64,000 bases of DNA from Mollicutes bacterium (GTDB taxonomy: Bacteria > Bacillota_I > Bacilli_A > RF39 > UBA660), in the NCBI GenBank assembly GCA_004552445.1, contig SFOJ01000007.1, positions 9,266 to 73,265 of the forward strand. Reading direction: 5' to 3'. The notes below the pieces were generated by a model. The model ran no database searches, had not been told where the DNA came from, and was given only the letters and a program-made list of their open reading frames with translations. The position numbers and the translations under genes are program-made. Below are positions 1 through 64,000 of this stretch, one piece after another. Positions within the stretch are counted from its first letter, which is position 1, and every line of letters begins with the position of its first letter.

Positions 1-1524
1 TATAAAGTAGGTGATACTGTATTAACTGGATACTCAATGGAATATATAGAAAGTCTTGGACTTTTAAAAATGGATTTTTTATCAATTAAGAACTTAAATA
101 CTATTTCTAATATTCTTGATGATATTAGAAGTGATGGTAAAAATTTAGATATAAATAATATAGATTTAAATGATAAAAGAACTTTATATTTGTTTAGTAA
201 AGCTTATACTACTGGTGTATTTCAATTTGAAAGTAGTGGTATGAAATCTTTTTTGAAAGAATTAGAAGTTGATTCATTTAATACTTTAGTAGATGCGATT
301 GCTTTATATAGACCTGGACCTCGTGAGATGATACCTACTTACATAAGAAGGAAAAAGGGTTTAGAAAAAGTGACTTATTTAATACCTGAACTTGAACCGA
401 TACTTAAAAGTACTTATGGAATTATAATATATCAAGAACAAGTTTTAGAAATACTTAGAAATATTGGTGGATATAGTTATGCAGAGGCTGATATTATCAG
501 AAGAGCTATGTCTAAAAAGAAAGAAAGTGTTATTGCATCTAATAAAGATAAGTTTATTAATGGAGTTATTTCTCATGGACATACTAAAGAGGTTGGAGAA
601 GAATTATATCAATTAATTATTAAATTTTCTTCTTATGGTTTTAATAAATCACATTCTGTGGTGTATTCAGTGGTAGCTTTTCAAATGGCATATTTAAAGA
701 TAAATTATACTTTATATTTTATGAAGAATTTACTTAATATGAATAAGAGTACTGAGAGTATAAAAGAATATATAGATGAAAGTAAAATTTTAGGAATAGA
801 GTTTTTACCCATGGATATAAACAAATCATGTAAGGAATTTATAATATCTGATAATAAACTTGTAATACCTTTTACTATTATTAAAAGTATAGCATCTACA
901 GTAAGTGAAGAAATTGAAAATGAAAGAAGTAAAGGTTTATTTAAGGATTTTTATGACTTTATGATTAGATGTTATAGTAAGAGTGTTAATAAAAGAGTAG
1001 TCATTGCTTTAATAGAATGCGGAGCTTTTGATAAGTTTGGTATTAATAAGAAAAGTTTAATAAATAGTTTTGATGAAGTACTTAATTATGTTACTTTGTG
1101 TAAAGATTTAAATATAGTTATTGATGAAAAACCTATTCTTGAAGATATCGAAGACTACACTGATAGAGAAATAATAGAAAATGAAATAATTAATTATGGT
1201 TTTTATTTATCTTTTCATCCAGTTACGAAGGTGGATAGAAGTAACTCTATAACACTTAAGGATTTTACTAGGTATTTTGATAAAGTTATATCTTGTATTT
1301 TATATGTTGAGAGTGTAAAAACTATTAAAACTAAGAATGGAGAAAAGATGTCATTTATTAAACTCAGTGATGAATTTAGATCTATTGAGGGTGTTGTTTT
1401 TCCTGATGCTTATAAAAAGATTGGCGAAATTAAGAAGAATTATGTATATAAAATTAATGCTAAAGTTGAAAAAAAAGATAACACTTATCAATTAATAGTG
1501 TATAATATGATTAATTTGGGTTAG
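1..1524 (+). CDS. dnaE: DNA polymerase III alpha subunit (DnaE-type), C-terminal part. The 5' end lies outside the window.
   Basis: The frame is open from base 1. It contains LKMDFLSIKNL, FQFES.GM, RPGP, IIYQEQV, FNKSHS and a C-terminal OB-fold-like region, all typical of DnaE. Confidence 0.85.
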   Translation, partial: YKVGDTVLTGYSMEYIESLGLLKMDFLSIKNLNTISNILDDIRSDGKNLDINNIDLNDKRTLYLFSKAYTTGVFQFESSGMKSFLKELEVDSFNTLVDAIALYRPGPREMIPTYIRRKKGLEKVTYLIPELEPILKSTYGIIIYQEQVLEILRNIGGYSYAEADIIRRAMSKKKESVIASNKDKFINGVISHGHTKEVGEELYQLIIKFSSYGFNKSHSVVYSVVAFQMAYLKINYTLYFMKNLLNMNKSTESIKEYIDESKILGIEFLPMDINKSCKEFIISDNKLVIPFTIIKSIASTVSEEIENERSKGLFKDFYDFMIRCYSKSVNKRVVIALIECGAFDKFGINKKSLINSFDEVLNYVTLCKDLNIVIDEKPILEDIEDYTDREIIENEIINYGFYLSFHPVTKVDRSNSITLKDFTRYFDKVISCILYVESVKTIKTKNGEKMSFIKLSDEFRSIEGVVFPDAYKKIGEIKKNYVYKINAKVEKKDNTYQLIVYNMINLG

Positions 1525-1534
1525 GTGAGAAAGT

Positions 1535-2590
1535 ATGGATGAAGAAAAGAAGAAGACTACTGCTAAGAAAAAAACAAATAACACTAAGAAAAGTACTGGA
1601 ACTAAAAAGAAAACTAATAACAGTAAAAAGAATAGTACTAAGAGTAGTAGTGTAAAAAGTAATACTAAGAAAACCACTTCAAAGAAAGCAAGTACTAATA
1701 AAAGTAAAACGACTAGTGTTAAAAAGAAAAGTACTAATACTAAGAAAGTTAGTGGTACTAAAAAGAAAACTACAAGTACCAAGAAAAAAGTAGTTAATAA
1801 AGAAATACCTAAAAAACAAAAAGAAGTAAAAGCAGAAGAAAAGAAAGATAATAAGAAAACTAAGATTATTCTTGATATTATTATATATGTATTTATTCTA
1901 GTTGTTATGGTGTGTTTAGTTCTTTTATATTTTAAGAGACAAGAAGACAATGAAATTATAAAGGAAATAGAAGAAACTGTTGTACCTAAGGAAATAGAAA
2001 TAATTGATGAAAAAACTGTTAAAGATTATATAAGTGATTTACAAATAAAATTTAATAATAGTGATATTAAAGGTATTTTAAATATTGGTGGTTTAGATGT
2101 TAATATTCCTATTGTTAAAGGAAAAGACAATGATTATTATTTAAGACATGCTGTTACTAAGAAGAAGAGTGTAATAGGTAGTGTATTTATTGATTATAGA
2201 AATAATACTAATTCTAGGCAAATAAATATATATGGACATAATAGTACTAAGTTTAATCCTCCATTTAAAGTATTGGAAGGATATTTAAATAAAGATTATT
2301 ATAATGAACATAAATATTTTGAGTTTATGGTAAATGATGAAACTCGAAAATATGAAATATTTAGTGTTATAGTTGCTAATAAGGATTCTAGTGAAGAACA
2401 TATGCAGTTTAGTTATAAAAAGGATTCTGATTGGTTAAAACATTTTCAAAGACTTCAAAAGAAAAGTAAATATAAAATAAATGTTACTGTAAATAAAAAT
2501 GATAAGATAATGGTACTTCAAACATGTATATTTGGTAGATATCATGACAAATTATTAGTAATAGTTGGAAGAGAAATAGAAAGAAAATAG
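1535..2590 (+). CDS. Class B-like sortase with a roughly 110-aa Lys/Thr/Ser-rich N-terminal tail and one TM helix
   Basis: The catalytic-domain hallmarks are present (IYGHN His motif, VLQTC Cys motif). A TM segment IILDIIIYVFILVVMVCLVLLYF follows the low-complexity KKKT/KKST region. Confidence 0.8.
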   Translation: MDEEKKKTTAKKKTNNTKKSTGTKKKTNNSKKNSTKSSSVKSNTKKTTSKKASTNKSKTTSVKKKSTNTKKVSGTKKKTTSTKKKVVNKEIPKKQKEVKAEEKKDNKKTKIILDIIIYVFILVVMVCLVLLYFKRQEDNEIIKEIEETVVPKEIEIIDEKTVKDYISDLQIKFNNSDIKGILNIGGLDVNIPIVKGKDNDYYLRHAVTKKKSVIGSVFIDYRNNTNSRQINIYGHNSTKFNPPFKVLEGYLNKDYYNEHKYFEFMVNDETRKYEIFSVIVANKDSSEEHMQFSYKKDSDWLKHFQRLQKKSKYKINVTVNKNDKIMVLQTCIFGRYHDKLLVIVGREIERK

Positions 2591-2653
2591 CAATGATTAA
2601 TTTCATTGCTATTTTTATGTATATAAAAAGCAGTAATTTTACTGCTTATTTTT
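2589..2653. terminator. Two adjacent hairpin terminators between convergent genes
   Basis: AGCAATGA-ttaatt-TCATTGCT is followed by a T-run (2589-2616). AAGCAGTA-N4-TACTGCTT is followed by a T-run (2628-2653). Confidence 0.7.
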
Positions 2654-4472
2654 AGTTAAATCTTTTTCTTAATATAATTGTAGTAATTAAAGTTATTACA
2701 CTAAATAATGTTGTTATTTCTAGTGCATTTGATGTGTCAATTCCAGTTTCTGGAACATCTTCTCCTCCAGTTCCACTGGTAAATTCATAAATATATGTAA
2801 CTGTTATTGTTCCATCAATATATTTACCTTTAGTTTCACCATTTACGTCAATTAAACTATAGTCTTCGAATTCTTTTTCTGTTGTGGCATATTCAGTTCC
2901 AACCTTTTCAGAATAAGTTGATTCTTCGCTCAATACGTTTCCTTTGTTATCAACGTATTTTACGATTAGTTTTCCATAGATTCCGTGAGCAGCTTTAATT
3001 GATAAAGTTCCTTCGTAGGTATTTGCTGGTATTTCATCTACATGTTTATTTTCTTTATCATGTGCATTCCATCTTGAATTTTTAGAGTCATCATACCATC
3101 CATCAATTTTATCAGTGCAATCTTTTGATTCTCCGGTTTTATCTTTTTTGCCACCATTTAGTGTCCAATCTGTTCCAGTTTTACCAAAATCAATAGTAGC
3201 ATGGTTGTTATATATTTTAGCATCTTTTGGTAATACAACTTTACCAGTAGCATTAATACCACCACCAAAGTTATCTTCATCTAAACCATAGAATGCTTCA
3301 TTGTTTTGAATTGAAACTTTAACGCCTTCTTCAATTAATAACTCTCCGTTAGCTTCTCCTGAGTATCCAACTTTAACAGTACTTACTCTAATACCATTTG
3401 CTTTGTTGTTATTTACTTCTAGAATTGCTCCTTTTTCAAATTTTATAGAAGAACCAATCCAAAAAGCTCCATATCTATATGCTGTTTTATTATTACCATT
3501 TATATATACTTTTGATTTACCATCTACTAGTGAAGGATTTTCACTTTTTCCTATGAATAAACCACTATATCCATTGTTATTTAAATTTAATGTAGAATTT
3601 TTAACTGTTAATTCATGAACACTTAATCCAAGTACATTATTATTTTCAAATGTAACGTTAGAATTAATAGCTGTGAATTTACCACCGTTAGAACCATTAT
3701 TAGTACAATTGATTACTTTGAATGTAGAATTTTCAACATAAATAACTGGACTATTTACATAACCTCTGTTTGTTCCATCAATGATAAATGTAGAACCATT
3801 AGTAACTTTTATTGTAGATTTACCTGTTTTATCTAATTGAATTCCTTCTCCAGTAATTCCTTTAGTTTCATGTCCTATAATTTTAAATGTAGATGCGTTA
3901 TCTACAACAATAGATGAACCTGAATTCATATAAAGAGCATTTTTAGTTCCTGTAGTTTTTGAGTTGAATTCCATTATCATAGTTGCTCCATCAAGTACTT
4001 TAATAGAACCAGATGTAGCTAGCATTAGCCAATTTCCTTTTTCACCATTTGTCCAGTGTAATTTAACATTTTTTCCTTTTAATGTTAAATCTTTTTTATA
4101 ACCATTTAAAGTATAATTATTAATAGTTATAGTTCCATTACCAGTAAATGTTAAATTTTTATCTAGTAATGCTGTTAAATTACAATTATCAAGTAAAATT
4201 ATTTCTTCACCATCTTGCACGTTTTTAACTGCTTCATCAAGTGTTTCATATTTTGTTTCTCCAATTTGAGCTACATATGTTTTAACATCTTCACCAGATG
4301 CTAAAATAATTTCTTTAGTAGTTTCATTATTAACAACTTCGGTTTCATTGTTAATACTTTCTTCTACTATAGTAGTTGCTTCTTCATTAACTTCTAATAC
4401 TTCTGATTCTTCAGCAGAAATAGTATTAAAAATTAGAGTAAATGCAACTATAGAAAGTAAAACTTTCTTCAT
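2652..4472 (-). CDS. Cell-wall-anchored surface protein with signal peptide, repetitive beta-rich passenger, MucBP-like domain and a VPETG sorting signal
   Basis: The N-terminus is MKKVLLSIVAFTLIFNTISAEE. A MucBP-like segment reads LIVKYVDNKGNVLSEE...TVTYIYEF. The C-terminus is DVPETG plus a hydrophobic stretch plus RKRFN. An RBS GGGAGG lies upstream. Confidence 0.8.
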   Translation of the reverse strand: MKKVLLSIVAFTLIFNTISAEESEVLEVNEEATTIVEESINNETEVVNNETTKEIILASGEDVKTYVAQIGETKYETLDEAVKNVQDGEEIILLDNCNLTALLDKNLTFTGNGTITINNYTLNGYKKDLTLKGKNVKLHWTNGEKGNWLMLATSGSIKVLDGATMIMEFNSKTTGTKNALYMNSGSSIVVDNASTFKIIGHETKGITGEGIQLDKTGKSTIKVTNGSTFIIDGTNRGYVNSPVIYVENSTFKVINCTNNGSNGGKFTAINSNVTFENNNVLGLSVHELTVKNSTLNLNNNGYSGLFIGKSENPSLVDGKSKVYINGNNKTAYRYGAFWIGSSIKFEKGAILEVNNNKANGIRVSTVKVGYSGEANGELLIEEGVKVSIQNNEAFYGLDEDNFGGGINATGKVVLPKDAKIYNNHATIDFGKTGTDWTLNGGKKDKTGESKDCTDKIDGWYDDSKNSRWNAHDKENKHVDEIPANTYEGTLSIKAAHGIYGKLIVKYVDNKGNVLSEESTYSEKVGTEYATTEKEFEDYSLIDVNGETKGKYIDGTITVTYIYEFTSGTGGEDVPETGIDTSNALEITTLFSVITLITTIILRKRFN

Positions 4473-4652
4473 TTTAAAAAAACCTCCCTTAAATTATATG
4501 CGATTTGTTAAGGGAAGAGTAGTTGTATTACTTCTTTTCCCAAAACCCCCTTATCGCTAACGAGTTGTTATTATAACATGTTTTTTATTTTTTTCAATAC
4601 TTTATATTCAAAAATTATGTTTTTTACTACAAAAACAGTATAAAAATTAATA

Positions 4653-6158
4653 CTATCTTAATTTTTTAAATCTTTTTCTTAAAATTACTGCTACAGTTAG
4701 TGTAATTACACTAAAAATAGTAGTGATTTCTAAAGTGTTATTAGTGTTAACTGCAGTATTAGGTACATCGTCTCCACCTTTACCATCTACAAATTCATAA
4801 ATGTATGTAACAATTATATCTTCATTTTGATAAAGACCTGTTTCATTACCTTCAACTTTTATTAATGCATAACCATTAATATCTTTTGCATTTGTTTTAT
4901 AATCGTCATTTACCATACTACTTGTAATAACGTCTTCACTTAAAACATTTCCTTTGATATCAATGTATTTTGCAATAACTCTTCCTTTTTCAGCAGTATA
5001 TGATAAATGTGCATGTCCTGTAATTCTATAGTTCATGAATGCATTTCCTGTAAGTGGACCATTTAGGTGCATATTTGTATTCATAGAATTTTCACTTTTA
5101 CTATTTAATTTTCCTAAATTCTTTTTAACTGCATTGTCACCTTTAGATTCATTTCTCATATATTCTCCAGATGCATATTCATGTTGATTTTTATCATTAA
5201 TTTCTTCATCATCTAATGAAACACCTAATAGGTAATTGTATAAGAAATCAAAATGTAGTGCAATTAATGTTGCGTTTTCTTCTTTAATTCCATCACCATC
5301 TAAAATGTAATAGTTTCCATCGAAGATTTTTGATAGTTCGTTTACTGTGAAGTCACTTAATTTAGTAACTTTTTTGTTGTTTTCTGTATATTTGAAATAA
5401 TCATTATAGAAATCTAAATAATACTTATCTAATTCATCGATTCCATTATATGTTTTTCCGTTGTATCCTTTTTCTCTTAATAATTTATCAAGATTTTCAG
5501 TTGTCGCTAAGACACATTTTTTGTTTTCATCACATGTTAATGCAACTAATGCTTTATTTTTTGTTCTATAGTATTGATGAACATCATTTAATCCTTCACC
5601 ATTGAATAGATAATCTCCATCTTTGATTTTTTCAAATCCTAATTCTTTTAATTCATCTGAAGTGTAAGGATAAATTACAAATGAATTTTCATCATAATTG
5701 TAATTATATTTAGAGTTATTAATTATTGTTAAATTTACTTTAACAGTGTCTCTAGGCATTAAAAGTGGTGCATTAGCTTCTTCTTGTCCCCAAGCAATAA
5801 CTTCAAATATATCAGGGTTAATAATTAGACTATCTTTATTGTAGTCTTCTGGAATAGTATAGGTTAAGTCAAAATTTATTGTTCTTAATCCATCTTTTTT
5901 AGTTATTCCAACATACTTCCAAGAAACTGTAACCCCATCACTTGTTTTAGTACTGCTAGGTTGAATAGCAGCCCATTTGTATTCTTCAGTTTCTTCTTTT
6001 ACATCATTTGATGTATCAGTAGTATTTGTTTCTTCTACATTAGTAGTTAAAACTGTTTCAGTAACTTCATTATCATTTTCTAATACTTCTACTTCTTCAG
6101 CAAAAACAGTATTAAAAATCATAAGAAAAGCAACTAATGAAAGTAAAACTTTCTTCAT
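4653..6158 (-). CDS. Second cell-wall-anchored surface protein (paralogous ends, different passenger) with MucBP-like domain and a VPNTA sorting signal
   Basis: The start is taken at MKKVLLSLVAFLMIFNTVFAEE, preceded by GGGAGG. The MucBP-like segment is VIAKYIDIKGNVLSED...VTYIYEF. The C-terminus is DVPNTA plus a hydrophobic stretch plus RKRFKKLR. Confidence 0.75.
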   Translation of the reverse strand: MKKVLLSLVAFLMIFNTVFAEEVEVLENDNEVTETVLTTNVEETNTTDTSNDVKEETEEYKWAAIQPSSTKTSDGVTVSWKYVGITKKDGLRTINFDLTYTIPEDYNKDSLIINPDIFEVIAWGQEEANAPLLMPRDTVKVNLTIINNSKYNYNYDENSFVIYPYTSDELKELGFEKIKDGDYLFNGEGLNDVHQYYRTKNKALVALTCDENKKCVLATTENLDKLLREKGYNGKTYNGIDELDKYYLDFYNDYFKYTENNKKVTKLSDFTVNELSKIFDGNYYILDGDGIKEENATLIALHFDFLYNYLLGVSLDDEEINDKNQHEYASGEYMRNESKGDNAVKKNLGKLNSKSENSMNTNMHLNGPLTGNAFMNYRITGHAHLSYTAEKGRVIAKYIDIKGNVLSEDVITSSMVNDDYKTNAKDINGYALIKVEGNETGLYQNEDIIVTYIYEFVDGKGGDDVPNTAVNTNNTLEITTIFSVITLTVAVILRKRFKKLR

Positions 6159-6292
6159 TTCAAAACCTCCCATAAATTATATGCAATAAATATTATTGCC
6201 TTGTAAGTATGATATTATATATGAATAAAAATATTTTGCAAGCAATAATTCATATATTTTTCACTTTTGTTAATAATAATAATGGTGAAATT

Positions 6293-6799
6293 ATGTTTTA
6301 TATAAATTTTTTCTTATTTTTTTCAATATTTGGTTATTTATTTGAGACATTATGTGCTTATATTTTTAAATCTGGATTTAATAGTGGTATATTATATGGA
6401 CCTTGGACTCCTTTATACGGATTTGGTGTAATAATTATAATGTTACTTTCTAATAAGATTTTTGAAAGTTTACATTTAAACAAAGTAGTAGAAACTATAG
6501 TAGTATTTGTTGTTATAACGATAGTACTTACTGTACTTGAATGGTTAGGTGGAGTTTTAATTGAAAAGCTATTTCATATTACTTTTTGGGATTATAGTAA
6601 TTATAAATATCATATTGGAAAATATGTTTCACTTGAAATGAGTTTACTTTGGGGAGTAGGTGGTATTATTCTTATATATTTGGTTATTCCATATGTTTGT
6701 GAATTCATAAAAAAGATACCATTCTTTATTACAATGTTTTTAAGTTCTTTATTTATTATTGATGTTATTGTGACAACTATTAATAAGTTAAAAAAATAA
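6293..6799 (+). CDS. Polytopic membrane protein resembling the 'putative ABC-transporter type IV' (CmpB-like) family
   Basis: The start is taken at MFYINFF. The family-like motif is GYLFETL...ILYGPW.P.YGFG. Several TM helices are visible. Confidence 0.45.
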   Translation: MFYINFFLFFSIFGYLFETLCAYIFKSGFNSGILYGPWTPLYGFGVIIIMLLSNKIFESLHLNKVVETIVVFVVITIVLTVLEWLGGVLIEKLFHITFWDYSNYKYHIGKYVSLEMSLLWGVGGIILIYLVIPYVCEFIKKIPFFITMFLSSLFIIDVIVTTINKLKK

Positions 6800-6867
6800 T
6801 AGTTGTTTTTAATTGAATTTAGTAGTTAAAAATGTTATATTTATATTAGTAAAAGTAGGTGACTAGT

Positions 6868-9423
6868 ATGGGTATGTCTGATAAATTATTTGGTAATTAT
6901 ACTAATCAAAATAAAAATAGAATTAAACGTATAGTTGAAAGAATTGATAGTAGTTCTATTAAGGATAAATATTCTTCTATGAGTGATGAGGAATTAAAAG
7001 AAATGACTTCTAAATTTAAAGAGGAAATAAAAAATGGTAAAACTCTTGATGATATACTTGTTGATGCATTAGCTGTTTGTCGTGAAGTTACTAAAAGACA
7101 ACTTGGTATGTTTCATTACAATGTTCAGTTAGAGGCTGCTGTTGCAATGCATGATAATGCAATTGCTGAAATGAAGACTGGAGAAGGAAAAACTTTAGTT
7201 CAAATATTATCTGCATATTTAAATGCATTAGAGGGAAAGGGAGTACATGTTATTACTTCAAATGATTACTTAGCTGGAAGAGATATGGAACAAAATATAA
7301 AAGTTTTTGAAGCTTTGGGTTTATCTTGTGGAAATGTCCTTCCTAAAGCCAAAATGAGTACTAGAGAAAGACGTGCTGTTTATGACTGCGATATAGTTTA
7401 TGGTACTGCGTCGACTATTGCTTTTGATTATTTAAGTGATAATAGAGTAATGAATCCTAATGATAGAGTTAATAGAAGAGGATTTAATTATGCAATAATA
7501 GATGAAGTTGACAGTATTTTACTTGATGATGGTATTACTCCACTTATAAGTGCTGAAACTTTAAAACCAGAAGAAGGTGAACCTTCAGATAAATATACAA
7601 GTATATATAAATGGGCTTGTGATTTTGTAGAAGATAATGGTATTACATGTCAAGGATATGATAAAGAGAGTTATTACGATTCTCATAAAGAGGAAATGAT
7701 AGCTAATGAAAAAGCAAGTAATTCGAAAATTGCTGATGCTGTTGTTTTCCATGATAGTGTTAATGCAATTATTAGACCTAAGTTAGAAAGTAAAATAATT
7801 AAAGATTTATGGCCTGGTAAAAAATGGGAAGATTTGACACCTGAAGAACAAGGAGAATATCATTTAAGGGTTGAAGCAGTACGTTGTTATTTACTTGCAA
7901 AATTTCATTATAAGAGTGGTACTCATTATAGTGTTAGACCTAGTAAAAGTGGTGAAAAAGATAAAGATGGTCTTCCAAAGTATAATGTTGAAATAATAGG
8001 AGAAAATACTGGTAGAATACTTCAAGGAAGAAGGTTTATGAATGGTATTCATGAATGTTTAGAAGCTAAAGAAGCTAGAATTGCTAGAACTGAGGGAAGG
8101 AAATATAGTGTTGATATAAAGGAACCTACAGTTACTACAGCAATGTGCACTTATCCTGATTTCTTTGGTTTATATAAAAGTGGTATTTGTGGTATGACAG
8201 GAACTAGTAATGAACAGGATTTTATGGATATATACGGTCTTCCAACTTATAGTGTTCCTAGTAGAAAAACTAATATTAGAAGAGATATGCCTGATGAAGT
8301 TTATGCAACTAAAAATGCTAAATATAAAGCAATTATTGAAGAAGTAATTAAGTGTCAAGAAACATTACAACCTGTATTAATTGGTGTTACTAGTGTTGAA
8401 GAAAGTATGCTTGTTTCTAAACTTTTGGCTGAACAGGGAATAAGACATTCAGTTTTAAATGCTGAACAAGATGCTAATGAAAATGGTATTATTCAAAACG
8501 CTGGACAACTTGGTAGAGTAACAATTGCAACAAATATGGCTGGACGTGGTACTGATATTAAATTAGGCGAAGGTGTTCGTGAAGTTGGTGGTTTGTATGT
8601 TATTGGTACTACTAGAAATAGAAGTGAAAGAGTTGATAATCAATTAAAAGGTAGAGCTGGAAGACAAGGAGATCCAGGACAAACAAAATTTTATGCTTCA
8701 CTTGAAGATGAATTTGTTCGTAAGCGTGCTGGAGAGAGTCTTATTAAGTGTATGTCTAAGTATTATAATAAAGCTAAAATTACTGTTAAGAAAGTTGTTA
8801 ATTTAGTTGTAGGATGCCAAAAAAGTCAAGAAGCAGAAGATAAAAAGTCTAGAATAATAGGTGAAAAATATAATAGTGTGCTTACTACTCAGAAAAATGG
8901 AGTATATGAATATAGAAATCTAATACTTGATTCTAAAAGTGTTATGCCTCTTTTAGAAGATTCAGTAGATAGATTTATAGATGATTTATTTCAAAGAAGT
9001 ACCGAAGAGGAAATACAAGTTAAAATTGGTCATTTGGTTGATTTAGAAAAATATAGGGACATAAGAAAAAAGAAAGAAATGAAAAGTGCTATTTGTACAG
9101 ATATAAAACATAAATTACATACTATTAAGGTTACCCCAGAGTATGAGAAAAGTATGAAAACTAAAATGTTAAAAATACTTGATGATTACTGGATATCTCA
9201 AATGGGATATTTAGAAGATATGAAAAAGGGTTCAGGATTATCTGTTTATGCTGAAAAAGATCCATATGAAGAATATAAAATAAATGCAACTATGCAGTTT
9301 GCAGATATGATAAGTTATGTTAGAAATGAAATGTTAACTTATGCACTTAATCCAAACTTAAAATATGGTGAATATCATGTACCAGAAATTGATTATAGTG
9401 AAAGTGAGATGATTAGATTATGA
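6868..9423 (+). CDS. secA: Divergent SecA-family preprotein translocase ATPase (candidate accessory SecA2)
   Basis: It contains AEMKTGEGKTL (Walker A), LNALEGKGVHVITSNDYLAGRD, IIDEVDSILLDD, MAGRGTDIKLG and LKGRAGRQGDPG. There is no Cys-rich C-terminal Zn finger, and several normally invariant blocks are diverged. Confidence 0.85.
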   Translation: MGMSDKLFGNYTNQNKNRIKRIVERIDSSSIKDKYSSMSDEELKEMTSKFKEEIKNGKTLDDILVDALAVCREVTKRQLGMFHYNVQLEAAVAMHDNAIAEMKTGEGKTLVQILSAYLNALEGKGVHVITSNDYLAGRDMEQNIKVFEALGLSCGNVLPKAKMSTRERRAVYDCDIVYGTASTIAFDYLSDNRVMNPNDRVNRRGFNYAIIDEVDSILLDDGITPLISAETLKPEEGEPSDKYTSIYKWACDFVEDNGITCQGYDKESYYDSHKEEMIANEKASNSKIADAVVFHDSVNAIIRPKLESKIIKDLWPGKKWEDLTPEEQGEYHLRVEAVRCYLLAKFHYKSGTHYSVRPSKSGEKDKDGLPKYNVEIIGENTGRILQGRRFMNGIHECLEAKEARIARTEGRKYSVDIKEPTVTTAMCTYPDFFGLYKSGICGMTGTSNEQDFMDIYGLPTYSVPSRKTNIRRDMPDEVYATKNAKYKAIIEEVIKCQETLQPVLIGVTSVEESMLVSKLLAEQGIRHSVLNAEQDANENGIIQNAGQLGRVTIATNMAGRGTDIKLGEGVREVGGLYVIGTTRNRSERVDNQLKGRAGRQGDPGQTKFYASLEDEFVRKRAGESLIKCMSKYYNKAKITVKKVVNLVVGCQKSQEAEDKKSRIIGEKYNSVLTTQKNGVYEYRNLILDSKSVMPLLEDSVDRFIDDLFQRSTEEEIQVKIGHLVDLEKYRDIRKKKEMKSAICTDIKHKLHTIKVTPEYEKSMKTKMLKILDDYWISQMGYLEDMKKGSGLSVYAEKDPYEEYKINATMQFADMISYVRNEMLTYALNPNLKYGEYHVPEIDYSESEMIRL

Positions 9424-9911
9424 AAATAATTTTTAATATTTTTAGAGGATTAATAATAACATATTTAATTGTTCTTGCTTTCTTATTTGTTATTTTATAT
9501 GTGAAAAAAAACTCTTATCATGAAGATTATTTAGATGTAAAAGGGTATTCATATTATAAAATTGATAATGCAACTTTAGAACCTGATATTCGTAAGAATA
9601 ATATAGTTATTCTTAAAAATAGTGAAGATATAGAAGTTGGAGATTATGTAACTTTCTTAGAGGGTGATGAGAAGAAAGTTGTACTTAGAAAAGTAGTTGA
9701 AAGAAATGAATATAGATTGGTTGTTGATGTAACAAATAATTATGAAAATAAAAATTATAAAACTGAAATAAATATTGATGAAGTTAAAGCAAAGATGGTA
9801 TATAATAATAATACATTTAGTAGTATTATGAATATATTATTAAATCCAGTAATTTTAGTTATCTTATTTTTTCTAGGTACTATTTTTCCTGAATTTGTAT
9901 TTAATAAGTAG
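9420..9911 (+). CDS. SipW/archaeal-type signal-peptidase-like membrane protein with substituted catalytic positions
   Basis: The ATGA start overlaps the secA stop. It has an N-terminal TM, NATLEP in place of SGSMEP, GDYVTF, VLRKVV in place of VTHRIV, and a C-terminal TM. The layout matches SipW as I recall it. Confidence 0.4.
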   Translation: MKIIFNIFRGLIITYLIVLAFLFVILYVKKNSYHEDYLDVKGYSYYKIDNATLEPDIRKNNIVILKNSEDIEVGDYVTFLEGDEKKVVLRKVVERNEYRLVVDVTNNYENKNYKTEINIDEVKAKMVYNNNTFSSIMNILLNPVILVILFFLGTIFPEFVFNK

Positions 9912-10005
9912 ATGATGAAGTATCTTATAAAGATAATAAATTAATTATACTTTAATAGTTATACCTGTAGTTATTTTATTAATAATATTATTTTTTATTA
10001 AACCT

Positions 10006-10036
10006 AAAAGCTATTACTAGTTAATAGCTTTTTTAA
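10006..10036 (+). terminator. Rho-independent terminator downstream of the secA operon
   Basis: The stem AAAGCTATTA / TAATAGCTTT is followed by TTTT. Confidence 0.7.
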
Positions 10037-10134
10037 TATTTATAAAGAACAAATATAGTTTTTATTTTAAATAGAAAGTATTGTAATATAACAAAATAAA
10101 TTAATAAAAGATTTTAGAAAATATGGAGTTTTTG

Positions 10135-10162
10135 TCATAAAAAATGATTTATATCATATTTA
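10135..10162 (+). promoter_or_regulatory. Candidate sigma-E-type promoter of spoIVA
   Basis: TCATAAA (fits ZHATAXX), a 13-nt spacer, then CATATTTA (partial fit to CATACAHT), about 30 nt upstream of the spoIVA start. In AT-rich DNA this is weak evidence. Confidence 0.3.
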
Positions 10163-10189
10163 TTACTAAATGCTAGAAAGAAGGTAAAT

Positions 10190-10555
10190 ATGGATAAATC
10201 AGAAATTATAAAGAGTTTGGGTAAAAAAGGTAATGGTGAAATATATTTAGGAGTAGTAGGTGCTGTTCGAACTGGTAAAAGTACTTTTATTAAGAAATGT
10301 ATTGAAAATTTGATTCTTCCATATATCGATGATGAGATAGAAAAGAAAAGATGTATGGATGAAATACCTCAAACTGCGCAAGGTAAAACTATTATGACAA
10401 TAGAACCTAAGTTTGTTCCTAGTAGTGGCGCTAATATCAATATCGATGGATTAATTACAAATATTAAATTGGTTGATTGCGTTGGTTTTGTAACACCAAA
10501 TTCTCTTGGATATGAAGATGAACTTGGAAATCCTCGTATGGTTAAAACACCTTGG
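10190..10555 (+). CDS. spoIVA: Stage IV sporulation protein A, 5' segment (codons 1-122) of a split gene
   Basis: It contains GEIYLGVVGAVRTGKSTFIKK (Walker A), IPQTAQGKTIMTIEPKFVP, VDCVGF and PRMVKTPW. After W122 the ORF reads VLLNK-stop, which is element sequence. Confidence 0.9.
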
Positions 10556-10677
10556 GTGTTGTTGAATAAGTGATACCCAAATATAAAAATAAAGAAATAC
10601 CTTATAAAATAAGGATAAAAGGCAATATTTCACTTTATTAGTTAAAGGCTAAAATTTAGAAAGTGAGATATTTTTTT

Positions 10678-11661
10678 ATGGAAAATAAGGAAATTTTTAA
10701 AAATAGTGAATTAATTCCTTTGCTGATAAAATATGTTAAGGTAAATAAAGTTGTATTTCCTATTGAGAAAGTAAAGTATTTATCTAATGCAGAAGTTATA
10801 GATGTATTAAAGAATTGTATTGATAAGGAAGAAATATATAATCCTAACTATGAAATGGTTAAAAATATTACTTTATTAGATGATAATGATTTAAAAGATA
10901 TATACCCTCTTATAAAAGAAAGTATGGAAAAAATCAATTACGATTATATGAGAGATATTAAAGATTTAGTTAATAATGTTAAATCAAGAAAGAAAGGTAA
11001 AAAATATTCTTTTGAAGAACATTTAAAGGCATTAATAATTGCTCTACTTTCTAATCATAGATGGGGAGATAATAATATTAGGGAAAATATGGATGCTATT
11101 GATGAAATATTTCATAATTATAATAAGAATTATTTAAAAGTTGTTGAACCAAGTGTTTTAGTTAATAAGTTAAGGAAGATTCATTGCACTAACCCAATGA
11201 TTAGTTATCAAATGAAAGCATTATCTAAAAATATAATGGTATTAGAACAAATAGAAAAAGATTATGGAAGTTTAGATAAGTTTGTAAGTAAAGAAAAACC
11301 TAATGACATAGCAAATATGTTTAACAGTGGTAAATATAAATTAATACAAGTTGGACGAGCTTTTGCTTATGATTATTTAAAAAGAGTTGGAGTTAATACT
11401 TGCAAAAAGAGTTCTCAATTAGAAAGATTATTTGGTAGTCATAGACTAGGAATTGTTGAAAATGCTAATGCTACTGAACAACAAGTATTAAATATTATAA
11501 AAAAGATTGCTGAATTAAATAACTGTGATGAGATAATCGTAGAATCAATAATCCAACAATTTTGTTTATTAAGATCTGCTAACATTTGTGGAGAACACCC
11601 TAACTGCGAGAAATGTAAGATAAGAAATTATTGTCATTATAACAAGAGATATGATGATTAA
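10678..11661 (+). CDS. HhH-GPD/endonuclease III-like protein with a C-terminal 4-Cys cluster
   Basis: The C-terminus is C-x5-C-x2-C-x5-C (CGEHPNCEKCKIRNYC), like the EndoIII Fe-S loop. An HhH-like segment reads VGRAFAYDYLKRVGV. The EndoIII-like start of the core is ALIIALLSN. Confidence 0.4.
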   Translation: MENKEIFKNSELIPLLIKYVKVNKVVFPIEKVKYLSNAEVIDVLKNCIDKEEIYNPNYEMVKNITLLDDNDLKDIYPLIKESMEKINYDYMRDIKDLVNNVKSRKKGKKYSFEEHLKALIIALLSNHRWGDNNIRENMDAIDEIFHNYNKNYLKVVEPSVLVNKLRKIHCTNPMISYQMKALSKNIMVLEQIEKDYGSLDKFVSKEKPNDIANMFNSGKYKLIQVGRAFAYDYLKRVGVNTCKKSSQLERLFGSHRLGIVENANATEQQVLNIIKKIAELNNCDEIIVESIIQQFCLLRSANICGEHPNCEKCKIRNYCHYNKRYDD

Positions 11662-11670
11662 TGTAATTAA

Positions 11671-11698
11671 AGGTATGTTTAACGACATATCTTTTTTG
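11671..11698 (+). terminator. Hairpin terminator upstream of the mob gene
   Basis: AGGTATGT-ttaacg-ACATATCT (one G-U pair) is followed by TTTTT. Confidence 0.5.
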
Positions 11699-11726
11699 TT
11701 GTTTAAAAAGAAAGGAGAAATGATAT

Positions 11727-13019
11727 ATGGAATTAAATTATGCAATATTTAGAAGTGAACCTATTATGACTATACCTGATTTAGCCCAAATAGGATCACA
11801 TAATAAGCGAGAAAAGAAAGCTTATCAATCAAATAAAGATATTAAAATAGAATTAAGTAAAAATAATATAGAACTTGTTCCACTAGATATGAAATATACT
11901 AAAGGTTTTGATAAACTAACAAAAGAATATAAAAAAGAACACGAAGAAAGAATGAAAACTGAACGAGCTGATAGAAAGAAAAGATACCATGAAATGTTAA
12001 ATAGTTCCAAAAATTGTGTTGCTGATGAATTAATTTTTACTGCTACTCATACTTTCTTTGATGGTATGTCTAGAGAGCAAATAAAAGAATGGGCAGATAC
12101 TTGTATGGAATTTGTTTATAAAGATTTAGGTTATAAAAAAGAACAAATTTTACATGCAACTGTCCATTTAGATGAATTAACACCTCATGTTCATTGTGTT
12201 GTTGTTCCACTTGTTAAGAAATTGGATAAGAGAACTAATACTGAAAGATATACCATATCTAAAAAACAATATATTAGAGATAAAATACACCTATCACAAT
12301 TACAAGATATGTATCATAAAAGTCTAACTGAAAAAGGTTATGATCTAGAACGAGGTATTAAAGGTAGTGATAATAAACACATTAAAATAAAAGAATATAA
12401 ACAACTTACTAAAAAATTAAATCACGAATTAAATGCTAAAAGTGATAGATTAGATAAAGCGATGAGTGAGTTTGAAGAACAAATGAAAACAAATAAAAAG
12501 ATTCCTTTTGATAATAAACATGTTATTTTAGAAAAAGAAACTTTTGATAGTATGAATAATGTTATTAATGAATCTAAAAAAGTAATGGAATTGCAACCTA
12601 AACTACAAACAATATTTAATAAAGTTGATGGATATGCTAATAGTTATAAATATCTTGAAAAAGAAAACTTTAGATATAAAAAAGAGATAGATAATCTAGA
12701 ATCCAAAAATAATGATTTAGAAATGAGAAATAATAGTTTACTAAATAGAATATATTATGTATTTCAAATGTTAAAAAAATTCTTAAGAAAACTATTACAA
12801 CGAGGTAATGATTATACAAAAGATGAAACAAGTAAGTTTATTAAAAATTGTTATGATGAACAAGAATTTGATATGAATGATGTTGTAGGTATTTCTAGAG
12901 GTACAACTAAACAAGATGAATTATTCGATTATGTAGAAGCACCAGATTATTTAAAATCTAGAGTTAAAGATTATGATGAATATGAAAAAGATAAAGATGA
13001 TTTTGAAATGAGTTTATAA
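11727..13019 (+). CDS. mob: MobV-family relaxase (Mob/Pre plasmid recombination enzyme)
   Basis: It contains HATVHLDELTPHVHCVVVPL (HxDE..PHxH motif), an N-terminal AIFRSEP...HNKRE, and a long coiled-coil C-terminus. Confidence 0.8.
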   Translation: MELNYAIFRSEPIMTIPDLAQIGSHNKREKKAYQSNKDIKIELSKNNIELVPLDMKYTKGFDKLTKEYKKEHEERMKTERADRKKRYHEMLNSSKNCVADELIFTATHTFFDGMSREQIKEWADTCMEFVYKDLGYKKEQILHATVHLDELTPHVHCVVVPLVKKLDKRTNTERYTISKKQYIRDKIHLSQLQDMYHKSLTEKGYDLERGIKGSDNKHIKIKEYKQLTKKLNHELNAKSDRLDKAMSEFEEQMKTNKKIPFDNKHVILEKETFDSMNNVINESKKVMELQPKLQTIFNKVDGYANSYKYLEKENFRYKKEIDNLESKNNDLEMRNNSLLNRIYYVFQMLKKFLRKLLQRGNDYTKDETSKFIKNCYDEQEFDMNDVVGISRGTTKQDELFDYVEAPDYLKSRVKDYDEYEKDKDDFEMSL

Positions 13020-13051
13020 TTTTAAAAAAATATTCTTGATTTTTATCATGT

Positions 13052-13285
13052 TTAGAGTGATAAATAGTTTGACCTAAAATAATTCTCAACTGGCAAATGA
13101 TAAATTGAAGTAGATTCCATAACAACAACTAAATTTGGATAATCTTTAATTAAATTATATAAATTATCAAATTCAATTTTATTATGTTCAATAAAAGACG
13201 CATCAATAATTGTATTTCTTAACTCATCAATAAAACAATAAACACTTTTTCCTTTAGCAATATCAAAACTTAAGATATGTTTCAT
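13052..13285 (-). pseudogene. IS110-family transposase, N-terminal 77-aa remnant
   Basis: SFDIAKGKS...VVVMESTSIYHLPV matches the DEDD/RuvC-like N-terminus of IS110 transposases. The ORF stops far short of the usual length of more than 300 aa. Confidence 0.6.
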
Positions 13286-13480
13286 AAATTTCTCCTTTCA
13301 TAAATATTTCGGTTAATACCATATGAGATTACCTATATTCCTACACGCTTAATCATCCGAACTCTAACGTTCCATTATCTACAACCGAATTTATAAATAA
13401 CCATATGGCAGACATTCATAAAATCGCACTCGAAGTGCCTGTTATAATCCGTCTTTACCGATGTTTGTTATAATAACAAA
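13286..13480 (-). ncRNA. Structured, GC-richer leader upstream of the IS110 remnant (possible bridge/seek RNA remnant)
   Basis: This is the position where IS110-group elements encode their guide RNA. Visible hairpins include GCACT-tcg-AGTGC, TTCGGTT/AACCGAA and two CCATATGG/TCATATGG palindromes. Confidence 0.25.
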
Positions 13481-13652
13481 AAACATAAAAATTTCAAAAT
13501 TTTAAACTTGAAATCTTTATGTTCAACATTATACGTGATATAATATAACTGATAGATAAATAGTAATATATTTGTAAAGTAGTTCAATTTTAGAATGATC
13601 TTTTATATGGTATAATGATTGTATTGTTTTTGTTACAGATTGGAAGTGAATT

Positions 13653-14357
13653 ATGAATCAAGAAAAAATAGGTAAATTTATTTTAAAACTTAGAATGGAT
13701 AATAATTTATCACAAGCAAAATTTGCTGACAAAATTGGTGTAACATATCAAGCAGTTTCAAAGTGGGAAAATGGTAGAGGTATACCAGATATAGAAATGT
13801 TAAAAAAAATCAGTGAAGTGTTTGATGTTGATATTGACGAAATAATTAACGGAGAAAAGAAAAAACAAAAATCAAAGTATAATTTAAGTTTATTAATTGC
13901 ATCAGTTTTTGGAATAGTAGTAATTGTATTATTTTTATTAATTACAATTTTTTTTAACAAAGATAATATTAATGTTGCAAATATAAATTCAATAGAATCG
14001 AATTTTTCAGTTAATGGAGTAATTGTATCGGAGAACAATTCTACTATGATACATATTTCTGATATTAGAGTTAATAAAGAATTAGATAAGAAATTTTATT
14101 CTATAGAATCAATGTTATACGAAGATAACAATAAAAATTATAAAATTATATCAGAATATAAAAGTATAGCCAATAATAATGAAACAAAAAACTTAGACGA
14201 GTTATTAAAAGAAGTTAAATTTGATATTGAAAATTATTCTGATTCTTGTCCAAATATATCAACACACAATTTTTACATTGTAATAAATGCACTTGATGAA
14301 GAAAAAAATAAAATCAATTATAAAATACCCTTATCTTTAGAAAATAAGTGTTCATAG
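13653..14357 (+). CDS. Membrane-anchored XRE-family HTH regulator
   Basis: The N-terminus LSQAKFADKIGVTYQAVSKWENGRGIPD is followed by a TM helix (LLIASVFGIVVIVLFLLITIFF) and an extracytoplasmic domain. Confidence 0.7.
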   Translation: MNQEKIGKFILKLRMDNNLSQAKFADKIGVTYQAVSKWENGRGIPDIEMLKKISEVFDVDIDEIINGEKKKQKSKYNLSLLIASVFGIVVIVLFLLITIFFNKDNINVANINSIESNFSVNGVIVSENNSTMIHISDIRVNKELDKKFYSIESMLYEDNNKNYKIISEYKSIANNNETKNLDELLKEVKFDIENYSDSCPNISTHNFYIVINALDEEKNKINYKIPLSLENKCS

Positions 14358-14468
14358 TTATCTAAACGCATCGTTTATAAAATAAAACATTGCGTTTATT
14401 TTTTTTTACACTGAACTAATTTATAATTAATTTTGGAAAGGAAAAGTTATAATAGAAGAGGTGTAAAA

Positions 14469-15182
14469 ATGAAAAAAATAATATTTATATTTTTGGGAAT
14501 ATTGTCAATCGGATTATTACTTCCAAATAAAGTAAATGCAGAAACAAATATTACGAATTTTGAAGATACAATAAAAGAGGAGATTAAAACATTTAAAGGA
14601 CAATCTGGTACCGAAGAATATATTAAAAAATTAGAATCTGCTGATTTATCAAATTATAAAGAAAGTGATGATAAAGTAAACATTTATATGTTTAGAGGAG
14701 ATACATGTAGTTATTGTTTAAAAGCAGTTACATATTTTTCTACTATAGTAGATAATTATGGAGACAAATTTAATTTAATAACTTATGAAGTATGGAAAAA
14801 TTCTGATAATGCTAAATTAATGGATGAAGTTGCCAAGACACTCGGAGAAGAACCAAACGGAGTTCCATATATAATAATTGGTGATAAATCATTTACGGGT
14901 TATAGTGAAGAAATGAACTCCCAAATTGAATCACAAATCAATAAAGTATATAAACAAACTGATAGATATGATGTTATGAATAATTTAGATAGTGGTACCA
15001 CTACTATTAAAGAGGTTAAGTCAAATAACACTTCGTCATCATCTATGGTTTGGCTATTTATTTTACAAATTATTTCTATATTAGGTTTGATCATTTATGT
15101 AAATAAAAATAATAAAAATATTAAACAAAAATTAGAAGAACTTGAAATGAAAGTTAATAAGAATGCAAAATCTAAAAAGTAA
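14469..15182 (+). CDS. Secreted/membrane-tethered thioredoxin-fold protein (CSYC motif)
   Basis: It has a signal peptide MKKIIFIFLGILSIGLLLPNKVNA, the segment MFRGDTCSYCLKAV...VPYIIIGD, and a C-terminal TM helix. Confidence 0.6.
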   Translation: MKKIIFIFLGILSIGLLLPNKVNAETNITNFEDTIKEEIKTFKGQSGTEEYIKKLESADLSNYKESDDKVNIYMFRGDTCSYCLKAVTYFSTIVDNYGDKFNLITYEVWKNSDNAKLMDEVAKTLGEEPNGVPYIIIGDKSFTGYSEEMNSQIESQINKVYKQTDRYDVMNNLDSGTTTIKEVKSNNTSSSSMVWLFILQIISILGLIIYVNKNNKNIKQKLEELEMKVNKNAKSKK

Positions 15183-15882
15183 AATAATTTTTATTGTAGT
15201 GTTAGTATTATGTATTTTTTCTTTCTTTGCAATATCTAAAGTTGCAATTATACATAATAATGATACTGATAGTATTAAATTTAAAGAGGAATATGAAAGT
15301 TTAAATGGCAAAAAATATAAAAATAAAAAAATAAGAGATGTTAAAATAGAAAAGGATAATCCTTTTGTATATAAAACAGCTGAAGAAATAGTAGACTTAA
15401 TAGAAAATGGTGAATCATTTATAGTATATTTTGGCTTTAGTAAATGTCCTTGGTGTAGAAGTATGATTGAAACTTTTATTAAAACAGCAAAAGAAAATAA
15501 TATAGATAAAATATATTATGTTGATATAGAAGAAATTAGAAATGTAATAGAATATGATAAGGACGGTAATTTAGTAACTACTAAAAATGGTACTCCAGAT
15601 TATTATGATTTAGTTAACAAACTAAATAGTGTTTTAAATCAATATACATTAAATAATAATGGAGAAGAAGTTGCTATTGGAGAAAAAAGGATATATGCCC
15701 CTAATGTTGTATTAGTAAATAATGGGGAACCTGTTGAAATGATTGATCCAATTGAAAATATTATTAAGGATCCTGCATCAGAAATTACAAAAGAACAAAA
15801 AGAAGAAATGTCTAATAAGATTAAATGTCTATTTTCATGTATGAAAAAAGGAAATACTTGTAGTATTAAAACGAAGTGTTAG
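15163..15882 (+). CDS. Membrane-anchored thioredoxin-like protein (CPWC motif)
   Basis: It has an N-terminal TM helix and FGFSKCPWCRSM in a thioredoxin-fold context. It overlaps the upstream gene by 20 nt. Confidence 0.6.
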   Translation: MQNLKSKIIFIVVLVLCIFSFFAISKVAIIHNNDTDSIKFKEEYESLNGKKYKNKKIRDVKIEKDNPFVYKTAEEIVDLIENGESFIVYFGFSKCPWCRSMIETFIKTAKENNIDKIYYVDIEEIRNVIEYDKDGNLVTTKNGTPDYYDLVNKLNSVLNQYTLNNNGEEVAIGEKRIYAPNVVLVNNGEPVEMIDPIENIIKDPASEITKEQKEEMSNKIKCLFSCMKKGNTCSIKTKC

Positions 15883-15971
15883 AAGAAAAAATATTAATTA
15901 CAATTGGAACAATAACAACATTAGTTTTGGGAATTTAACATTAAAAGTTATTCCTTTTTTTGATTATAGTC

Positions 15972-16025
15972 TTGACAGTTGAACGATTATTCAATTATAA
16001 TGTTAATAGTTGAGCGATTATTCAA
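15972..16025 (+). promoter_or_regulatory. cad promoter with two copies of an ArsR/CadC-type operator
   Basis: TTGACA (15972-15977), an 18-nt spacer, then TATAAT (15996-16001). The operator TTGAaCGATTATTCAA (15979-15994) repeats as TTGAgCGATTATTCAA (16010-16025). Each is a TTGAA-N6-TTCAA palindrome, with centres 31 bp apart. Confidence 0.7.
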
Positions 16026-16042
16026 TTAAGGAGAGATAAATT

Positions 16043-16396
16043 ATGATTAGTGATTGTAGCATCATACATGAAGATATGGTAAATAATATTAAAACATTAT
16101 TACCTGTTGATGATACTTTTATCAAAACTTCTAGTTTTTTTAAAGTATTAGGTGATAAAACTAGAATTAAAATATTATGGATTTTAAATGAGGGAGAATT
16201 ATGTGTTTGTGATATTGCAATTTTATGTAATATGACTAAGTCAGCAATTTCGCATCAATTATCATTTTTAAAGCAAAATAATATTGTTAAATCAAGAAAA
16301 GATGGAAAAGAAGTTTTTTATTCATTAAAAGACAATCATGTTAAATTTATGCTTGAAAATAGTATTAATCATATTATAGAAAAGGAGATTGATTAG
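16043..16396 (+). CDS. cadC: ArsR/SmtB-family metalloregulator (CadC-like)
   Basis: It contains FKVLGDKTRIKILWIL..GELCVCDI...MTKSAISHQLSFLK. Confidence 0.8.
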   Translation: MISDCSIIHEDMVNNIKTLLPVDDTFIKTSSFFKVLGDKTRIKILWILNEGELCVCDIAILCNMTKSAISHQLSFLKQNNIVKSRKDGKEVFYSLKDNHVKFMLENSINHIIEKEID

Positions 16397-16399
16397 AAA

Positions 16400-18241
16400 A
16401 TGGAAAAAGAAGAAAAAATAAACTTATTTAGAATTATAACTACAATTATTTTATTTGCAATTACATTTATACCTAGTTTAAATAGTAATATTAAGATTAG
16501 TTTGTATATTATTTCGTATTTAGTTATTGGAGGAGACATTTTAATAAATGCCATCAAGAATATTTTTAAAGGTGAATTATTTGATGAAAATTTTCTTATG
16601 TCACTTGCTACTGTTGGGGCATTAGTTATTGGAGAATATCCTGAAGCTATTGCTGTAATGTTATTCTATCAAATTGGTGAATTATTTCAGGATATGGCAG
16701 TTGAAAAAAGCAAAGCTAATATAACTAAATTGATGGATATTAGACCAGATTTTGCTAATATTGAGCATAATGGTAATTTAGTACAAGTAAGTCCAGAAAA
16801 GATAAATATTGGTGATATTATAGTTGTAAAACCTGGAGAAAAAATACCATTAGATGGTATTATTGTTTATGGTAAATCTAGTTTAAATACTACAGCCCTA
16901 ACTGGTGAATCTATTCCTAGAAGTGTTAATGTAGATGATGAAGTATTAAGTGGTTGCATTAACTTATCTTGTTTAATTAAAATAAAAACAACATCAACAT
17001 TCGGAGATTCAACTGTTTCCAAAATTTTGGATTTGGTTGAAAATGCAGATAATAGTAAAGCAAATACCGAAAAGTTCATAACTAAATTTGCTAAAATATA
17101 TACGCCAGTTGTAGTTATTCTTGCTGTTCTTTTAGCAGTTATTCCATCATTAATAACTGGTGAATGGTTAGAATGGATAAACAGATCTTTAATTTTCTTG
17201 GTAATCTCATGCCCATGTGCTCTTGTTGTTTCTGTTCCTTTAAGTTTTTTTGCTGGAATTGGTGGAGCAAGTAAAAATGGTGTCCTTATAAAAGGTGCAA
17301 ATTATCTTGAAGCTTTAGCAAATGTAAATACAATTGTATTTGATAAAACTGGCACACTTACAAAAGGAAATTTTAAAGTAGTCGCAATTCATCCTGAAAA
17401 AATAACTGAAGAGAAATTGTTAGAAATAGCAACACTAGCAGAACAATTTTCTACACATCCTATTTCTATTTCATTAAAAAATGAATATAGTAAAGAACTT
17501 GATAAAAATAGAGTAAAAGATATAGAAGATATACCTGGAAAAGGGATTAAGGCAACCGTTGATAAAAAACAAGTATATATAGGAAATGATAAATTAATGA
17601 AATACATTGATGTTCATTATGAAAATTGTGAAAAAGAAGGTACTATTTCTCATATCGTAATTGATGGTGAATATGCTGGACATATAGTTATAACTGATGA
17701 AATAAAACCAACTTCAAAAACAGCATTAAATGAATTAAAGAACTTAGGTGTAGCAAAAACAGTTATGTTAACAGGTGATAAAAAAGAGGTTGGAGAATCA
17801 ATTGGATTTGAATTGGGATTAGATGAAATAAAAACTGAATTACTTCCAGTTAATAAAGTTGAAGAAGTTGAAAGATTAATTAAATCAAAAAACAATGATA
17901 AAGAAAAAATAGCATTTGTTGGTGATGGAATAAATGATGCACCAGTATTAAAAAGATGTGATATTGGAATATCTATGGGTGGACTTGGAAGTGATGCAGC
18001 AATTGAAGCATCTGATATTGTTTTAATGAATGATGACCCATCTAGCATTGCAAAAGCAATTAAAATTTCAAGAAAAACTTTAAAGATTGTAAGACAAAAT
18101 ATTATTTTTGCATTAGCAGTTAAACTTATTGTTCTTATTTTAGGAGCATTAGGCATTGCTAATATGTGGGAAGCAGTATTTGCTGATGTAGGAGTATCAT
18201 TTATTGCAATATTAAATGCATTAAGATGTATTAAGGATTAG
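16400..18241 (+). CDS. cadA: P1B-type heavy-metal translocating ATPase (Cd/Zn/Co type) without an N-terminal HMA domain
   Basis: It contains the CPC motif (VISCPCALVVSVP), DKTGTLT, TGES, MLTGD and VGDGINDAP. Confidence 0.85.
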   Translation: MEKEEKINLFRIITTIILFAITFIPSLNSNIKISLYIISYLVIGGDILINAIKNIFKGELFDENFLMSLATVGALVIGEYPEAIAVMLFYQIGELFQDMAVEKSKANITKLMDIRPDFANIEHNGNLVQVSPEKINIGDIIVVKPGEKIPLDGIIVYGKSSLNTTALTGESIPRSVNVDDEVLSGCINLSCLIKIKTTSTFGDSTVSKILDLVENADNSKANTEKFITKFAKIYTPVVVILAVLLAVIPSLITGEWLEWINRSLIFLVISCPCALVVSVPLSFFAGIGGASKNGVLIKGANYLEALANVNTIVFDKTGTLTKGNFKVVAIHPEKITEEKLLEIATLAEQFSTHPISISLKNEYSKELDKNRVKDIEDIPGKGIKATVDKKQVYIGNDKLMKYIDVHYENCEKEGTISHIVIDGEYAGHIVITDEIKPTSKTALNELKNLGVAKTVMLTGDKKEVGESIGFELGLDEIKTELLPVNKVEEVERLIKSKNNDKEKIAFVGDGINDAPVLKRCDIGISMGGLGSDAAIEASDIVLMNDDPSSIAKAIKISRKTLKIVRQNIIFALAVKLIVLILGALGIANMWEAVFADVGVSFIAILNALRCIKD

Positions 18242-18275
18242 AAAATTACAATTTCTACAGCAGATTAAAAGTGAA

Positions 18276-18455
18276 AACCGAGCCAAAAGAAACATTGTAA
18301 CTAATGGCTCGGTTAAGCCTAGTTCTTGACGACTAGGTAACACACTACCAAGTCGGCATTTTGCCAACTAGGAATAGTGTGCAAAGGGACACCCTTTTGA
18401 AACCCAATAAGCAACATTTCACAAACTATCGTAAGTGAATGTTGCTCTTTTTTAT
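18276..18455 (+). other. GC-richer, densely structured non-coding island ending in a terminator
   Basis: Hairpins are AACCGAGCC/GGCTCGGTT, CCTAGT/ACTAGG and CACACTA/TAGTGTG, with a nested GGCA-ttt-TGCC. The terminator is GCAACATTTCAC/GTGAATGTTGC followed by a T-run. Confidence 0.4.
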
Positions 18456-18635
18456 TTTGTCTTGCGACTACATAAAAAAGAAAGAATACTATCGCCACTT
18501 TCATTGCTAAAGCAACAAAACGTGCCACGTATTCTTTAAATAAAAATAACCTAATACCTAATTTAACGAAAGGGTAAAAGGTTATTTTTTTCTTTTGCTA
18601 TGCAAAAGTAAGGATTATAAATTTACTTCATAAAT

Positions 18636-19064
18636 TTATTTTTTCTTATTTAGTAATTCCGATGTTTCTTTTTTAGCACTCTTAATTGCCATGAATACAA
18701 ATAATTCATATAAAAGTGTAATTGCAAAGAAACCACATACTAAATAAATATTATTTCTAACATCACTATTTATCATATCAATAAACTCTATTCCTAAATA
18801 TATTAATCCATAGAATACAGTAGATACAACTGTTATATCATTATATGATCTTCTAATTGACTTGCCCTCGTTTTGATTTATTTCAATTAACCCTTTATCT
18901 ACCTCATATATAAACATTACAATTAAAAATATTAAAATAGGAATTAAAATCCAATATAAAGAATAAGTAAGTTTATTATTAAATATGATAGTTAGTATTA
19001 AAAATAATCCTACAATAAAATTCACTACTACTAATAATTTTTTAATTATATTACTTTTTAGCAT
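18636..19064 (-). CDS. Small four-TM membrane protein co-transcribed with the XRE repressor
   Basis: The profile is hydrophobic. It overlaps the upstream regulator gene by 14 nt. Confidence 0.5.
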   Translation of the reverse strand: MLKSNIIKKLLVVVNFIVGLFLILTIIFNNKLTYSLYWILIPILIFLIVMFIYEVDKGLIEINQNEGKSIRRSYNDITVVSTVFYGLIYLGIEFIDMINSDVRNNIYLVCGFFAITLLYELFVFMAIKSAKKETSELLNKKK

Positions 19065-19554
19065 TTTTATTTCTCTCCTTTACTTTTAAACTTTGAATAA
19101 GTTTGATTATTTCTTTTGATGAATTAATTTGATATGTATGATCTTCGATAGTATGTATTAATAACTCTTTTTGTTCTTCTGGTAAATCATCTTTTTCTAA
19201 TTCTTTTTTACATGTAGAAACTATACTTTCAGAATTTTCTATACTTCCTAAAACATTTATTTCAGCAGTATCTAATTGTTCTAGATTTAAACTAGCATAA
19301 TGACTCTTAACAAAATAATTAAGTTGTGTCACTTCTAATCCTAAACCTATCATATACATTAAGTCACTATAATTAACATCTATTATATTACTTATCTTTC
19401 TTAATATTTTAGGACTAGGATCTTTTCTTATACCTGATTCTATTTTAGAAAGTTCAGAGTTATTAATCTTTGCAAGTTTCGCAAGTTGTCTTTGCGATAA
19501 ACCTTTCTTTTCTCTAGCTTCAGCAATAACTTCGCCGATATTTTTTTCTAGCAT
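19051..19554 (-). CDS. XRE/cI-like HTH repressor
   Basis: It contains KGLSQRQLAKLAKINNSELSKIESGIRK and is divergent from the rightward genes. Confidence 0.75.
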   Translation of the reverse strand: MLEKNIGEVIAEAREKKGLSQRQLAKLAKINNSELSKIESGIRKDPSPKILRKISNIIDVNYSDLMYMIGLGLEVTQLNYFVKSHYASLNLEQLDTAEINVLGSIENSESIVSTCKKELEKDDLPEEQKELLIHTIEDHTYQINSSKEIIKLIQSLKVKERNKNAKK

Positions 19555-19582
19555 AGAAATTCACCTCACACCATAATAATAC

Positions 19583-19708
19583 ACCCAGTGGGTAAAAAAG
19601 TCAACATAATTTCAATAAATGGGTAAAAAAGTGTTGACAATATAGTAATTAGCATGATATATTAAATATGTTTCCAAATGAACCCACTTTTAAATTAAAT
19701 GGGTAACA
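19583..19708. promoter_or_regulatory. Divergent promoter/operator region with repeated TGGGTAA / ACCCA motifs
   Basis: The sites are ACCCAgTGGGTAAAAAAGT (19583-19601), AAATGGGTAAAAAAGT (19618-19633), AACCCACT (19681-19688) and AAATGGGTAAC (19698-19708). The rightward promoter is TTGACA (19634-19639) with TGaTATATT (19655-19663). Confidence 0.55.
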
Positions 19709-19736
19709 TAGAAAAAGAAAGGAGGAAATCAAATGT

Positions 19737-20003
19737 ATGAGATTAAAAAAACAACTAGAATTAATTGATCCAAGAGTATGGAGAGATAAAAATATCAAGT
19801 TTGAAACGAAGCTGATATACAAAATACTCTGTGCGGAACAATCCCAAAGATGTGAATTCACAAGTATAAGTATCGGGAGAGTTCAAAAGAAATTGAGTAT
19901 AACAAATGTTGGATTCAAGAAGAACCTAAAAATATTAGAAGATAACAAATATATAAGGTTCAATGAATACGACCGAGGATTATACACATACGAGATTTGT
20001 TAG
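19737..20003 (+). CDS. Small winged-helix DNA-binding protein
   Basis: The RBS is AAAGGAGGA. The segment ISIGRVQKKLSITNVGFKKNLKILEDNKYIRF is HTH-like and paralogous to 20291-20572. Confidence 0.5.
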   Translation: MRLKKQLELIDPRVWRDKNIKFETKLIYKILCAEQSQRCEFTSISIGRVQKKLSITNVGFKKNLKILEDNKYIRFNEYDRGLYTYEIC

Positions 20004-20065
20004 AAAAGATTAAATCACTAACAAATAAAGGTTCAGTAAATGTTCGTAGATTTATATTAGAACCT

Positions 20066-20257
20066 ATCTTATAGAAATATAAGATGAACTAGTTTGAAGT
20101 AAAACATATTTCAAAGAACGAAATAAAAGAATAAAAGGGATTGAAATATGTTATGTATGTTTTACTTCAAGCAACCTATTTAGTGAGATTTATCTCACAC
20201 AGGGATTTTATTGTCATTATTAGTATGACTTGTAAGTAGTGTTTACAAGTTTTTTTA
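20066..20257 (+). other. Non-coding region with four hairpins, including a long interrupted inverted repeat, ending in a terminator
   Basis: Hairpins are ATCTTATA/TATAAGAT, TTGAAGTAAAACATATTTCAA (20094-20114) paired with TTGAAATATG...TGTTTTACTTCAA (20141-20170), and GTGAGA/TCTCAC. The terminator is ACTTGTAA/TTACAAGT followed by T7. Confidence 0.45.
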
Positions 20258-20290
20258 TTGCCTAAATTTAAAGGAAAGGAGATTGATAAT

Positions 20291-20572
20291 ATGAATAATA
20301 GCGATATTACTAAATTAAAGCATATAGAGGTGCCTACAATAGTTTTATTAGATGAAGAACTATCTTCTACTACTAAACTATTAATGGGTTTAATTAATAC
20401 CCTATCTATGCAAGAGGGATTTTGTTATGCAAGTAATAAGTATTTAAGTAATCTTTTAAAAGTATCTAAAAGAACGATTACTAGTTGCATAACATCATTA
20501 AGAACAAAAAAATATATTAGAGTTGAAAATGAACCTAATATAAGAAGAATCTATTTAGCAGATTTCTGCTAG
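20291..20572 (+). CDS. Winged-helix DNA-binding protein (replication-initiator/DnaD-N-like HTH)
   Basis: The start is at MNNSDITK after AAAGGAAAGGAG. The HTH-like segment is YLSNLLKVSKRTITSCITSLRTKKYIRVE. Confidence 0.45.
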   Translation: MNNSDITKLKHIEVPTIVLLDEELSSTTKLLMGLINTLSMQEGFCYASNKYLSNLLKVSKRTITSCITSLRTKKYIRVENEPNIRRIYLADFC

Positions 20573-20722
20573 ATGTAATAGCAAGATACTGCTAGTGAGT
20601 ATAGCAAGTATCTTCTAACAGAATAAATAATATAATAAATAATATTAATAGATAATATAAATTTAAAATTATTTTAATAATTTAAATCTTTAAAAAGATT
20701 AAAAAGAAAGGAAGTTATAAAA

Positions 20723-21142
20723 ATGGAAATTGATTTAAACGAAATTATAATATCTGGAACTATTAATAATGTGACAGATAATAATAAAGATTATATTAAG
20801 TTTGGTTTAACCACTCTTAAATATGATAAAAGGAAAGTTTATGCTAGTTTTAATATTAACCGAAATCTTTATGAAATATATAAAGATTTTTTTGTTAAAG
20901 GAACAAGAGTTTTTGTTAAAGGTTATCTTAATTCTTATATTACAAATGAAAGAATACAAAGTTTTATTACTGTGACTGATATATCAGACAATAAAGATGA
21001 AATGATGAACGGAAGAAAAGGTCCTCATATAAGACTTGATTCAGACGGTGTTGAAGTTTGGGATGGAAAAAGATGTGAAGCAATTCCACCCACTGAAGAA
21101 GAACTTAAAGAAATGGAAGATATGCTAAAAGAATATCAATAG
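20723..21142 (+). CDS. OB-fold, SSB-like protein
   Basis: The N-terminus LNEIIISGTINNV...IKFGL...VFVKGYLNSY resembles an SSB OB-fold. The tail is acidic. Confidence 0.35.
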   Translation: MEIDLNEIIISGTINNVTDNNKDYIKFGLTTLKYDKRKVYASFNINRNLYEIYKDFFVKGTRVFVKGYLNSYITNERIQSFITVTDISDNKDEMMNGRKGPHIRLDSDGVEVWDGKRCEAIPPTEEELKEMEDMLKEYQ

Positions 21143-21217
21143 AAAGGTGTGATAATTTATGAAGAATAGTAATTTTTATAAACTATTACACATAAAATTC
21201 ATTGTGGAGGAATAATC

Positions 21218-21400
21218 ATGTATGAAACACTAGAATTTTATGATAGTAATGGTTGTGATTTAAAAGAAGTCTTAAAAAGTTGTATATATAAATATTATAT
21301 GGCTTATAAAAATTCATCAAAAGTATTTAAATCGGACGCAAAAAATAGTATAATTAATTCAACTAATAAAGTGAATGTGTTGTCTACTGAAAGGAGATAA
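21218..21400 (+). CDS. 60-aa protein immediately upstream of the recombinase (candidate directionality factor)
   Basis: The RBS is GGAGGA. Its stop lies 3 nt before the recombinase start. No recognizable motif was found. Confidence 0.4.
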   Translation: MYETLEFYDSNGCDLKEVLKSCIYKYYMAYKNSSKVFKSDAKNSIINSTNKVNVLSTERR

Positions 21401-21403
21401 AAA

Positions 21404-22933
21404 ATGTATAGTAGATATGCAATAGACAATACGATTTTTAAAATAGCCATTTATATAAGACTATCTCGTGAAGATGGTGATGATATGGAATCAGAAAGTG
21501 TCACTAATCAAAGAAGTTTATTAATTGGTTATTTAAAAGCACAACGCCCAGAGTTTAAGAGAATGTTAAATGACATTGAAAATGGAAAAATAAACATGGT
21601 TATTACTAAAGATTTATCAAGATTAGGTCGTGACCATATAATGACTGGTTATTATGTTGAAACATTTTTCCCAGAAAACGATGTTAGATATGTTGCCGTA
21701 AACGATGATATAGATACTTTTTTTGAAACAAGTGGCTCTGATATGATGCCATTTAGATTAAGTATGAATGATATGTATGCAAAAGATATTTCTAAAAAAG
21801 TTCGTTCAAACTTACTTCAAATGAAAAAAGATGGAAAGTTTTGTGGAAGTTCTGCACCTTATGGTTATATGAGAGATCCTTTAGACAAACACAAACTAGT
21901 ACCTGATCCAGAAACTGCTCCTGTAGTAAAAAGAATTTTTGATTTATATGTTGCAGGTTATGGTAGCTCACAAATTGCTGAAATACTAACAAGAGAAGAA
22001 TTACCAACACCAGTTATGTATAAATACTCTGATTCAAAATTAAATAGATTTGACCATCCTGAAATATGGAAACACACATCTGTCAGTAATATCATCAAAA
22101 ATAGAGTTTATATTGGAGATTTAATTCAACACAGATTTCAAAAAGTGAATTATAAGATTAAGAAAAGAAAAAGTGTTCCTGAAAGTGAATGGTGTATTAA
22201 AGAAAATGCACACGAACCACTTGTAGATAGGAAAACATTTGAAATCGCACAATCTATTAAAGATTCATCAAATAATTATAATCCTGAACGAAGAAATGTT
22301 GATTATGTTTTATCTGATTTAGTATTTTGTAAAGATTGTGGTGCTAGAATGAGTATTAGTTATGATAAGAAAAGAGATAGAGTCACAATGAATTGTAATA
22401 ACTATCGTAAGTTTAGTAAGTATGATATATGCTTTTCTCACTATATTAACTATACAAAACTAGAAAACACAGTCTATGACAAGTTAAGTACTATGGCTAA
22501 TCAATATATTAATGATAAAGAAGAATTTGAAAATATTATTAAAAGCCAATATGTTGATCCAAAAGCAGATAAACTAAAAAAGATAGAAGAATTAAATCAT
22601 ACAATAAATGATTTAAAAAGAAAACAAGACTCTTTATATGATGATAAATTTAATAATGTTATAAGTGTAGAAACTTATCAAAGATTATTTAATGCTACTG
22701 AAGAAGATATTAAAACTGCAAAAGATAAACTAGAACAATTACAAAATGAAATATCTAGTATTAATGATGATTCTTCTTGTTATGTAGAATATTTAGATAT
22801 TATTAAAAGTTTTCTAGATATGAAAAATCCAACAAGAGAAATCATGAATAGATTAATAGATAAAATATATGTAACGAAAGATAAAAAACTAGAAATTCAT
22901 TATAGAATTAAAAAAAGTGAAGTATTAATATAG
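21404..22933 (+). CDS. Large serine recombinase (resolvase/invertase N-domain, recombinase domain, zinc ribbon, coiled coil)
   Basis: It contains IAIYIRLSREDG (nucleophile Ser), ITKDLSRLGRD, PYGYMRDP, VVKRIF, a Cys-rich C..C..(22)..C zinc-ribbon region and a C-terminal coiled coil. The DDGxSG block appears to be missing. Confidence 0.85.
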   Translation: MYSRYAIDNTIFKIAIYIRLSREDGDDMESESVTNQRSLLIGYLKAQRPEFKRMLNDIENGKINMVITKDLSRLGRDHIMTGYYVETFFPENDVRYVAVNDDIDTFFETSGSDMMPFRLSMNDMYAKDISKKVRSNLLQMKKDGKFCGSSAPYGYMRDPLDKHKLVPDPETAPVVKRIFDLYVAGYGSSQIAEILTREELPTPVMYKYSDSKLNRFDHPEIWKHTSVSNIIKNRVYIGDLIQHRFQKVNYKIKKRKSVPESEWCIKENAHEPLVDRKTFEIAQSIKDSSNNYNPERRNVDYVLSDLVFCKDCGARMSISYDKKRDRVTMNCNNYRKFSKYDICFSHYINYTKLENTVYDKLSTMANQYINDKEEFENIIKSQYVDPKADKLKKIEELNHTINDLKRKQDSLYDDKFNNVISVETYQRLFNATEEDIKTAKDKLEQLQNEISSINDDSSCYVEYLDIIKSFLDMKNPTREIMNRLIDKIYVTKDKKLEIHYRIKKSEVLI

Positions 22934-22946
22934 GTAAAAATACGAG

Positions 22947-22965
22947 TTGCTTCCAAGCAATTTTT
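22947..22965 (+). terminator. Terminator after the recombinase gene
   Basis: TTGCTT-cc-AAGCAA is followed by TTTTT. Confidence 0.55.
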
Positions 22966-23004
22966 AAAAATAAAATTAGGTATCACAAAAACAGGTCATA
23001 CTGG

Positions 23005-24114
23005 TTTAGTGAAGAACTTCCATTTGTAGAAGCTGCTGAAATTGGAACAGAGAAAGTTATTAAAGATCATGCTACTATAGGAATAGTGGTAACTACTGAT
23101 GGAAGTATATTAGACTTACCTAGAAGTAATTATGTACAAGCTGAAGATAAGGTTATAAATGAACTTAAAAGTATTAATAAGCCATTTATAGTCATTATGA
23201 ATAGTGCTCATCCAATGTCTAATGAAACTATTAGTATGAGTGAAGCTTTAAAAGAAAAATACGGTGTACCAGTAATACCAATTAGTGTTGAAAATATGAC
23301 TGAAAGAGATATTACTGAAATATTAAAAGAAGCTTTATATGAGTTTCCAGTTGATCATATAGAGTTTAATATACCTGATTGGGTAGGAGTATTAAAAAGT
23401 GATCATCCTTTAAAGCAAAAGTTTATTACTAAAATGAAAGATTCTATTGTTAATGTTGATAAACTAAGAGATGTTGAAAATATTAATTTAAATCTTGAAG
23501 ATAATAGTGAAATTACTAAAGCATATATTTCTAAACTTGATACTGAAAACTCTGAAGTAACTATTACTATGGAAGCAAGTGATGAACTATTTAATGAAAT
23601 ATTAAAAAGTGTTGTTGGAACTTCTGTTAATAGTAAAGGAGATTTATTAAAAGTATTTCAAGATGTTAGTGAGGGAAGAAGTGAATATGAAAGCATAAAA
23701 GGTGCTTTAAAACAAGTGTATCAAACTGGATATGGTATAGTTCTTCCTAGAATTACGGATATGAAGCTTGATAAACCTGAAATTATAAAACAAGGTGGAA
23801 GATTTGGAATTAAACTTAAAGCTAAAGCATCAAGTGTACATATGATTAAAGTTGATGTAGAAAGTAGTTTTGAACCTATTATAGGAAGTGAAATACAAAG
23901 TAAAGAATTAATAGACTATATAATGAAAGATAATGAAGATCCAGAAAAAATATGGAAAAGTGAGATATTTGGAAGAAGTCTTAGTGAAATAGTTCAAGAG
24001 GGTATTCAAGCTAAGTTATCATTGCTCCCAGATTCTGCTAAATATAAATTATCTCAAACTATAACTAAGATGGTTAATAAAGGAAGTAATAATTTAATAG
24101 CTATAGTATTATGA
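23005..24114 (+). CDS. spoIVA: Stage IV sporulation protein A, 3' segment (codons 123-491) of a split gene
   Basis: The frame is open from 23005 and reads FSEELPFVEAAEIGTEKVIKDHATIGIVVTTDGS...KPFIVIMNS...LYEFPV... through to the conserved C-terminus ...NNLIAIVL. No start codon or RBS of its own is needed. Confidence 0.9.
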   Translation, partial: FSEELPFVEAAEIGTEKVIKDHATIGIVVTTDGSILDLPRSNYVQAEDKVINELKSINKPFIVIMNSAHPMSNETISMSEALKEKYGVPVIPISVENMTERDITEILKEALYEFPVDHIEFNIPDWVGVLKSDHPLKQKFITKMKDSIVNVDKLRDVENINLNLEDNSEITKAYISKLDTENSEVTITMEASDELFNEILKSVVGTSVNSKGDLLKVFQDVSEGRSEYESIKGALKQVYQTGYGIVLPRITDMKLDKPEIIKQGGRFGIKLKAKASSVHMIKVDVESSFEPIIGSEIQSKELIDYIMKDNEDPEKIWKSEIFGRSLSEIVQEGIQAKLSLLPDSAKYKLSQTITKMVNKGSNNLIAIVL

Positions 24115-24135
24115 CACTCATGTGAGTGTTTTTAA
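24114..24135 (+). terminator. spoIVA terminator
   Basis: ACACTCA-tg-TGAGTGT is followed by TTTT. Confidence 0.6.
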
Positions 24136-24194
24136 TTTATGTATATTTTATTTAATAAATTTGATATAATGGTTAATATAAGGAGATAATAAAT

Positions 24195-24761
24195 ATGAAT
24201 GAAAATACTAATTCAAATAATACTGAACCTATTTTACCTCAAGGAGACGCATCTAATACTCCTATAAATACACCAAAAACTTCTATTCCAACACCTGTGA
24301 TTGATACAAAAAATACACCTCCTGCAGCGCCAAAAGTTTCTCAAACAATTACTGAAACTCCTCTTGTTCATGGAAGAAATGATGATAGTGAAGTAATTCA
24401 AACACCAATTGAAAATGTTATGCCACAAACACTAATTAATGAAACAAAAAATGAAAATACAAATCAAGAGAAACCTAAAAAGAAGTATCATTTTTTGAAA
24501 TCTCTTTTTAGTTTGATTATTACAGTTATATTCTTTGGATGGATTTGTATACTTGGTTATGATTTTTATAATATCACTAATAAAAATGATCCAAAATTTT
24601 GTATACAAAAAGGTACTATAGAAAATGATGATGGTACTGTTGAATGGTGTTTAGGTGCTGGTTATAGAACATATTATTATGATTATGATGAATATGAAGC
24701 TTATGAATTTGGTCCTTTTTGGCAAAAAGTTAAAACTTTAGAAGAAATTAAAAATAAATAA
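24195..24761 (+). CDS. Membrane-anchored hypothetical protein with a Pro/Thr-rich N-terminus
   Basis: The RBS is AAGGAG. There is one TM helix (LFSLIITVIFFGWICILGY). Confidence 0.5.
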   Translation: MNENTNSNNTEPILPQGDASNTPINTPKTSIPTPVIDTKNTPPAAPKVSQTITETPLVHGRNDDSEVIQTPIENVMPQTLINETKNENTNQEKPKKKYHFLKSLFSLIITVIFFGWICILGYDFYNITNKNDPKFCIQKGTIENDDGTVEWCLGAGYRTYYYDYDEYEAYEFGPFWQKVKTLEEIKNK

Positions 24762-24821
24762 TTTCTTCTTTTTTAAAGTGTTTAAAACATTTATTTTCTA
24801 AAATATAATTAGGAGGTATAT

Positions 24822-25010
24822 ATGTATAAATATTTTAAATCATATGAGTTAGGATTTATAGAAGGTATAAAAGATGCTTTAAAAGAAGAAAATAAAAAAT
24901 TTAAAAAAATAAATGAATTAGATATCATGTCAAAACTTTATGATGTTGGATATATTAATGGTTATATAAAATGTATAAATTATCTTAAAAAACAATCTTT
25001 AAATTATTAG
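24822..25010 (+). CDS. Small hypothetical protein
   Basis: The RBS AGGAGG lies 8 nt upstream. No motif was recognised. Confidence 0.4.
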   Translation: MYKYFKSYELGFIEGIKDALKEENKKFKKINELDIMSKLYDVGYINGYIKCINYLKKQSLNY

Positions 25011-25049
25011 AATAATAGTGTATAATAATATTATAATCGAGGTGAATAG

Positions 25050-25517
25050 ATGAAAAACGGTTTTACACTAGTTGAATTATTGGTTGTTATTGTAATTACT
25101 GTTACTATAAGTACTGGTTCAGCTATGCTTTTCGGTAAGAGTAACTCTGATACTAATGAAGAAGATTTAAGGGGTAAATATCGTGAAATGCAAAGGGCTG
25201 CGATTATATATACAGATTTAAATGATAGTTGGAGAAATACATTAAATGAAACTGGAGAAGTTAGCGTTAAATTAGGTGAACTTCAAAGTACTAATTATGT
25301 TTCTAAAGATTTTTCTAACACAGTTACAAAAGAAATTTTTCCAAGTAATTATATTATAAGATTATATATTGCTTCATCAGGTGATAATCAATATTTAGAT
25401 TCATGTGTTGTTAGATATTCTGGTGGACAAGAAATTTGTATTGCAAATAGTAGAGGATATGATTGTGGCTGTTGTGATAGCCCAATATCTTCATTTAATA
25501 AAGCATGTAATAATTAG
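25050..25517 (+). CDS. Type IV pilin/pseudopilin-like protein (prepilin N-terminal cleavage/methylation motif)
   Basis: It has MKNG|FTLVELLVVIVI and a Cys-rich C-terminus (CGCCDSP...ACNN). Confidence 0.75.
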   Translation: MKNGFTLVELLVVIVITVTISTGSAMLFGKSNSDTNEEDLRGKYREMQRAAIIYTDLNDSWRNTLNETGEVSVKLGELQSTNYVSKDFSNTVTKEIFPSNYIIRLYIASSGDNQYLDSCVVRYSGGQEICIANSRGYDCGCCDSPISSFNKACNN

Positions 25518-25532
25518 ATAGAGGATGATATA

Positions 25533-26714
25533 ATGAAAATTAAGAAAAAGTATTTAATTTTAATGGTTTTAACTTTACTAGTTAGTGTAGGAACATTTAC
25601 ATATGCTTATTTTGCGGGCACTATATTAAATGATGGGGTTAATACTACTAAAGTGACGACTGGTAGCATTAATATTAATATATCAGATACTAGTGTTGTT
25701 GCTACTGATGTTAAACCTTTAATAACAGAATTAGATACTAGTGAAAATAGTAATCAATTTGTTTATGAACAAGCATCTTTTGTTAAAAAATTTACTATTA
25801 GTAATGATACTGATTCATTGAATGTATGTACTGGTTTATATCTAAAAATTAATAGTATTGATTCACCACTTGTAAGTCAATATTTTAGATATAAAATTGT
25901 TCAAGATGATACTGGAACTTCTATAGAAGGCGACTTTAGTAATGCTAGTATACAAGAAGATACATTTTTAGGTTCTTTATATTTCTTTAGTAGTGGAGAA
26001 TCTAAATCATATACTATGTATATATGGATAGAATATGCTGATAGTGTTGCTCAAACTAGTATGTTAAATAAAACTATGAATGCAACTTTATATGTTAAAG
26101 CAGTTGATTGTAAGTTAAAAGAAAATTGTGATACTAGAACTACTTATAGTATTAATTATAAATTAAATGGTGGTAGTGGTTGCTATAAGACTTCTATTAA
26201 TGCAAATAGTACATTAGGTTCTATTTGTGAACCATATAGAGATGGATACAATTTTGTTGGTTGGTATAGTGATGCAAAATTATCAACTGAGGCTAATATA
26301 AGCAGTTCTAGGGTTATTAGTGATGATGTTATGTTCTATGCTAAGTGGCAAAAAGATAGTTCCGGTGGTTCAACTACTACAATGGAAGCTCCAACGTTAA
26401 CTTGTGTTATTGGAAAAATAAGTCAGACTGCTGAAGTTTATTTTAATATGGTTTCAATTAATGCTAATTTGAGTGTTCAAACTGGTAGTACTACTAAATA
26501 TTGTATTAATTCTTCTAATGATAATTCAACTTGTAAATGGGTTAATTATAGAACTGGTGTAATAGGTAATAATCCAAATACTGCAAATTTTCAATTACCT
26601 ACAACTAGAAATTATTATGGATGGATAAAAGATGGAGATGTTATATCTAAAGTAGGTAGTGTTACTTGTCCTGTTGATACTGTATCTGGTGGTAGTGGTA
26701 CTACTGATATGTAG
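25533..26714 (+). CDS. TasA/camelysin-like secreted protein with a SipW-type signal peptide and a Listeria-Bacteroides repeat
   Basis: The N-terminus is ...VGTFTYAYFAGT...TTGSININ. The C-terminal part is YSINYKLNGG...GYNFVGWYSD...MFYAKWQ. Confidence 0.6.
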   Translation: MKIKKKYLILMVLTLLVSVGTFTYAYFAGTILNDGVNTTKVTTGSININISDTSVVATDVKPLITELDTSENSNQFVYEQASFVKKFTISNDTDSLNVCTGLYLKINSIDSPLVSQYFRYKIVQDDTGTSIEGDFSNASIQEDTFLGSLYFFSSGESKSYTMYIWIEYADSVAQTSMLNKTMNATLYVKAVDCKLKENCDTRTTYSINYKLNGGSGCYKTSINANSTLGSICEPYRDGYNFVGWYSDAKLSTEANISSSRVISDDVMFYAKWQKDSSGGSTTTMEAPTLTCVIGKISQTAEVYFNMVSINANLSVQTGSTTKYCINSSNDNSTCKWVNYRTGVIGNNPNTANFQLPTTRNYYGWIKDGDVISKVGSVTCPVDTVSGGSGTTDM

Positions 26715-26763
26715 AAGCTTTTATAGCTTCTTTTAATTTATACAAAAATTTGTTTGTAAAATA

Positions 26764-26825
26764 TTGACTTTTTAAAATAAATTCATTATATTATTACTTG
26801 TGTATTAGTATATGAACAAATGTTT
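26764..26825 (+). promoter_or_regulatory. uvrA promoter with a candidate LexA (Cheo) box
   Basis: TTGACT (26764-26769), a 17-nt spacer, then TATATT (26787-26792). GAACAAATGTTT (26814-26825) compares with GAAC-N4-GTTC. Confidence 0.45.
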
Positions 26826-26852
26826 ATGTTAATAATATAATGAGGTGGAACA

Positions 26853-29666
26853 ATGGATAAGATAGTTATAAAGAATGCTCGTGAAAATAATTTAAAAAAT
26901 ATAAATTTAGAACTTCCTAAAAATAAATTAATAGTTATGACTGGTGTATCTGGAAGTGGTAAGAGTAGTCTTGCTTTTGATACTATATATGCTGAAGGTC
27001 AAAGACGTTATGTTGAGAGCCTTAGTGCTTATGCTCGACAATTTTTAGGAAATATGAATAAACCAGAAGTTGATTCTATTGAAGGGCTTAGTCCAAGTAT
27101 TAGTATTGACCAAAAATCTACTAATAAGAATCCTAGAAGTACAGTTGGTACTATTACAGAAATTTATGATTATTTAAGACTTTTGTTTGCTCGCGTTGGT
27201 ACTCCTTATTGTCCTAAACATAATATTCCAGTAACGGAACAAAGCATAGAAGAAATGACTAATAAAGTTCTTGAATATAAAGTTGGAACTAGAATAGAAA
27301 TAATGGCACCTGTAATTCATGGTGAAAAAGGTACTCAAAAGGATTTATTAGAAGAACTTCGTAAAGAAGGTTTTGTAAGAGCTAGGATAGATAATGAAGT
27401 AAGAGATTTAAATGATGATATAGTTCTTGAAAAGAATAATAAACATAATATTGATGTTATAATTGATAGAATAGTTATTAAGGAAGACTCTAGAAGTAGA
27501 ATATTTGAGAGTATTGAAACATCTACTAAGATGGCTAATGGTAAAGTTGTAATTAATATTCTTGGTGATAAAGAGATTGTTATGAGTGAAAATTATGCTT
27601 GTCCTTTGTGTGATTTTAGCATTCCTGAACTTGAACCTAGATTATTTTCATTTAATAGTCCTTATGGTGCTTGTCCTGTATGTAAAGGCCTTGGTGTTAA
27701 TTTACATATTGATGAAGATATATTAATTCCTGATAAAAATTTATCTATTATGGATGGAGCTATTGCTTCTTTTCAAAGTGGAGAAACTTTAAATATAGCA
27801 TTTAAAAAACTTGCATTAGTAGCTAAACATTATAATATTGATTTATATAAACCTATTAAGAATTTAACTCGTGAAGAACTTAATATTATATTATATAAAA
27901 GTCCTGATAAATTGGATTTATCTTTAACTACTAGAAGTGGTAGTGTTTTAAAGAGTTATGACTATTTTGAGGGAATAATTACAAATTTAGAAAGACGATA
28001 TATGGAGACTACTAGTCCATCTATAAGAGATTGGATTGAAAGATATATGACAGAGCTACCTTGTCCTAATTGTCATCAAACAAGACTTAGGGATGAGGCA
28101 TTAAGTGTAAGAATAAATAATAAAAATATATATGAAGTGACTAATATGAGTATTAGGGATTTACTTATATGGTTTGATAAACTTAAATTTACTAAAGAAC
28201 AAACTGAGGTATCATTTTTAGTAGTTAAAGAAATTAAGGAAAGACTTACTTTCTTAAAAAATGTTGGTTTAGAGTATTTAACTTTGTCTCGTGAAGCTGC
28301 AACTTTAAGTGGTGGTGAGGCTCAAAGAATTAGACTTGCTACTCAAATAGGTAGTAGACTTTCTGGTATTTTGTATGTACTTGATGAACCTAGTATTGGT
28401 CTTCATCAAAGAGATAATGCTAAATTAATAAATTCATTAAAAGAGATGAGGGATTTAGGAAATACTTTAATAGTAGTAGAACATGATACAGATACTATGC
28501 TTGCTTCTGATTATTTAGTTGATATTGGACCTAAAGCAGGTAATGAGGGTGGATATTTAGTTGCTTGTGGTACTCCAGAAGAAGTTATGAAAAATGATAA
28601 TTCATTAACTGGCAGATACTTAAGTGGTAAAGAAGTAATTGAAGTTCCTAAAAAAAGAAGAAGTGGAAATGGTAAATCTATTAAAATAACTGGATGTAAA
28701 GAGAATAATTTGAAAAATATTAATGTTGAATTTCCACTTGGTAAATTTATATGTGTTACTGGTGTGTCTGGAAGTGGTAAGAGTACTTTGGTAAACGAAA
28801 TATTATGTAAAGCTTTATCTAGTAAGATAAATCGTTCTAAAGATAAACCTGGTAAATTTAAAGATATTAAGGGAATAGAGAATGTTGATAAAATAGTAAA
28901 TATTACACAAGATCCAATAGGTAGAACACCTCGTAGTAATCCTGCAACTTATACTGGAGTTTTTGATGCGATAAGAGATGTTTTTGCTGAAACGAAAGAA
29001 TCTAAAATACATGGTTATGATAAAAGCAGATTTAGTTTTAATGTTAAAGGTGGAAGATGTGAAGCATGTTCTGGAGATGGAGTTAAAAAGATTGAAATGC
29101 ATTTTTTACCTGATGTGTATGTCCCATGTGATGTATGTAATGCTACTAGATATAATAAAGAAACATTGAAAATTAAATTTAAAGGTCTTAATATATCTGA
29201 AGTATTAGATACTCGTGTTAGTGATGCATTAAAAGTATTTGAAAATGTTCCTAAAGTATATAAGACACTAAAAATAATGGAAGAAGTTGGACTTGGATAT
29301 GTTGCCCTTGGTCAAAACGCTGTTACATTGTCTGGAGGTGAAGCTTCTCGTGTAAAACTTGCCAAAGAACTTCAAAAGAAACCTACTGGTAAGAGCGTAT
29401 TTATACTTGATGAACCTTCTACTGGACTTCATCAAGATGATATCAAAAAATTACTTGTTATACTTAATAGGATAGTTGATAATGGTGATACTGTTATAGT
29501 TATTGAACATAATCTTGATATAATTAAGCAAGCTGATTATATTATTGATTTAGGACCTGAAGGTGGAGATTTTGGTGGTACTATTGTAGCTAAAGGAACT
29601 CCTGAAGAAATTGTTAAAGTCAAAGAATCTTATACTGGTGAGTATTTAAAAGATTATTTAAAATAA
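26853..29666 (+). CDS. uvrA: Excinuclease ABC subunit A
   Basis: It has two ABC ATPase modules (GVSGSGKSSL and GVSGSGKSTL), LSGGEAQR and LSGGEASR, zinc-finger Cys pairs, and is 937 aa long. Confidence 0.95.
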   Translation: MDKIVIKNARENNLKNINLELPKNKLIVMTGVSGSGKSSLAFDTIYAEGQRRYVESLSAYARQFLGNMNKPEVDSIEGLSPSISIDQKSTNKNPRSTVGTITEIYDYLRLLFARVGTPYCPKHNIPVTEQSIEEMTNKVLEYKVGTRIEIMAPVIHGEKGTQKDLLEELRKEGFVRARIDNEVRDLNDDIVLEKNNKHNIDVIIDRIVIKEDSRSRIFESIETSTKMANGKVVINILGDKEIVMSENYACPLCDFSIPELEPRLFSFNSPYGACPVCKGLGVNLHIDEDILIPDKNLSIMDGAIASFQSGETLNIAFKKLALVAKHYNIDLYKPIKNLTREELNIILYKSPDKLDLSLTTRSGSVLKSYDYFEGIITNLERRYMETTSPSIRDWIERYMTELPCPNCHQTRLRDEALSVRINNKNIYEVTNMSIRDLLIWFDKLKFTKEQTEVSFLVVKEIKERLTFLKNVGLEYLTLSREAATLSGGEAQRIRLATQIGSRLSGILYVLDEPSIGLHQRDNAKLINSLKEMRDLGNTLIVVEHDTDTMLASDYLVDIGPKAGNEGGYLVACGTPEEVMKNDNSLTGRYLSGKEVIEVPKKRRSGNGKSIKITGCKENNLKNINVEFPLGKFICVTGVSGSGKSTLVNEILCKALSSKINRSKDKPGKFKDIKGIENVDKIVNITQDPIGRTPRSNPATYTGVFDAIRDVFAETKESKIHGYDKSRFSFNVKGGRCEACSGDGVKKIEMHFLPDVYVPCDVCNATRYNKETLKIKFKGLNISEVLDTRVSDALKVFENVPKVYKTLKIMEEVGLGYVALGQNAVTLSGGEASRVKLAKELQKKPTGKSVFILDEPSTGLHQDDIKKLLVILNRIVDNGDTVIVIEHNLDIIKQADYIIDLGPEGGDFGGTIVAKGTPEEIVKVKESYTGEYLKDYLK

Positions 29667-29692
29667 AAGGAAGTATTTACTTCCTTTTAAAT
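29666..29692 (+). terminator. uvrA terminator
   Basis: The hairpin AAAGGAAGT...ACTTCCTTT is followed by a T-rich tail. Confidence 0.6.
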
Positions 29693-29753
29693 TTATTTTA
29701 TATATATAAAATAATATAAATATGTTATAATTTATATTGATAGGAGTAGATAT

Positions 29754-30560
29754 ATGGAAAAAATTTTTGAAAAATTAATTGAGGGTGGAACTGATTTATG
29801 TATTAAGTTAGTTATATCAATTTTTATATTACTAATTGGGAATAAAATAATTAAAGCAATTGAAAAGATGCTTAAAAAGGAGAAAAAATTTAGTAAACTT
29901 GAAGATCCTAGTGTTAAAAGTTTTGTTATTAGCTTTATTACAATATCATTAAAATTATTGTTATTTGTTACTGTTTTAAGTATTATCGGAATACCAATGA
30001 CATCATTAATTACAATATTAGGTTCTTGTGCGGTTGCCGTTGGTTTAGCACTTCAAGGTGGATTATCTAACTTAGCAGGTGGAATTATGCTTCTTATATT
30101 CAAACCTTTTACTATTGGAGATTATATAGAAGCTAATGGTAAAGAAGGAACAGTAAAATCAATATCATTATTTTATACAACAATAGTAGGTATTGATAAT
30201 GTTGTGATACAACTTCCTAATGGTACATTATCAAACTCTTGTATTACAAATTACACTGCGTGTGAAAAAAGAATGCTTAATATTGTTTATGATGTGAGTT
30301 ATGACTCTAATATTGATAAAGTTAAAAAGGTTCTTCAAGAAGTAATTGATGAGGAAGATAAAATAATTAAAGATGAACCAATAAGAATAGCAGTTAAATC
30401 ACATAATGATTCATCAATTGGTATAGTTTTTAGAGCATGGACTCTTACTAGCGATTACTGGGATGTATACTTTAGAATAATGGAAAATGTAAAGAAAAAA
30501 TTTGATAAAAATGGTATTGAAATACCATATCCTCAAATGGATGTTCATATGAAAAAGTAA
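29754..30560 (+). CDS. mscS: Small-conductance mechanosensitive channel (MscS family)
   Basis: It has three TM helices, LQGGLSNLAGGIMLLIFKPFTIGDYIE, and a beta-domain. Confidence 0.8.
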   Translation: MEKIFEKLIEGGTDLCIKLVISIFILLIGNKIIKAIEKMLKKEKKFSKLEDPSVKSFVISFITISLKLLLFVTVLSIIGIPMTSLITILGSCAVAVGLALQGGLSNLAGGIMLLIFKPFTIGDYIEANGKEGTVKSISLFYTTIVGIDNVVIQLPNGTLSNSCITNYTACEKRMLNIVYDVSYDSNIDKVKKVLQEVIDEEDKIIKDEPIRIAVKSHNDSSIGIVFRAWTLTSDYWDVYFRIMENVKKKFDKNGIEIPYPQMDVHMKK

Positions 30561-30646
30561 GTACATGTAATAATGTACTTTTTCATTTGTATAAAACTAA
30601 TAAATATGATATTATATTAGTAGATTAAAAATAGAGGTGGCCTGTA

Positions 30647-32047
30647 ATGCAAGAGAGTGTTATTGTTGAACAATTTAATCGTGATCTTCTTAGAAAACTT
30701 AAAGTTTTATATGATAAGTATACATCACTTAAATCAAGTCTTTCTAAACTACCTAAAGATTCAATTGAGGCCAAAAAAATTAGTTCAGAGTATAGTGAAG
30801 TTATTAAAGAATATAATAGATTTTCTGATTCATACCAAGTTACTTCTAAATTTACTAAACTAGATCAGATTGAAAAATATCAAAATCAAATTCGAAATGA
30901 AAGAAATAAATTACTTGCTGAATATGAAGAACTTAAAGTTAAATATAATGAGGCAGTTAAAAATAAAGCAAGTATAGCAGAACTTAATAAAATAGCTTTA
31001 AGAGCTACTGAAATATTAAAAATAAATTCTTTTTATAATGAATTACTTTTAATGATGGATAAACCTTTATCATTAAAATCTCAAATTATTTCAGTAGATG
31101 ATGTTAAGAGAAAAGTTAGAGAAGTTCCTAAAAGTGAAACTTCTAAAGAAAAAACAGTCGTTTCTTCAGTAGAAAACCCAGTTTCACAGACTAAAACAGA
31201 AAAAAAGAATTATGCAAGTGATCCTGATATTTTAGCTTTACATACTATGAATAGAAAAATACAAGGTTTAAAAGATATGTATTATAAAATGGATAGCAAA
31301 TCTCAAGAAGCTAAAAAGTTAAAAATAGTTATATATAAGTTATGTACTGAAAGAGAAGAAATGATTACTAAATTATTGGGTTATGAGGCTGCTAATAAGA
31401 TTATTATGGTTGAAAGTATGGAAGATGCTACTTTTTCTAAAGAAGATACTCCTTTAGAAAAACCATTTGAACTTAAAAGTTCAACTTTTAGTAGTGAATT
31501 TACTACTCTTGTTTATATGTTAGGTGATTTAGAATTTAGTGGACTTGATTCAGAAACATTTAAAAAATATAGAGCTTTAGAGGATAAAGCTTTACAAAAG
31601 GCAGGAAAAAAGAATTTACTTACTCTTAATCAATCTTATAAAAAATGTTATGATAGTCTAATTAAAAAATATCATAATATTTTAAGAACTATTGTTGGAA
31701 AAGATGATAAATTAGTTTCTATGGGACAAGATTTACTTGGAACATTACGTTTATTTAACATAAATGGAGGATATGCAAGTTTTAAAGCAAAACATAAAGA
31801 TGGTAAAATTGGTAGTGAAGCAATTTCAAAAGAAATGTATAAAGAAGGAATAGATAGAATCAAAACTTTATTAAATGCTATTAATACATATGGAACTAGA
31901 GTAATTGAAAGAAATGGTGGAATTATTACTGTTAATGATACAGAAAAAACAAGAGAACAACGAATTGCTGAAATAAATACTAAATATTTTGAGATTTATG
32001 ATATGATACTTCAAACTCATAAACAAACAGTTGTAAGCAATTTATAG
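30647..32047 (+). CDS. Hypothetical coiled-coil protein
   Basis: It is a long ORF with an RBS (AGAGGTGG). No family was recognised. Confidence 0.5.
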   Translation: MQESVIVEQFNRDLLRKLKVLYDKYTSLKSSLSKLPKDSIEAKKISSEYSEVIKEYNRFSDSYQVTSKFTKLDQIEKYQNQIRNERNKLLAEYEELKVKYNEAVKNKASIAELNKIALRATEILKINSFYNELLLMMDKPLSLKSQIISVDDVKRKVREVPKSETSKEKTVVSSVENPVSQTKTEKKNYASDPDILALHTMNRKIQGLKDMYYKMDSKSQEAKKLKIVIYKLCTEREEMITKLLGYEAANKIIMVESMEDATFSKEDTPLEKPFELKSSTFSSEFTTLVYMLGDLEFSGLDSETFKKYRALEDKALQKAGKKNLLTLNQSYKKCYDSLIKKYHNILRTIVGKDDKLVSMGQDLLGTLRLFNINGGYASFKAKHKDGKIGSEAISKEMYKEGIDRIKTLLNAINTYGTRVIERNGGIITVNDTEKTREQRIAEINTKYFEIYDMILQTHKQTVVSNL

Positions 32048-32109
32048 TTAAATATTATAAGAGCATGTAAATGCTCTTTTCTTTTTGAATTAATTATATT
32101 ATAATTATT

Positions 32110-32565
32110 ATGGTGAATAAAATGAGTAAAGGAAAAATTTATAAAATTGATGAGAATGATTCTAGAAGAACTAGTCAAAAGTATACTTATGATAGAGATG
32201 ATTTAATTACATTTGGAATAAGTGTTCTTGTTTATGCGATTGTATTATTACTTGCTAGTAATTTATTTAGAGGAATTTATGTTGAAAACTTTTTCTATGC
32301 AATTATTTCAGCATTAATATTAAGTTTATTAAATTCAACTATAAAGCCAATACTTATATTTTGGACTTTACCTCTTAGCATAGTTACTTTTGGAATTGCT
32401 TATCCTATTGTTAATATGATAATTTTAAAATTATGTGATATTCTTATGGGAAATGCTTTTGGAGTAAGTGGTTTCTTTAGTACATTTATTGTTGCTATAT
32501 TTATTAGTGGTATGAGAATGTTATTAGATCAAATGATTACTAAGAAAGTAGGTAAAAGAAAATGA
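32110..32565 (+). CDS. YvlD/phage-holin-4-like membrane protein
   Basis: The segment is LLNSTIKPILIFWTLPLSIVTFG... It lies directly upstream of lgt, as the yvl genes do in Bacillus. Confidence 0.55.
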   Translation: MVNKMSKGKIYKIDENDSRRTSQKYTYDRDDLITFGISVLVYAIVLLLASNLFRGIYVENFFYAIISALILSLLNSTIKPILIFWTLPLSIVTFGIAYPIVNMIILKLCDILMGNAFGVSGFFSTFIVAIFISGMRMLLDQMITKKVGKRK

Positions 32566-33374
32566 ATCCAGTTATATTTAATATAGGAAATTATGAATTA
32601 AGATGGTATAGTGTCCTAATAGCTATTGCTGTTATTATTGGATATGTTTTAATTGTTAGTGAAAGTCGTAGATTCAAAATTAAAAAAGAATTTATGTTTA
32701 ATATGATGTTTTGGACTTTAATATTTGCAATTATTGGAGCAAGACTTTATTATGTTGCTTTTAATCTAGAATATTATAGAACTAATGTACTTGAAATATT
32801 TCAAATATGGAAGGGTGGACTTGCTATTCATGGTGCTTTACTATTTGGTGCCATTACTATAATTATTTATTGTAAAAAATATAAAGTTAGAGTTGGTAAA
32901 ATACTTGATATTATAGTTCCTGCTTTATTACTTGGCCAAGCTATTGGTAGATGGGGTAATTTCTTTAATTCAGAAGCATATGGCTCAATAGTTTCATATC
33001 AACAATTAGTAAATATGAAAATAATACCTCAATTTATAATTGATAATATGTTTATTAATGGTAGTTATCATTTACCAATGTTCTATTTTGAGTCATTATG
33101 GTGTTTATTAGGTTTCTTCTTGTCTTTATTTTTAAGAAGAAGAAAATATATTAAAGATGGACAATTAGTTGCATTCTATATGATGTGGTATAGTGTTGCT
33201 AGATTTGTTATTGAAACATTTAGAACAGATGCATTACTATTTAATGGTATTAGGGTTGCTAGAGTAGTTAGTGTTCTTATGTTTATTATTGGCTTAATTA
33301 TTCAATTTATACAAAGTAGAAAACCTAAACTTGATGAATTATATAATAAAGCGGAGGAAGAAGTAAGGTTTTAG
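32562..33374 (+). CDS. lgt: Phosphatidylglycerol-prolipoprotein diacylglyceryl transferase
   Basis: It contains GARLYYV, WKGGLAIHG and GRWGNFFNSEAYG. Confidence 0.9.
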   Translation: MNPVIFNIGNYELRWYSVLIAIAVIIGYVLIVSESRRFKIKKEFMFNMMFWTLIFAIIGARLYYVAFNLEYYRTNVLEIFQIWKGGLAIHGALLFGAITIIIYCKKYKVRVGKILDIIVPALLLGQAIGRWGNFFNSEAYGSIVSYQQLVNMKIIPQFIIDNMFINGSYHLPMFYFESLWCLLGFFLSLFLRRRKYIKDGQLVAFYMMWYSVARFVIETFRTDALLFNGIRVARVVSVLMFIIGLIIQFIQSRKPKLDELYNKAEEEVRF

Positions 33375-33382
33375 GAGGAAAT

Positions 33383-34276
33383 ATGTTTGATTCTATAATT
33401 ATTGGTGCGGGACCAGCTGGTATGTGTGCTTCAATATATTCTGCTAGAAGTGGACTTAATACGTTATTACTTGATGAAAGTGTACCAGGTGGTTTATTAA
33501 ATAAAATTAGTATTGTTGAAAATTATTTAGGATATAAAAGTATTAATGGTTCTGATTTAGCACTTAATATGTATAATCATGTTAAGAATGAAAATGTAAC
33601 TTTTAAATTAGAAAAAGTAGTTTCTATTAGAGATGATGGTGAATACAAAGTAGTTACTACTACTAAAGGTGAGTATAAAACAAAAGGTGTTATTATTGCA
33701 ATTGGAAGAAAGCCTCGTAAGAGTGGAATACCAAATGAGAATGTGTATGCCGGCAAGGGTGTTAGTTATTGCGCTATATGTGATGCTCCACTTTATAAAA
33801 ATAAAAAGCTTGTTGTTCTTGGGGGTGGTGATTCTGCGTTTGAAGAAGCAATATATTTGTCTAATTTTGCATTTTCAGTAACAATAGTAGTAAGAAATAA
33901 GATAAGTGCTAGTGATGCATTAGTAGCTGAAGCTAAAGATAAGAATATAGAAATTATTATTGGAAAGGAAGCAGTTGATTTCCTTGGAACAGATGTTATA
34001 AAACAAGTTAAATTTAATGATGAAAGTACTATTGATTGTGATGGAGTGTTTATCTATTATGGATATCAAGCAGATACAGCATTTATGAAAGATTTAAATA
34101 TTACTGATGATAAAGGTTATATTGAAGTAGATAATTCTATGAGAACAAAAGAACCATTTATATATGCATGTGGTGATATTATTAAAAAAGATGTTTATCA
34201 AATAGTAACAGCTGCTAGTGATGGATGTATAGCTGCATTATCACTTAAGAAAGATATAAATAAAAGTGGAAAGTAA
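33383..34276 (+). CDS. trxB: Thioredoxin-disulfide reductase
   Basis: It contains IIGAGPAG, the redox CAICDA motif, and VLGGGDSAFEEA. Confidence 0.85.
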   Translation: MFDSIIIGAGPAGMCASIYSARSGLNTLLLDESVPGGLLNKISIVENYLGYKSINGSDLALNMYNHVKNENVTFKLEKVVSIRDDGEYKVVTTTKGEYKTKGVIIAIGRKPRKSGIPNENVYAGKGVSYCAICDAPLYKNKKLVVLGGGDSAFEEAIYLSNFAFSVTIVVRNKISASDALVAEAKDKNIEIIIGKEAVDFLGTDVIKQVKFNDESTIDCDGVFIYYGYQADTAFMKDLNITDDKGYIEVDNSMRTKEPFIYACGDIIKKDVYQIVTAASDGCIAALSLKKDINKSGK

Positions 34277-34652
34277 ATATATTGATATAGTATTATTAAT
34301 TATAGAAAATATAATTTCATTTGTGATGTTAGTATTTTTTTCTAATATGGAGCTAGCACTAACTATACAGATAATATTATTTTTTCTATTTTTTCTATAT
34401 TTAGTTATTAAATATAGAGGCTTGAATATAGATTATAAAATAATTATTTCTTATGTTATTATTATAGCAATAGAATTTTTGATAACATATTTATTTAGTG
34501 ATAAATTTAATCTAATAATTAAAGAGGATTTTAGTAACCTGGAATCAACTTTTGGAGTATTCTCATATTTTATGATTAATGTCTTTTCAGTTTTGATATT
34601 GATATTTACTAATTTAATAAAAGTGTGTATTAAAAAGATAAAGACTAGTTGA
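34266..34652 (+). CDS. Small polytopic membrane protein (uncertain)
   Basis: It is a hydrophobic ORF with a GTG start overlapping the trxB end. Confidence 0.3.
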   Translation: MESKYIDIVLLIIENIISFVMLVFFSNMELALTIQIILFFLFFLYLVIKYRGLNIDYKIIISYVIIIAIEFLITYLFSDKFNLIIKEDFSNLESTFGVFSYFMINVFSVLILIFTNLIKVCIKKIKTS

Positions 34653-34701
34653 CAATAGCTATTAATAAAATTAAAATAAAATAACTTTATTGGAGGATTA
34701 T

Positions 34702-35400
34702 ATGTTAGTATACGGTAGAAATGTTGTAAATGAAATTTTAAATGGTAAAACTAAAATATATAAAGTGTTTCTTGATAATAATTATAAAGATGAAGATATA
34801 CTTAATAAAATAGATAAACGTGGTCTTAAGAAGTTTCATGTTGATAAGAGTAAATTAGATAAAATGTGTGGTAATTCTACTAATCAAGGAATTGCGATGG
34901 ATATAGAAGAATTTAACTATTATGATATTAAAACTATTGAAAATGATGATAAATCAAATTTTGTAGTTATGTTAGATTCTATTGAAGATCCTCATAATTT
35001 TGGAGCAATAATTCGTACTTGTGAATGTGCTGGTGTTGACTATATTATTATTCCTAAAAATAGAAGTGTATCAGTTAATAGTACTGTATATAAAACTTCT
35101 AGCGGTGCTCTTTCAAATATGAAAATAGTGGAAGTAGCTAATCTTCATAATACTATTAAAAAACTTAAAGATTTAGGTTTTTGGGTTTATGGAAGTGATG
35201 CTAAAGGAAAAGATTATAGGAGTATAGATTTTGGCGGTAAAACATGTTTAATAATTGGTAGCGAAGGTCATGGACTTAAACAAATAGTTAGTAATTCATG
35301 TGATGAGATAATATCTCTTCCAATGAAAGGGAAAATCAATTCTCTAAATGCTTCTGTTGCTGCTGGTATATTTATTTATGAGATTATGAAATATAAATAG
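34702..35400 (+). CDS. rlmB: 23S rRNA (guanosine-2'-O)-methyltransferase, SpoU/TrmH family (RlmB-like)
   Basis: The start follows GGAGGA. It contains LDSIEDPHNFGAIIRT, IIGSEGHGL and SLNASVAAGI. It lies upstream of sigH, as in Bacillus. Confidence 0.8.
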   Translation: MLVYGRNVVNEILNGKTKIYKVFLDNNYKDEDILNKIDKRGLKKFHVDKSKLDKMCGNSTNQGIAMDIEEFNYYDIKTIENDDKSNFVVMLDSIEDPHNFGAIIRTCECAGVDYIIIPKNRSVSVNSTVYKTSSGALSNMKIVEVANLHNTIKKLKDLGFWVYGSDAKGKDYRSIDFGGKTCLIIGSEGHGLKQIVSNSCDEIISLPMKGKINSLNASVAAGIFIYEIMKYK

Positions 35401-35407
35401 GTGAAGA

Positions 35408-36022
35408 ATGGATTATAGAGATTTAAATGATAATGAATTAGTTTATTTATGTGCTGAAAATAATGAAGATGCAATAAATTTAATAGTTAATAAATATAAA
35501 AATTGTATTCTTATGATATTAAAAGAATACTTAAAAGAATATAATATTATTGGCGTTGAAGTTGCTGATTTATATCAAGAAGGTTTAATTGGTTTAATGC
35601 ATGCAATACATTCATATAATCCAACTCGTGATGTACTTTTTTATACATATGCGAATGCTTGTATTAGAACTAGTTTAATGTCTGCAATTAGACAAACATT
35701 TAGACAAAAGAATAGAATATTGAATTATTCGTATTCTTTAGATAAAATTTTTGAAGATTCAGGTGATAACTTTTATGAAATACTTAAGGATGAAAGTTAT
35801 GAACCTAATAAATTACTTTTAAGTAGTGAAGATGAAAATGAATTAATTAATAAGCTTAAGAGTAAATTAAGTAAAAGTGAACTTGCAATATTTGAACTTA
35901 GACTTAAAGGACTTAGTAATGGTGAAATAGCATCACTTATAGATAAAGATACTAAATATATAGAAAATAGTTTATTTAGAATTAAAAGAAAATATAAAGA
36001 ATTAAATAAAGTGGTTTCATAA
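35408..36022 (+). CDS. sigH: RNA polymerase sigma factor, SigH-like
   Basis: It contains DLYQEGLIGLMHAI and the region 4 segment LSKSELAIFELRLKGLSNGEIA. Synteny with rlmB supports the call. Confidence 0.65.
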   Translation: MDYRDLNDNELVYLCAENNEDAINLIVNKYKNCILMILKEYLKEYNIIGVEVADLYQEGLIGLMHAIHSYNPTRDVLFYTYANACIRTSLMSAIRQTFRQKNRILNYSYSLDKIFEDSGDNFYEILKDESYEPNKLLLSSEDENELINKLKSKLSKSELAIFELRLKGLSNGEIASLIDKDTKYIENSLFRIKRKYKELNKVVS

Positions 36023-36062
36023 ATCACTTTTTATATGTTATAATTGTTAAGAGGATGATGTT

Positions 36063-36614
36063 ATGTTTGATTATATTAAAGGTTTAGTTACTCGTACAGT
36101 AGCTAATTATGTTGTAATAGATTGTAATGGAGTTGGGTATAAAATATATACACCAAATCCATATAAATTTAAAGAGGGGGAAGAGTCTACTGCTTATGTG
36201 TATAATCATATTAGAGAAGATGAGAATGTTCTTTATGGTTTTACTACTGAAGATGAAAGAGAACTTTTCTTAAAATTAATTAGTGTTAAAGGACTTGGTC
36301 CTAAAATGGCTATGCCAATACTAGCAACAGGATCAATTAATGGTATAGTTGATGCGATAGATAGAGAAAATGTTTTATATCTTAAGAAATTTCCTAAGAT
36401 TGGCGAGAAAGTTGCGAGACAAATAATACTTGATTTAAAAGGCAAACTTGCTATGAGTGAAAATGATGTAAATAATACAACAGATGAATTAGTACTTGCA
36501 CTTGAAGCCTTAGGATATAAACCAGTTGATATTAAGAATGTTGTTATTAAAGTTGATAAGACTTTAAATATAGAAAGTCAGATTAAAGAGGCTTTAAAAT
36601 TATTATTAAAATAA
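36063..36614 (+). CDS. ruvA: Holliday junction branch migration protein RuvA
   Basis: It contains MFDYIKG, GVGY, LYGF, LISVKGLGPKMA and IGEKVARQIILDLKGK. Confidence 0.9.
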   Translation: MFDYIKGLVTRTVANYVVIDCNGVGYKIYTPNPYKFKEGEESTAYVYNHIREDENVLYGFTTEDERELFLKLISVKGLGPKMAMPILATGSINGIVDAIDRENVLYLKKFPKIGEKVARQIILDLKGKLAMSENDVNNTTDELVLALEALGYKPVDIKNVVIKVDKTLNIESQIKEALKLLLK

Positions 36615-36624
36615 GGAGTTTTTT

Positions 36625-37209
36625 ATGAGTAATATGGTAATTGGAATTGATATGGATGATACTATATGTTCTACTAATGAACGAATTATAGTTGAAGCAG
36701 ATAAATATGATAAAGAAGTTTTAGGTGGCACTGGAGTAAAAGATGTAAAGGCATATGAATTTAATGATATGTTAGGATGGGAACCTGAAATGAAAGGCCA
36801 ATTCTTTAAAGATAGACTTGAATATATAATGGGTGGTGCTGAAATTAAAGATGATGCTAAAAGAGTAATAAATAAATTGCATGATAAAGGTGCTAAAATA
36901 GTTATTATATCTTTTAGAAAAGCTAAATATATAAGTGATCCATATAAATTAACTAAAGATTGGTTGGATACTGAAGGTGTAAAATACGATAAAATATATG
37001 TTGATACTGGAAGTAAAGTAGATGAATGTTTACAAGAAAAAGTAACATTATTTATAGATGATAAAGAAAGTCATTGTGAAGAAGTAAACTCAGCGGGAAT
37101 AGATGTATTATTATTTACAAATGAATATAATAAGGAAGAAAATAGATTTACTAGAGTAAATAATTGGAATGAAGTAGAAAAATATATAGAGGAAAAATAT
37201 AATGGATGA
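36625..37209 (+). CDS. HAD-superfamily 5'(3')-deoxyribonucleotidase-like protein
   Basis: It contains IGIDMDDTI (DxDxT) and IDDK. It sits between ruvA and ruvB and overlaps the ruvB start. Confidence 0.55.
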
Positions 37210-38215
37210 GAGAATTGTAACTAATCATGAATTAGAAGCTGATGCTTTTGAAAAAACGATTAGACCAGATTCTTTTGATGAATATATTGGGCAAAGTGAT
37301 GTTAAAGAGAATATTAAAGTATTTGTAAAAGCTGCTAAATTAAGAGGTACAAATCTAGATCATGTTCTTCTATATGGACCTCCTGGTTTAGGTAAAACAA
37401 CTCTTGCTCATATAATTGCTAATGAACTTGGTACTAATATAAAGACTGCTAGTGGACCTACTATTGAAAAGAGTGGGGATCTTGCTGCTATACTTTCAAC
37501 ACTTGAACCAAATGATGTATTATTTATTGATGAAATTCATAGAATTCCTAGATATATAGAAGAAATTTTATATAGTGCGATGGAAGACTTTAAGTTAGAT
37601 ATAATTATTGGAGGAGAAGGACAAAGTCGTAGTATTAAGATTGATTTACCTCCATTCACTTTAATTGGAGCTACTACTCGTAGTGGAGATTTAAGTGCTC
37701 CTTTAAGAGACAGATTTGGTATTATGTGCAAACTTGAATTCTACAGTGATGAGGAACTTGCTTTAATAGTTAAGAGAAGTGCAAGAGTTCTTAATTTAGA
37801 TATTGAAGATGATGCTGCCCATGAGATAGCTATTAGGAGTAGAAAAACTCCTCGTATAGCAAACAGATTACTTAAAAGAGTTGGTGATTTTGCTTTAGTA
37901 GAAGGAGATGGTCTAATAACATTAGAGCTAGTTAAAAAAGCTCTTACAAGGCTTAAAATTAATGAATCAGGTTTAGATATAGCTGATGTTCAATATTTAA
38001 TGAGCATTATTGAAAAATTTAATGGTGGACCAGTAGGTATTGAAAGTATTGCTTCATCTATTGGTGAAGAAGCAACTACTATAGAAGATGTTATAGAGCC
38101 ATTCTTACTTCAAGAAGGATATGTTAAGAGAACTAGTAGAGGAAGAATAATAACAGAAAAAGCATATAGAGAATTTAAAATAAATAATCAAAGAACTTTA
38201 TTTGATATAGAATAA
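37202..38215 (+). CDS. ruvB: Holliday junction branch migration DNA helicase RuvB
   Basis: It contains [29 protein letters not shown] and [14 protein letters not shown]. Confidence 0.95.
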
Positions 38216-38227
38216 ATTTAATAAATC

Positions 38228-38257
38228 AGAACTAATGTTTTCTAGTTCTTTTTTTTT
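38228..38257 (+). terminator. ruvB terminator
   Basis: AGAACTA...TAGTTCT is followed by T8. Confidence 0.7.
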
Positions 38258-38305
38258 ACAAAAATGTATATTAGTGTTATAATAACATCGTTTAAAGGGG
38301 AGAGT

Positions 38306-39169
38306 ATGTTTAATAATGTAACTATTACAAAAGATGGAAAAAAAGATATTATTGATATATCTGGAAGAAGATTTAACCAAGTTACTGAGCTTAGTGAAGA
38401 TGATCTATCTAGATTATTAAAGATTAATAGCGAATTATTTAAGTTTTATACTAATTGGTATCTTTTAGATGGAAATTTATTTTATTTTAAAACAGATTAT
38501 ATTTTTAATGAAATATTTTTAAGTGAACTTGCTCATGAATTTAATGTTAAATGTGTTCAGTTTATGTTTGCTAAAGATGGTAAGAATTTAGGAATTATAA
38601 GTAGAAATTTTAGAAAGAAAACATTTAATTATTATGATTATATTGAGTTTTGTAAATTGTTTTTTGGTGAAATTCCTAGTGATATTGAAACATTTAAATC
38701 ACATTTGTATGCAAAATTTGATAAAGAAAATGCTGATAAATTAATGGAACAAATATTTTCTTTAATTGCTTTTGATTTCTTTAGTGGTCAAAATGATAGA
38801 ACACATATAAATGTAACATTTGAAGAAAAAAATGGAAATGTATTACTTGCTCCTATGTGTGATAACGGTGTTGCTTTTCATATGGGTGATTTTAATACTT
38901 ATGTTTCATGTTTTGACAATTTATATTTCCCATACGATAACATTATTGATCCTTCACAATTGTATTTATTAAAACTTATAAGAGAAAATATTTTATTTTA
39001 TAATAAATTATCTAAAGCTTTAGATATAGATATTCATGAATTATTAGATAGAACATTAGAAAAATATAAAATTAGAATGTCAACTATTGATAAAATTAAG
39101 GTTAATGATTTTTTTGGTTCTAAGTGCGATGTTATTGAAAGGGCACTTATATATTCTAAAAAAATATAA
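38306..39169 (+). CDS. HipA-C-like kinase-fold protein (orphan)
   Basis: The start follows GGGGAG. FFSGQNDRTHINVTF...LAPMCDNG resembles the HipA catalytic loop (D.H..N ... LAP.YD). Confidence 0.35.
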   Translation: MFNNVTITKDGKKDIIDISGRRFNQVTELSEDDLSRLLKINSELFKFYTNWYLLDGNLFYFKTDYIFNEIFLSELAHEFNVKCVQFMFAKDGKNLGIISRNFRKKTFNYYDYIEFCKLFFGEIPSDIETFKSHLYAKFDKENADKLMEQIFSLIAFDFFSGQNDRTHINVTFEEKNGNVLLAPMCDNGVAFHMGDFNTYVSCFDNLYFPYDNIIDPSQLYLLKLIRENILFYNKLSKALDIDIHELLDRTLEKYKIRMSTIDKIKVNDFFGSKCDVIERALIYSKKI

Positions 39170-39188
39170 AAAAGTAATAGTTTTTCTA

Positions 39189-40049
39189 TTACTTTTTATA
39201 TAGTTCTTTTTTATAGTTATCAATTATTTCATTCATTAATGTTATATAGTCTTTGTTATCTTTTCTTTCATTATCTGTTAATGTGAATAGATTAGGTATA
39301 GTTATTTTAGTTAATGAATTGTCTGATATGAATTTATTTTGTCTATCAGTTAACTCATCGCCCTCTAAATAATATACATATTTTATTTGATTTGAAGTTA
39401 TCATTTTTTTAGCATCTGCGTATGCTTTATCAAGTGTTTCATTATTAGTATCTAATGATATAACATTTATATTATATTTTGTTAAGTAATTAAATACATC
39501 ATTTGTAACTAATAGTGTGTTAAAATTTCCATTTTTACCTATATTATAAAATAATACATCTAATCCTGAAACTTTTTCATTTAATTTTTTATAGTTATTT
39601 TCTATTGCTTCTTTTATGTATGGATTATCATTATATTCAATTAAACTTGATTTAATATTACTACAAAGCATTAAATAATTTGATGGGTCTAACCAAGTGC
39701 TTTCAAGTTTAGCATTTACATCCATTCCTTTGGTTGCATCTATTAATTTTAAGTCTTGATTTATATTTATCATATCTCTAGCTAAGTATGCTTCGTTTGC
39801 TATTCCTGCATATATAAATATTTCGCTATTTGCATAAATTTCTTTTTTCTTTTGAGTTACTTCGTATTTATTGGTAGCTCCATTTGGATAAACACTTTGC
39901 ACTTTAGCATAATCACTATATAATTCATTAGTAGCGTATTCTATTGGATACATGGTAGTGTATAAATATTTATCACTAAAATCATCACCAAATGTACATC
40001 CTGTCATAAATAATAAGCAGGTTAATACTGCTAAAATTGTTTTTTTCAT
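39189..40049 (-). CDS. Lipoprotein with a ZnuA/TroA-like solute-binding fold
   Basis: The lipobox is LLFMTGC. The overall pattern follows cluster-9 SBPs, but the usual His metal ligands are not evident (NKYE where PHxYE is expected). Confidence 0.4.
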
Positions 40050-40264
40050 AAATCTTCTCCTTTAGTTACGGGGTCATATCCAAACTTTCCAAAGGGATGA
40101 CACCTTAATATTCTTTTTATTCCTTTATTAATTCCCTTTAATCCATATATTTTCAAACATTCTTTCATATATTCACTGCATGTTGGTGTAAATCTGCACA
40201 TAGAGTGACAATGAAGAGGTGTAACTTGATATATATCAATTAACTTAATTAAAAAATTCTTCAT
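40046..40264 (-). CDS. yidD: Membrane protein insertion efficiency factor YidD
   Basis: It contains [10 protein letters not shown] and [11 protein letters not shown]. Confidence 0.85.
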
Positions 40265-40350
40265 ATAAATATTATATAATATTATTTGGTAAAAATAAAT
40301 ATCAAATGGTTAAATTATATGTTATACTAGACATAAGAGTAGAGGTTGTT

Positions 40351-40773
40351 ATGAGTTATAAATGTTATAATTGTGGTAAGAAATTTGATGAAGATATTGA
40401 ATCATGTGATAAATGTGGTGCAAAAAAGGTAAAGTTTAATTCTAATGAATTAAGTTCTAACATAATTAGTTCTAATAAATTAGATAGTAGTAGTGATGAA
40501 GTTGATAATCACAATTTTTCATTTGTTCCAATATTTGTTGTTGCTAATATTGGTTGTTTAGTTTTATCATTTATTTCATTTCCAAATTTACATTATGTTT
40601 TTTTGTTTATTGGAATTGCTTTTGTTTGCGCTGGAATAGGCAAGTTAGTATATCCTACAAGTAAAATAATATATTACATGTTTCGAATTGAAATAACATT
40701 ATTATTTTGGTTTGTAATTGCAATCTATTATCTTATTAAAGGACTCATATTAAGGTTGGATAGTAGCCGCTAG
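40351..40773 (+). CDS. Zinc-ribbon membrane protein
   Basis: It has CYNCG...CDKCG followed by three TM helices. Confidence 0.5.
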   Translation: MSYKCYNCGKKFDEDIESCDKCGAKKVKFNSNELSSNIISSNKLDSSSDEVDNHNFSFVPIFVVANIGCLVLSFISFPNLHYVFLFIGIAFVCAGIGKLVYPTSKIIYYMFRIEITLLFWFVIAIYYLIKGLILRLDSSR

Positions 40774-40815
40774 AAAATATTTTAATTTTATGTTATAATT
40801 TTTGGAGTGATGACT

Positions 40816-41463
40816 ATGAAAGATATATTTAAAAAGTTTAATATAGAAATTAAGAATGAAGATTTATTAAGAGTTGCTTTAACTCATTCTAGTTATTCTA
40901 ATGAACATGGATGTGAATGTTATGAAAGATTAGAATATTTAGGTGATGCTGTTTTAGAAATAGTATGTAGTGATTATTTATTTAAAAATACTAGTTATCC
41001 TGAAGGAGAGATGAGTAGACTTAGAAGTTTATATGTATGTGAAAATGCATTATATGAATATTCTAAAGAAATAAATCTTAAAGATTATATATATTTGGGT
41101 AATGGAATAAATGAAGCTAATAAAACTATAATAGCGGATGTATTTGAGGCTTGTATGGCTGTTATATATTTAGAACAAGGGCTTGATACTGTTAAAAAAT
41201 TATTTCATGATATGATTGTTCCTTATATTGAAAATCATGAAGACTTTTTAATGGATTATAAAAGTTTACTTCAAGAAAGTGTTCAAACTGTTAAGAAAAG
41301 TGTTACTTATAACTTAATTGAAGAAAGTGGACCTGCACACCATAAAGAATTTAAAGTAGAAGTTATAATAGATGGACTTGTATATGGTATAGGAATAGGC
41401 AATTCTAAAAAAGAAGCTGAACAAGATGCTGCTAAAAAAGCATATATGAAAAGAGCAAAGTAA
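40816..41463 (+). CDS. rnc: Ribonuclease III
   Basis: It contains ERLEYLGDAVLE and a C-terminal dsRBD (GPAHHKEFKVEV...GNSKKEAEQDAAKKA). Confidence 0.9.
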   Translation: MKDIFKKFNIEIKNEDLLRVALTHSSYSNEHGCECYERLEYLGDAVLEIVCSDYLFKNTSYPEGEMSRLRSLYVCENALYEYSKEINLKDYIYLGNGINEANKTIIADVFEACMAVIYLEQGLDTVKKLFHDMIVPYIENHEDFLMDYKSLLQESVQTVKKSVTYNLIEESGPAHHKEFKVEVIIDGLVYGIGIGNSKKEAEQDAAKKAYMKRAK

Positions 41464-41555
41464 GATAAAATGGTATAAAAGTTACCATTTTTCTTTTTAA
41501 TAAAAAAAAATTATGATATAATGATTAAGAGATTAAAAATAGAAGTGGTGATATT

Positions 41556-44486
41556 ATGTACATAAAAGAAATTAGACTACATGGATTTAAGAGTTTTGCT
41601 GATAAAACAGTTATTGAATTAAATCAATCATTTACTGGTATAGTTGGACCTAATGGTTCAGGTAAAAGCAACATTGTTGATGCTATTAGATGGGTGCTTG
41701 GAGAGCAAAGTATTAAAACCCTTCGTGGTAGTAATAATATGGCAGATGTAGTATTTACTGGTTCTTCTTCTAGACCTGCTTCTAATTTTGCATCTGTTAT
41801 GATTGTGTTTGATAATAGTGATAGAACTTTAAATATAGATTATGCTGAAGTATCTGTTAAGAGAGTTGTATATAAAACAGGAGAGAATGAGTATTATATA
41901 AACTCTGAAAAATGTAGACTTAAAGATATTACAAATTTATTTATGGATTCAAGAAGTAGTAAAGAATCATTTAATATCGTACCACAAAATAAAATAGACC
42001 AAATATTAAGTGAAAAACCAGAAGAAAGAAGAGTTATATTTGAAGATGCTGCTGGTGTACTAAAATATAAAAAAAGAAAAGAAGAAAGTCTTTTAAAATT
42101 ATCTAAAACTCATGATAATATTGAAAGAATTAATTTAATAATTAGTGAAAATTCTGAAAACTTATTACCACTTGAAGAAGCTGCCAGAAAAGCTCGTGAA
42201 TATAAAGAAGCTTTAAGTGAACTTGAAAATGTTGAAATTGCTTTAATTGCCAAAGACATTACTACTTTTAGTAGTGAAGTTGAGATTAAAAAGAATAAAA
42301 AACTAAAACTTGAAGAAGAATTATCTAAATTAAATAGTAATTCTACAAGTGATAATACTGAAGTTGAAAAAGTTAAACTTGATATATTAAATCTTGATGA
42401 AAAAATTAAAAAAACAAGTTCTGAAATATTTAAAATTAATGAAACTTTGCTTGATTTAAGTAATAAAAAAACTTTGATGACTGAACGTAATAAATATGAT
42501 AAAACTTCTGAAGCAGTCAAAAATAATATTATTAAACTTAAGGATAGAGAAGGTGAACTTAAAAATAATATTTCTGTTATAAATGTAGATATTGAATCTT
42601 TAAATAATAATAGAATAATTATTAAAGACAAACTTGATAGTTTGACTAAAGATTATAATACATTGAATACTACACGTGAGAAGTATAATTTTGAATTAAA
42701 TCAAAAACGCAAAAACTTAATGGAAGTTAAAAATAAAATTGACGTACTTGAAAATAATATAGCAAGTATGAATAAAATTCCTTATAGTGTTCGCTCAATC
42801 ATAGATAATCCAACTCTTAGAGGTATTCATAATATATTAGGTAATTTAGTTGATACTAAGGATGAATATGTATCAATGTTAGAGGTTGCTCTTGGTGCCT
42901 CATCAAACAATATAGTTGTTAATGATGAAGCATGTGCTAAAGAAGCTATTGAATATTTAAAGAGTCATAACAAAGGAAGAGCAACATTTTTTCCACTTAA
43001 TGTAATAAAACCAAAAAGTGTAGATCCAGAAACATTAAGAATAGTAGAAAATATAATTGGTTTTGTAGGTATCGCGAGTGATTTAGTTACATATGATTCT
43101 AAATATTATAATATAGTTATGAATCAACTTGGAAATATTATTGTTGCTGGTAATATTACTACTGCGATACAAATAAGTAAAAAGATAAATCATAGATATA
43201 GAGTAATATCACTTGATGGTGAACTTATACATGTTGGTGGTATTATGACAGGTGGTAGTTTAAAGACATCAAATTCATTTATAAGTGATAAATATGAACT
43301 TGAAAAACTTAAATTAAGTACTGAAGCTTTGGTAAATGATATAAGAGAAAATGAAAAGAAAGTCTTATCCTATGAAGATGATCTAAATATAATTAAGGAT
43401 AATATTTATAAACTTAATATAGAACTTGTAACTAATAATGAAACAGTTAATTCTAAAAAAATACAACTTGATAATATAACTAATGAATATAATATGGTTT
43501 TAAATGAAATTAATAATTTAAGTGAAAATAATTTAGATAAAGAACTTAATAGGGTAATTGAAGATTATTATAATCATGAACAAGAAAAAACACTTCTTGA
43601 AAAGAATTTAGAGATTTATAATAAAGAAAGATTTGATCTTAATAATACTTTAAATGAACTTGAAGCTGCTATTAAGAAAATGAATAGTGAATATAATAAC
43701 TTATCTAGTGAGATAAATAGTTTAGAATTGGATATTACCAAACTTGATATGTCTCTTGATAGTTTACTTACTAGACTTAGTGAAGATTATAGTTTAGGTT
43801 ATGAAAGAGCAAGTAAAGAATATGTTCTTGAGATTGATGAAGATGTTGCTCGTAGTAAAGTATCAATATTAAGGCGTAAAATTAAATCTCTTGGAGATGT
43901 TAATTTAGGAAGTATAGAAGAGTATGAGAGAATATCTACTAGAGTTAATTTCTTAAATAAACAAAAGGAAGATTTAGAAAAGAGTGAAACGGATTTATTA
44001 ACTATTATTGATGATATGGATGATGTTATGAAAGATAAATTTGAAGAGTCATTTAATAATATTAATATAGAATTTGGAAAAGTATTTAAAACATTATTTA
44101 AGGGTGGAAGTGCACATCTAGAGTTAACTGATCCTAATAATATTCTTGAAACTGGTATAGATATTATTGCTATACCTCCAGGAAAAAACCAAAAACCACT
44201 TAGTTTACTTTCTGGTGGTGAGAGAACTATGACGGCAATTAGTTTATTATTCTCAATTATGAATCTTGAAAAAGTACCATTTGTAATACTAGATGAGGTT
44301 GAGAGTGCACTTGATGAAAATAATGCTACTATATTTGGAGAATATTTACATAATTATAAAAATAGAACTCAATTACTTGTTATAACACATAAAAAGAAAA
44401 CAATGGAATTCTTAGATAGATTATATGGTGTTACAATGCAAGAGAGTGGTGTTAGTAAATTAGTTAGTGTAAAACTTGATAATTAG
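41556..44486 (+). CDS. smc: Chromosome segregation protein SMC
   Basis: It contains GPNGSGKSNIVDAIRWVLGEQS, long coiled coils, a hinge, LSGGERTMTAISLLF and ILDEVESALD. Confidence 0.95.
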   Translation: MYIKEIRLHGFKSFADKTVIELNQSFTGIVGPNGSGKSNIVDAIRWVLGEQSIKTLRGSNNMADVVFTGSSSRPASNFASVMIVFDNSDRTLNIDYAEVSVKRVVYKTGENEYYINSEKCRLKDITNLFMDSRSSKESFNIVPQNKIDQILSEKPEERRVIFEDAAGVLKYKKRKEESLLKLSKTHDNIERINLIISENSENLLPLEEAARKAREYKEALSELENVEIALIAKDITTFSSEVEIKKNKKLKLEEELSKLNSNSTSDNTEVEKVKLDILNLDEKIKKTSSEIFKINETLLDLSNKKTLMTERNKYDKTSEAVKNNIIKLKDREGELKNNISVINVDIESLNNNRIIIKDKLDSLTKDYNTLNTTREKYNFELNQKRKNLMEVKNKIDVLENNIASMNKIPYSVRSIIDNPTLRGIHNILGNLVDTKDEYVSMLEVALGASSNNIVVNDEACAKEAIEYLKSHNKGRATFFPLNVIKPKSVDPETLRIVENIIGFVGIASDLVTYDSKYYNIVMNQLGNIIVAGNITTAIQISKKINHRYRVISLDGELIHVGGIMTGGSLKTSNSFISDKYELEKLKLSTEALVNDIRENEKKVLSYEDDLNIIKDNIYKLNIELVTNNETVNSKKIQLDNITNEYNMVLNEINNLSENNLDKELNRVIEDYYNHEQEKTLLEKNLEIYNKERFDLNNTLNELEAAIKKMNSEYNNLSSEINSLELDITKLDMSLDSLLTRLSEDYSLGYERASKEYVLEIDEDVARSKVSILRRKIKSLGDVNLGSIEEYERISTRVNFLNKQKEDLEKSETDLLTIIDDMDDVMKDKFEESFNNINIEFGKVFKTLFKGGSAHLELTDPNNILETGIDIIAIPPGKNQKPLSLLSGGERTMTAISLLFSIMNLEKVPFVILDEVESALDENNATIFGEYLHNYKNRTQLLVITHKKKTMEFLDRLYGVTMQESGVSKLVSVKLDN

Positions 44487-44529
44487 TTTCACTAACTTTT
44501 TTATTGCAAAAAAAATAAGACTTAATGTC

Positions 44530-45441
44530 TTATTTAGTTATTACTATTTCTGTTACGTTATTTTTAACTGTTAATTTTTCAATTGATGTAACATCTTTAT
44601 TAATAGTAATTTTTATATTTTCAAATTGTTGGTTTGAATTTAAATCTTTAATATTTGTATTGAATTTAATAAGAGTTTCTTCGTTAGTTAATATTTTAAT
44701 TACATTTGATACTGAAATATAATTATTATTGTTTTGATTAGTATCAACTATATATATTGTATATTCTTTAGTATTTTCTGTTACATATAAAGTAATTGTA
44801 TCTTTTTGAATTAATGATTCTTTTTGTGTAGTTAAATCATTTTTTAATGTATTTAAATCTTCTTCGTTTATTGATACTATTGTGTTTTCTGTATTATTTT
44901 CATTATTTTTAATTCCATCTATAATTGATTTATTTATGTCTATATATATTTCATTTCCATTTGTTACACTTTTAATTTGAACTCCTTCTAAAATAGTTGT
45001 GTTAAAGAAGTCTTCTAATTTGTATCTATTAAATACTTCTCCTTCTGTGTGACCATTTACTATTGAAACAGATTCAATCATTGATTTAATAATTAAGTTT
45101 GCTGTTGCTTCATCTGCTGTACTATATTTCATATATAATACTTTTTCTGAAGCTATATTTTGATAATCAAATGTGAATGATGCTGTTGCTCCTGAAGTTT
45201 TATAATTAACAACTATTTGAGTTTCTTTTATTTCTGCACTAATATCAATTCCTGCTTTTTTATATGCTTCTAATCCTTTTAAATTGTTAAATTTTTCAAC
45301 TATAGGTTTTAAATTATGCCTTACTTCTCCTTTAATTCCATGTCCATTTAAATAGGAATAATATCCAAATCCTGCTAAGCTTAAAACTACTATCCAGATA
45401 ATTCCCCAAAATATTAATCTTGTTTTATTTCCCTTTTTCAT
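44530..45441 (-). CDS. Membrane-anchored hypothetical protein
   Basis: It has an N-terminal TM helix. No family was recognised. Confidence 0.45.
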   Translation of the reverse strand: MKKGNKTRLIFWGIIWIVVLSLAGFGYYSYLNGHGIKGEVRHNLKPIVEKFNNLKGLEAYKKAGIDISAEIKETQIVVNYKTSGATASFTFDYQNIASEKVLYMKYSTADEATANLIIKSMIESVSIVNGHTEGEVFNRYKLEDFFNTTILEGVQIKSVTNGNEIYIDINKSIIDGIKNNENNTENTIVSINEEDLNTLKNDLTTQKESLIQKDTITLYVTENTKEYTIYIVDTNQNNNNYISVSNVIKILTNEETLIKFNTNIKDLNSNQQFENIKITINKDVTSIEKLTVKNNVTEIVITK

Positions 45442-45509
45442 ATATCTTATCTCCTAGAATAATTATAAACAAAATAATAAGAAAAGTAAACAAATTATTT
45501 TATTATAAT

Positions 45510-46325
45510 TTACATCACTTCTTTTATTTTAGTTATTATCATTTCTATACATTCTTCAATTATAGTGTCAAGTTCATTTTTAGTAAAAAGACAATATTTA
45601 TGTTTGAATATTTTTTCATATAAACTTAATTTATTAAACTTAGTAAATTCATTATTTAAATAGTAAAATCTATGATCAATAAGCTCATCAGTAAGAAAGT
45701 TATCTTTTAGATATTTAGAATTTTCTTTTATTAACTCTTTATTTTTTGGAATAGAAACATAACCATCATTAAATAAGTATTTACCATATAATTCAAAGTC
45801 TTTATGTTTATATTTCCTTTTTAATCTTTTTTTATCTTCAATATCTATTTTTAATATTTTATTATTAAATTTTATTCCAATTATATTATTATTTTTATTT
45901 TGTATCCATTTAGTGGTATAAATCTTTTCATTATAAAATTGGTCTGTTAGTAGATGAGAGTAGTATCCTAGTATTAAATGGTTATTTAGTTTATCTTTAT
46001 ATGTATTTAAGAATTTATCTATATCTATCATTTTTTCTTGTGGAACAGTTGGAAAGGGTAGTTCTTCATTATAAAAATGTGCATCGTATCTTGATATTTT
46101 AGTTCCTTTATCTACATCTGGTATTAAGTTTCCATATAAAAATAAGTCTTCGTTAAGTTTTAATTTTGTATTTGCTTTTTTAGCAATAGCTAAATGTACT
46201 GACCAACTTGGCATATAATCAACTCCTAGTTTACTATATATGATTATATCATTTATTATGCAAAGTAAAAAACTCATAAAGAGTTTTTTACGTAAAATAT
46301 TTTTTATTGTTTTTAATTCTGTCAT
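45510..46325 (-). CDS. Hypothetical protein (possibly zinc phospholipase C-like fold); start uncertain
   Basis: WSVHLAIAKKA...GNLIPDVD...HLLTDQ is a His/Asp pattern. It overlaps the upstream glycosyltransferase gene by 38 nt. Confidence 0.3.
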   Translation of the reverse strand: MTELKTIKNILRKKLFMSFLLCIINDIIIYSKLGVDYMPSWSVHLAIAKKANTKLKLNEDLFLYGNLIPDVDKGTKISRYDAHFYNEELPFPTVPQEKMIDIDKFLNTYKDKLNNHLILGYYSHLLTDQFYNEKIYTTKWIQNKNNNIIGIKFNNKILKIDIEDKKRLKRKYKHKDFELYGKYLFNDGYVSIPKNKELIKENSKYLKDNFLTDELIDHRFYYLNNEFTKFNKLSLYEKIFKHKYCLFTKNELDTIIEECIEMIITKIKEVM

Positions 46326-47355
46326 TATTTGGGTTTATTTTAAGTGCTTTGTTTAAATACTTGAGCCCTTCTTTTTTGTTTCCAATCATGTAATAATTTA
46401 TACTCATTATATCGTAGATTGTTTCATTCCAACTGTGTTCTGAATTTATGTATGAATATACTCTTGCTTTTATTTTTAATGCTTTCTTTCCATATTTAAT
46501 ACTTTCTTCATAGTTTTTTAGGTTATATTCTAGTATCATTCTTTCAGTGAAAGCATCTCTTAAATAGGGTGCTTCTGCCATTGCTTTATCTAACCACATG
46601 CGAGCTTCATCATATCTTTTTAATTTTATGTATGAAGCAGCGATAAATCTCATAGATGCACATCTTTCATCTTTCCATGTTGCAGAAGGAAGAGATAAAT
46701 GCTTTATTAGAGTGTCTATACATTCATTCCATTTTCCATAGTACATATATTCTCTTCCTAAATAGTGCATGTTTCTGTCATCAGTTGGATCTTCTTTAAT
46801 AGATAGTTCCAGAAGAGGAAGATAACTGCTTCTTGATTTAGTTGAGTCTGGGTAATGATTAATTATTATATTGTCTGTTGTTAGAGAAAATTCTTCTTTT
46901 AATTGAGTTAGTATTTCATGAACTGGATGAGTCCATTTATAGTAACCATTCTTGTGTATTTTATTAGCATAAAAACTTATTATTGGTTTATTATTTTCAT
47001 CAAGACTCCAGTTATATTTATAGTTTATTCTTGTTATTTTATCATTCCATATTTTATGTAGTTCTTCTTTCCATCCAGGTAACATTATTTCATCTAAGTC
47101 TAAACATATACATATGTCTGCGTCTTTTGGTATTAATTTCATTGATTCGTTACGGGCTACGTCAAATCTCCATGGTTTTATTATTTTTTGTTTAACTTTT
47201 ATATTTAATTTTTTTAATATTTCTAAGCTATCGTCTTCTGATCCTGTGTCTAGAACACATATATAGTCAGCTCCTTTTATTGATTCATACCATCTTTTAA
47301 TGAATTTTGATTCATTTTTACAAATAGCATAAATACATACTTTATATTTTTTCAT
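46288..47355 (-). CDS. Family-2-like glycosyltransferase fused to TPR repeats
   Basis: It contains VCIYAICKNE, CVLDTGSEDDS and LDLDE (DxD), with TPR-like repeats in the C-terminal half. Its ATG shares one base with the collagen gene stop (TAATG). Confidence 0.6.
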   Translation of the reverse strand: MKKYKVCIYAICKNESKFIKRWYESIKGADYICVLDTGSEDDSLEILKKLNIKVKQKIIKPWRFDVARNESMKLIPKDADICICLDLDEIMLPGWKEELHKIWNDKITRINYKYNWSLDENNKPIISFYANKIHKNGYYKWTHPVHEILTQLKEEFSLTTDNIIINHYPDSTKSRSSYLPLLELSIKEDPTDDRNMHYLGREYMYYGKWNECIDTLIKHLSLPSATWKDERCASMRFIAASYIKLKRYDEARMWLDKAMAEAPYLRDAFTERMILEYNLKNYEESIKYGKKALKIKARVYSYINSEHSWNETIYDIMSINYYMIGNKKEGLKYLNKALKINPNNDRIKNNKKYFT

Positions 47356-47945
47356 TATGCTGATGGTCCTGTAGGTCCAGTAGGTCCAGTTGGTCCAGTT
47401 GGTCCTGTTTCTCCCGTAGCACCAGCAGCACCAGTAAGTCCAGTTGGTCCAGTAGGTCCTTGTGGTATAGTTAAATTAATCACATAATTTGGTGCTGTCC
47501 CCGTGATAGTAGCTGCTGCTTCAGTTCCTGGAGCTCCAGTAGTTACAGTGCCGATAGATAGAGTAGGTGTTTCCCCTGCAGGGCCTGCTTCACCAGTATC
47601 TCCTGTAGGTCCTTGTATTCCTTGAGGACCTTGAATTCCTTGTGGTCCAGTTGGACCAGTAGGTCCCGTAGGTCCCTGTATTCCTTGAAGACCTTGAATT
47701 CCTTGTGGTCCGGTTGGACCAGTAGGTCCCTGTATTCCTTGAAGGCCTTGAATTCCTTGTAGTCCAGTTGGACCAGTAGGCCCTGTAGGTCCCTGTATTC
47801 CTTGAGGACCTTGAATTCCTTGTGGTCCAGTAGGCCCTGTAGCACCACCACTAGGTCCTGTAGGTCCTGTTGGGCCAGTTGCACCAAAACAAGTATAAAA
47901 TGGTGGGAATACTTTTATTTTTTTATTACAATTACAATTATTCAT
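47355..47945 (-). CDS. Collagen-like (GXY repeat) protein, BclA/exosporium-glycoprotein-like
   Basis: It has long GPT/GIQ triplet runs, a central non-collagen domain [22 protein letters not shown]...NLTIPQG, and a second GPT run. Confidence 0.8.
47361..47880. repeat. Coding tandem 9-bp/18-bp repeats (GGTCCn ACn / GGAATTCAA units) of the collagen-like gene
   Basis: Repeated ggtccagt..., ccttgtattccttgaggaccttgaattcc units are visible at 47570-47880 and 47361-47460. Confidence 0.85.
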
Positions 47946-48030
47946 ATTTCCTCCTATAATATTATATTTTTATTATTGTAGAAGGTATATTCTAAAAACC
48001 TATAATAAAAAACAAGTGATTTTTCACTTG

Positions 48031-48585
48031 TTATATAGCTCTCATGTTTTCTTGATTTTTAAATGGATTTTTAGGATCTATTTTGTCCGTAAATAGTATT
48101 CCATTTAGATGATCTATTTCATGTTGAAATGCTACTGCAATTTCTTCACGTACTCTTTTTGTTACTTTATTTCCTTCTTCGTCCTGATATTCAACTGTTA
48201 TTCTTGCATATCTTGGAACAATTCCTTCTACATATCTAGTAACACTTAAACATCCTTCTCCTTCTTCCACATATACTTGTTCTTCAGAATGTGAAATAAT
48301 CTTTGGATTAATAACTTTATATTCTTCAAATGTTCCATCATCTCTTTTATATGAAATTACGAAAAATCTTTTTGAAACTCCAAGTTGTATAGCTGCAAGG
48401 CCCATACCAGCTCTTATATTATATTTTTTAGCATATTCTTCATCTTGACTTAATCTAAGATACATAATCATGTTATTAATTAAATATAAGTCTTCTTCTG
48501 ATAGAGGAAATGTAACTTCTTTACTTGCTTTTTTAAGTGTTTTTATATCTTTTTCATTTAATATATCAGACTCTTTTATCATATT
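48031..48585 (-). CDS. def: Peptide deformylase
   Basis: It contains GMGLAAIQLG, EGCLS and QHEIDHLNG. The start is taken at MIKESD. Confidence 0.9.
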   Translation of the reverse strand, partial: NMIKESDILNEKDIKTLKKASKEVTFPLSEEDLYLINNMIMYLRLSQDEEYAKKYNIRAGMGLAAIQLGVSKRFFVISYKRDDGTFEEYKVINPKIISHSEEQVYVEEGEGCLSVTRYVEGIVPRYARITVEYQDEEGNKVTKRVREEIAVAFQHEIDHLNGILFTDKIDPKNPFKNQENMRAI

Positions 48586-48697
48586 CTTTTTCCTCCTGTG
48601 TAGTATTTTATCAAAAAAGTACAAATATTTCAAATTTTATTGAAAAAAAGAGTTAATAATTATATAATATTTTTAGTAGAAAATAGGAGTTGGGTAT

Positions 48698-50191
48698 ATG
48701 AATACGCGTAAAATAAGTATGATATTTGCTATCATTGGCATTATTTTAGTGATAATTTTGATGATAACTGCTACTTATGCATACTTTTCATTAGAAATTG
48801 TTGGAGAAGGCAGTAACATAAGTATGACAACGTTTAATAAAAATGTTCAAATTACTTATATTGATACTAGTAATGTTTCTTTAACTAATGCTTATACAGG
48901 TGAAAGTATTAGTAAAACATTTACTGTTGAAAATACTGGTGATGTTGTTATTTATTATGATATCAAACTTAATGATTTAGTTAATAATTTTGCTAACCCT
49001 GATGATTTAGTTTTTACTCTTAGTGGATCTAATGGAGGCGCTTATATTAAAAGAACAACTATGCCTGTATCAAATCCTATTATTGCTTCAAGTATTAAAT
49101 TAGAACCAGGTATTAAACATTCTTATGTTATGGGAATTACATTTTTAAAAACTGATGAAGATCAAAGCGATAATATGAATAAAACATTTTCTGCTAATAT
49201 AAATATTTCTTCATCTTCTAAATATAATCCTTCTAGGGAAATATATGGAAATGGAACTTTAGGAAGTAAGATTGTTGAAAATGCATCTAGTGAACTCAAT
49301 ATAGATTATGCTACTATTGATGGTGAAGGAACGTATTATACGAATGATGCTATAAATGGTGAAACAATATATTTTTATAGAGGTACTAAAGCATTGAATA
49401 ATAATGTATTATTTGCTGGAAATTGTTTCAAAATAGTTAGAACCACTATTGATGGTGGTATAAGACTTGCATATAATGGAAAAGCTAGTAATGGTGTATG
49501 TAGTGATACTGATACAGCTATTTTAGATACAACAACTAAGTATAATAATAATTCAAACTTTAATGCTTATGTTGGATATATGTATGGTTCTGCTGATAGT
49601 AGTACTTATAGTGATGAACATAATAATGCTAATGCTAGTGTTATTAAAACTGCTTTAGATAATTGGTTTGTTACAAATATCAGTGATTATTCTTCATATT
49701 TAGAAGATTCAATATATTGTAATAATAGAAAAACTAGTAAGTTTGTTTTAAATAGTGTAACATATGGTTTTGACGGTTTTTCTAATAAAAACACTGGATA
49801 TATTTCATATAAAAATAATAATATTGATATGAAACCTACATATAATTGTGTTAATGTAAAAGATAGATTATCTGTAAAAAATGGTAATGGCGTTAGTGTA
49901 CTTTCTAATTCTGTTGGATTATTGACAAGTGATGAGTTAACATTTGCTGGGTTTAGTAAGAGTACTTCTAATACAACAAATTATTTATATACAAGTAGTG
50001 CTTACTGGACAATGTCTCCAGCATATTATAATGGATCTAAAGCATATAATTATATTGCTAATGGTGCTAAACTAGGAGTTTTAGCAGTTGATAGTGAAAG
50101 TGGTATTAGACCAGTTATTACTCTAAAAAAAGATACTAAAATTATTAGTGGTGATGGAAGTTTGAGTACACCATATAAGGTTACTGATTAG
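48698..50191 (+). CDS. TasA/SipW-signal family secreted protein with a large C-terminal domain
   Basis: The N-terminus is ...ITATYAYFSLEIVGEG...FTVENTGDVVIYYDI. The C-terminus is AYWTMSP...SGIRPVITL. Confidence 0.55.
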   Translation: MNTRKISMIFAIIGIILVIILMITATYAYFSLEIVGEGSNISMTTFNKNVQITYIDTSNVSLTNAYTGESISKTFTVENTGDVVIYYDIKLNDLVNNFANPDDLVFTLSGSNGGAYIKRTTMPVSNPIIASSIKLEPGIKHSYVMGITFLKTDEDQSDNMNKTFSANINISSSSKYNPSREIYGNGTLGSKIVENASSELNIDYATIDGEGTYYTNDAINGETIYFYRGTKALNNNVLFAGNCFKIVRTTIDGGIRLAYNGKASNGVCSDTDTAILDTTTKYNNNSNFNAYVGYMYGSADSSTYSDEHNNANASVIKTALDNWFVTNISDYSSYLEDSIYCNNRKTSKFVLNSVTYGFDGFSNKNTGYISYKNNNIDMKPTYNCVNVKDRLSVKNGNGVSVLSNSVGLLTSDELTFAGFSKSTSNTTNYLYTSSAYWTMSPAYYNGSKAYNYIANGAKLGVLAVDSESGIRPVITLKKDTKIISGDGSLSTPYKVTD

Positions 50192-50199
50192 GAGGTTTT

Positions 50200-50865
50200 A
50201 TGAATATTTTAGATGCTGTTATTATAACAATATTAATTGTTGGCGTTCTTGGTGGAATGAGTAGAGGATTAATAAAACAAGCAGTTTTACTTATTGGACT
50301 TGTAGTTTGCTTGATTTTTGCATTTTCTCTTAGAACTCCAATAGCTACGTTCATGTATGAATATTTACCATTTTTTAAATTTGGTGGATTATTTAGTGGT
50401 GTATCAATAATAAATATATTACTATATGAATTAATTGCCTTTTTAATTATATTTTCATTATTATATTTAGTCCTTAGAATTTTATTAAAAATTACTGGTA
50501 TTATTGAAAAAATATTAGATATGACAATTATATTAGGATTTTTTTCTAAAATTGGTGGAGGAATAGTTGGATTTATTGAAGCATATATTCTTGTATTTGT
50601 ATTCTTGTTTGTATGTAATCAACCATTTATTAGAGTTACTGGACTTGATAGTTCAAAAGTCGGTAATTTCATTTTAGATAAAACTCCAGTAATGAGTGGT
50701 GCTATAGAAGATACTAGAAAAGCTATTAATGAAGTGTATACACTAACTACTAAATATAAAAATGATAAAAATAAATTAAATCAAGAAACTATTAAATTAT
50801 TTATTAAATATGATATAATTACTGAAGAAAACGTTCAAAAATTACGTGAGAAAGGAAAATTATAA
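50200..50865 (+). CDS. cvpA: CvpA-family membrane protein
   Basis: It begins MNILDAVIITILIVGVLGGMSRGLIKQ and has four TM helices. Confidence 0.7.
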   Translation: MNILDAVIITILIVGVLGGMSRGLIKQAVLLIGLVVCLIFAFSLRTPIATFMYEYLPFFKFGGLFSGVSIINILLYELIAFLIIFSLLYLVLRILLKITGIIEKILDMTIILGFFSKIGGGIVGFIEAYILVFVFLFVCNQPFIRVTGLDSSKVGNFILDKTPVMSGAIEDTRKAINEVYTLTTKYKNDKNKLNQETIKLFIKYDIITEENVQKLREKGKL

Positions 50866-51164
50866 TGATATATCTTGATAAAGAAGAAAATTTTGATGAT
50901 TTAATAAAAGAAGGAATTGTACTTGTAGATTTTTATGCTACTTGGTGTGGACCTTGTAAAATGCTTGAAGGAGAACTTGAAAATATAGAAGATAAAATTA
51001 AAATAGTTAAAGTTGATATTGATAAATTTCAAAAACTTACTATTAATTATAGAATAATGAGTGTTCCAACTATGATTTTTTTCAAAAATGGAGAGAAAAG
51101 CGAAGAAGTTATTGGATTTCATACAAGTGATGAACTTTTAGAAGTAATTAATGGACTTAAATAG
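50865..51164 (+). CDS. trxA: Thioredoxin
   Basis: It contains the WCGPC active site and is 99 aa long. Confidence 0.9.
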   Translation: MIYLDKEENFDDLIKEGIVLVDFYATWCGPCKMLEGELENIEDKIKIVKVDIDKFQKLTINYRIMSVPTMIFFKNGEKSEEVIGFHTSDELLEVINGLK

Positions 51165-51282
51165 TCCATTTTTATTTTAATTTTATATAGTTTATAAATA
51201 AAGTTTTAAAAACTCTATTTATGTGTTATAATTCTTAACTGAAAGAAGAGGTGAGTCGCTAGGCTGTATTCCTAGTTGATGT

Positions 51283-53456
<2,174 letters not shown>

Positions 53457-53505
53457 TTATATGAATTTCGTTTTTGTATCTCAGAAACGTGCTTAATAAT
53501 AACTC

Positions 53506-53859
53506 TTATTTTTTTGTTACACCAATAATACCACCTGTGATTGACGATAATATTAAAGATAAATAATAAACTAAAGTGCCAAAAGAATACTTTGAAATAA
53601 ATAGGGTTATTAGTGAGAATATAAAACAAATTGAAAAAGAAATTATAAATCCATTTAAATATCCTTTCGATTTTTCAAGAGAAGATGTTTTAAATCCAAG
53701 AACAAAGAATAATAGCAAAATAACTATATAATTTATAATACTTACTACATTATAACTAAATACTTCTAAATAATAAACTAAAGAAATAACTAAAAGATAT
53801 ATAAGAAAAAGTATTAAAAATAATGATATACTTTTTAAATAATTAATAATTTTGTTCAT
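53506..53859 (-). CDS. YrzE-like (TIGR04086-type) small membrane protein
   Basis: It has four TM helices. Its position between tgt and spoVB matches Bacillus. Confidence 0.5.
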   Translation of the reverse strand: MNKIINYLKSISLFLILFLIYLLVISLVYYLEVFSYNVVSIINYIVILLLFFVLGFKTSSLEKSKGYLNGFIISFSICFIFSLITLFISKYSFGTLVYYLSLILSSITGGIIGVTKK

Positions 53860-53922
53860 TTTATCACCTAATTAAGTATATTTATGATTAAAAAATATAT
53901 GAATCAAACATAATAATAGTAG

Positions 53923-54582
53923 GTGATATATATGGATTTAGTAATGGTAATAATTAGAACTGTGTTTTTCTATGTGTTTGTACTTATTATATTTAGACTT
54001 ATGGGGAAACGTGAGATAGGAGAGTTATCTATTCAAGATTTGGTAGTTAGCTTATTAATTGCTGAACTTGTTGCGATAAGTATTGAAAATTATAAAGATT
54101 CGATGTTACTTACAGTGATACCTATATTAATACTTTTGTTCTTTGAGGTAGCTGCTGGATACTTATCACTTAGGTTTAATAAATTTAGAAATATTATGGA
54201 TGGTAAACCAGCTCTTATAATAAATAGGGGTATTATTAACTATAAAGAAATGATGAAACAAAGATATTCTTTGGATGATTTGTTATTGGAACTTAGAAAT
54301 AATAATATAAAGAATCTTAAAGACGTGGAATATGCTGTACTTGAAAATAGTGGAAAGCTAAATATATTTAAATATAGTTTTTTAGGATTTGATTCATCAA
54401 ATCCATTTCCTTTAATATTAGATGGCGTTGTTCAAAAAGATACATTATGTTATATAGATAAAGATGAAAAATGGTTATATGATTATTTAAGATGTAATAA
54501 TCTTAAAAAAGAAGAAATATTTTATGCTTTTTATAAGAACAATAAAATTTATGTTATTAAAAGAAATGAATTAATTAGATAG
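53923..54582 (+). CDS. DUF421/YetF-family membrane protein
   Basis: It contains RLMGKREIGELSIQDLVVSLLIAE and LENSGKLNI. Confidence 0.65.
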   Translation: MIYMDLVMVIIRTVFFYVFVLIIFRLMGKREIGELSIQDLVVSLLIAELVAISIENYKDSMLLTVIPILILLFFEVAAGYLSLRFNKFRNIMDGKPALIINRGIINYKEMMKQRYSLDDLLLELRNNNIKNLKDVEYAVLENSGKLNIFKYSFLGFDSSNPFPLILDGVVQKDTLCYIDKDEKWLYDYLRCNNLKKEEIFYAFYKNNKIYVIKRNELIR

Positions 54583-55869
54583 TACTTTTTTTATTTCTTT
54601 TGAATAAAGATACGTGCTAAGTAAAAGATTTATAATTATTGATAATATTAGAGAATACATACCTATTTTTAATAGAGAAAGAAGTGCTATTGAAATTAAT
54701 CTTACTATTGAAGAAATGATTGTACATTTCATTGCTCTTTTACTTTTACCTAATGCTTGTAGAGCATTTATAAGAGGGTACTCTATATAAAATAATATAG
54801 TAAATGGACTTAATAATCTTATATAATCTAGTCCTAATGATGTATGATATAAAATATTTAAAAAGAATGTTGGAAATAAAGTTATTATAAGTGTGGAAAA
54901 TCCTCCGATAGAACAGGATATTAAAACTATTTGTTTTATTCTTTTTTTGCACATTTCTTTATTTCCTAAACTGTAATATTTAGATAATTCTGGTACTAGA
55001 GAAGTAGCCATATTTTGTGTGAAGAATTGTGGCATTAGTAATAGTGACATAGCATATGCATTAATGACTCCATACTCATATACTATGAAGTCTTTAGAGT
55101 AGCCTGCGTACATTAACACATTTGTTAAAATAATTGGTTCTAAGAAATAAGATATTGAACCAATTATTTTACTTGAAGTTGATGGAATACATATACCCAT
55201 TACTTTTTTTATATCATTTTTGTTAAAATCATTAATAGACGGTTTAATATTTTTTGGAAAAAAATACATCATTACTAGTTGTGATATTATTTCACCTGCG
55301 GCATTTATTAGAATAATGAAACTTATTGTATGTATTAAACTTATACTTAAAAATTTATCTATGAAAAGCGTTATTAGTATTAGTCTCGTGACTTGTTCTA
55401 TAAAGTTAGATAACATATATGGAAACATGTTTTGTTTTCCCCAAAAATATCCTTTTATTATTGATGATATACTTATAAATGGGGTTACTAAAGATAAGCA
55501 AATTATAGGGTAATATAAAATTTCATTTTTAAGAAGTGTACTTAGTGTTGGAGCTATTAAAATAGTGATTAATATTATAAAAAAATTAATTATTATTGAA
55601 AGTGGTATTATTGATATAAAAAGTGTTTTTGTTCTTGAACTTTTTTCTGATATTATTTTAGATAATGCGGTAGGATAAGATAATGTTGCGATTACACTTA
55701 AAAGAGAACTAGTCGGAGCAAGTAAACTATATAGTCCCATACCTTCAGCACCTAGTTTTCTAGTTACTATTATTCTTAATACGAAACCTACTAATTTACC
55801 AATTACTCCTCCGATAAGTAACACTAGTGTTGATTTTAAAAATATATTATTTTTTATTTTATTTAACAT
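54571..55869 (-). CDS. spoVB: MOP-superfamily flippase, SpoVB-like
   Basis: It contains LIGGVIGKLVGFVLRIIVTRKLGAEGMGLY and has 12 or more TM helices. Synteny with tgt/yrzE supports the call. At 432 aa it is shorter than Bacillus SpoVB. Confidence 0.55.
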   Translation of the reverse strand: MLNKIKNNIFLKSTLVLLIGGVIGKLVGFVLRIIVTRKLGAEGMGLYSLLAPTSSLLSVIATLSYPTALSKIISEKSSRTKTLFISIIPLSIIINFFIILITILIAPTLSTLLKNEILYYPIICLSLVTPFISISSIIKGYFWGKQNMFPYMLSNFIEQVTRLILITLFIDKFLSISLIHTISFIILINAAGEIISQLVMMYFFPKNIKPSINDFNKNDIKKVMGICIPSTSSKIIGSISYFLEPIILTNVLMYAGYSKDFIVYEYGVINAYAMSLLLMPQFFTQNMATSLVPELSKYYSLGNKEMCKKRIKQIVLISCSIGGFSTLIITLFPTFFLNILYHTSLGLDYIRLLSPFTILFYIEYPLINALQALGKSKRAMKCTIISSIVRLISIALLSLLKIGMYSLILSIIINLLLSTYLYSKEIKKVLSN

Positions 55870-55952
55870 AATAAAGTATATGAAGTAATTGATAAAGATA
55901 TTTATTTATGGTATTATTAGTGTGTTCTTAAAGAACAACAATTTTAAAAATT

Positions 55953-56075
55953 ACCTTATAAAGAGTGACTGAGAGACTGGCTCTATGAAGTCACACCAAC
56001 CTATTTGATTAGGTGGTAAACCCAGATGGATGAGGATAACTTATATATACCTAAGTTATCTTAGGTATTTTTTCT
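55953..56075 (+). promoter_or_regulatory. SAM-I (S-box) riboswitch with terminator/antiterminator
   Basis: CCTTATAAAGAGTGACTGAGAGACTGGCTCTATGAAGTCACACCAACC...AGGTGGTAAACCCAG..GATGAGG fits the S-box core. The terminator is ATACCTAAG-ttat-CTTAGGTAT followed by T6. The competing stem is GATAACTTA/TAAGTTATC. Confidence 0.85.
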
Positions 56076-56113
56076 TTTTAAGGTAATTGTAATCTTGGAA
56101 GGAGGAAATATAT

Positions 56114-57148
56114 ATGAGATTATTTAGTAATGAAATTGTTTTTAGAGGTCATCCTGATAAAGTATGTGATCAAATAAGTGATGCTTTAGTGGATGAATTT
56201 ATTAAAGGGGATAAGAAAAGCAGATGTGCGATTGAGACTATGGGTGGTAAAGGTAAAATATTTATCACTGGGGAGGTTACATCAAAAAGTAAAGTTGATA
56301 TTCCTAAAGTTGTAAAAAATGTTTTATTGGATGTTGGGTATAGTAGTGACTATGAAATAATTAATAATATTGGTGTTCAAAGTAGTGATATTGCTATGGG
56401 TACTAATGATGAAGTTATGGGTGCTGGAGATCAAGGTATGATGTTTGGATATGCATGTGATGATAATAAAAAATATTTACCTACTGCTATGGTTATACTT
56501 CAGGAACTAAGTAAAAAGTATGATGAACTTAGAAAAACTGACTATAGATTTAAAAGTGATGGTAAAGCTCAAATAACAGGGTATTATAATGATAAAATGA
56601 AACTAAAACGTATTAAAACTTTTACAATCAGTTATCAAAATACTGAAAAAGAAAGAAAAGAAACAGATAAAATAATTAAAAATATTTGTGATAATATTTG
56701 TTCTAAATATAATGTTAATGTAGATGAATATTTGATAAATCCTACTGGTAAATTTGAAATTGGAGGTTTTGATGGTGATGCTGGTCTAACAGGAAGAAAA
56801 ATAGTGGTTGATAGTTATCAAGGATTTGCTCCAGTAGGTGGAGGTGCATTTAGTGGTAAAGATCCTACTAAGGTTGATAGAAGTGGTGCATATAAAGCAA
56901 GATTAATTGCCATTCATTATTTAAAAAAATATAATCTTAAATGGTGTAAAGTACAGCTTAGTTATGCAATTGGTATTAGAAAACCTTTAGCTATTTATAT
57001 AGATAGTAATATCGGTACTTTTAATGAAGAAGTTACAATAGATAAATATAAAGATTTATATGAAGAGTGTGAACCTAAGAATATAATAGATGATTTAAAC
57101 TTATTAAATGAAAGTTTCTATGAAAAAAGTAAATTTGGACATTTTTAG
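56114..57148 (+). CDS. metK: S-adenosylmethionine synthetase (short, divergent form)
   Basis: It contains RGHPDKVCDQISDA, GAGDQGMMFGYA and GGGAFSGKDPTKVDRSGAY. It is 344 aa long, versus about 385-400 aa in typical bacterial MetK. Confidence 0.8.
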   Translation: MRLFSNEIVFRGHPDKVCDQISDALVDEFIKGDKKSRCAIETMGGKGKIFITGEVTSKSKVDIPKVVKNVLLDVGYSSDYEIINNIGVQSSDIAMGTNDEVMGAGDQGMMFGYACDDNKKYLPTAMVILQELSKKYDELRKTDYRFKSDGKAQITGYYNDKMKLKRIKTFTISYQNTEKERKETDKIIKNICDNICSKYNVNVDEYLINPTGKFEIGGFDGDAGLTGRKIVVDSYQGFAPVGGGAFSGKDPTKVDRSGAYKARLIAIHYLKKYNLKWCKVQLSYAIGIRKPLAIYIDSNIGTFNEEVTIDKYKDLYEECEPKNIIDDLNLLNESFYEKSKFGHF

Positions 57149-57205
57149 AAGTGTAAAGTTTATGAAAAAATATTGATATATTTTTTTGTTATGATATAAT
57201 TAAAT

Positions 57206-57378
57206 TAACCTAGATGAAATATAGCTTTATAAACCGGCTATGTAATACTATAGGGGGACTAATTAGTATATGGAGTTGAATATTGTATTTAATACAAGAT
57301 CCCGAGTATGTTATGTGTCCTACCACCTCGTGCGAAACGCGAGTTTTATTACACTATATTTACCTAGGTATTTTTTTA
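57206..57378 (+). ncRNA. ssrS: Candidate 6S RNA
   Basis: Its own extended -10 is TGaTATAAT (57192-57200). A long closing helix pairs AACCTAG..AAATATAG (57207-57224) with CTATATTT..CTAGGT (57352-57369). It has internal hairpins and a T7 tail. It lies immediately upstream of tcdA (yrvM), where B. subtilis 6S-1 (bsrA) is found. Confidence 0.5.
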
Positions 57379-57412
57379 TGGTATAATATAGGCACTTTTT
57401 GAGGAGGAAAGT

Positions 57413-58099
57413 ATGAATCTTGTTAGACTTGAAAGTTTAATTGGTAGTGAAAAATTAGAAAAAATAAGAAAACTTAAAGTGCTTATTATAGGTCTTGGTG
57501 GAGTAGGAGGTTATGCTCTTGAATCGTTAGTTAGATGTGGAGTTGAAAATATAACTATAGTAGATGGAGATACTATTAAACCAAGCAATATAAATAGACA
57601 AATAATAGCAACTTCTAAAAATAATAATAAATACAAAACTAGAGAATGGAAAAAAAGAATTAAACTTATAAATAATAATGCCTGTGTTAATATAATAAAT
57701 ACTTATATTACACCTGATAATATTGAACTCTTGTTTGGTGAAAAGTATGATTATATGATAGATGCTTGTGATACCACTCGTGTTAAAGTTGAACTAGTTA
57801 AAAGATGTCATGAAAATGGTATAAAATTAGTTTCATCAATGGGGACGGCTAAAAAGCTAGATGCTACTAAGTTAATTATTACTACGCTTGATAAAACTAA
57901 TACAGATCCACTTGCTAAGAAGGTAAGACATGAGCTTGGGAAAGATAAAGACTTAATGAAAGATGTGGTAGTTGTAACATCAACAGAGAAAGCTATAGAT
58001 ACAAATAATATGCTTGGTTCTAGTGCATTTGTTCCAGCTGTTGCGGGTCTTTATATAACAAATTATATAGTTAAAGATGTAATAGATAATTTTAATTAG
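57413..58099 (+). CDS. tcdA: tRNA threonylcarbamoyladenosine dehydratase (ThiF-family, TcdA/YrvM-like)
   Basis: It contains LKVLIIGLGGVGGYALESLVRCGVENITIVDGD.I..SNINRQ. Confidence 0.8.
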   Translation: MNLVRLESLIGSEKLEKIRKLKVLIIGLGGVGGYALESLVRCGVENITIVDGDTIKPSNINRQIIATSKNNNKYKTREWKKRIKLINNNACVNIINTYITPDNIELLFGEKYDYMIDACDTTRVKVELVKRCHENGIKLVSSMGTAKKLDATKLIITTLDKTNTDPLAKKVRHELGKDKDLMKDVVVVTSTEKAIDTNNMLGSSAFVPAVAGLYITNYIVKDVIDNFN

Positions 58100-58126
58100 A
58101 TAAAAAAGCTACTCGTAAGAGTAGTT

Positions 58127-58828
58127 TTATAGTGATTTTTTAGTTTGTCTTTTAATTAATAAATCTTCACTTTCTAATTCTTCTTTTGTTTTAGATAAAG
58201 GTTCATGACCTTTAGTGAATGAATTTAAATATATGCTTCCATTAATTGATTTAAAATCTTTTGTTGTGTATCCTGTTTTAGTGTTATAAAATGAGTCTCC
58301 ATAAATTCTTGCCATATTTTCATCTAATATGTGATATCCATCTATTAATAGTTTTTCTATTTTGGATTTATCTTCATCTTTTATAAAATATCCAGGGGAT
58401 GGTGTTTTTAATATCATTCCATTATGAGTTAAATATTCACATTTTTCATCTATAAAAAATTGTCTGTATGTTGGATCTATTAAATATGGTATTAATATTC
58501 CATTCACGTTGAATCTTGCTACTATGAATGAATGACCTTCAATATCATTTGTTATTACATTTTGTGTCATGCATGGATGTGTTTCGACACCTAAATCAGT
58601 TAGATAGTAAGTTATGATTGCTTGAGCTTTATCACATTTATATTCAAAACTAAAGTTATCAAAATCGTTTGTAAATTTGCATCTAGTAAGGTAACAAATA
58701 TTATCTAAAAATAAATTTATTTCTTCTATAGAAAGAGGAGTATTACTTTCAACTTTTCTTTCTAATTCTTCTATTACTTTAGAGTCAATATTTACTGTTT
58801 TAGGAGTGCTTTTCATTATAAATTTCAT
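58127..58828 (-). CDS. Transglutaminase-like/papain-fold domain protein (tentative)
   Basis: The possible Cys-His-Asp arrangement is YKCDKAQAII..., EGHSFIVARF, LIDPTY. Confidence 0.3.
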   Translation of the reverse strand: MKFIMKSTPKTVNIDSKVIEELERKVESNTPLSIEEINLFLDNICYLTRCKFTNDFDNFSFEYKCDKAQAIITYYLTDLGVETHPCMTQNVITNDIEGHSFIVARFNVNGILIPYLIDPTYRQFFIDEKCEYLTHNGMILKTPSPGYFIKDEDKSKIEKLLIDGYHILDENMARIYGDSFYNTKTGYTTKDFKSINGSIYLNSFTKGHEPLSKTKEELESEDLLIKRQTKKSL

Positions 58829-60021
58829 TTTTTCACCTTAATACTATTATTGAATTTATACATTTCTGTTTCATATTTGTTTTTTCTTGGCGTATAGTAT
58901 TTCCTTCCTTTTAGATTATCTGGCATGTATTCTTGATCTACCCAATAATTTGGATAGTTATGAGGATATTTATAATTTGGACTTGTTGTTCTTATATTTG
59001 CAGGTATTCTTCCAACTGACATGGTATTTATATCTTTAATTGCTTCATTAATTGCGATGTCTGCTGAATTGCTTTTAGGGCTAAGTGCCATATCTATTAC
59101 TGCACAAGATAATGGCTTAATTAACTCTGGATATCCTATTCTTTCACTTGCTTCGATTGCAGCAACTACTTTAGGACCAATCATTGGATTTGCAAGTCCT
59201 ATATCTTCATAAGCTATTACAATCATTCTTCTATATATTGAATCATAGTCTCCACTTACTATTAATCTTGCTAGATAATGTAGTGCTGCATCTACATCAC
59301 TTCCTCTAATACTTTTTTGAAATGCAGATAACATATCATAGTGACCATCTTCATCTTTATCTGTGAAAAATGATGGGGTATTAGTAGTTTCTTTTATATT
59401 ATCAATTGTTACTTCTTTATTATATCCGTAATAGTTAAATTCAATAAGATTGTAAGCAAATCTTATATCTCCATTTGATATTTTAGCAATATATTTTATT
59501 GTTTTATTATCCATTTTGATATCTGGAAGAACTGTCTTAACTCTTTTAATACCTGTTTCAATGTCTTCTTCACTTAAAGCATGAAGTTCAATTAACTGAC
59601 ATCTACTTCTTATAGCAGCGTTAATTGAATGATATGGGTTAGAGTTAGTAAGGCCAATTAAAATAATAAGACCACTTTCTATATAAGAAAGTAATATATC
59701 TTGTTTATCTTTATTCATTCTATGTATTTCATCTACGATAAGAATCATACTTCCATACATTTTTGCTTCTTCAATAACTACTTCAAAATCTTTCTTTGAG
59801 TTAATAGTGGCATTAAGCATTCTATATCTAGTGCCAAGTTCATTTATTAAAGCTAAAGCTATAGTAGTTTTACCACAACCACTATTACCATAAAAAATTA
59901 TATTAAAAAGTTTTTTATTTTTTACTAAATTAGTTAGTACTTTGTTTTTACCAATAAGATGTTTTTGACCAAGTGTCTCTTTTAAACTAGTAGGTCTTAA
60001 TTTATTTTGTAATAATTCCAT
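58825..60021 (-). CDS. rarA: Replication-associated recombination protein A (AAA+ ATPase RarA/MgsA)
   Basis: It contains LRPTSL.E..GQ.HL, GNSGCGKTT, VDEIHR and the MgsA C-terminal HYD.LSAFQKSIRGSD. Confidence 0.9.
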   Translation of the reverse strand: MELLQNKLRPTSLKETLGQKHLIGKNKVLTNLVKNKKLFNIIFYGNSGCGKTTIALALINELGTRYRMLNATINSKKDFEVVIEEAKMYGSMILIVDEIHRMNKDKQDILLSYIESGLIILIGLTNSNPYHSINAAIRSRCQLIELHALSEEDIETGIKRVKTVLPDIKMDNKTIKYIAKISNGDIRFAYNLIEFNYYGYNKEVTIDNIKETTNTPSFFTDKDEDGHYDMLSAFQKSIRGSDVDAALHYLARLIVSGDYDSIYRRMIVIAYEDIGLANPMIGPKVVAAIEASERIGYPELIKPLSCAVIDMALSPKSNSADIAINEAIKDINTMSVGRIPANIRTTSPNYKYPHNYPNYWVDQEYMPDNLKGRKYYTPRKNKYETEMYKFNNSIKVKK

Positions 60022-60153
60022 AGTACACCTCGTAAGTATTTTATCAAGTTTTTTATTAAAATTAAAGTCATTTAAAAGTCATTTTTGATATTTATTATTG
60101 TTATTGATATATTTATTTGTTATAATGAGTGTGCGTTAATAAAAGAGGAAACT

Positions 60154-61158
60154 ATGAAAAAGATAAAACTTAGAAGTATTTTATTAGTAGTATTAACAAT
60201 TGGGTTATTTTGGTATATATTGAAGGATAATTTTAGAGTGTCACTTACTTTATTGCTTTCATCTAATATATGGTATTTACTATTTGCAATAGTTACATAT
60301 ATTATTTATTTTTTTGTGGAAGCATATTTGCTTTACTTATTAATAAATAAAGTAAATAATTCTTATTCATATAAGCAAACTTTAGAATTAAATTTAATGA
60401 CTAAATTTTTTAATGGTGTAACTCCTTTTTCATTGGGTGGACAACCTTTTCAAGTGTATGAATTAAGTAAAAGTAAAGTTAGAGTTACTGAGTCTTTGCT
60501 AGTTATTGTTGAAAACTTTATAGTTTTACAAATATCTATGACAATTATGTCTCTAATATCTTTAGGTTTTTGTTTATATAATGGATTTGTTCCAACTAAA
60601 CTATTATGGATTTTAACTATAATAGGGGTATTTATAACGATTGTATCTTTCTTCATGGCGATATTTATGGGTTTGAAAATAAATTGTGCTAAGAAGGTTG
60701 GAAAATGGTTTATTAATATTTTAAATAAACTTCATATACTAAAAAGTAAAGATGAATCATACTTAAGATGGACTAATAAATGTGATGAATATAATACTAG
60801 TTTTAGAATATTATTAAAAGATAAAATGTTTATTATAAAATGTATATTTTTAAATATACTTTATATGTCAATATTTTGTATGATACCATTCTTTGTATTT
60901 AAAGCGCTAAATATAAATATTAGTATTAATATATTCTATGTGATTATATTATCATGTTTTATTTATATTTCTGCATCATTTATACCAATTCCTGGGGCTA
61001 GTGTAGGAATGGAATATTCATTTATTAATTATTTTAAATTAATAATTAGTGAATCTTTGATAATGCCTGGTGTATTACTTTGGAGACTTATTTCTTATTA
61101 TATTCCTATGATTATTGGTGGAATATTATTTAACATAAAAGATTCTATGAAAAAATAG
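60154..61158 (+). CDS. Flippase-like (UPF0104 / LPG-synthase TM-domain) membrane protein
   Basis: It has eight or so TM helices and the family-like segment FNGVTPFSLGGQPFQVYEL. Confidence 0.6.
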   Translation: MKKIKLRSILLVVLTIGLFWYILKDNFRVSLTLLLSSNIWYLLFAIVTYIIYFFVEAYLLYLLINKVNNSYSYKQTLELNLMTKFFNGVTPFSLGGQPFQVYELSKSKVRVTESLLVIVENFIVLQISMTIMSLISLGFCLYNGFVPTKLLWILTIIGVFITIVSFFMAIFMGLKINCAKKVGKWFINILNKLHILKSKDESYLRWTNKCDEYNTSFRILLKDKMFIIKCIFLNILYMSIFCMIPFFVFKALNINISINIFYVIILSCFIYISASFIPIPGASVGMEYSFINYFKLIISESLIMPGVLLWRLISYYIPMIIGGILFNIKDSMKK

Positions 61159-61228
61159 TTTGCTAATTGCAAACTTTTTAATTGCTTAGTTTTTCTATAA
61201 ATGATATACTTAATAATAGGGTGAAGAT

Positions 61229-62445
61229 ATGAATAGAGAAAATAAAATACTTTTTGGTGTATGCCTGGGAATAATGTTTCTAATATCAGTATCTACTTCA
61301 TATGGATACTTCAGTTCTACAATTAGAAACGATAGTGTAAAAGATCAAGTAGTTACAACTGGTACGTTAAGTTTAAGATATGTTGATGGTGCTGAAATAA
61401 ATATGCAAAATATAACTCCAGGAGCAACAGTTACAAAAACTGTTTATGTAGCAAATACTGGAACTTTAAATGCAACATATAATCTTGTATGGCAAGAATT
61501 AGTTAATGAAATTACTAATGATGAAATGTTAATTGAGGGAATATGTACTAGGCTTGATGGTACTAGCGAGAGTGTAAGCGGTACATGTAATAATATATCT
61601 AGTACTCCTATTTCATCAAATGTAATTAAGAGTGCTGTTTCTATTGAGCCAAATATAATTCATAAATATGATTTGACTATAACATTTAAAGAAGCTAATG
61701 CAAGTCAAAATTATAATCAAAGTAAGAAATTTAGTGGCGTTATCGGTGTAAAAGAATCAACAACTTTAGATTTTTCGAGTGATAGTTGGAATACAATTAT
61801 TTCAAATGTTAAATCAGGTAAGGGTTCTTCTTATGAAGTAGGAGCAACAAAAGAAGTAACTTTGAGTACACTTGGTACACATACTATTAGGGTTGCAAAT
61901 AATACATCGCCAAGTGAATGTTCTACAAGTGGTTTTTCACAAACTGCTTGTGGCTTCGTGCTTGAATTTGCTGATATTATTACAACACATTCTATGGATA
62001 GCAGCTCTTAGGTGGTTGGAATGAAACTGCACTTTATACATATTTAAATAATACTATTTATAATGAACTACCTAATAATTTAAAAAATTCAATAATAAAT
62101 ACTACTGTTGTTTCTAGTCCTAGTATTATTAGTGAAGAACATATAGTATCGACAGATAAAATGTACTTACTTGCTCCGAGTGAAATTTATAGTGATTGGA
62201 ATGATGAATATGATATTTCAAAGAATTTAACAAGACAGTTAGATTATTACAAATCAAAAGGAACTTCTACAAGCGTTAATTCTAGTGCTCTTAAATTATT
62301 AGGAAGCACTAATACTGCATGGTGGACTAGATCTGCTGATCATATAGATTCCGAATTTTTCTTTATGGTGTTTGCTGCGGGCAATTGTGCAAGTGATTCT
62401 GTTACTTCATCAGCAGGTGTTTCACCAGCATTTAGAATAGGATAA
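61229..62445 (+). pseudogene. TasA/camelysin-like secreted protein gene split by a frameshift near 62000-62011
   Basis: The frame-2 ORF (61229-62011) carries the SipW-type signal VSTSYGYFSS plus TTGTLSL...ITPGATVTKTVYVANTGTLNATYNL. The C-terminal domain (GGWNETALYTYLN...WWTRSA...GVSPAFRIG) continues in frame 1 from 62002 to 62445. Confidence 0.6.
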
Positions 62446-62523
62446 TAAGAAATTTACATAAACTTTGTAAAAGAACTATGAAATATTAGTTCTTTTGTTG
62501 TATAATGATAATGGGTAAAAATT

Positions 62524-63435
62524 ATGATAGAGATTGATAATAAAGAATATATTGATGATTTTAGTGATTATTTAAAAATAGATAAGAATTATAGTGCTAA
62601 TACTATAGAATCATATATAAGAGATATTAGAAATTTTTTGGAATATACTGATAAAGAGATTCTAGATATATCTAAGAGAGATATTGATAATTATATACTT
62701 CATGTACTTCCTAAATATAATGAAAGTTCTATTAATAGAATAATTGCAAGTATTAAAAGTTTTTTTAAGTATTTATCTATATATAAGGGTTTTATTAATG
62801 TTAGTGAAGATGTTGAAAGTCTTAAAAGAAAAAAGATACTTCCTAAATATTTAAGTATTGAAGAAGTAGATAATCTTTTAGATATAAAGTTAGTTACACC
62901 TTTTGATTATAGAAATAAAACTATTCTTGAACTTTTATATGCAACTGGTCTTAGAGCTACTGAACTTATAAATCTTGATTTAATTAATATAGATATTTCT
63001 AATATGGTTGTTAAAGTATATGGAAAAGGAAGTAAAGAGAGAATAGTTCCTTTAAGTAAAATTGCCGTTAATTATTTAGATTTGTATATTAATAAATATA
63101 GGCCGATGATGTTTGTTAAGAATCAAAAACCAACTGATGCGTTATTTTTAAATAATCATGGTCAGAGAATGACAAGACAGGGATTATATAAAATTATTGG
63201 AGAGATAGCAAGAACTAAAAAAATAGATAAAGAAATAACTCCTCATGTTTTAAGACATAGTTTTGCTACTCATATGATTGAGTGTGGTGCTGATATACGT
63301 AGTGTTCAAGAACTTCTTGGACATGAGAATGTTGTTACTACTGAGATATATACTCATCTTGCAAATAATTTTATAAAAGAAAATTATAATGAATATTTTA
63401 ATAGAAGTGTAAAGGAAGATGAAAATAATGTTTAA
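62524..63435 (+). CDS. xerD: Site-specific tyrosine recombinase XerD
   Basis: It contains ATGLRATEL, HVLRHSFATHMIECGADIRSVQELLGH and TEIYTH. It lies upstream of deoB, as ripX-drm does in Bacillus. Confidence 0.85.
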   Translation: MIEIDNKEYIDDFSDYLKIDKNYSANTIESYIRDIRNFLEYTDKEILDISKRDIDNYILHVLPKYNESSINRIIASIKSFFKYLSIYKGFINVSEDVESLKRKKILPKYLSIEEVDNLLDIKLVTPFDYRNKTILELLYATGLRATELINLDLINIDISNMVVKVYGKGSKERIVPLSKIAVNYLDLYINKYRPMMFVKNQKPTDALFLNNHGQRMTRQGLYKIIGEIARTKKIDKEITPHVLRHSFATHMIECGADIRSVQELLGHENVVTTEIYTHLANNFIKENYNEYFNRSVKEDENNV

Positions 63436-64000
63436 GAGAGTATTTTTAATTGTTATGGATAGTGTTGGAGTTGGATGTACTGAAGATTCTGATAAATATG
63501 GGGATAAAGGCGCTAACACTTTGTTACATACTATAGGTGATGCCTATAATTTGGATGTTTTAGAAAAACTAGGACTTACTAATTTAGTTGGTATGAATGA
63601 AGATAATGTTAAAGCTTTATATATGAAAGCTAAACCTCTTAATGTTGCAAAGGATACATTAAATGGTCATTATGAAATGATGGGAGCTGTAGCTAAAGTT
63701 CCATATAAAACTTATCCTGATGGTTTTCCTCTTGAATTAATATCTAAAATTCAACATGCAATTGGAAGAGAAGTAATAGGTAATTGTGTTGCATCTGGTA
63801 CTCAAATCATTGAAGATTTAGGTGAAATGCATATGAAGACAGGAGCTATTATAGTTTATACTTCTGCAGACTCAGTTCTTCAAATAGCTGCACACGAAGA
63901 TATTATTCCAGTAGAAGAATTATATAAAATATGTGAAATAGTTAGAGAATTAACTAAGGGAGACGAATATAAAATTGCTAGAGTTATTGCTCGTCCATTC
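63428..64000 (+). CDS. deoB: Phosphopentomutase, N-terminal part (runs off the window)
   Basis: It begins MFKRVFLIVMDSVGVG. The frame is open to the window end and overlaps the xerD stop. Confidence 0.8.
   Translation, partial: MFKRVFLIVMDSVGVGCTEDSDKYGDKGANTLLHTIGDAYNLDVLEKLGLTNLVGMNEDNVKALYMKAKPLNVAKDTLNGHYEMMGAVAKVPYKTYPDGFPLELISKIQHAIGREVIGNCVASGTQIIEDLGEMHMKTGAIIVYTSADSVLQIAAHEDIIPVEELYKICEIVRELTKGDEYKIARVIARPF

What the first reader, a model, noticed from the sequence alone, without database searches (positions are those of the whole stretch)
10190..24114. spoIVA is cut in two by a 12.4-kb recombinase-bearing element: a skin-like developmental intervening element in a different mother-cell gene
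ORF 10190-10573 encodes the first 122 aa of the spore-coat morphogenetic ATPase SpoIVA (Walker A GAVRTGKST ... PRMVKTPW). It then reads five unrelated codons (VLLNK) and a TGA. The rest of SpoIVA (FSEELPFVEAAEIGTEKVIKDHATIGIVVTTDG ... to the conserved C-terminus) resumes at 23005 with no start codon of its own and ends at 24114. Joining 10555 to 23005 is in frame and gives an uninterrupted 491-codon ORF. As I recall, B. subtilis SpoIVA is 492 aa. The 12,449 bp in between have their own cargo and end with a 509-aa large serine recombinase gene reading toward the right junction.

spoIVA is a mother-cell (sigma-E) gene. This matches the logic of the known sigK/skin, spsM/SPbeta, spoVFB, spoVR and gerE intervening elements: excision in the terminally differentiated mother cell would rebuild the gene while the forespore chromosome keeps the element. 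Neither half has acquired an extra stop in 491 codons, which fits either a very recent insertion or selection for reconstitution. The window also carries sigH, a spoVB-like gene, a YetF-family gene and a BclA-like collagen gene, so the host looks like a spore former. I cannot confirm from memory that spoIVA has been reported as such a target.
Basis: partly seen in the sequence, partly recalled or inferred. Interest (0 to 1): 0.95.

Follow-up and report, generated by a model that had tools for sequence, protein, structure and literature searches.

The report
Mobile element splitting sporulation gene spoIVA
A 12.4-kb mobilizable DNA element sits precisely inside the spore-coat gene spoIVA of an uncultured gut bacterium; it belongs to a widespread, previously unreported family that always targets this codon, probably cutting itself out during spore formation, but this copy's cutting enzyme looks broken.

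Summary
spoIVA is split at codon W122 (10555|23005) by a 12,449-bp insert, and the in-silico join matches the SpoIVA equivalog model end to end. The exact joined protein, and the base-for-base empty site, exist in the same species (263 index blocks against 38 for the split allele).

The insert is not a prophage. It is an integrative mobilizable element carrying a MobV relaxase, CadC/CadA cadmium resistance, regulators, a conserved small ORF and a TnpX-like large serine recombinase. Crossover is at the TG of TGG, and attP has symmetric 8-bp inverted arms. Every relative of the recombinase down to 51% identity with downstream sequence (19 GTDB species genomes, plus 10 metagenome contexts) sits at the same spoIVA codon. 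The hosts' SpoIVA is only 53-72% identical, and identical elements occur in divergent hosts, so spread is horizontal and recent.

Mother-cell excision that rebuilds spoIVA is the most likely lifestyle, but it is inferred and not shown. This copy is probably locked in.

I found no prior report of spoIVA as a target. I class it as a new member of a known kind.

The parts
10135..10162 (+). Putative mother-cell (sigma-E-type) promoter of spoIVA: TCATAAA, N13, CATATTTA
   Evidence: Read from the sequence. The same architecture, (T)CATATT or TTCTTTTT, N13, CATAnnnT(T)TA, appears upstream of spoIVA in 15 different hosts. The sigma-factor assignment is inferred from B. subtilis consensus knowledge.
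10190..10555 (+). spoIVA 5' part (codons 1-122, Walker A GAVRTGKST); it then reads VLLNK and a stop (to 10573) inside the element
   Evidence: TIGR02836 positions 1-123.
10553..10577 (+). attL: crossover TG (10553-10554) within TGG (W122), a 14-nt spacer, then the element arm GTGATACC (10570-10577)
   Evidence: L045 has attL ...CCC-TG-A and attR ...CCC-TG-G, which narrows the crossover to TG.
10556..23004 (+). 12,449-bp integrative mobilizable element. The boundary is nominal: the TGG core is present at both junctions (10553-10555 and 23002-23004)
10678..11661 (+). First element gene, 327 aa (332 aa from GTG 10663), no known family
   Evidence: The exact protein is on record in 3814 blocks, and in 10/10 contexts shown it is preceded by a SpoIVA N-fragment.
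11727..13019 (+). MobV/Pre-family relaxase (mobilization)
   Evidence: NF041497 MobV 113.5 bits (cutoff 100); PF01076 Mob_Pre.
13052..13285 (-). 77-aa remnant of an IS110-family transposase
   Evidence: PF01548, below cutoff. An intact 402-aa IS110 transposase is present in the variant element L019.
13653..15882 (+). Cargo: HTH_3 membrane regulator (13653-14357) and two thioredoxin-like/PedC-like proteins (14433-15182, 15163-15882)
16043..18241 (+). Cargo: ArsR/SmtB (CadC-like) repressor and Cd/Zn heavy-metal P-type ATPase (CadA-like)
   Evidence: NF033788 95 bits and TIGR01512/TIGR01525 514-556 bits.
18636..19554 (-). Backbone: 142-aa membrane protein and 167-aa HTH_3 repressor-like regulator (divergent from the right-hand module)
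   Evidence: Conserved in related elements L011, L016-L019.
19737..21142 (+). Backbone: 88-aa ORF, 104-aa HTH_36 / replication-initiator-like protein (20258-20572), 139-aa ORF
   Evidence: PF13730; PHROG replication-initiation families; conserved in relatives.
21189..21200 (+). Conserved CATAnnAT(T) box (CACATAAAATTC) 5 nt upstream of the small ORF's RBS GGAGG (21206-21210); candidate mother-cell-type -10 element
   Evidence: Conserved across diverged subfamilies. Second-best of 24,828 positions for a matrix trained only on host spoIVA promoters, but only 9.8 bits. Suggestive only.
21218..21400 (+). Conserved 60-aa small ORF (MYExxEFYxxNGxDLKxxLKSCIYxYY) immediately upstream of the recombinase; candidate directionality or accessory factor
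   Evidence: Present in all 21 family loci examined, including the 2.6-kb minimal element. No Pfam or PHROG family. Positional analogue of skr, which overlaps spoIVCA (PMC6957869). The model is low confidence.
21404..22933 (+). TnpX-like large serine recombinase, 509 aa here against 528 aa elsewhere; a 57-bp in-frame deletion lies at 21543/21544
   Evidence: Pfam Resolvase, Recombinase, Zn_ribbon_recom and DUF4368. Best PDB match is the TnpX catalytic domain 2mhc, E 3e-27. Deletion.
22979..23004 (+). attR: element arm GGTATCAC (22979-22986), a 15-nt spacer, then TGG (23002-23004; crossover TG 23002-23003)
   Evidence: The same arm and the same TGG appear in all 19 family attR junctions.
23005..24114 (+). 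spoIVA 3' part (codons 123-491 and stop)
   Evidence: TIGR02836 positions 123-492.
24113..24130 (+). Terminator-like hairpin at the end of spoIVA, the only + strand terminator-like site between 10190 and 24130

Best explanation
Shown. The insert is an integrative mobilizable element (IME). Its TnpX-like large serine recombinase uses a site inside spoIVA as attB, with a TG crossover in the W122 codon. The site lies in the conserved PRMVKTPW|(F/Y) motif. The element is polymorphic in the host species and spreads horizontally among many species of uncultured low-GC gut Bacilli. It always lands at this codon in the same orientation, and the join is exact.

Inferred. Because SpoIVA is needed only in the mother cell, the family most likely persists by excising there. 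The small-ORF/recombinase operon would be transcribed from its own CATA-type (sigma-E/K-like) promoter. attL x attR recombination would release a circle and rebuild spoIVA behind its own sigma-E-type promoter. The forespore would keep the integrated copy. The small ORF would act as directionality or accessory factor. MobV would allow the circle to be mobilized from vegetative cells.

Specific to this window. The recombinase has lost 19 residues (beta2 and the DDGYTG motif) of its catalytic domain. This copy is therefore probably excision-dead, and spoIVA in this genome is probably locked in two pieces.
For: Gene identity and seamless join:
- Established.
- The exact joined protein exists in the same species and neighbourhood, and the attB DNA is identical to the predicted join.

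Junction anatomy typical of serine integrases:
- A 2-bp TG core, with attP arms GGTATCAC/GTGATACC placed symmetrically about TG.

Family-wide target specificity:
- All 19 GTDB-species loci with recombinase identity of at least 51% and downstream DNA break spoIVA at the same TGG.
- C-halves are open for 368-370 codons in 18 of the 19. All N-halves seen are intact.
- None of the 57 loci with 42% identity or less is next to spoIVA.
- 10/10 contexts of the first element gene follow a SpoIVA N-fragment in different hosts.

Conserved core and minimal derivatives:
- Derivatives of 2.6-4.2 kb keep only cargo plus the small ORF and an intact recombinase.
- The small ORF is conserved in all 21 loci, in the same position as the skin RDF skr.

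Promoter signal:
- The CATAnnAT box upstream of the operon resembles host spoIVA -10 boxes.

Deletion in this window:
- The window is 100% identical to contigs L016 and L018 except for 57 bp.
- The deleted segment aligns to TnpX GFENIRHFTDDGFSGVNFN. It is conserved in all relatives.
- The Pfam Resolvase match drops from 1-144 at 79.7 bits to 46-144 at 50.8 bits.
- The exact 509-aa protein is not on record, while the 528-aa form is on at least 1000 contigs.
Against: - No direct evidence of excision. No attP or circle junction was found in viral or JGI metagenome contigs.
- The promoter match is weak (9-12 bits against 16-30 for the training set), with no convincing -35. Strict sigma-E/K patterns found nothing.
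- The small ORF has no recognisable family or confident fold.
- Insertions are recent and horizontally acquired, so intact halves do not demonstrate selection for rejoining.
- Only about 13% of index blocks for this species carry the insert.
- Sister recombinases in the same bacteria also sit inside non-sporulation genes such as zupT. Serine-recombinase IMEs are known to disrupt dispensable genes without reconstitution (PMC5704250).
- The loss of function from the 19-aa deletion is predicted, not measured, and the deletion could be an assembly error.
Confidence: 0.55

Rival explanations
1. Plain disruptive IME. The element uses the spoIVA site simply because it is a conserved sequence in a gene that is dispensable for vegetative growth. 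Excision is not tied to sporulation. Carriers sporulate poorly or not at all. The element persists through frequent horizontal transfer and useful cargo (cadmium resistance, Fic, ATPases).
For: - Near-identical elements in hosts with 60-72% SpoIVA identity, and no co-divergence.
- Minority frequency in the species, 38 against 263 blocks.
- Sister recombinases sit inside a Ca-ATPase gene and zupT.
- Serine-recombinase IMEs are known to disrupt dispensable genes such as rumA (PMC5704250).
- No attP was found.
- This window's copy has a defective recombinase.
Against: - A recombinase lineage that has diverged to 51% identity while keeping the same spoIVA codon as its only observed target implies a long-sustained lifestyle.
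- From established knowledge of B. subtilis and C. difficile spoIVA mutants, a spoIVA-null cell that enters sporulation loses both mother cell and viable spore, so permanent disruption would eliminate carriers at every sporulation.
- Non-mobilizable minimal derivatives still keep an intact small ORF and recombinase.
- No decayed spoIVA half was seen in about 30 contexts.
Confidence: 0.27
2. Stochastic, non-developmental excision. As with TnpX of Tn4451, the recombinase alone both excises and integrates at a low constitutive rate. Only a sub-population has an intact spoIVA at any time, so the element acts as a reversible on/off switch or bet-hedging device for sporulation rather than a programmed mother-cell rearrangement.
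For: - The catalytic domain is closest to TnpX, with a DUF4368 tail.
- Tn4451's recombinase needs no RDF (PMC5704250).
- The yin element in yabG is excised in a sub-population at all time points (PMC10747680).
Against: - A small ORF is conserved and coupled to every recombinase of the family.
- The CATA-type box suggests dedicated control.
- An excised, non-replicating circle in dividing cells would be lost, yet no sample with mixed alleles was identified among those inspected.
Confidence: 0.15
3. Assembly artefact or chimera: the element was joined to spoIVA by misassembly.
For: The source of the window is unknown, and the element is a multi-host repeat at which metagenome contigs often break.
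Against: The same junctions appear in independent assemblies from ENA, Logan and NCBI, on contigs up to 316 kb and 1.37 Mb that span both flanks. The break is at a defined TG with matching attP symmetry.
Confidence: 0.01

Closest known systems
skin element in sigK (B. subtilis SpoIVCA/Skr; C. difficile CD1231/CD1234)
   Same: Interrupts the coding sequence of a mother-cell sporulation gene. Carries a large serine recombinase next to one junction. The join is precise and in frame. A small gene lies immediately upstream of, or overlapping, the recombinase gene (skr in skin). Element-free strains exist.
   Different: The target is spoIVA, not sigK. The backbone is a mobilizable IME with resistance cargo, not a defective prophage. 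The recombinase is TnpX-like with a DUF4368 tail. Excision during sporulation has not been demonstrated here. The element is highly mobile between species.
gin element in gerE of B. cereus ATCC 10987 (non-prophage gene-intervening element; PMC5595907)
   Same: A non-prophage intervening element in a mother-cell gene, rejoined by an element-encoded recombinase.
   Different: Different target gene and different element content. For gin, rearrangement during sporulation was shown experimentally; here it is inferred.
SPbeta (SprA/SprB) in spsM, vfbin in spoVFB, vrin in spoVR, yin in yabG
   Same: The same logic: an element with a large serine recombinase inside a mother-cell gene. SprA is the second-best structural match (9dxh).
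   Different: Those are prophages or prophage-like elements. Their RDFs are identified or modelled. Their targets are other genes.
Tn4451/Tn4453 integrative mobilizable elements (TnpX plus MobV-family TnpZ)
   Same: A large serine recombinase whose catalytic domain is the best PDB match (2mhc, E 3e-27). A MobV/Pre relaxase. A 2-bp crossover. Resistance cargo.
   Different: Tn4451 has low target specificity and needs no RDF (PMC5704250). This family is strictly specific for one spoIVA codon and always carries a conserved small ORF upstream of the recombinase.
Site-specific serine-recombinase IMEs that disrupt dispensable genes (e.g. rumA in streptococci; PMC5704250)
   Same: An IME with a single serine recombinase integrating at a specific site inside a coding sequence.
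   Different: The target here is a developmental gene essential for spore formation. This makes regulated excision advantageous or necessary.

Membership tests
SpoIVA (TIGR02836, stage IV sporulation protein A) | Full-length match to the equivalog model above its curated cutoff | tested here: met
   The joined protein scores 619 bits against a cutoff of 459.9, covering 1-491 to 1-492/492. The halves cover 1-123 and 123-492.
Sporulation gene-intervening elements (skin/SPbeta/vfbin/vrin/gin/yin kind) | Interrupts the coding sequence of a gene expressed in the mother cell | tested here: met
   The gene is spoIVA. Mother-cell (sigma-E) expression follows from established knowledge of B. subtilis and C. 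difficile (e.g. spoIVA listed as a sigma-E target in PMC5025042). A sigma-E-like promoter architecture is seen upstream in 15 hosts.
Sporulation gene-intervening elements (skin/SPbeta/vfbin/vrin/gin/yin kind) | Carries its own site-specific recombinase, with attL and attR at the gene junctions | tested here: met
   The large serine recombinase (21404-22933) ends 69 nt before the attR core TGG. The core is TG, and attP arms are symmetric.
Sporulation gene-intervening elements (skin/SPbeta/vfbin/vrin/gin/yin kind) | Precise excision would restore an intact, functional ORF | tested here: met
   The in-silico join equals a protein (P0241) and DNA found in empty-site strains of the same species.
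Sporulation gene-intervening elements (skin/SPbeta/vfbin/vrin/gin/yin kind) | Excision occurs during sporulation and only in the mother cell | not testable with these tools
   This needs cultures or read-level data. No assembled attP was found.
Sporulation gene-intervening elements (skin/SPbeta/vfbin/vrin/gin/yin kind) | Sporulation-specific control of the recombinase and/or an RDF | tested here: inconclusive
   The small ORF is conserved in all 21 loci but has no family or confident fold. The CATA-type box is conserved but scores weakly. Strict sigma-E/K patterns found nothing.
Sporulation gene-intervening elements (skin/SPbeta/vfbin/vrin/gin/yin kind) | The recombinase of this copy is catalytically competent | tested here: not met
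   A 19-aa deletion removes the beta2 strand and DDGYTG motif of the catalytic domain. Loss of function is predicted, not measured. Other copies in the population are intact.
Tn4451/Tn4453-type IMEs | TnpX-like large serine recombinase | tested here: met
   Best PDB hit is the TnpX catalytic domain 2mhc, E 3.4e-27. PF14287 DUF4368 tail, E 9e-5, just below Pfam's gathering score (23.1 against 25 bits).
Tn4451/Tn4453-type IMEs | MobV/Pre relaxase for mobilization | tested here: met
   NF041497 at 113.5 bits (cutoff 100) and PF01076.
Tn4451/Tn4453-type IMEs | Low target-site specificity (many insertion sites) | tested here: not met
   All about 30 contexts examined are at the same spoIVA codon. 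Tn4451's low specificity is described in PMC5704250.
Tn4451/Tn4453-type IMEs | The recombinase alone performs excision and integration (no RDF) | not testable with these tools
   A conserved small ORF argues for an accessory factor, but there is no functional test.
Prophage or prophage-like element | Phage structural, packaging or lysis genes | tested here: not met
   The PHROG scan of backbone genes finds only regulators, a replication-initiator-like HTH and the integrase. The remaining genes are MobV and metal-resistance or thioredoxin-like cargo.

The most novel reading that the evidence does not exclude
spoIVA is a hub for a previously undescribed, widespread class of non-phage, mobilizable developmental intervening elements in uncultured gut Bacilli. 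A TnpX-like serine recombinase and a new small directionality factor, expressed from a mother-cell promoter, excise the element and rebuild spoIVA in every sporulating cell. A second, unrelated recombinase family does the same at codon ~403, so some genomes carry spoIVA in three pieces. A single lesion in the recombinase, as in this window, is a one-step route to loss of sporulation.
Probability: 0.45. Interest if true: 0.75.

Novelty: new member of a known kind. Interest (0 to 1): 0.6.

Why it matters
If excision is confirmed, several things follow.

- spoIVA, the ATPase that founds the spore coat and is needed early under sigma-E, joins sigK, spsM, spoVFB, spoVR, gerE and yabG as a gene rebuilt by DNA rearrangement.
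- The phenomenon extends from prophage relics in cultured Bacillus and Clostridium to actively spreading, resistance-carrying mobilizable elements in uncultured gut Bacilli.
- The family offers natural large serine recombinases (51-100% identical) with defined attB and attP sites and a candidate new directionality factor, of possible use in genome engineering.
- Genome surveys that score sporulation capacity by intact genes would wrongly call carriers spoIVA-negative.
- The crippled recombinase in this window would be a concrete example of how such an element can flip from harmless passenger to sporulation-killing lesion.

Tried and rejected
- Literature: six full-text searches and several paper reads found no report of spoIVA as an interrupted gene or integration target.
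- Exact look-up of the 509-aa recombinase: not on record.
- attP (circle junction) patterns: no match in viral contigs or JGI metagenome contigs. This is a weak negative, because the species is mainly in ENA/Logan data that cannot be scanned by pattern.
- Strict B. subtilis-style sigma-E and sigma-K regular expressions: no hits in the element or even upstream of spoIVA. I replaced them with a matrix trained on host spoIVA promoters, which gave only modest scores.
- Generic sigma-70 and terminator scan: no more sites than in shuffled sequence.
- Pfam and PHROG searches of the small ORF, the 139-aa, 88-aa and 142-aa ORFs and the 327-aa first gene: nothing.
- AlphaFold model of the small ORF: pLDDT 68, pTM 0.37, too poor for a fold search.
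- Co-divergence of recombinase and host SpoIVA as evidence of long vertical carriage: rejected (Spearman -0.23).
- Prophage interpretation: rejected.
- Second spoIVA copy, or a second recombinase of this family in the window that could act in trans: none.
- I did not run a structure prediction of the deleted recombinase, because such models are insensitive to deletions.

Full report
**1.

ORF 10190-10573 encodes 122 residues of SpoIVA with the Walker A motif, then VLLNK and a stop. The frame 23005-24114 encodes 369 further residues with no start codon.

The joined 491-aa protein matches the NCBIfam equivalog TIGR02836 over its whole length (1-491 against 1-492/492) at 619 bits, cutoff 459.9. 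The two pieces cover model positions 1-123 and 123-492. The intervening DNA is exactly 12,449 bp. The window holds no other spoIVA copy.

**2. The junctions are recombination sites, and the empty site exists**

- The exact in-silico joined protein is in the public collection (P0241, NCBI MCI7332558.1), listed in 263 index blocks. It always lies in the same neighbourhood as the window: SecA, a 163-aa gene, spoIVA, a 188-aa gene, a 62-aa gene, pilin, UvrA.
- Its DNA is 99.4-99.8% identical to the window's flanks and identical base for base across the predicted join.
- The split allele (the exact 127-aa N-fragment) is listed in 38 blocks. The insertion is therefore polymorphic within one species, at roughly 13% of index blocks.
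- A sister taxon (L022, SpoIVA 95% identical) also has an uninterrupted gene. Its alignment to the window stops at 10555 and resumes at 23002, so TGG is shared by both junctions.
- In the relative L045, attL reads …CCC-TG-A and attR reads …CCC-TG-G. This narrows the crossover to the dinucleotide TG.
- The reconstructed attP has perfect 8-bp inverted arms, GGTATCAC and GTGATACC, placed 15 nt either side of that TG. This is the anatomy expected for a large serine recombinase site.

**3. What the element is**

It is not a prophage. Its genes are:

- an unknown 327-aa protein;
- a MobV/Pre relaxase;
- an IS110 transposase remnant;
- an HTH membrane regulator and two thioredoxin-like proteins;
- a CadC-like repressor with a Cd/Zn P-type ATPase;
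- a divergently transcribed repressor-like HTH gene;
- a replication-initiator-like HTH_36 protein;
- two unknown small proteins;
- a 60-aa ORF;
- a large serine recombinase with Resolvase, Recombinase, Zn-ribbon and DUF4368 domains.

The closest solved structure to the recombinase is the catalytic domain of TnpX from Tn4451 (2mhc, E 3e-27), followed by SprA of SPbeta. In architecture the element is an integrative mobilizable element of the Tn4451 type. Its GC content (25%) equals that of the host (26%).

**4. The family always targets this codon of spoIVA**

A scan of one genome per GTDB species with a recombinase alignment returned 80 loci. Nearly all come from uncultured gut MAGs labelled Bacilli, Tenericutes, Mycoplasma or Bacillales, from human, rabbit, roe deer and goat.

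- All 23 loci with at least 51% recombinase identity are candidates. Four are contigs that end at the recombinase. In the other 19, a spoIVA 3' part begins within about 100 bp of the recombinase stop.
- All 19 break at the same TGG, with GGTATCAC 15-16 nt upstream. In 18 the C-half is open for 368-370 codons.
- Where the left end is on the contig, the N-half is intact and ends at the same W codon.
- None of the 57 loci with 42% identity or less is next to spoIVA.
- The host SpoIVA proteins are only 53-72% identical to the window's, so these are many different species and genera.
- The exact first protein of the element is on record in 3814 blocks. In all ten contexts shown it follows a 126/127-aa SpoIVA fragment, but with different upstream host genes.
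- The intact 528-aa recombinase is on at least 1000 contigs. Sources name it from Candidatus Coprovivens and Mycoplasmatota bacteria.

Element sizes range from 12.4 kb down to 2.6 kb. The smallest elements hold only a Fic or AAA_14/DUF4143 gene, the small ORF and the recombinase. One of them keeps a MobV remnant.

**5. Spread is horizontal and recent**

Element DNA with 0 mismatches in 2342 bp sits in hosts whose SpoIVA N-half is 63-69% identical to the window's. Recombinases that are 100% identical occur in hosts with 60-72% SpoIVA identity. Recombinase and host distances do not correlate (Spearman -0.23).

What does carry weight is that a recombinase lineage which has diverged to 51% identity has kept a single observed target.

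**6. Mechanism: shown and inferred**

Shown:
- site-specific integration at TG within W122;
- exact reversibility in sequence terms;
- a conserved small-ORF/recombinase core.

Inferred: excision in the mother cell. The reasoning follows the known intervening elements (PMC4191935, PMC5025042, PMC5595907, PMC6957869, PMC10747680). SpoIVA is required only in the mother cell. A permanently split spoIVA would cost the carrier its spores each time it sporulates (established knowledge of spoIVA mutants). A family that lives only in this gene must therefore restore it.

Supporting hints:
- A small ORF of 36-77 aa (MYExxEFYxxNGxDLKxxLKSCIYxYY) precedes or overlaps the recombinase start in all 21 loci examined, including the 2.6-kb element. 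This is the position of skr, the RDF of skin, relative to spoIVCA (PMC6957869).
- A CATAnnAT(T) box lies upstream of the small ORF's ribosome-binding site (5 nt in the window, about 5-12 nt across the family) in nearly all subfamilies. It resembles the -10 boxes of host spoIVA promoters, which share (T)CATATT or TTCTTTTT, N13, CATAnnnT(T)TA.
- A matrix trained only on the host promoters ranks that site first or second on the + strand in five of seven elements. The scores are only 9-12 bits against 16-30 for the (non-held-out) training set, and the -35 region is unconvincing.

I rate developmental excision for the family at roughly 0.55-0.6.

**7. The complication in this window**

The recombinase here is 509 aa, while essentially all relatives are 528 aa. 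The alignment shows an in-frame loss of 19 residues between …YLKAQ and RPEFKRML.

At the DNA level the window is 100% identical to independent contigs L016 and L018 over the 8.4 kb before and 12.6 kb after the deletion point (L016). The only difference is a clean 57-bp deletion at 21543/21544, with 2 bp of microhomology. All other copies inserted in this species have the 528-aa form, and the 509-aa protein is not on record.

The lost segment aligns to TnpX GFENIRHFTDDGFSGVNFN. By homology with gamma-delta/Tn3 resolvase (established structural knowledge), it comprises the central beta2 strand and the loop carrying the D36 and S39 equivalents. The catalytic serine (YIRLSRED) and the R45 equivalent remain. 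The Pfam Resolvase match shrinks from positions 1-144 at 79.7 bits to 46-144 at 50.8 bits. No second recombinase of the family is in the window.

Most likely this copy cannot excise, so spoIVA in this genome is locked in two pieces. Alternatively the deletion is a sequence or assembly error. Only the source reads can tell.

**8. Rivals**

- The main rival (0.27) is a plainly disruptive IME, maintained by transfer and cargo. It is supported by the recency of insertions and the minority frequency. It is also supported by my finding that sister recombinases in the same bacteria sit inside a Ca-ATPase gene, zupT and a LysM-repeat gene, and by precedent for serine-recombinase IMEs in dispensable genes (PMC5704250).
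- A second rival (0.15) is stochastic, TnpX-like excision without developmental control, acting as a sporulation switch.
- Misassembly is excluded by many independent long contigs.

**9. Comparison with what is known, and novelty**

In logic this matches the skin, SPbeta, vfbin, vrin, gin and yin class. In hardware it matches Tn4451-type IMEs, except that Tn4451 has low target specificity and no accessory ORF. Published lists of split mother-cell genes (sigK, spsM, spoVFB/spoIVFB, spoVR, gerE, kamA, yabG) do not include spoIVA, and six full-text searches found no report.

I therefore call it a new member of a known kind: a new target gene, a new recombinase lineage and a mobilizable rather than phage-derived backbone. 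Its distribution in uncultured gut Bacilli is unusually wide.

I score interest at 0.6. It is a solid, testable extension of a known phenomenon with some new angles, but it is not conceptually surprising, and the key claim of developmental excision remains unproven.

Noticed in passing
L023 7391-15615 (CALVXD010000070.1); equivalent window position about 23845: In this MAG spoIVA is in three pieces. Besides the W122 element, a second element of about 7 kb interrupts it near …SIH|MIKV… (codon ~403). That element ends with a different 546-aa large serine recombinase reading into the spoIVA tail. The second family recurs: L119 and L120 (69% identity) and L128 (96%) abut SpoIVA residues ~400-491, and L126 (42%) lies 1.1 kb from residues 1-404.
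   Followed up: partly
L046-L102 (recombinases with 42% identity or less to the window's): Sister large serine recombinases from the same gut Bacilli abut internal fragments of other genes. These are a Ca2+ P-type ATPase starting at model position ~324/882 (L046, L047, L048, L059), ZupT starting at 137/266 (L082, L089), and, in 18 loci, a LysM-repeat (SafA/SpoVID-like) gene that lacks its first codons and start. Whether these are mother-cell genes is unknown.
   Followed up: partly
L045 8931-11570; L037 8144-11649; L036 8043-11648; L030 7310-11471: Minimal spoIVA-intervening elements of 2.6-4.2 kb carry only one cargo gene (Fic/DOC in L045 and L037, AAA_14/DUF4143 ATPase in L036 and L030), the small ORF and the recombinase. 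L030 retains a 131-aa remnant of the MobV relaxase, so it derives by deletion from a larger element.
   Followed up: partly
window 13052-13285 (-); L019 1862-3070: The window's element carries a 77-aa IS110-family transposase remnant. A cargo variant of the element inserted at the same site in the same species (L019, L002) has an intact 402-aa IS110 transposase and different neighbouring genes.
   Followed up: no
L035-L038, L041, L045, about 40-60 nt upstream of the small ORF: In these subfamilies an AT-rich hairpin (e.g. AAAAAGAATAATG … CATTGTTCTTTTT) ending in GTTCTTTTT lies 12-13 nt upstream of the CATA box. The same GTTCTTTTT, N13, CATA arrangement occurs upstream of spoIVA in some hosts (L036, L106). 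It could be a terminator that insulates the recombinase operon, part of the promoter, or both.
   Followed up: no
window 22860-22885 (-), and the same place in L024, L030, L036-L038: The spoIVA-promoter matrix also scores a conserved antisense site inside the 3' end of the recombinase gene (…CATATATTTTAT on the minus strand). It is the top hit in several elements. It lies in conserved coding sequence, so it is probably coincidental.
   Followed up: no
L005-L010, L020, L021: Many metagenome contigs carrying the split allele end 19-111 nt into the element or inside the recombinase 3' end. This is what is expected if the identical element is present in several species of the same sample and breaks the assembly graph.
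   Followed up: no
window 62524-63435 (+): A 303-aa tyrosine recombinase (Phage_integrase with an N-terminal SAM-like domain), most likely a XerC/XerD-type housekeeping recombinase, unrelated to the element.
   Followed up: no

Follow-up and report, generated by a model that had tools for sequence, protein, structure and literature searches.

The interrupted spoIVA gene

The window analysed here, a stretch of 64,000 nucleotides from a Mollicutes bacterium, contains a spoIVA gene that is split in two by a mobile element. The 5' fragment (10190-10555, + strand) comprises codons 1 to 122, of which the last is the Trp codon TGG, and the 3' fragment (23002-24114, + strand) runs from codon 122 to the stop. 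The break thus falls at Trp-122 within the motif RMVKTPW/F. At the left end the spoIVA frame (ORF 10190-10573) enters the element for five codons (VLLNK) and terminates at a TGA inside GTGATACC. When positions 10190-10555 are joined to 23005-24114, the product has 491 aa and is covered from end to end by the model TIGR02836 (stage IV sporulation protein A) with a score of 619 bits, the cut-off for this family being 459.9 bits. One source labels the 491-aa protein "stage IV sporulation protein A [Mollicutes bacterium]".

In a collection of 15 billion proteins, the rejoined 491-aa SpoIVA was found as an identical protein on 196 other contigs, and the truncated form of 127 aa, which ends in the residues VLLNK contributed by the element, on 20 contigs. 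By these exact sequences the intact allele is commoner than the occupied one in the window's species, and in at least one species the occupied spoIVA allele is a frequent polymorphism. Samples in which the occupied allele is present include ERZ28573677, ERZ28574477 and SRR32508445. Intact spoIVA alleles from other species (76 in all) read unbroken through the insertion point as ...MVKTPW[F/Y]....PF..AAEIG. Because Trp has no synonymous codon and the motif is conserved in every allele seen, the core of the insertion site is the same in every host.

The spoIVA gene has been described as universal in spore-forming Firmicutes (bioRxiv 10.1101/2022.02.25.481979) and is a sigma-E target (cited in PMC5025042). 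A full-text literature search of a limited collection returned no report of spoIVA as the target of a recombinase, and a paper on C. tetani mentions the gene solely as a CRISPR self-target. The use of spoIVA by a serine recombinase therefore appears to be unreported.

Junctions and the empty site

The inserted element occupies positions 10556-23004 (+ strand), 12,449 bp including one copy of TGG. The attL site (10529-10578, + strand) is made up of a host arm (10529-10552), TGG (10553-10555) and an element arm (10555-10578), and the junction reads ...aaaacacct TGG gtgttgttgaataaGTGATACCc, with GTGATACCC at 10570-10578 and GTGATACC at 10570-10577. The attR site (22978-23027, + strand) has its element arm at 22978-23001, TGG at 23002-23004 and a host arm from 23004; it reads aGGTATCACaaaaacaggtcatac TGG tttagtgaag, with (A)GGTATCAC at 22978-22986 and GGTATCAC itself at 22979-22986. 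The outer limits of both sites (about 24-25 bp per half-site) were inferred from the Listeria integrase model. An earlier reading of this DNA from the sequence only had reported the two TGG copies and the two repeats, and all four strings were found at the positions given. It had also held that TGG is the only sequence common to the junctions, which is the case: the neighbouring bases are t/g at the left junction and c/t at the right, leaving TGG as the sole shared sequence. The same very short core is present in direct orientation in both junctions and in the empty site.

The empty site was seen in four contigs of the same species (L141-L144) in which spoIVA is intact. Their flanks are 99-100% identical to the window at the nucleotide level and their gene order is that of the window (SecA, a 163-aa gene, spoIVA, then genes of 188, 62, 155 and 393 aa). 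In the alignment of the window to this site the left part stops at window position 10555, the right part begins at 23002, and the two overlap by exactly the three bases TGG. The sequence-only reading had proposed that 10556-23004 is a discrete insertion with base-exact ends, and had named empty-site alleles with boundaries elsewhere as the observation that would overturn this; in the relatives the ends stayed at 10555 and 23002. Two further pairs of occupied and empty alleles from the same species, L094 and L073 (99.5% identity) and L099 and L043 (98.5%), likewise show homology beginning at TGG. The two junctions are true, base-exact element ends, and the joint formed by in silico excision has the sequence of the same-species empty site. 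GC content does not mark the element, as it is 22-32% throughout.

Element content

The left end of the element carries a backbone gene (10663-11661, + strand) whose product has a C-terminal four-Cys motif, C-X5-C-X2-C-X5-C, resembling that of endonuclease III. The gene is kept at the left end of mobilizable members of the family, and its protein found no match in Pfam or PHROG; one homolog has been named 'endonuclease III' by JGI. It is followed by a gene for a Mob_Pre (MobV-type) relaxase (11727-13019, + strand; PF01076, E = 3.4e-29), which is conserved in related elements.

The cargo peculiar to the window copy lies at 13653-18241 (+ strand) and encodes an HTH regulator, two thioredoxin-like membrane proteins, an ArsR repressor (16043-16396, + strand) and a P-type ATPase (16400-18241, + strand); it is a metal resistance cargo. 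A divergent HTH_3 regulator (19051-19554) and a small membrane protein (together 18636-19554, - strand) are part of the conserved right-hand backbone. The region 20258-21142 (+ strand) encodes a replication-initiator-like protein of the HTH_36 type (20258-20572) and, at 20723-21142, a protein of 139 aa that is conserved. The HTH_36 protein matches PHROG replication initiation families with E-values as low as 1.8e-11 and is found at homologous positions in related elements. Searches of Pfam, NCBIfam and PHROG returned nothing informative for the 60-aa, 139-aa and 88-aa backbone proteins.

Conjugation pore families were absent among the ORFs scanned in the window element. An element that has its own recombinase and relaxase and no pore family is a mobilizable one, and the 12,449-bp insert is accordingly an integrative mobilizable element. 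It is not a prophage: it holds a serine recombinase, a Mob_Pre relaxase and metal resistance genes.

The recombinase and its deletion

The gene at 21404-22933 (+ strand) encodes a large serine recombinase of 509 aa and bears a 57-bp in-frame deletion after base 21544. Resolvase (PF00239), Recombinase (PF07508) and Zn_ribbon_recom (PF13408) domains were all found above cut-off, and a weak SMC-type match over residues 364-473 was read as coiled-coil character. The nearest solved structure is the catalytic domain of TnpX (E = 5.5e-27, gapless over 111 residues) and among plasmid records TndX is the nearest annotated relative, with 35% identity across 96% of the protein. A terminator scan found no terminator after the recombinase gene; a weak hairpin followed by a T-run does exist there.

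Homologs of the recombinase are 522-530 aa long. The window protein lacks 19 aa, NLVAVDIYVDDGYTGTNFE, after Gln-47, a block that includes a DDGYTG motif, is intact in all homologs and aligns to GFENIRHFTDDGFSGVNFN of TnpX; the edges of the deletion share 2 bp of microhomology. From the resolvase fold, we take the missing block to comprise the second beta-strand together with the equivalents of Asp36 and Ser39 of Tn3 resolvase. The window protein keeps Ser21 and the SRLGRD motif, and its copy is the only one in which the catalytic set (the Ser nucleophile plus the equivalents of Asp36, Arg68 and Arg71) is incomplete. In Tn3 resolvase, Asp36 belongs to a set of six residues at which mutation destroys activity, and the D36A mutant cleaves at less than 1e-4 of the normal rate (PMC2794168). 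Judged by its sequence, the window recombinase is probably inactive. With the Asp36 equivalent missing, the att sites are probably inert in the absence of a related enzyme supplied in trans, and a tblastn search of the window found no second recombinase copy able to act in this way. Provided that the deletion is genuine, the element has lost the ability to excise with its own enzyme.

The contig L140 is 99.9% identical to the window over the 693 bp that end at the deletion point and retains all of the 57 bp, and the exact 509-aa recombinase occurs on one contig only in the 15-billion-protein collection. The deletion is either private and recent or an assembly fault in the source record.

Element family and target specificity

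Close homologs of the recombinase (80-92% identity) are all 528 aa long and have the same spoIVA location. Both ends are visible in one of these relatives, L005, which is a 10,602-bp element in spoIVA. A scan of metagenome contigs for the right-end pattern gave 33 contigs, and in all of them GGTATCACRAAAACAGGTCATAC is followed by TGG and then by spoIVA, from at least 20 host sequences; further loci show this junction too. The left end, reached through the left-end gene, showed attL in 8 host alleles as ...CCN TGG followed by GTG..nnTGAATnnGTGATACCC, and one identical left element end was found in four different host alleles. The same spoIVA codon is occupied in every copy seen, in more than 20 host alleles.

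More distant recombinases (54-70% identity) likewise adjoin the 3' portion of spoIVA, and the elements that carry them are diverse. L136 is conjugative and has genes for a coupling protein and a VirB4-like protein, L137 has a biosynthetic cargo, and L139 is a minimal element of 6,750 bp in which no relaxase gene was called and which has an intact recombinase and small ORF (see below). Cargo also varies among relatives, which have RhuM and C1 peptidase genes, Fic, VanZ and Rce1-like genes, an operon of nine genes that includes NUDIX and nucleotidyltransferase genes, or ASCH and acetyltransferase genes. The carriers of spoIVA-specific recombinases are mobilizable, conjugative and minimal elements of uncultured gut Bacilli and Clostridia. 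In the three elements seen end to end, both halves of spoIVA are intact, and removal of the element in silico restores SpoIVA proteins of 491, 489 and 492 aa.

Excision and its possible control

A conserved ORF of 60 aa (21218-21400, + strand) lies immediately upstream of the recombinase gene. Homologs of 42-70 aa precede or overlap the recombinase start in all eight elements compared; they share 10 residues that are invariant across the eight, and have no family match. This small ORF is a candidate accessory or directionality factor.

Twenty nucleotides upstream of the small ORF is a match to a sigma-E-type promoter (21170-21198, + strand; TAATTTT-N14-CATAAAAT), with one mismatch per promoter element from what we take to be the B. 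subtilis sigma-E consensus. Matches of equal quality number 21 in 128 kb (the window, both strands), the GC content of the genome being about 25%. Four related elements (L001, L005, L120 and L128) retain the motif. It is a candidate sigma-E-like promoter by consensus match.

The skin, SPbeta and gin elements are excised in the terminal mother cell, which restores the interrupted gene (PMC5025042, PMC5595907), and by analogy excision timed to sporulation may be proposed, tentatively, for the spoIVA family. Put in full, and with the same reserve, this proposal would describe a TnpX/TndX-like clade (at least 54% identity) specialised on spoIVA Trp-122, whose carriers might be excised early in the mother cell through a sigma-E-type promoter, the small ORF having an accessory role.

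A different explanation, conceivable and on the doubtful side, is that spoIVA serves as a safe harbour: the gene is conserved and dispensable in growth, the element excises for transfer only, and carriers are poor sporulators. Disruption of dispensable genes is common among mobilizable elements that use site-specific serine recombinases, and TnpX and TndX excise without a directionality factor (PMC5704250); the greater abundance of the intact allele and the broken recombinase of the window copy also fit. Less readily accommodated is the nature of the target, a mother-cell-expressed sporulation gene like those of skin, SPbeta and gin, and the same is true of the sigma-E-like match that precedes the small ORF and recombinase pair and is kept in relatives. 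The 6.75-kb element in which no relaxase gene was called has retained both members of this pair, and the split spoIVA halves are intact in every case fully seen, and both points speak against excision in transfer only.

With regard to the excised form itself, no circular attP joint was present among the 33 metagenome contigs with the right-end pattern, all of which have attR and spoIVA, and the right-end pattern had no match in viral contigs.

attP architecture and the crossover point

Joining the right end of the element to its left end gives GGTATCAC-N15-TGG-N14-GTGATACC. The predicted sequence of this attP joint is AAAACAGGTCATACTGGGTGTTGTTGAATAAGTGATACC. The sequence-only reading had described the inverted repeat as almost perfectly centred, and it is exactly symmetric once the centre is set at TG, as GGTATCAC-N15-TG-N15-GTGATACC. 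Its description of attP as palindromic holds for the outer 8-9 bp and is overstated for the remainder: with the TG centre, 14 of 26 arm positions match, made up of a perfect 8-base run and scattered inner matches, and the symmetry of the inner arms in the window is weak (positions 1, 9, 10 and 13). When 200,000 joints were drawn at random from window sequence and each was examined in three registers, perfect symmetric runs of at least 8 bases came up with P = 0.003. Taken alone this is suggestive, and the comparison of half-sites from related elements is the stronger test.

For this comparison, which the sequence-only reading had recommended, 14 attP half-sites (8 attR and 6 attL) from elements with recombinases 54-100% identical were aligned from the outside inward to TG. 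All 14 have GGTATCAC, without variation, at positions 16-23 from the centre. Position 24 is G in 11 of the 14, the attR arm of the window having A there (22978), and the inner 15 positions are variable, even between subfamilies. The 15-base spacing is kept in L136, L137 and L139, the spacers of which are unrelated to those of the window.

The crystal structure of a Listeria integrase bound to attP shows a 25-bp half-site in which an uninterrupted motif of 9 bp, at positions 16-24, is read by the zinc-ribbon domain (PMC3783163). The outer inverted repeat of the spoIVA elements is assigned as the putative zinc-ribbon binding motif because it agrees with the Listeria motif in size and position. 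When the outer motif is moved 5 bp inward and compared with the attB arms of the window, 4 of 9 positions match in each arm, a number that we judge to be at chance level and that gives the Listeria-type model of attB no confirmation.

The crossover dinucleotide is likely to be TG, at 10553-10554 in attL and 23002-23003 in attR, in preference to GG, since TG puts both motifs at positions 16-23. GG (10554-10555 and 23003-23004), which we consider improbable, is likewise common to both junctions, and every attL element arm seen has a G straight after TGG, so that identity alone would fit GG too. A GG centre would, however, place the invariant motif at 17-24 in one arm and at 15-22 in the other, whereas a TG centre places it at 16-23 in both arms of the window element, L005 and L139, the elements with both ends seen, and gives half-sites that match the symmetric half-sites of the Listeria integrase model.

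That the inverted repeats are the ends of a DDE-type transposon and TGG a 3-bp target-site duplication has next to no probability and was rejected: inverted repeats near both ends with a 3-bp direct repeat do bear a superficial likeness to a transposon, and a 77-aa IS110 fragment does lie within the element, but the repeats are 14-15 bp inside the ends and hence not terminal, the element encodes no intact transposase, the identical codon is hit in more than 20 host alleles, and a serine recombinase gene adjoins the right end in every family member.

Proposed mechanism

Taken as a whole, the junctions are very probably attL and attR sites made by serine-recombinase integration of a 12,449-bp circle at the spoIVA Trp-122 codon. 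In the mechanism we propose, a TnpX/TndX-like recombinase would integrate the circular mobilizable element into the TGG of Trp-122. The attP of the circle would span about 48-50 bp, GGTATCAC-N15-TG-N15-GTGATACC, and would be bound by a recombinase dimer which, by analogy with the Listeria structure, may set its zinc-ribbon domains on positions 16-24 and its recombinase domains on the variable inner bases. Cleavage and exchange would take place at a 2-bp core within TGG, most likely TG. Recombination of attL with attR should then lead to scarless loss of the element and restoration of spoIVA. The base-exact boundaries, the restored reading frame, the geometry of the motif and the target specificity seen across the family are the observed framework of this scheme; the contacts between domains and bases, the choice of TG over GG and excision timed to the mother cell are parts that we infer.

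Significance

The comparison of alleles validates a base-exact attP/attB pair, with attB in a highly conserved stretch of spoIVA. Natural variation among the elements maps the fixed (16-24) and the free positions of attP, which is useful for the mining and re-engineering of serine integrases. Convergence on spoIVA as a landing site is seen among mobilizable and conjugative elements of uncultured gut Bacilli. Should excision prove developmental, the gene would join sigK, spsM, gerE, spoVFB and spoVR as a rearranged sporulation gene, and the gene for the ATPase of the spore-coat basement layer would be under programmed DNA rearrangement. If excision is not developmental, the spoIVA elements would be a recurrent route to the loss of sporulation in gut bacteria. 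As its recombinase is crippled, the window copy may illustrate how an element becomes locked in place in nature.

Comparison with known systems

The spoIVA elements resemble Tn4451/Tn4453 (TnpX and TnpZ) and Tn5397 (TndX) in having a large serine recombinase and very short identical end cores, the core of Tn4451 being GA. The likeness extends to the Mob_Pre relaxase and resistance cargo of the window element. The recombinases differ in length, with 528 aa in the spoIVA family and 707 aa in TnpX. Tn4451 recombines at an identical sequence of 2 bp, and its target specificity is low (PMC5704250), whereas the spoIVA family keeps strictly to a single spoIVA codon with a TG(G) core. The window element works like Tn4451 but does not share its low specificity.

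Interruption of the same kind is known from skin with SpoIVCA (sigK), SPbeta with SprA/SprB (spsM), gin with GirC/GirX (gerE) and the skin element of C. difficile with CD1231/CD1234. In these sporulation intervening elements, as in the window, a mother-cell gene is split and precise excision, carried out in silico for the window, restores the ORF; the small ORF of the window adjoins the recombinase gene in the manner of girX and sprB. The differences lie in the carriers, which are mobilizable and conjugative elements in the spoIVA family and prophage remnants in the skin-type systems, and in the target, which is spoIVA and not sigK, spsM or gerE.

The attP of the Listeria phage A118 / LI integrase (Rutherford et al. 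2013, PMC3783163) is likewise pseudo-palindromic, with 25-bp half-sites about a central dinucleotide. Its 9-bp motif at positions 16-24 corresponds in place to GGTATCAC at 16-23, with G at 24 in most half-sites, in the spoIVA family, and is unrelated to it in sequence. The Listeria model also predicts that attB has a copy of the motif shifted inward by 5 bp, and this copy has no clear counterpart in the attB of the window.

Streptococcal mobilizable elements with serine recombinases that insert in rumA also disrupt a gene, but their target gene and host group are different, and spoIVA, unlike rumA, is part of the developmental programme of a terminal cell line. The junction architecture at spoIVA is that of a textbook attL/attR pair of a large serine recombinase. 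The novelty lies in the target gene, in how broad a clade of recombinases uses it, and in the window copy having a crippled recombinase.

Recombinase gene and flanking sequences

The large serine recombinase gene adjoining attR (21404-22933) carries a 57-bp in-frame deletion after position 21544, which removes 19 residues, the DDGYTG motif among them. The deletion is private to the window copy, the segment being intact in the 99.9%-identical contig L140, and the 509-aa form of the protein occurs in only one contig among recorded proteins.

A small ORF that is kept throughout the clade directly precedes or overlaps the recombinase start. It lies at 21218-21400 in the window and at 9816-9998, 9805-9999, 9808-10020, 9820-10008 and 9891-10019 in the related elements of contigs L001, L005, L136, L137 and L139, respectively. 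The product (42-70 aa, pattern MY..E...D...KSCI..YY) has no match to any family and may act as an accessory or directionality factor. The sequence TAATTTT-N14-CATAAAAT (21170-21198), which lies upstream of this ORF, resembles a sigma-E promoter and is conserved in four related elements, but in this very AT-rich genome the putative site is only a consensus match.

Between the recombinase stop codon and the attP arm, GAGUUGCUU and AAGCAAUU form a predicted hairpin followed by a T-run (22944-22966; -6.5 kcal/mol, z = -3.1). Its stem is retained with altered bases in L001 and L005, and it falls below the criteria of the terminator scan.

Left end and cargo region

At the left end, the 5' spoIVA frame cut by the element continues through five element-derived codons (VLLNK) to a TGA (within 10570-10575) that lies inside the GTGATACC repeat, the outer inverted-repeat motif of the attP arms. 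As the truncated frame ends earlier in other subfamilies, the position of this stop codon inside the repeat is probably incidental. The left-end backbone protein (10663-11661) has a four-Cys motif, C-X5-C-X2-C-X5-C, at its C-terminal end which resembles the iron-sulfur loop of endonuclease III, and one of its homologs is named endonuclease III by JGI. A 77-aa ORF on the minus strand of the cargo region (13052-13285), which aligns with no more than the first 70 residues of IS110-family transposases (E = 1.2e-7), is a remnant.

Distribution and related elements

Metagenome sample ERZ28573677 yielded both a window-type element in another host species (L119), with a 100% identical left-end protein, and a contig from the species of the window in which spoIVA is unoccupied (L143), a pairing consistent with recent between-species transfer within one gut community.

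The identical spoIVA codon is occupied in L136 (1-11587) by a conjugative element encoding a coupling protein, a VirB4-like ATPase and an M23 peptidase, with a recombinase approximately 68% identical at the element end; the recombinase clade therefore serves both conjugative and mobilizable elements. L139 (4848-11600) holds a minimal spoIVA element of 6,750 bp, in which a relaxase gene is absent among the called genes. Besides the small ORF and a recombinase that is intact, it carries a signal-peptidase-like gene and genes for a 1258-aa Big_3 surface protein and a bPH_1 protein, and it recalls a domesticated skin-like element.
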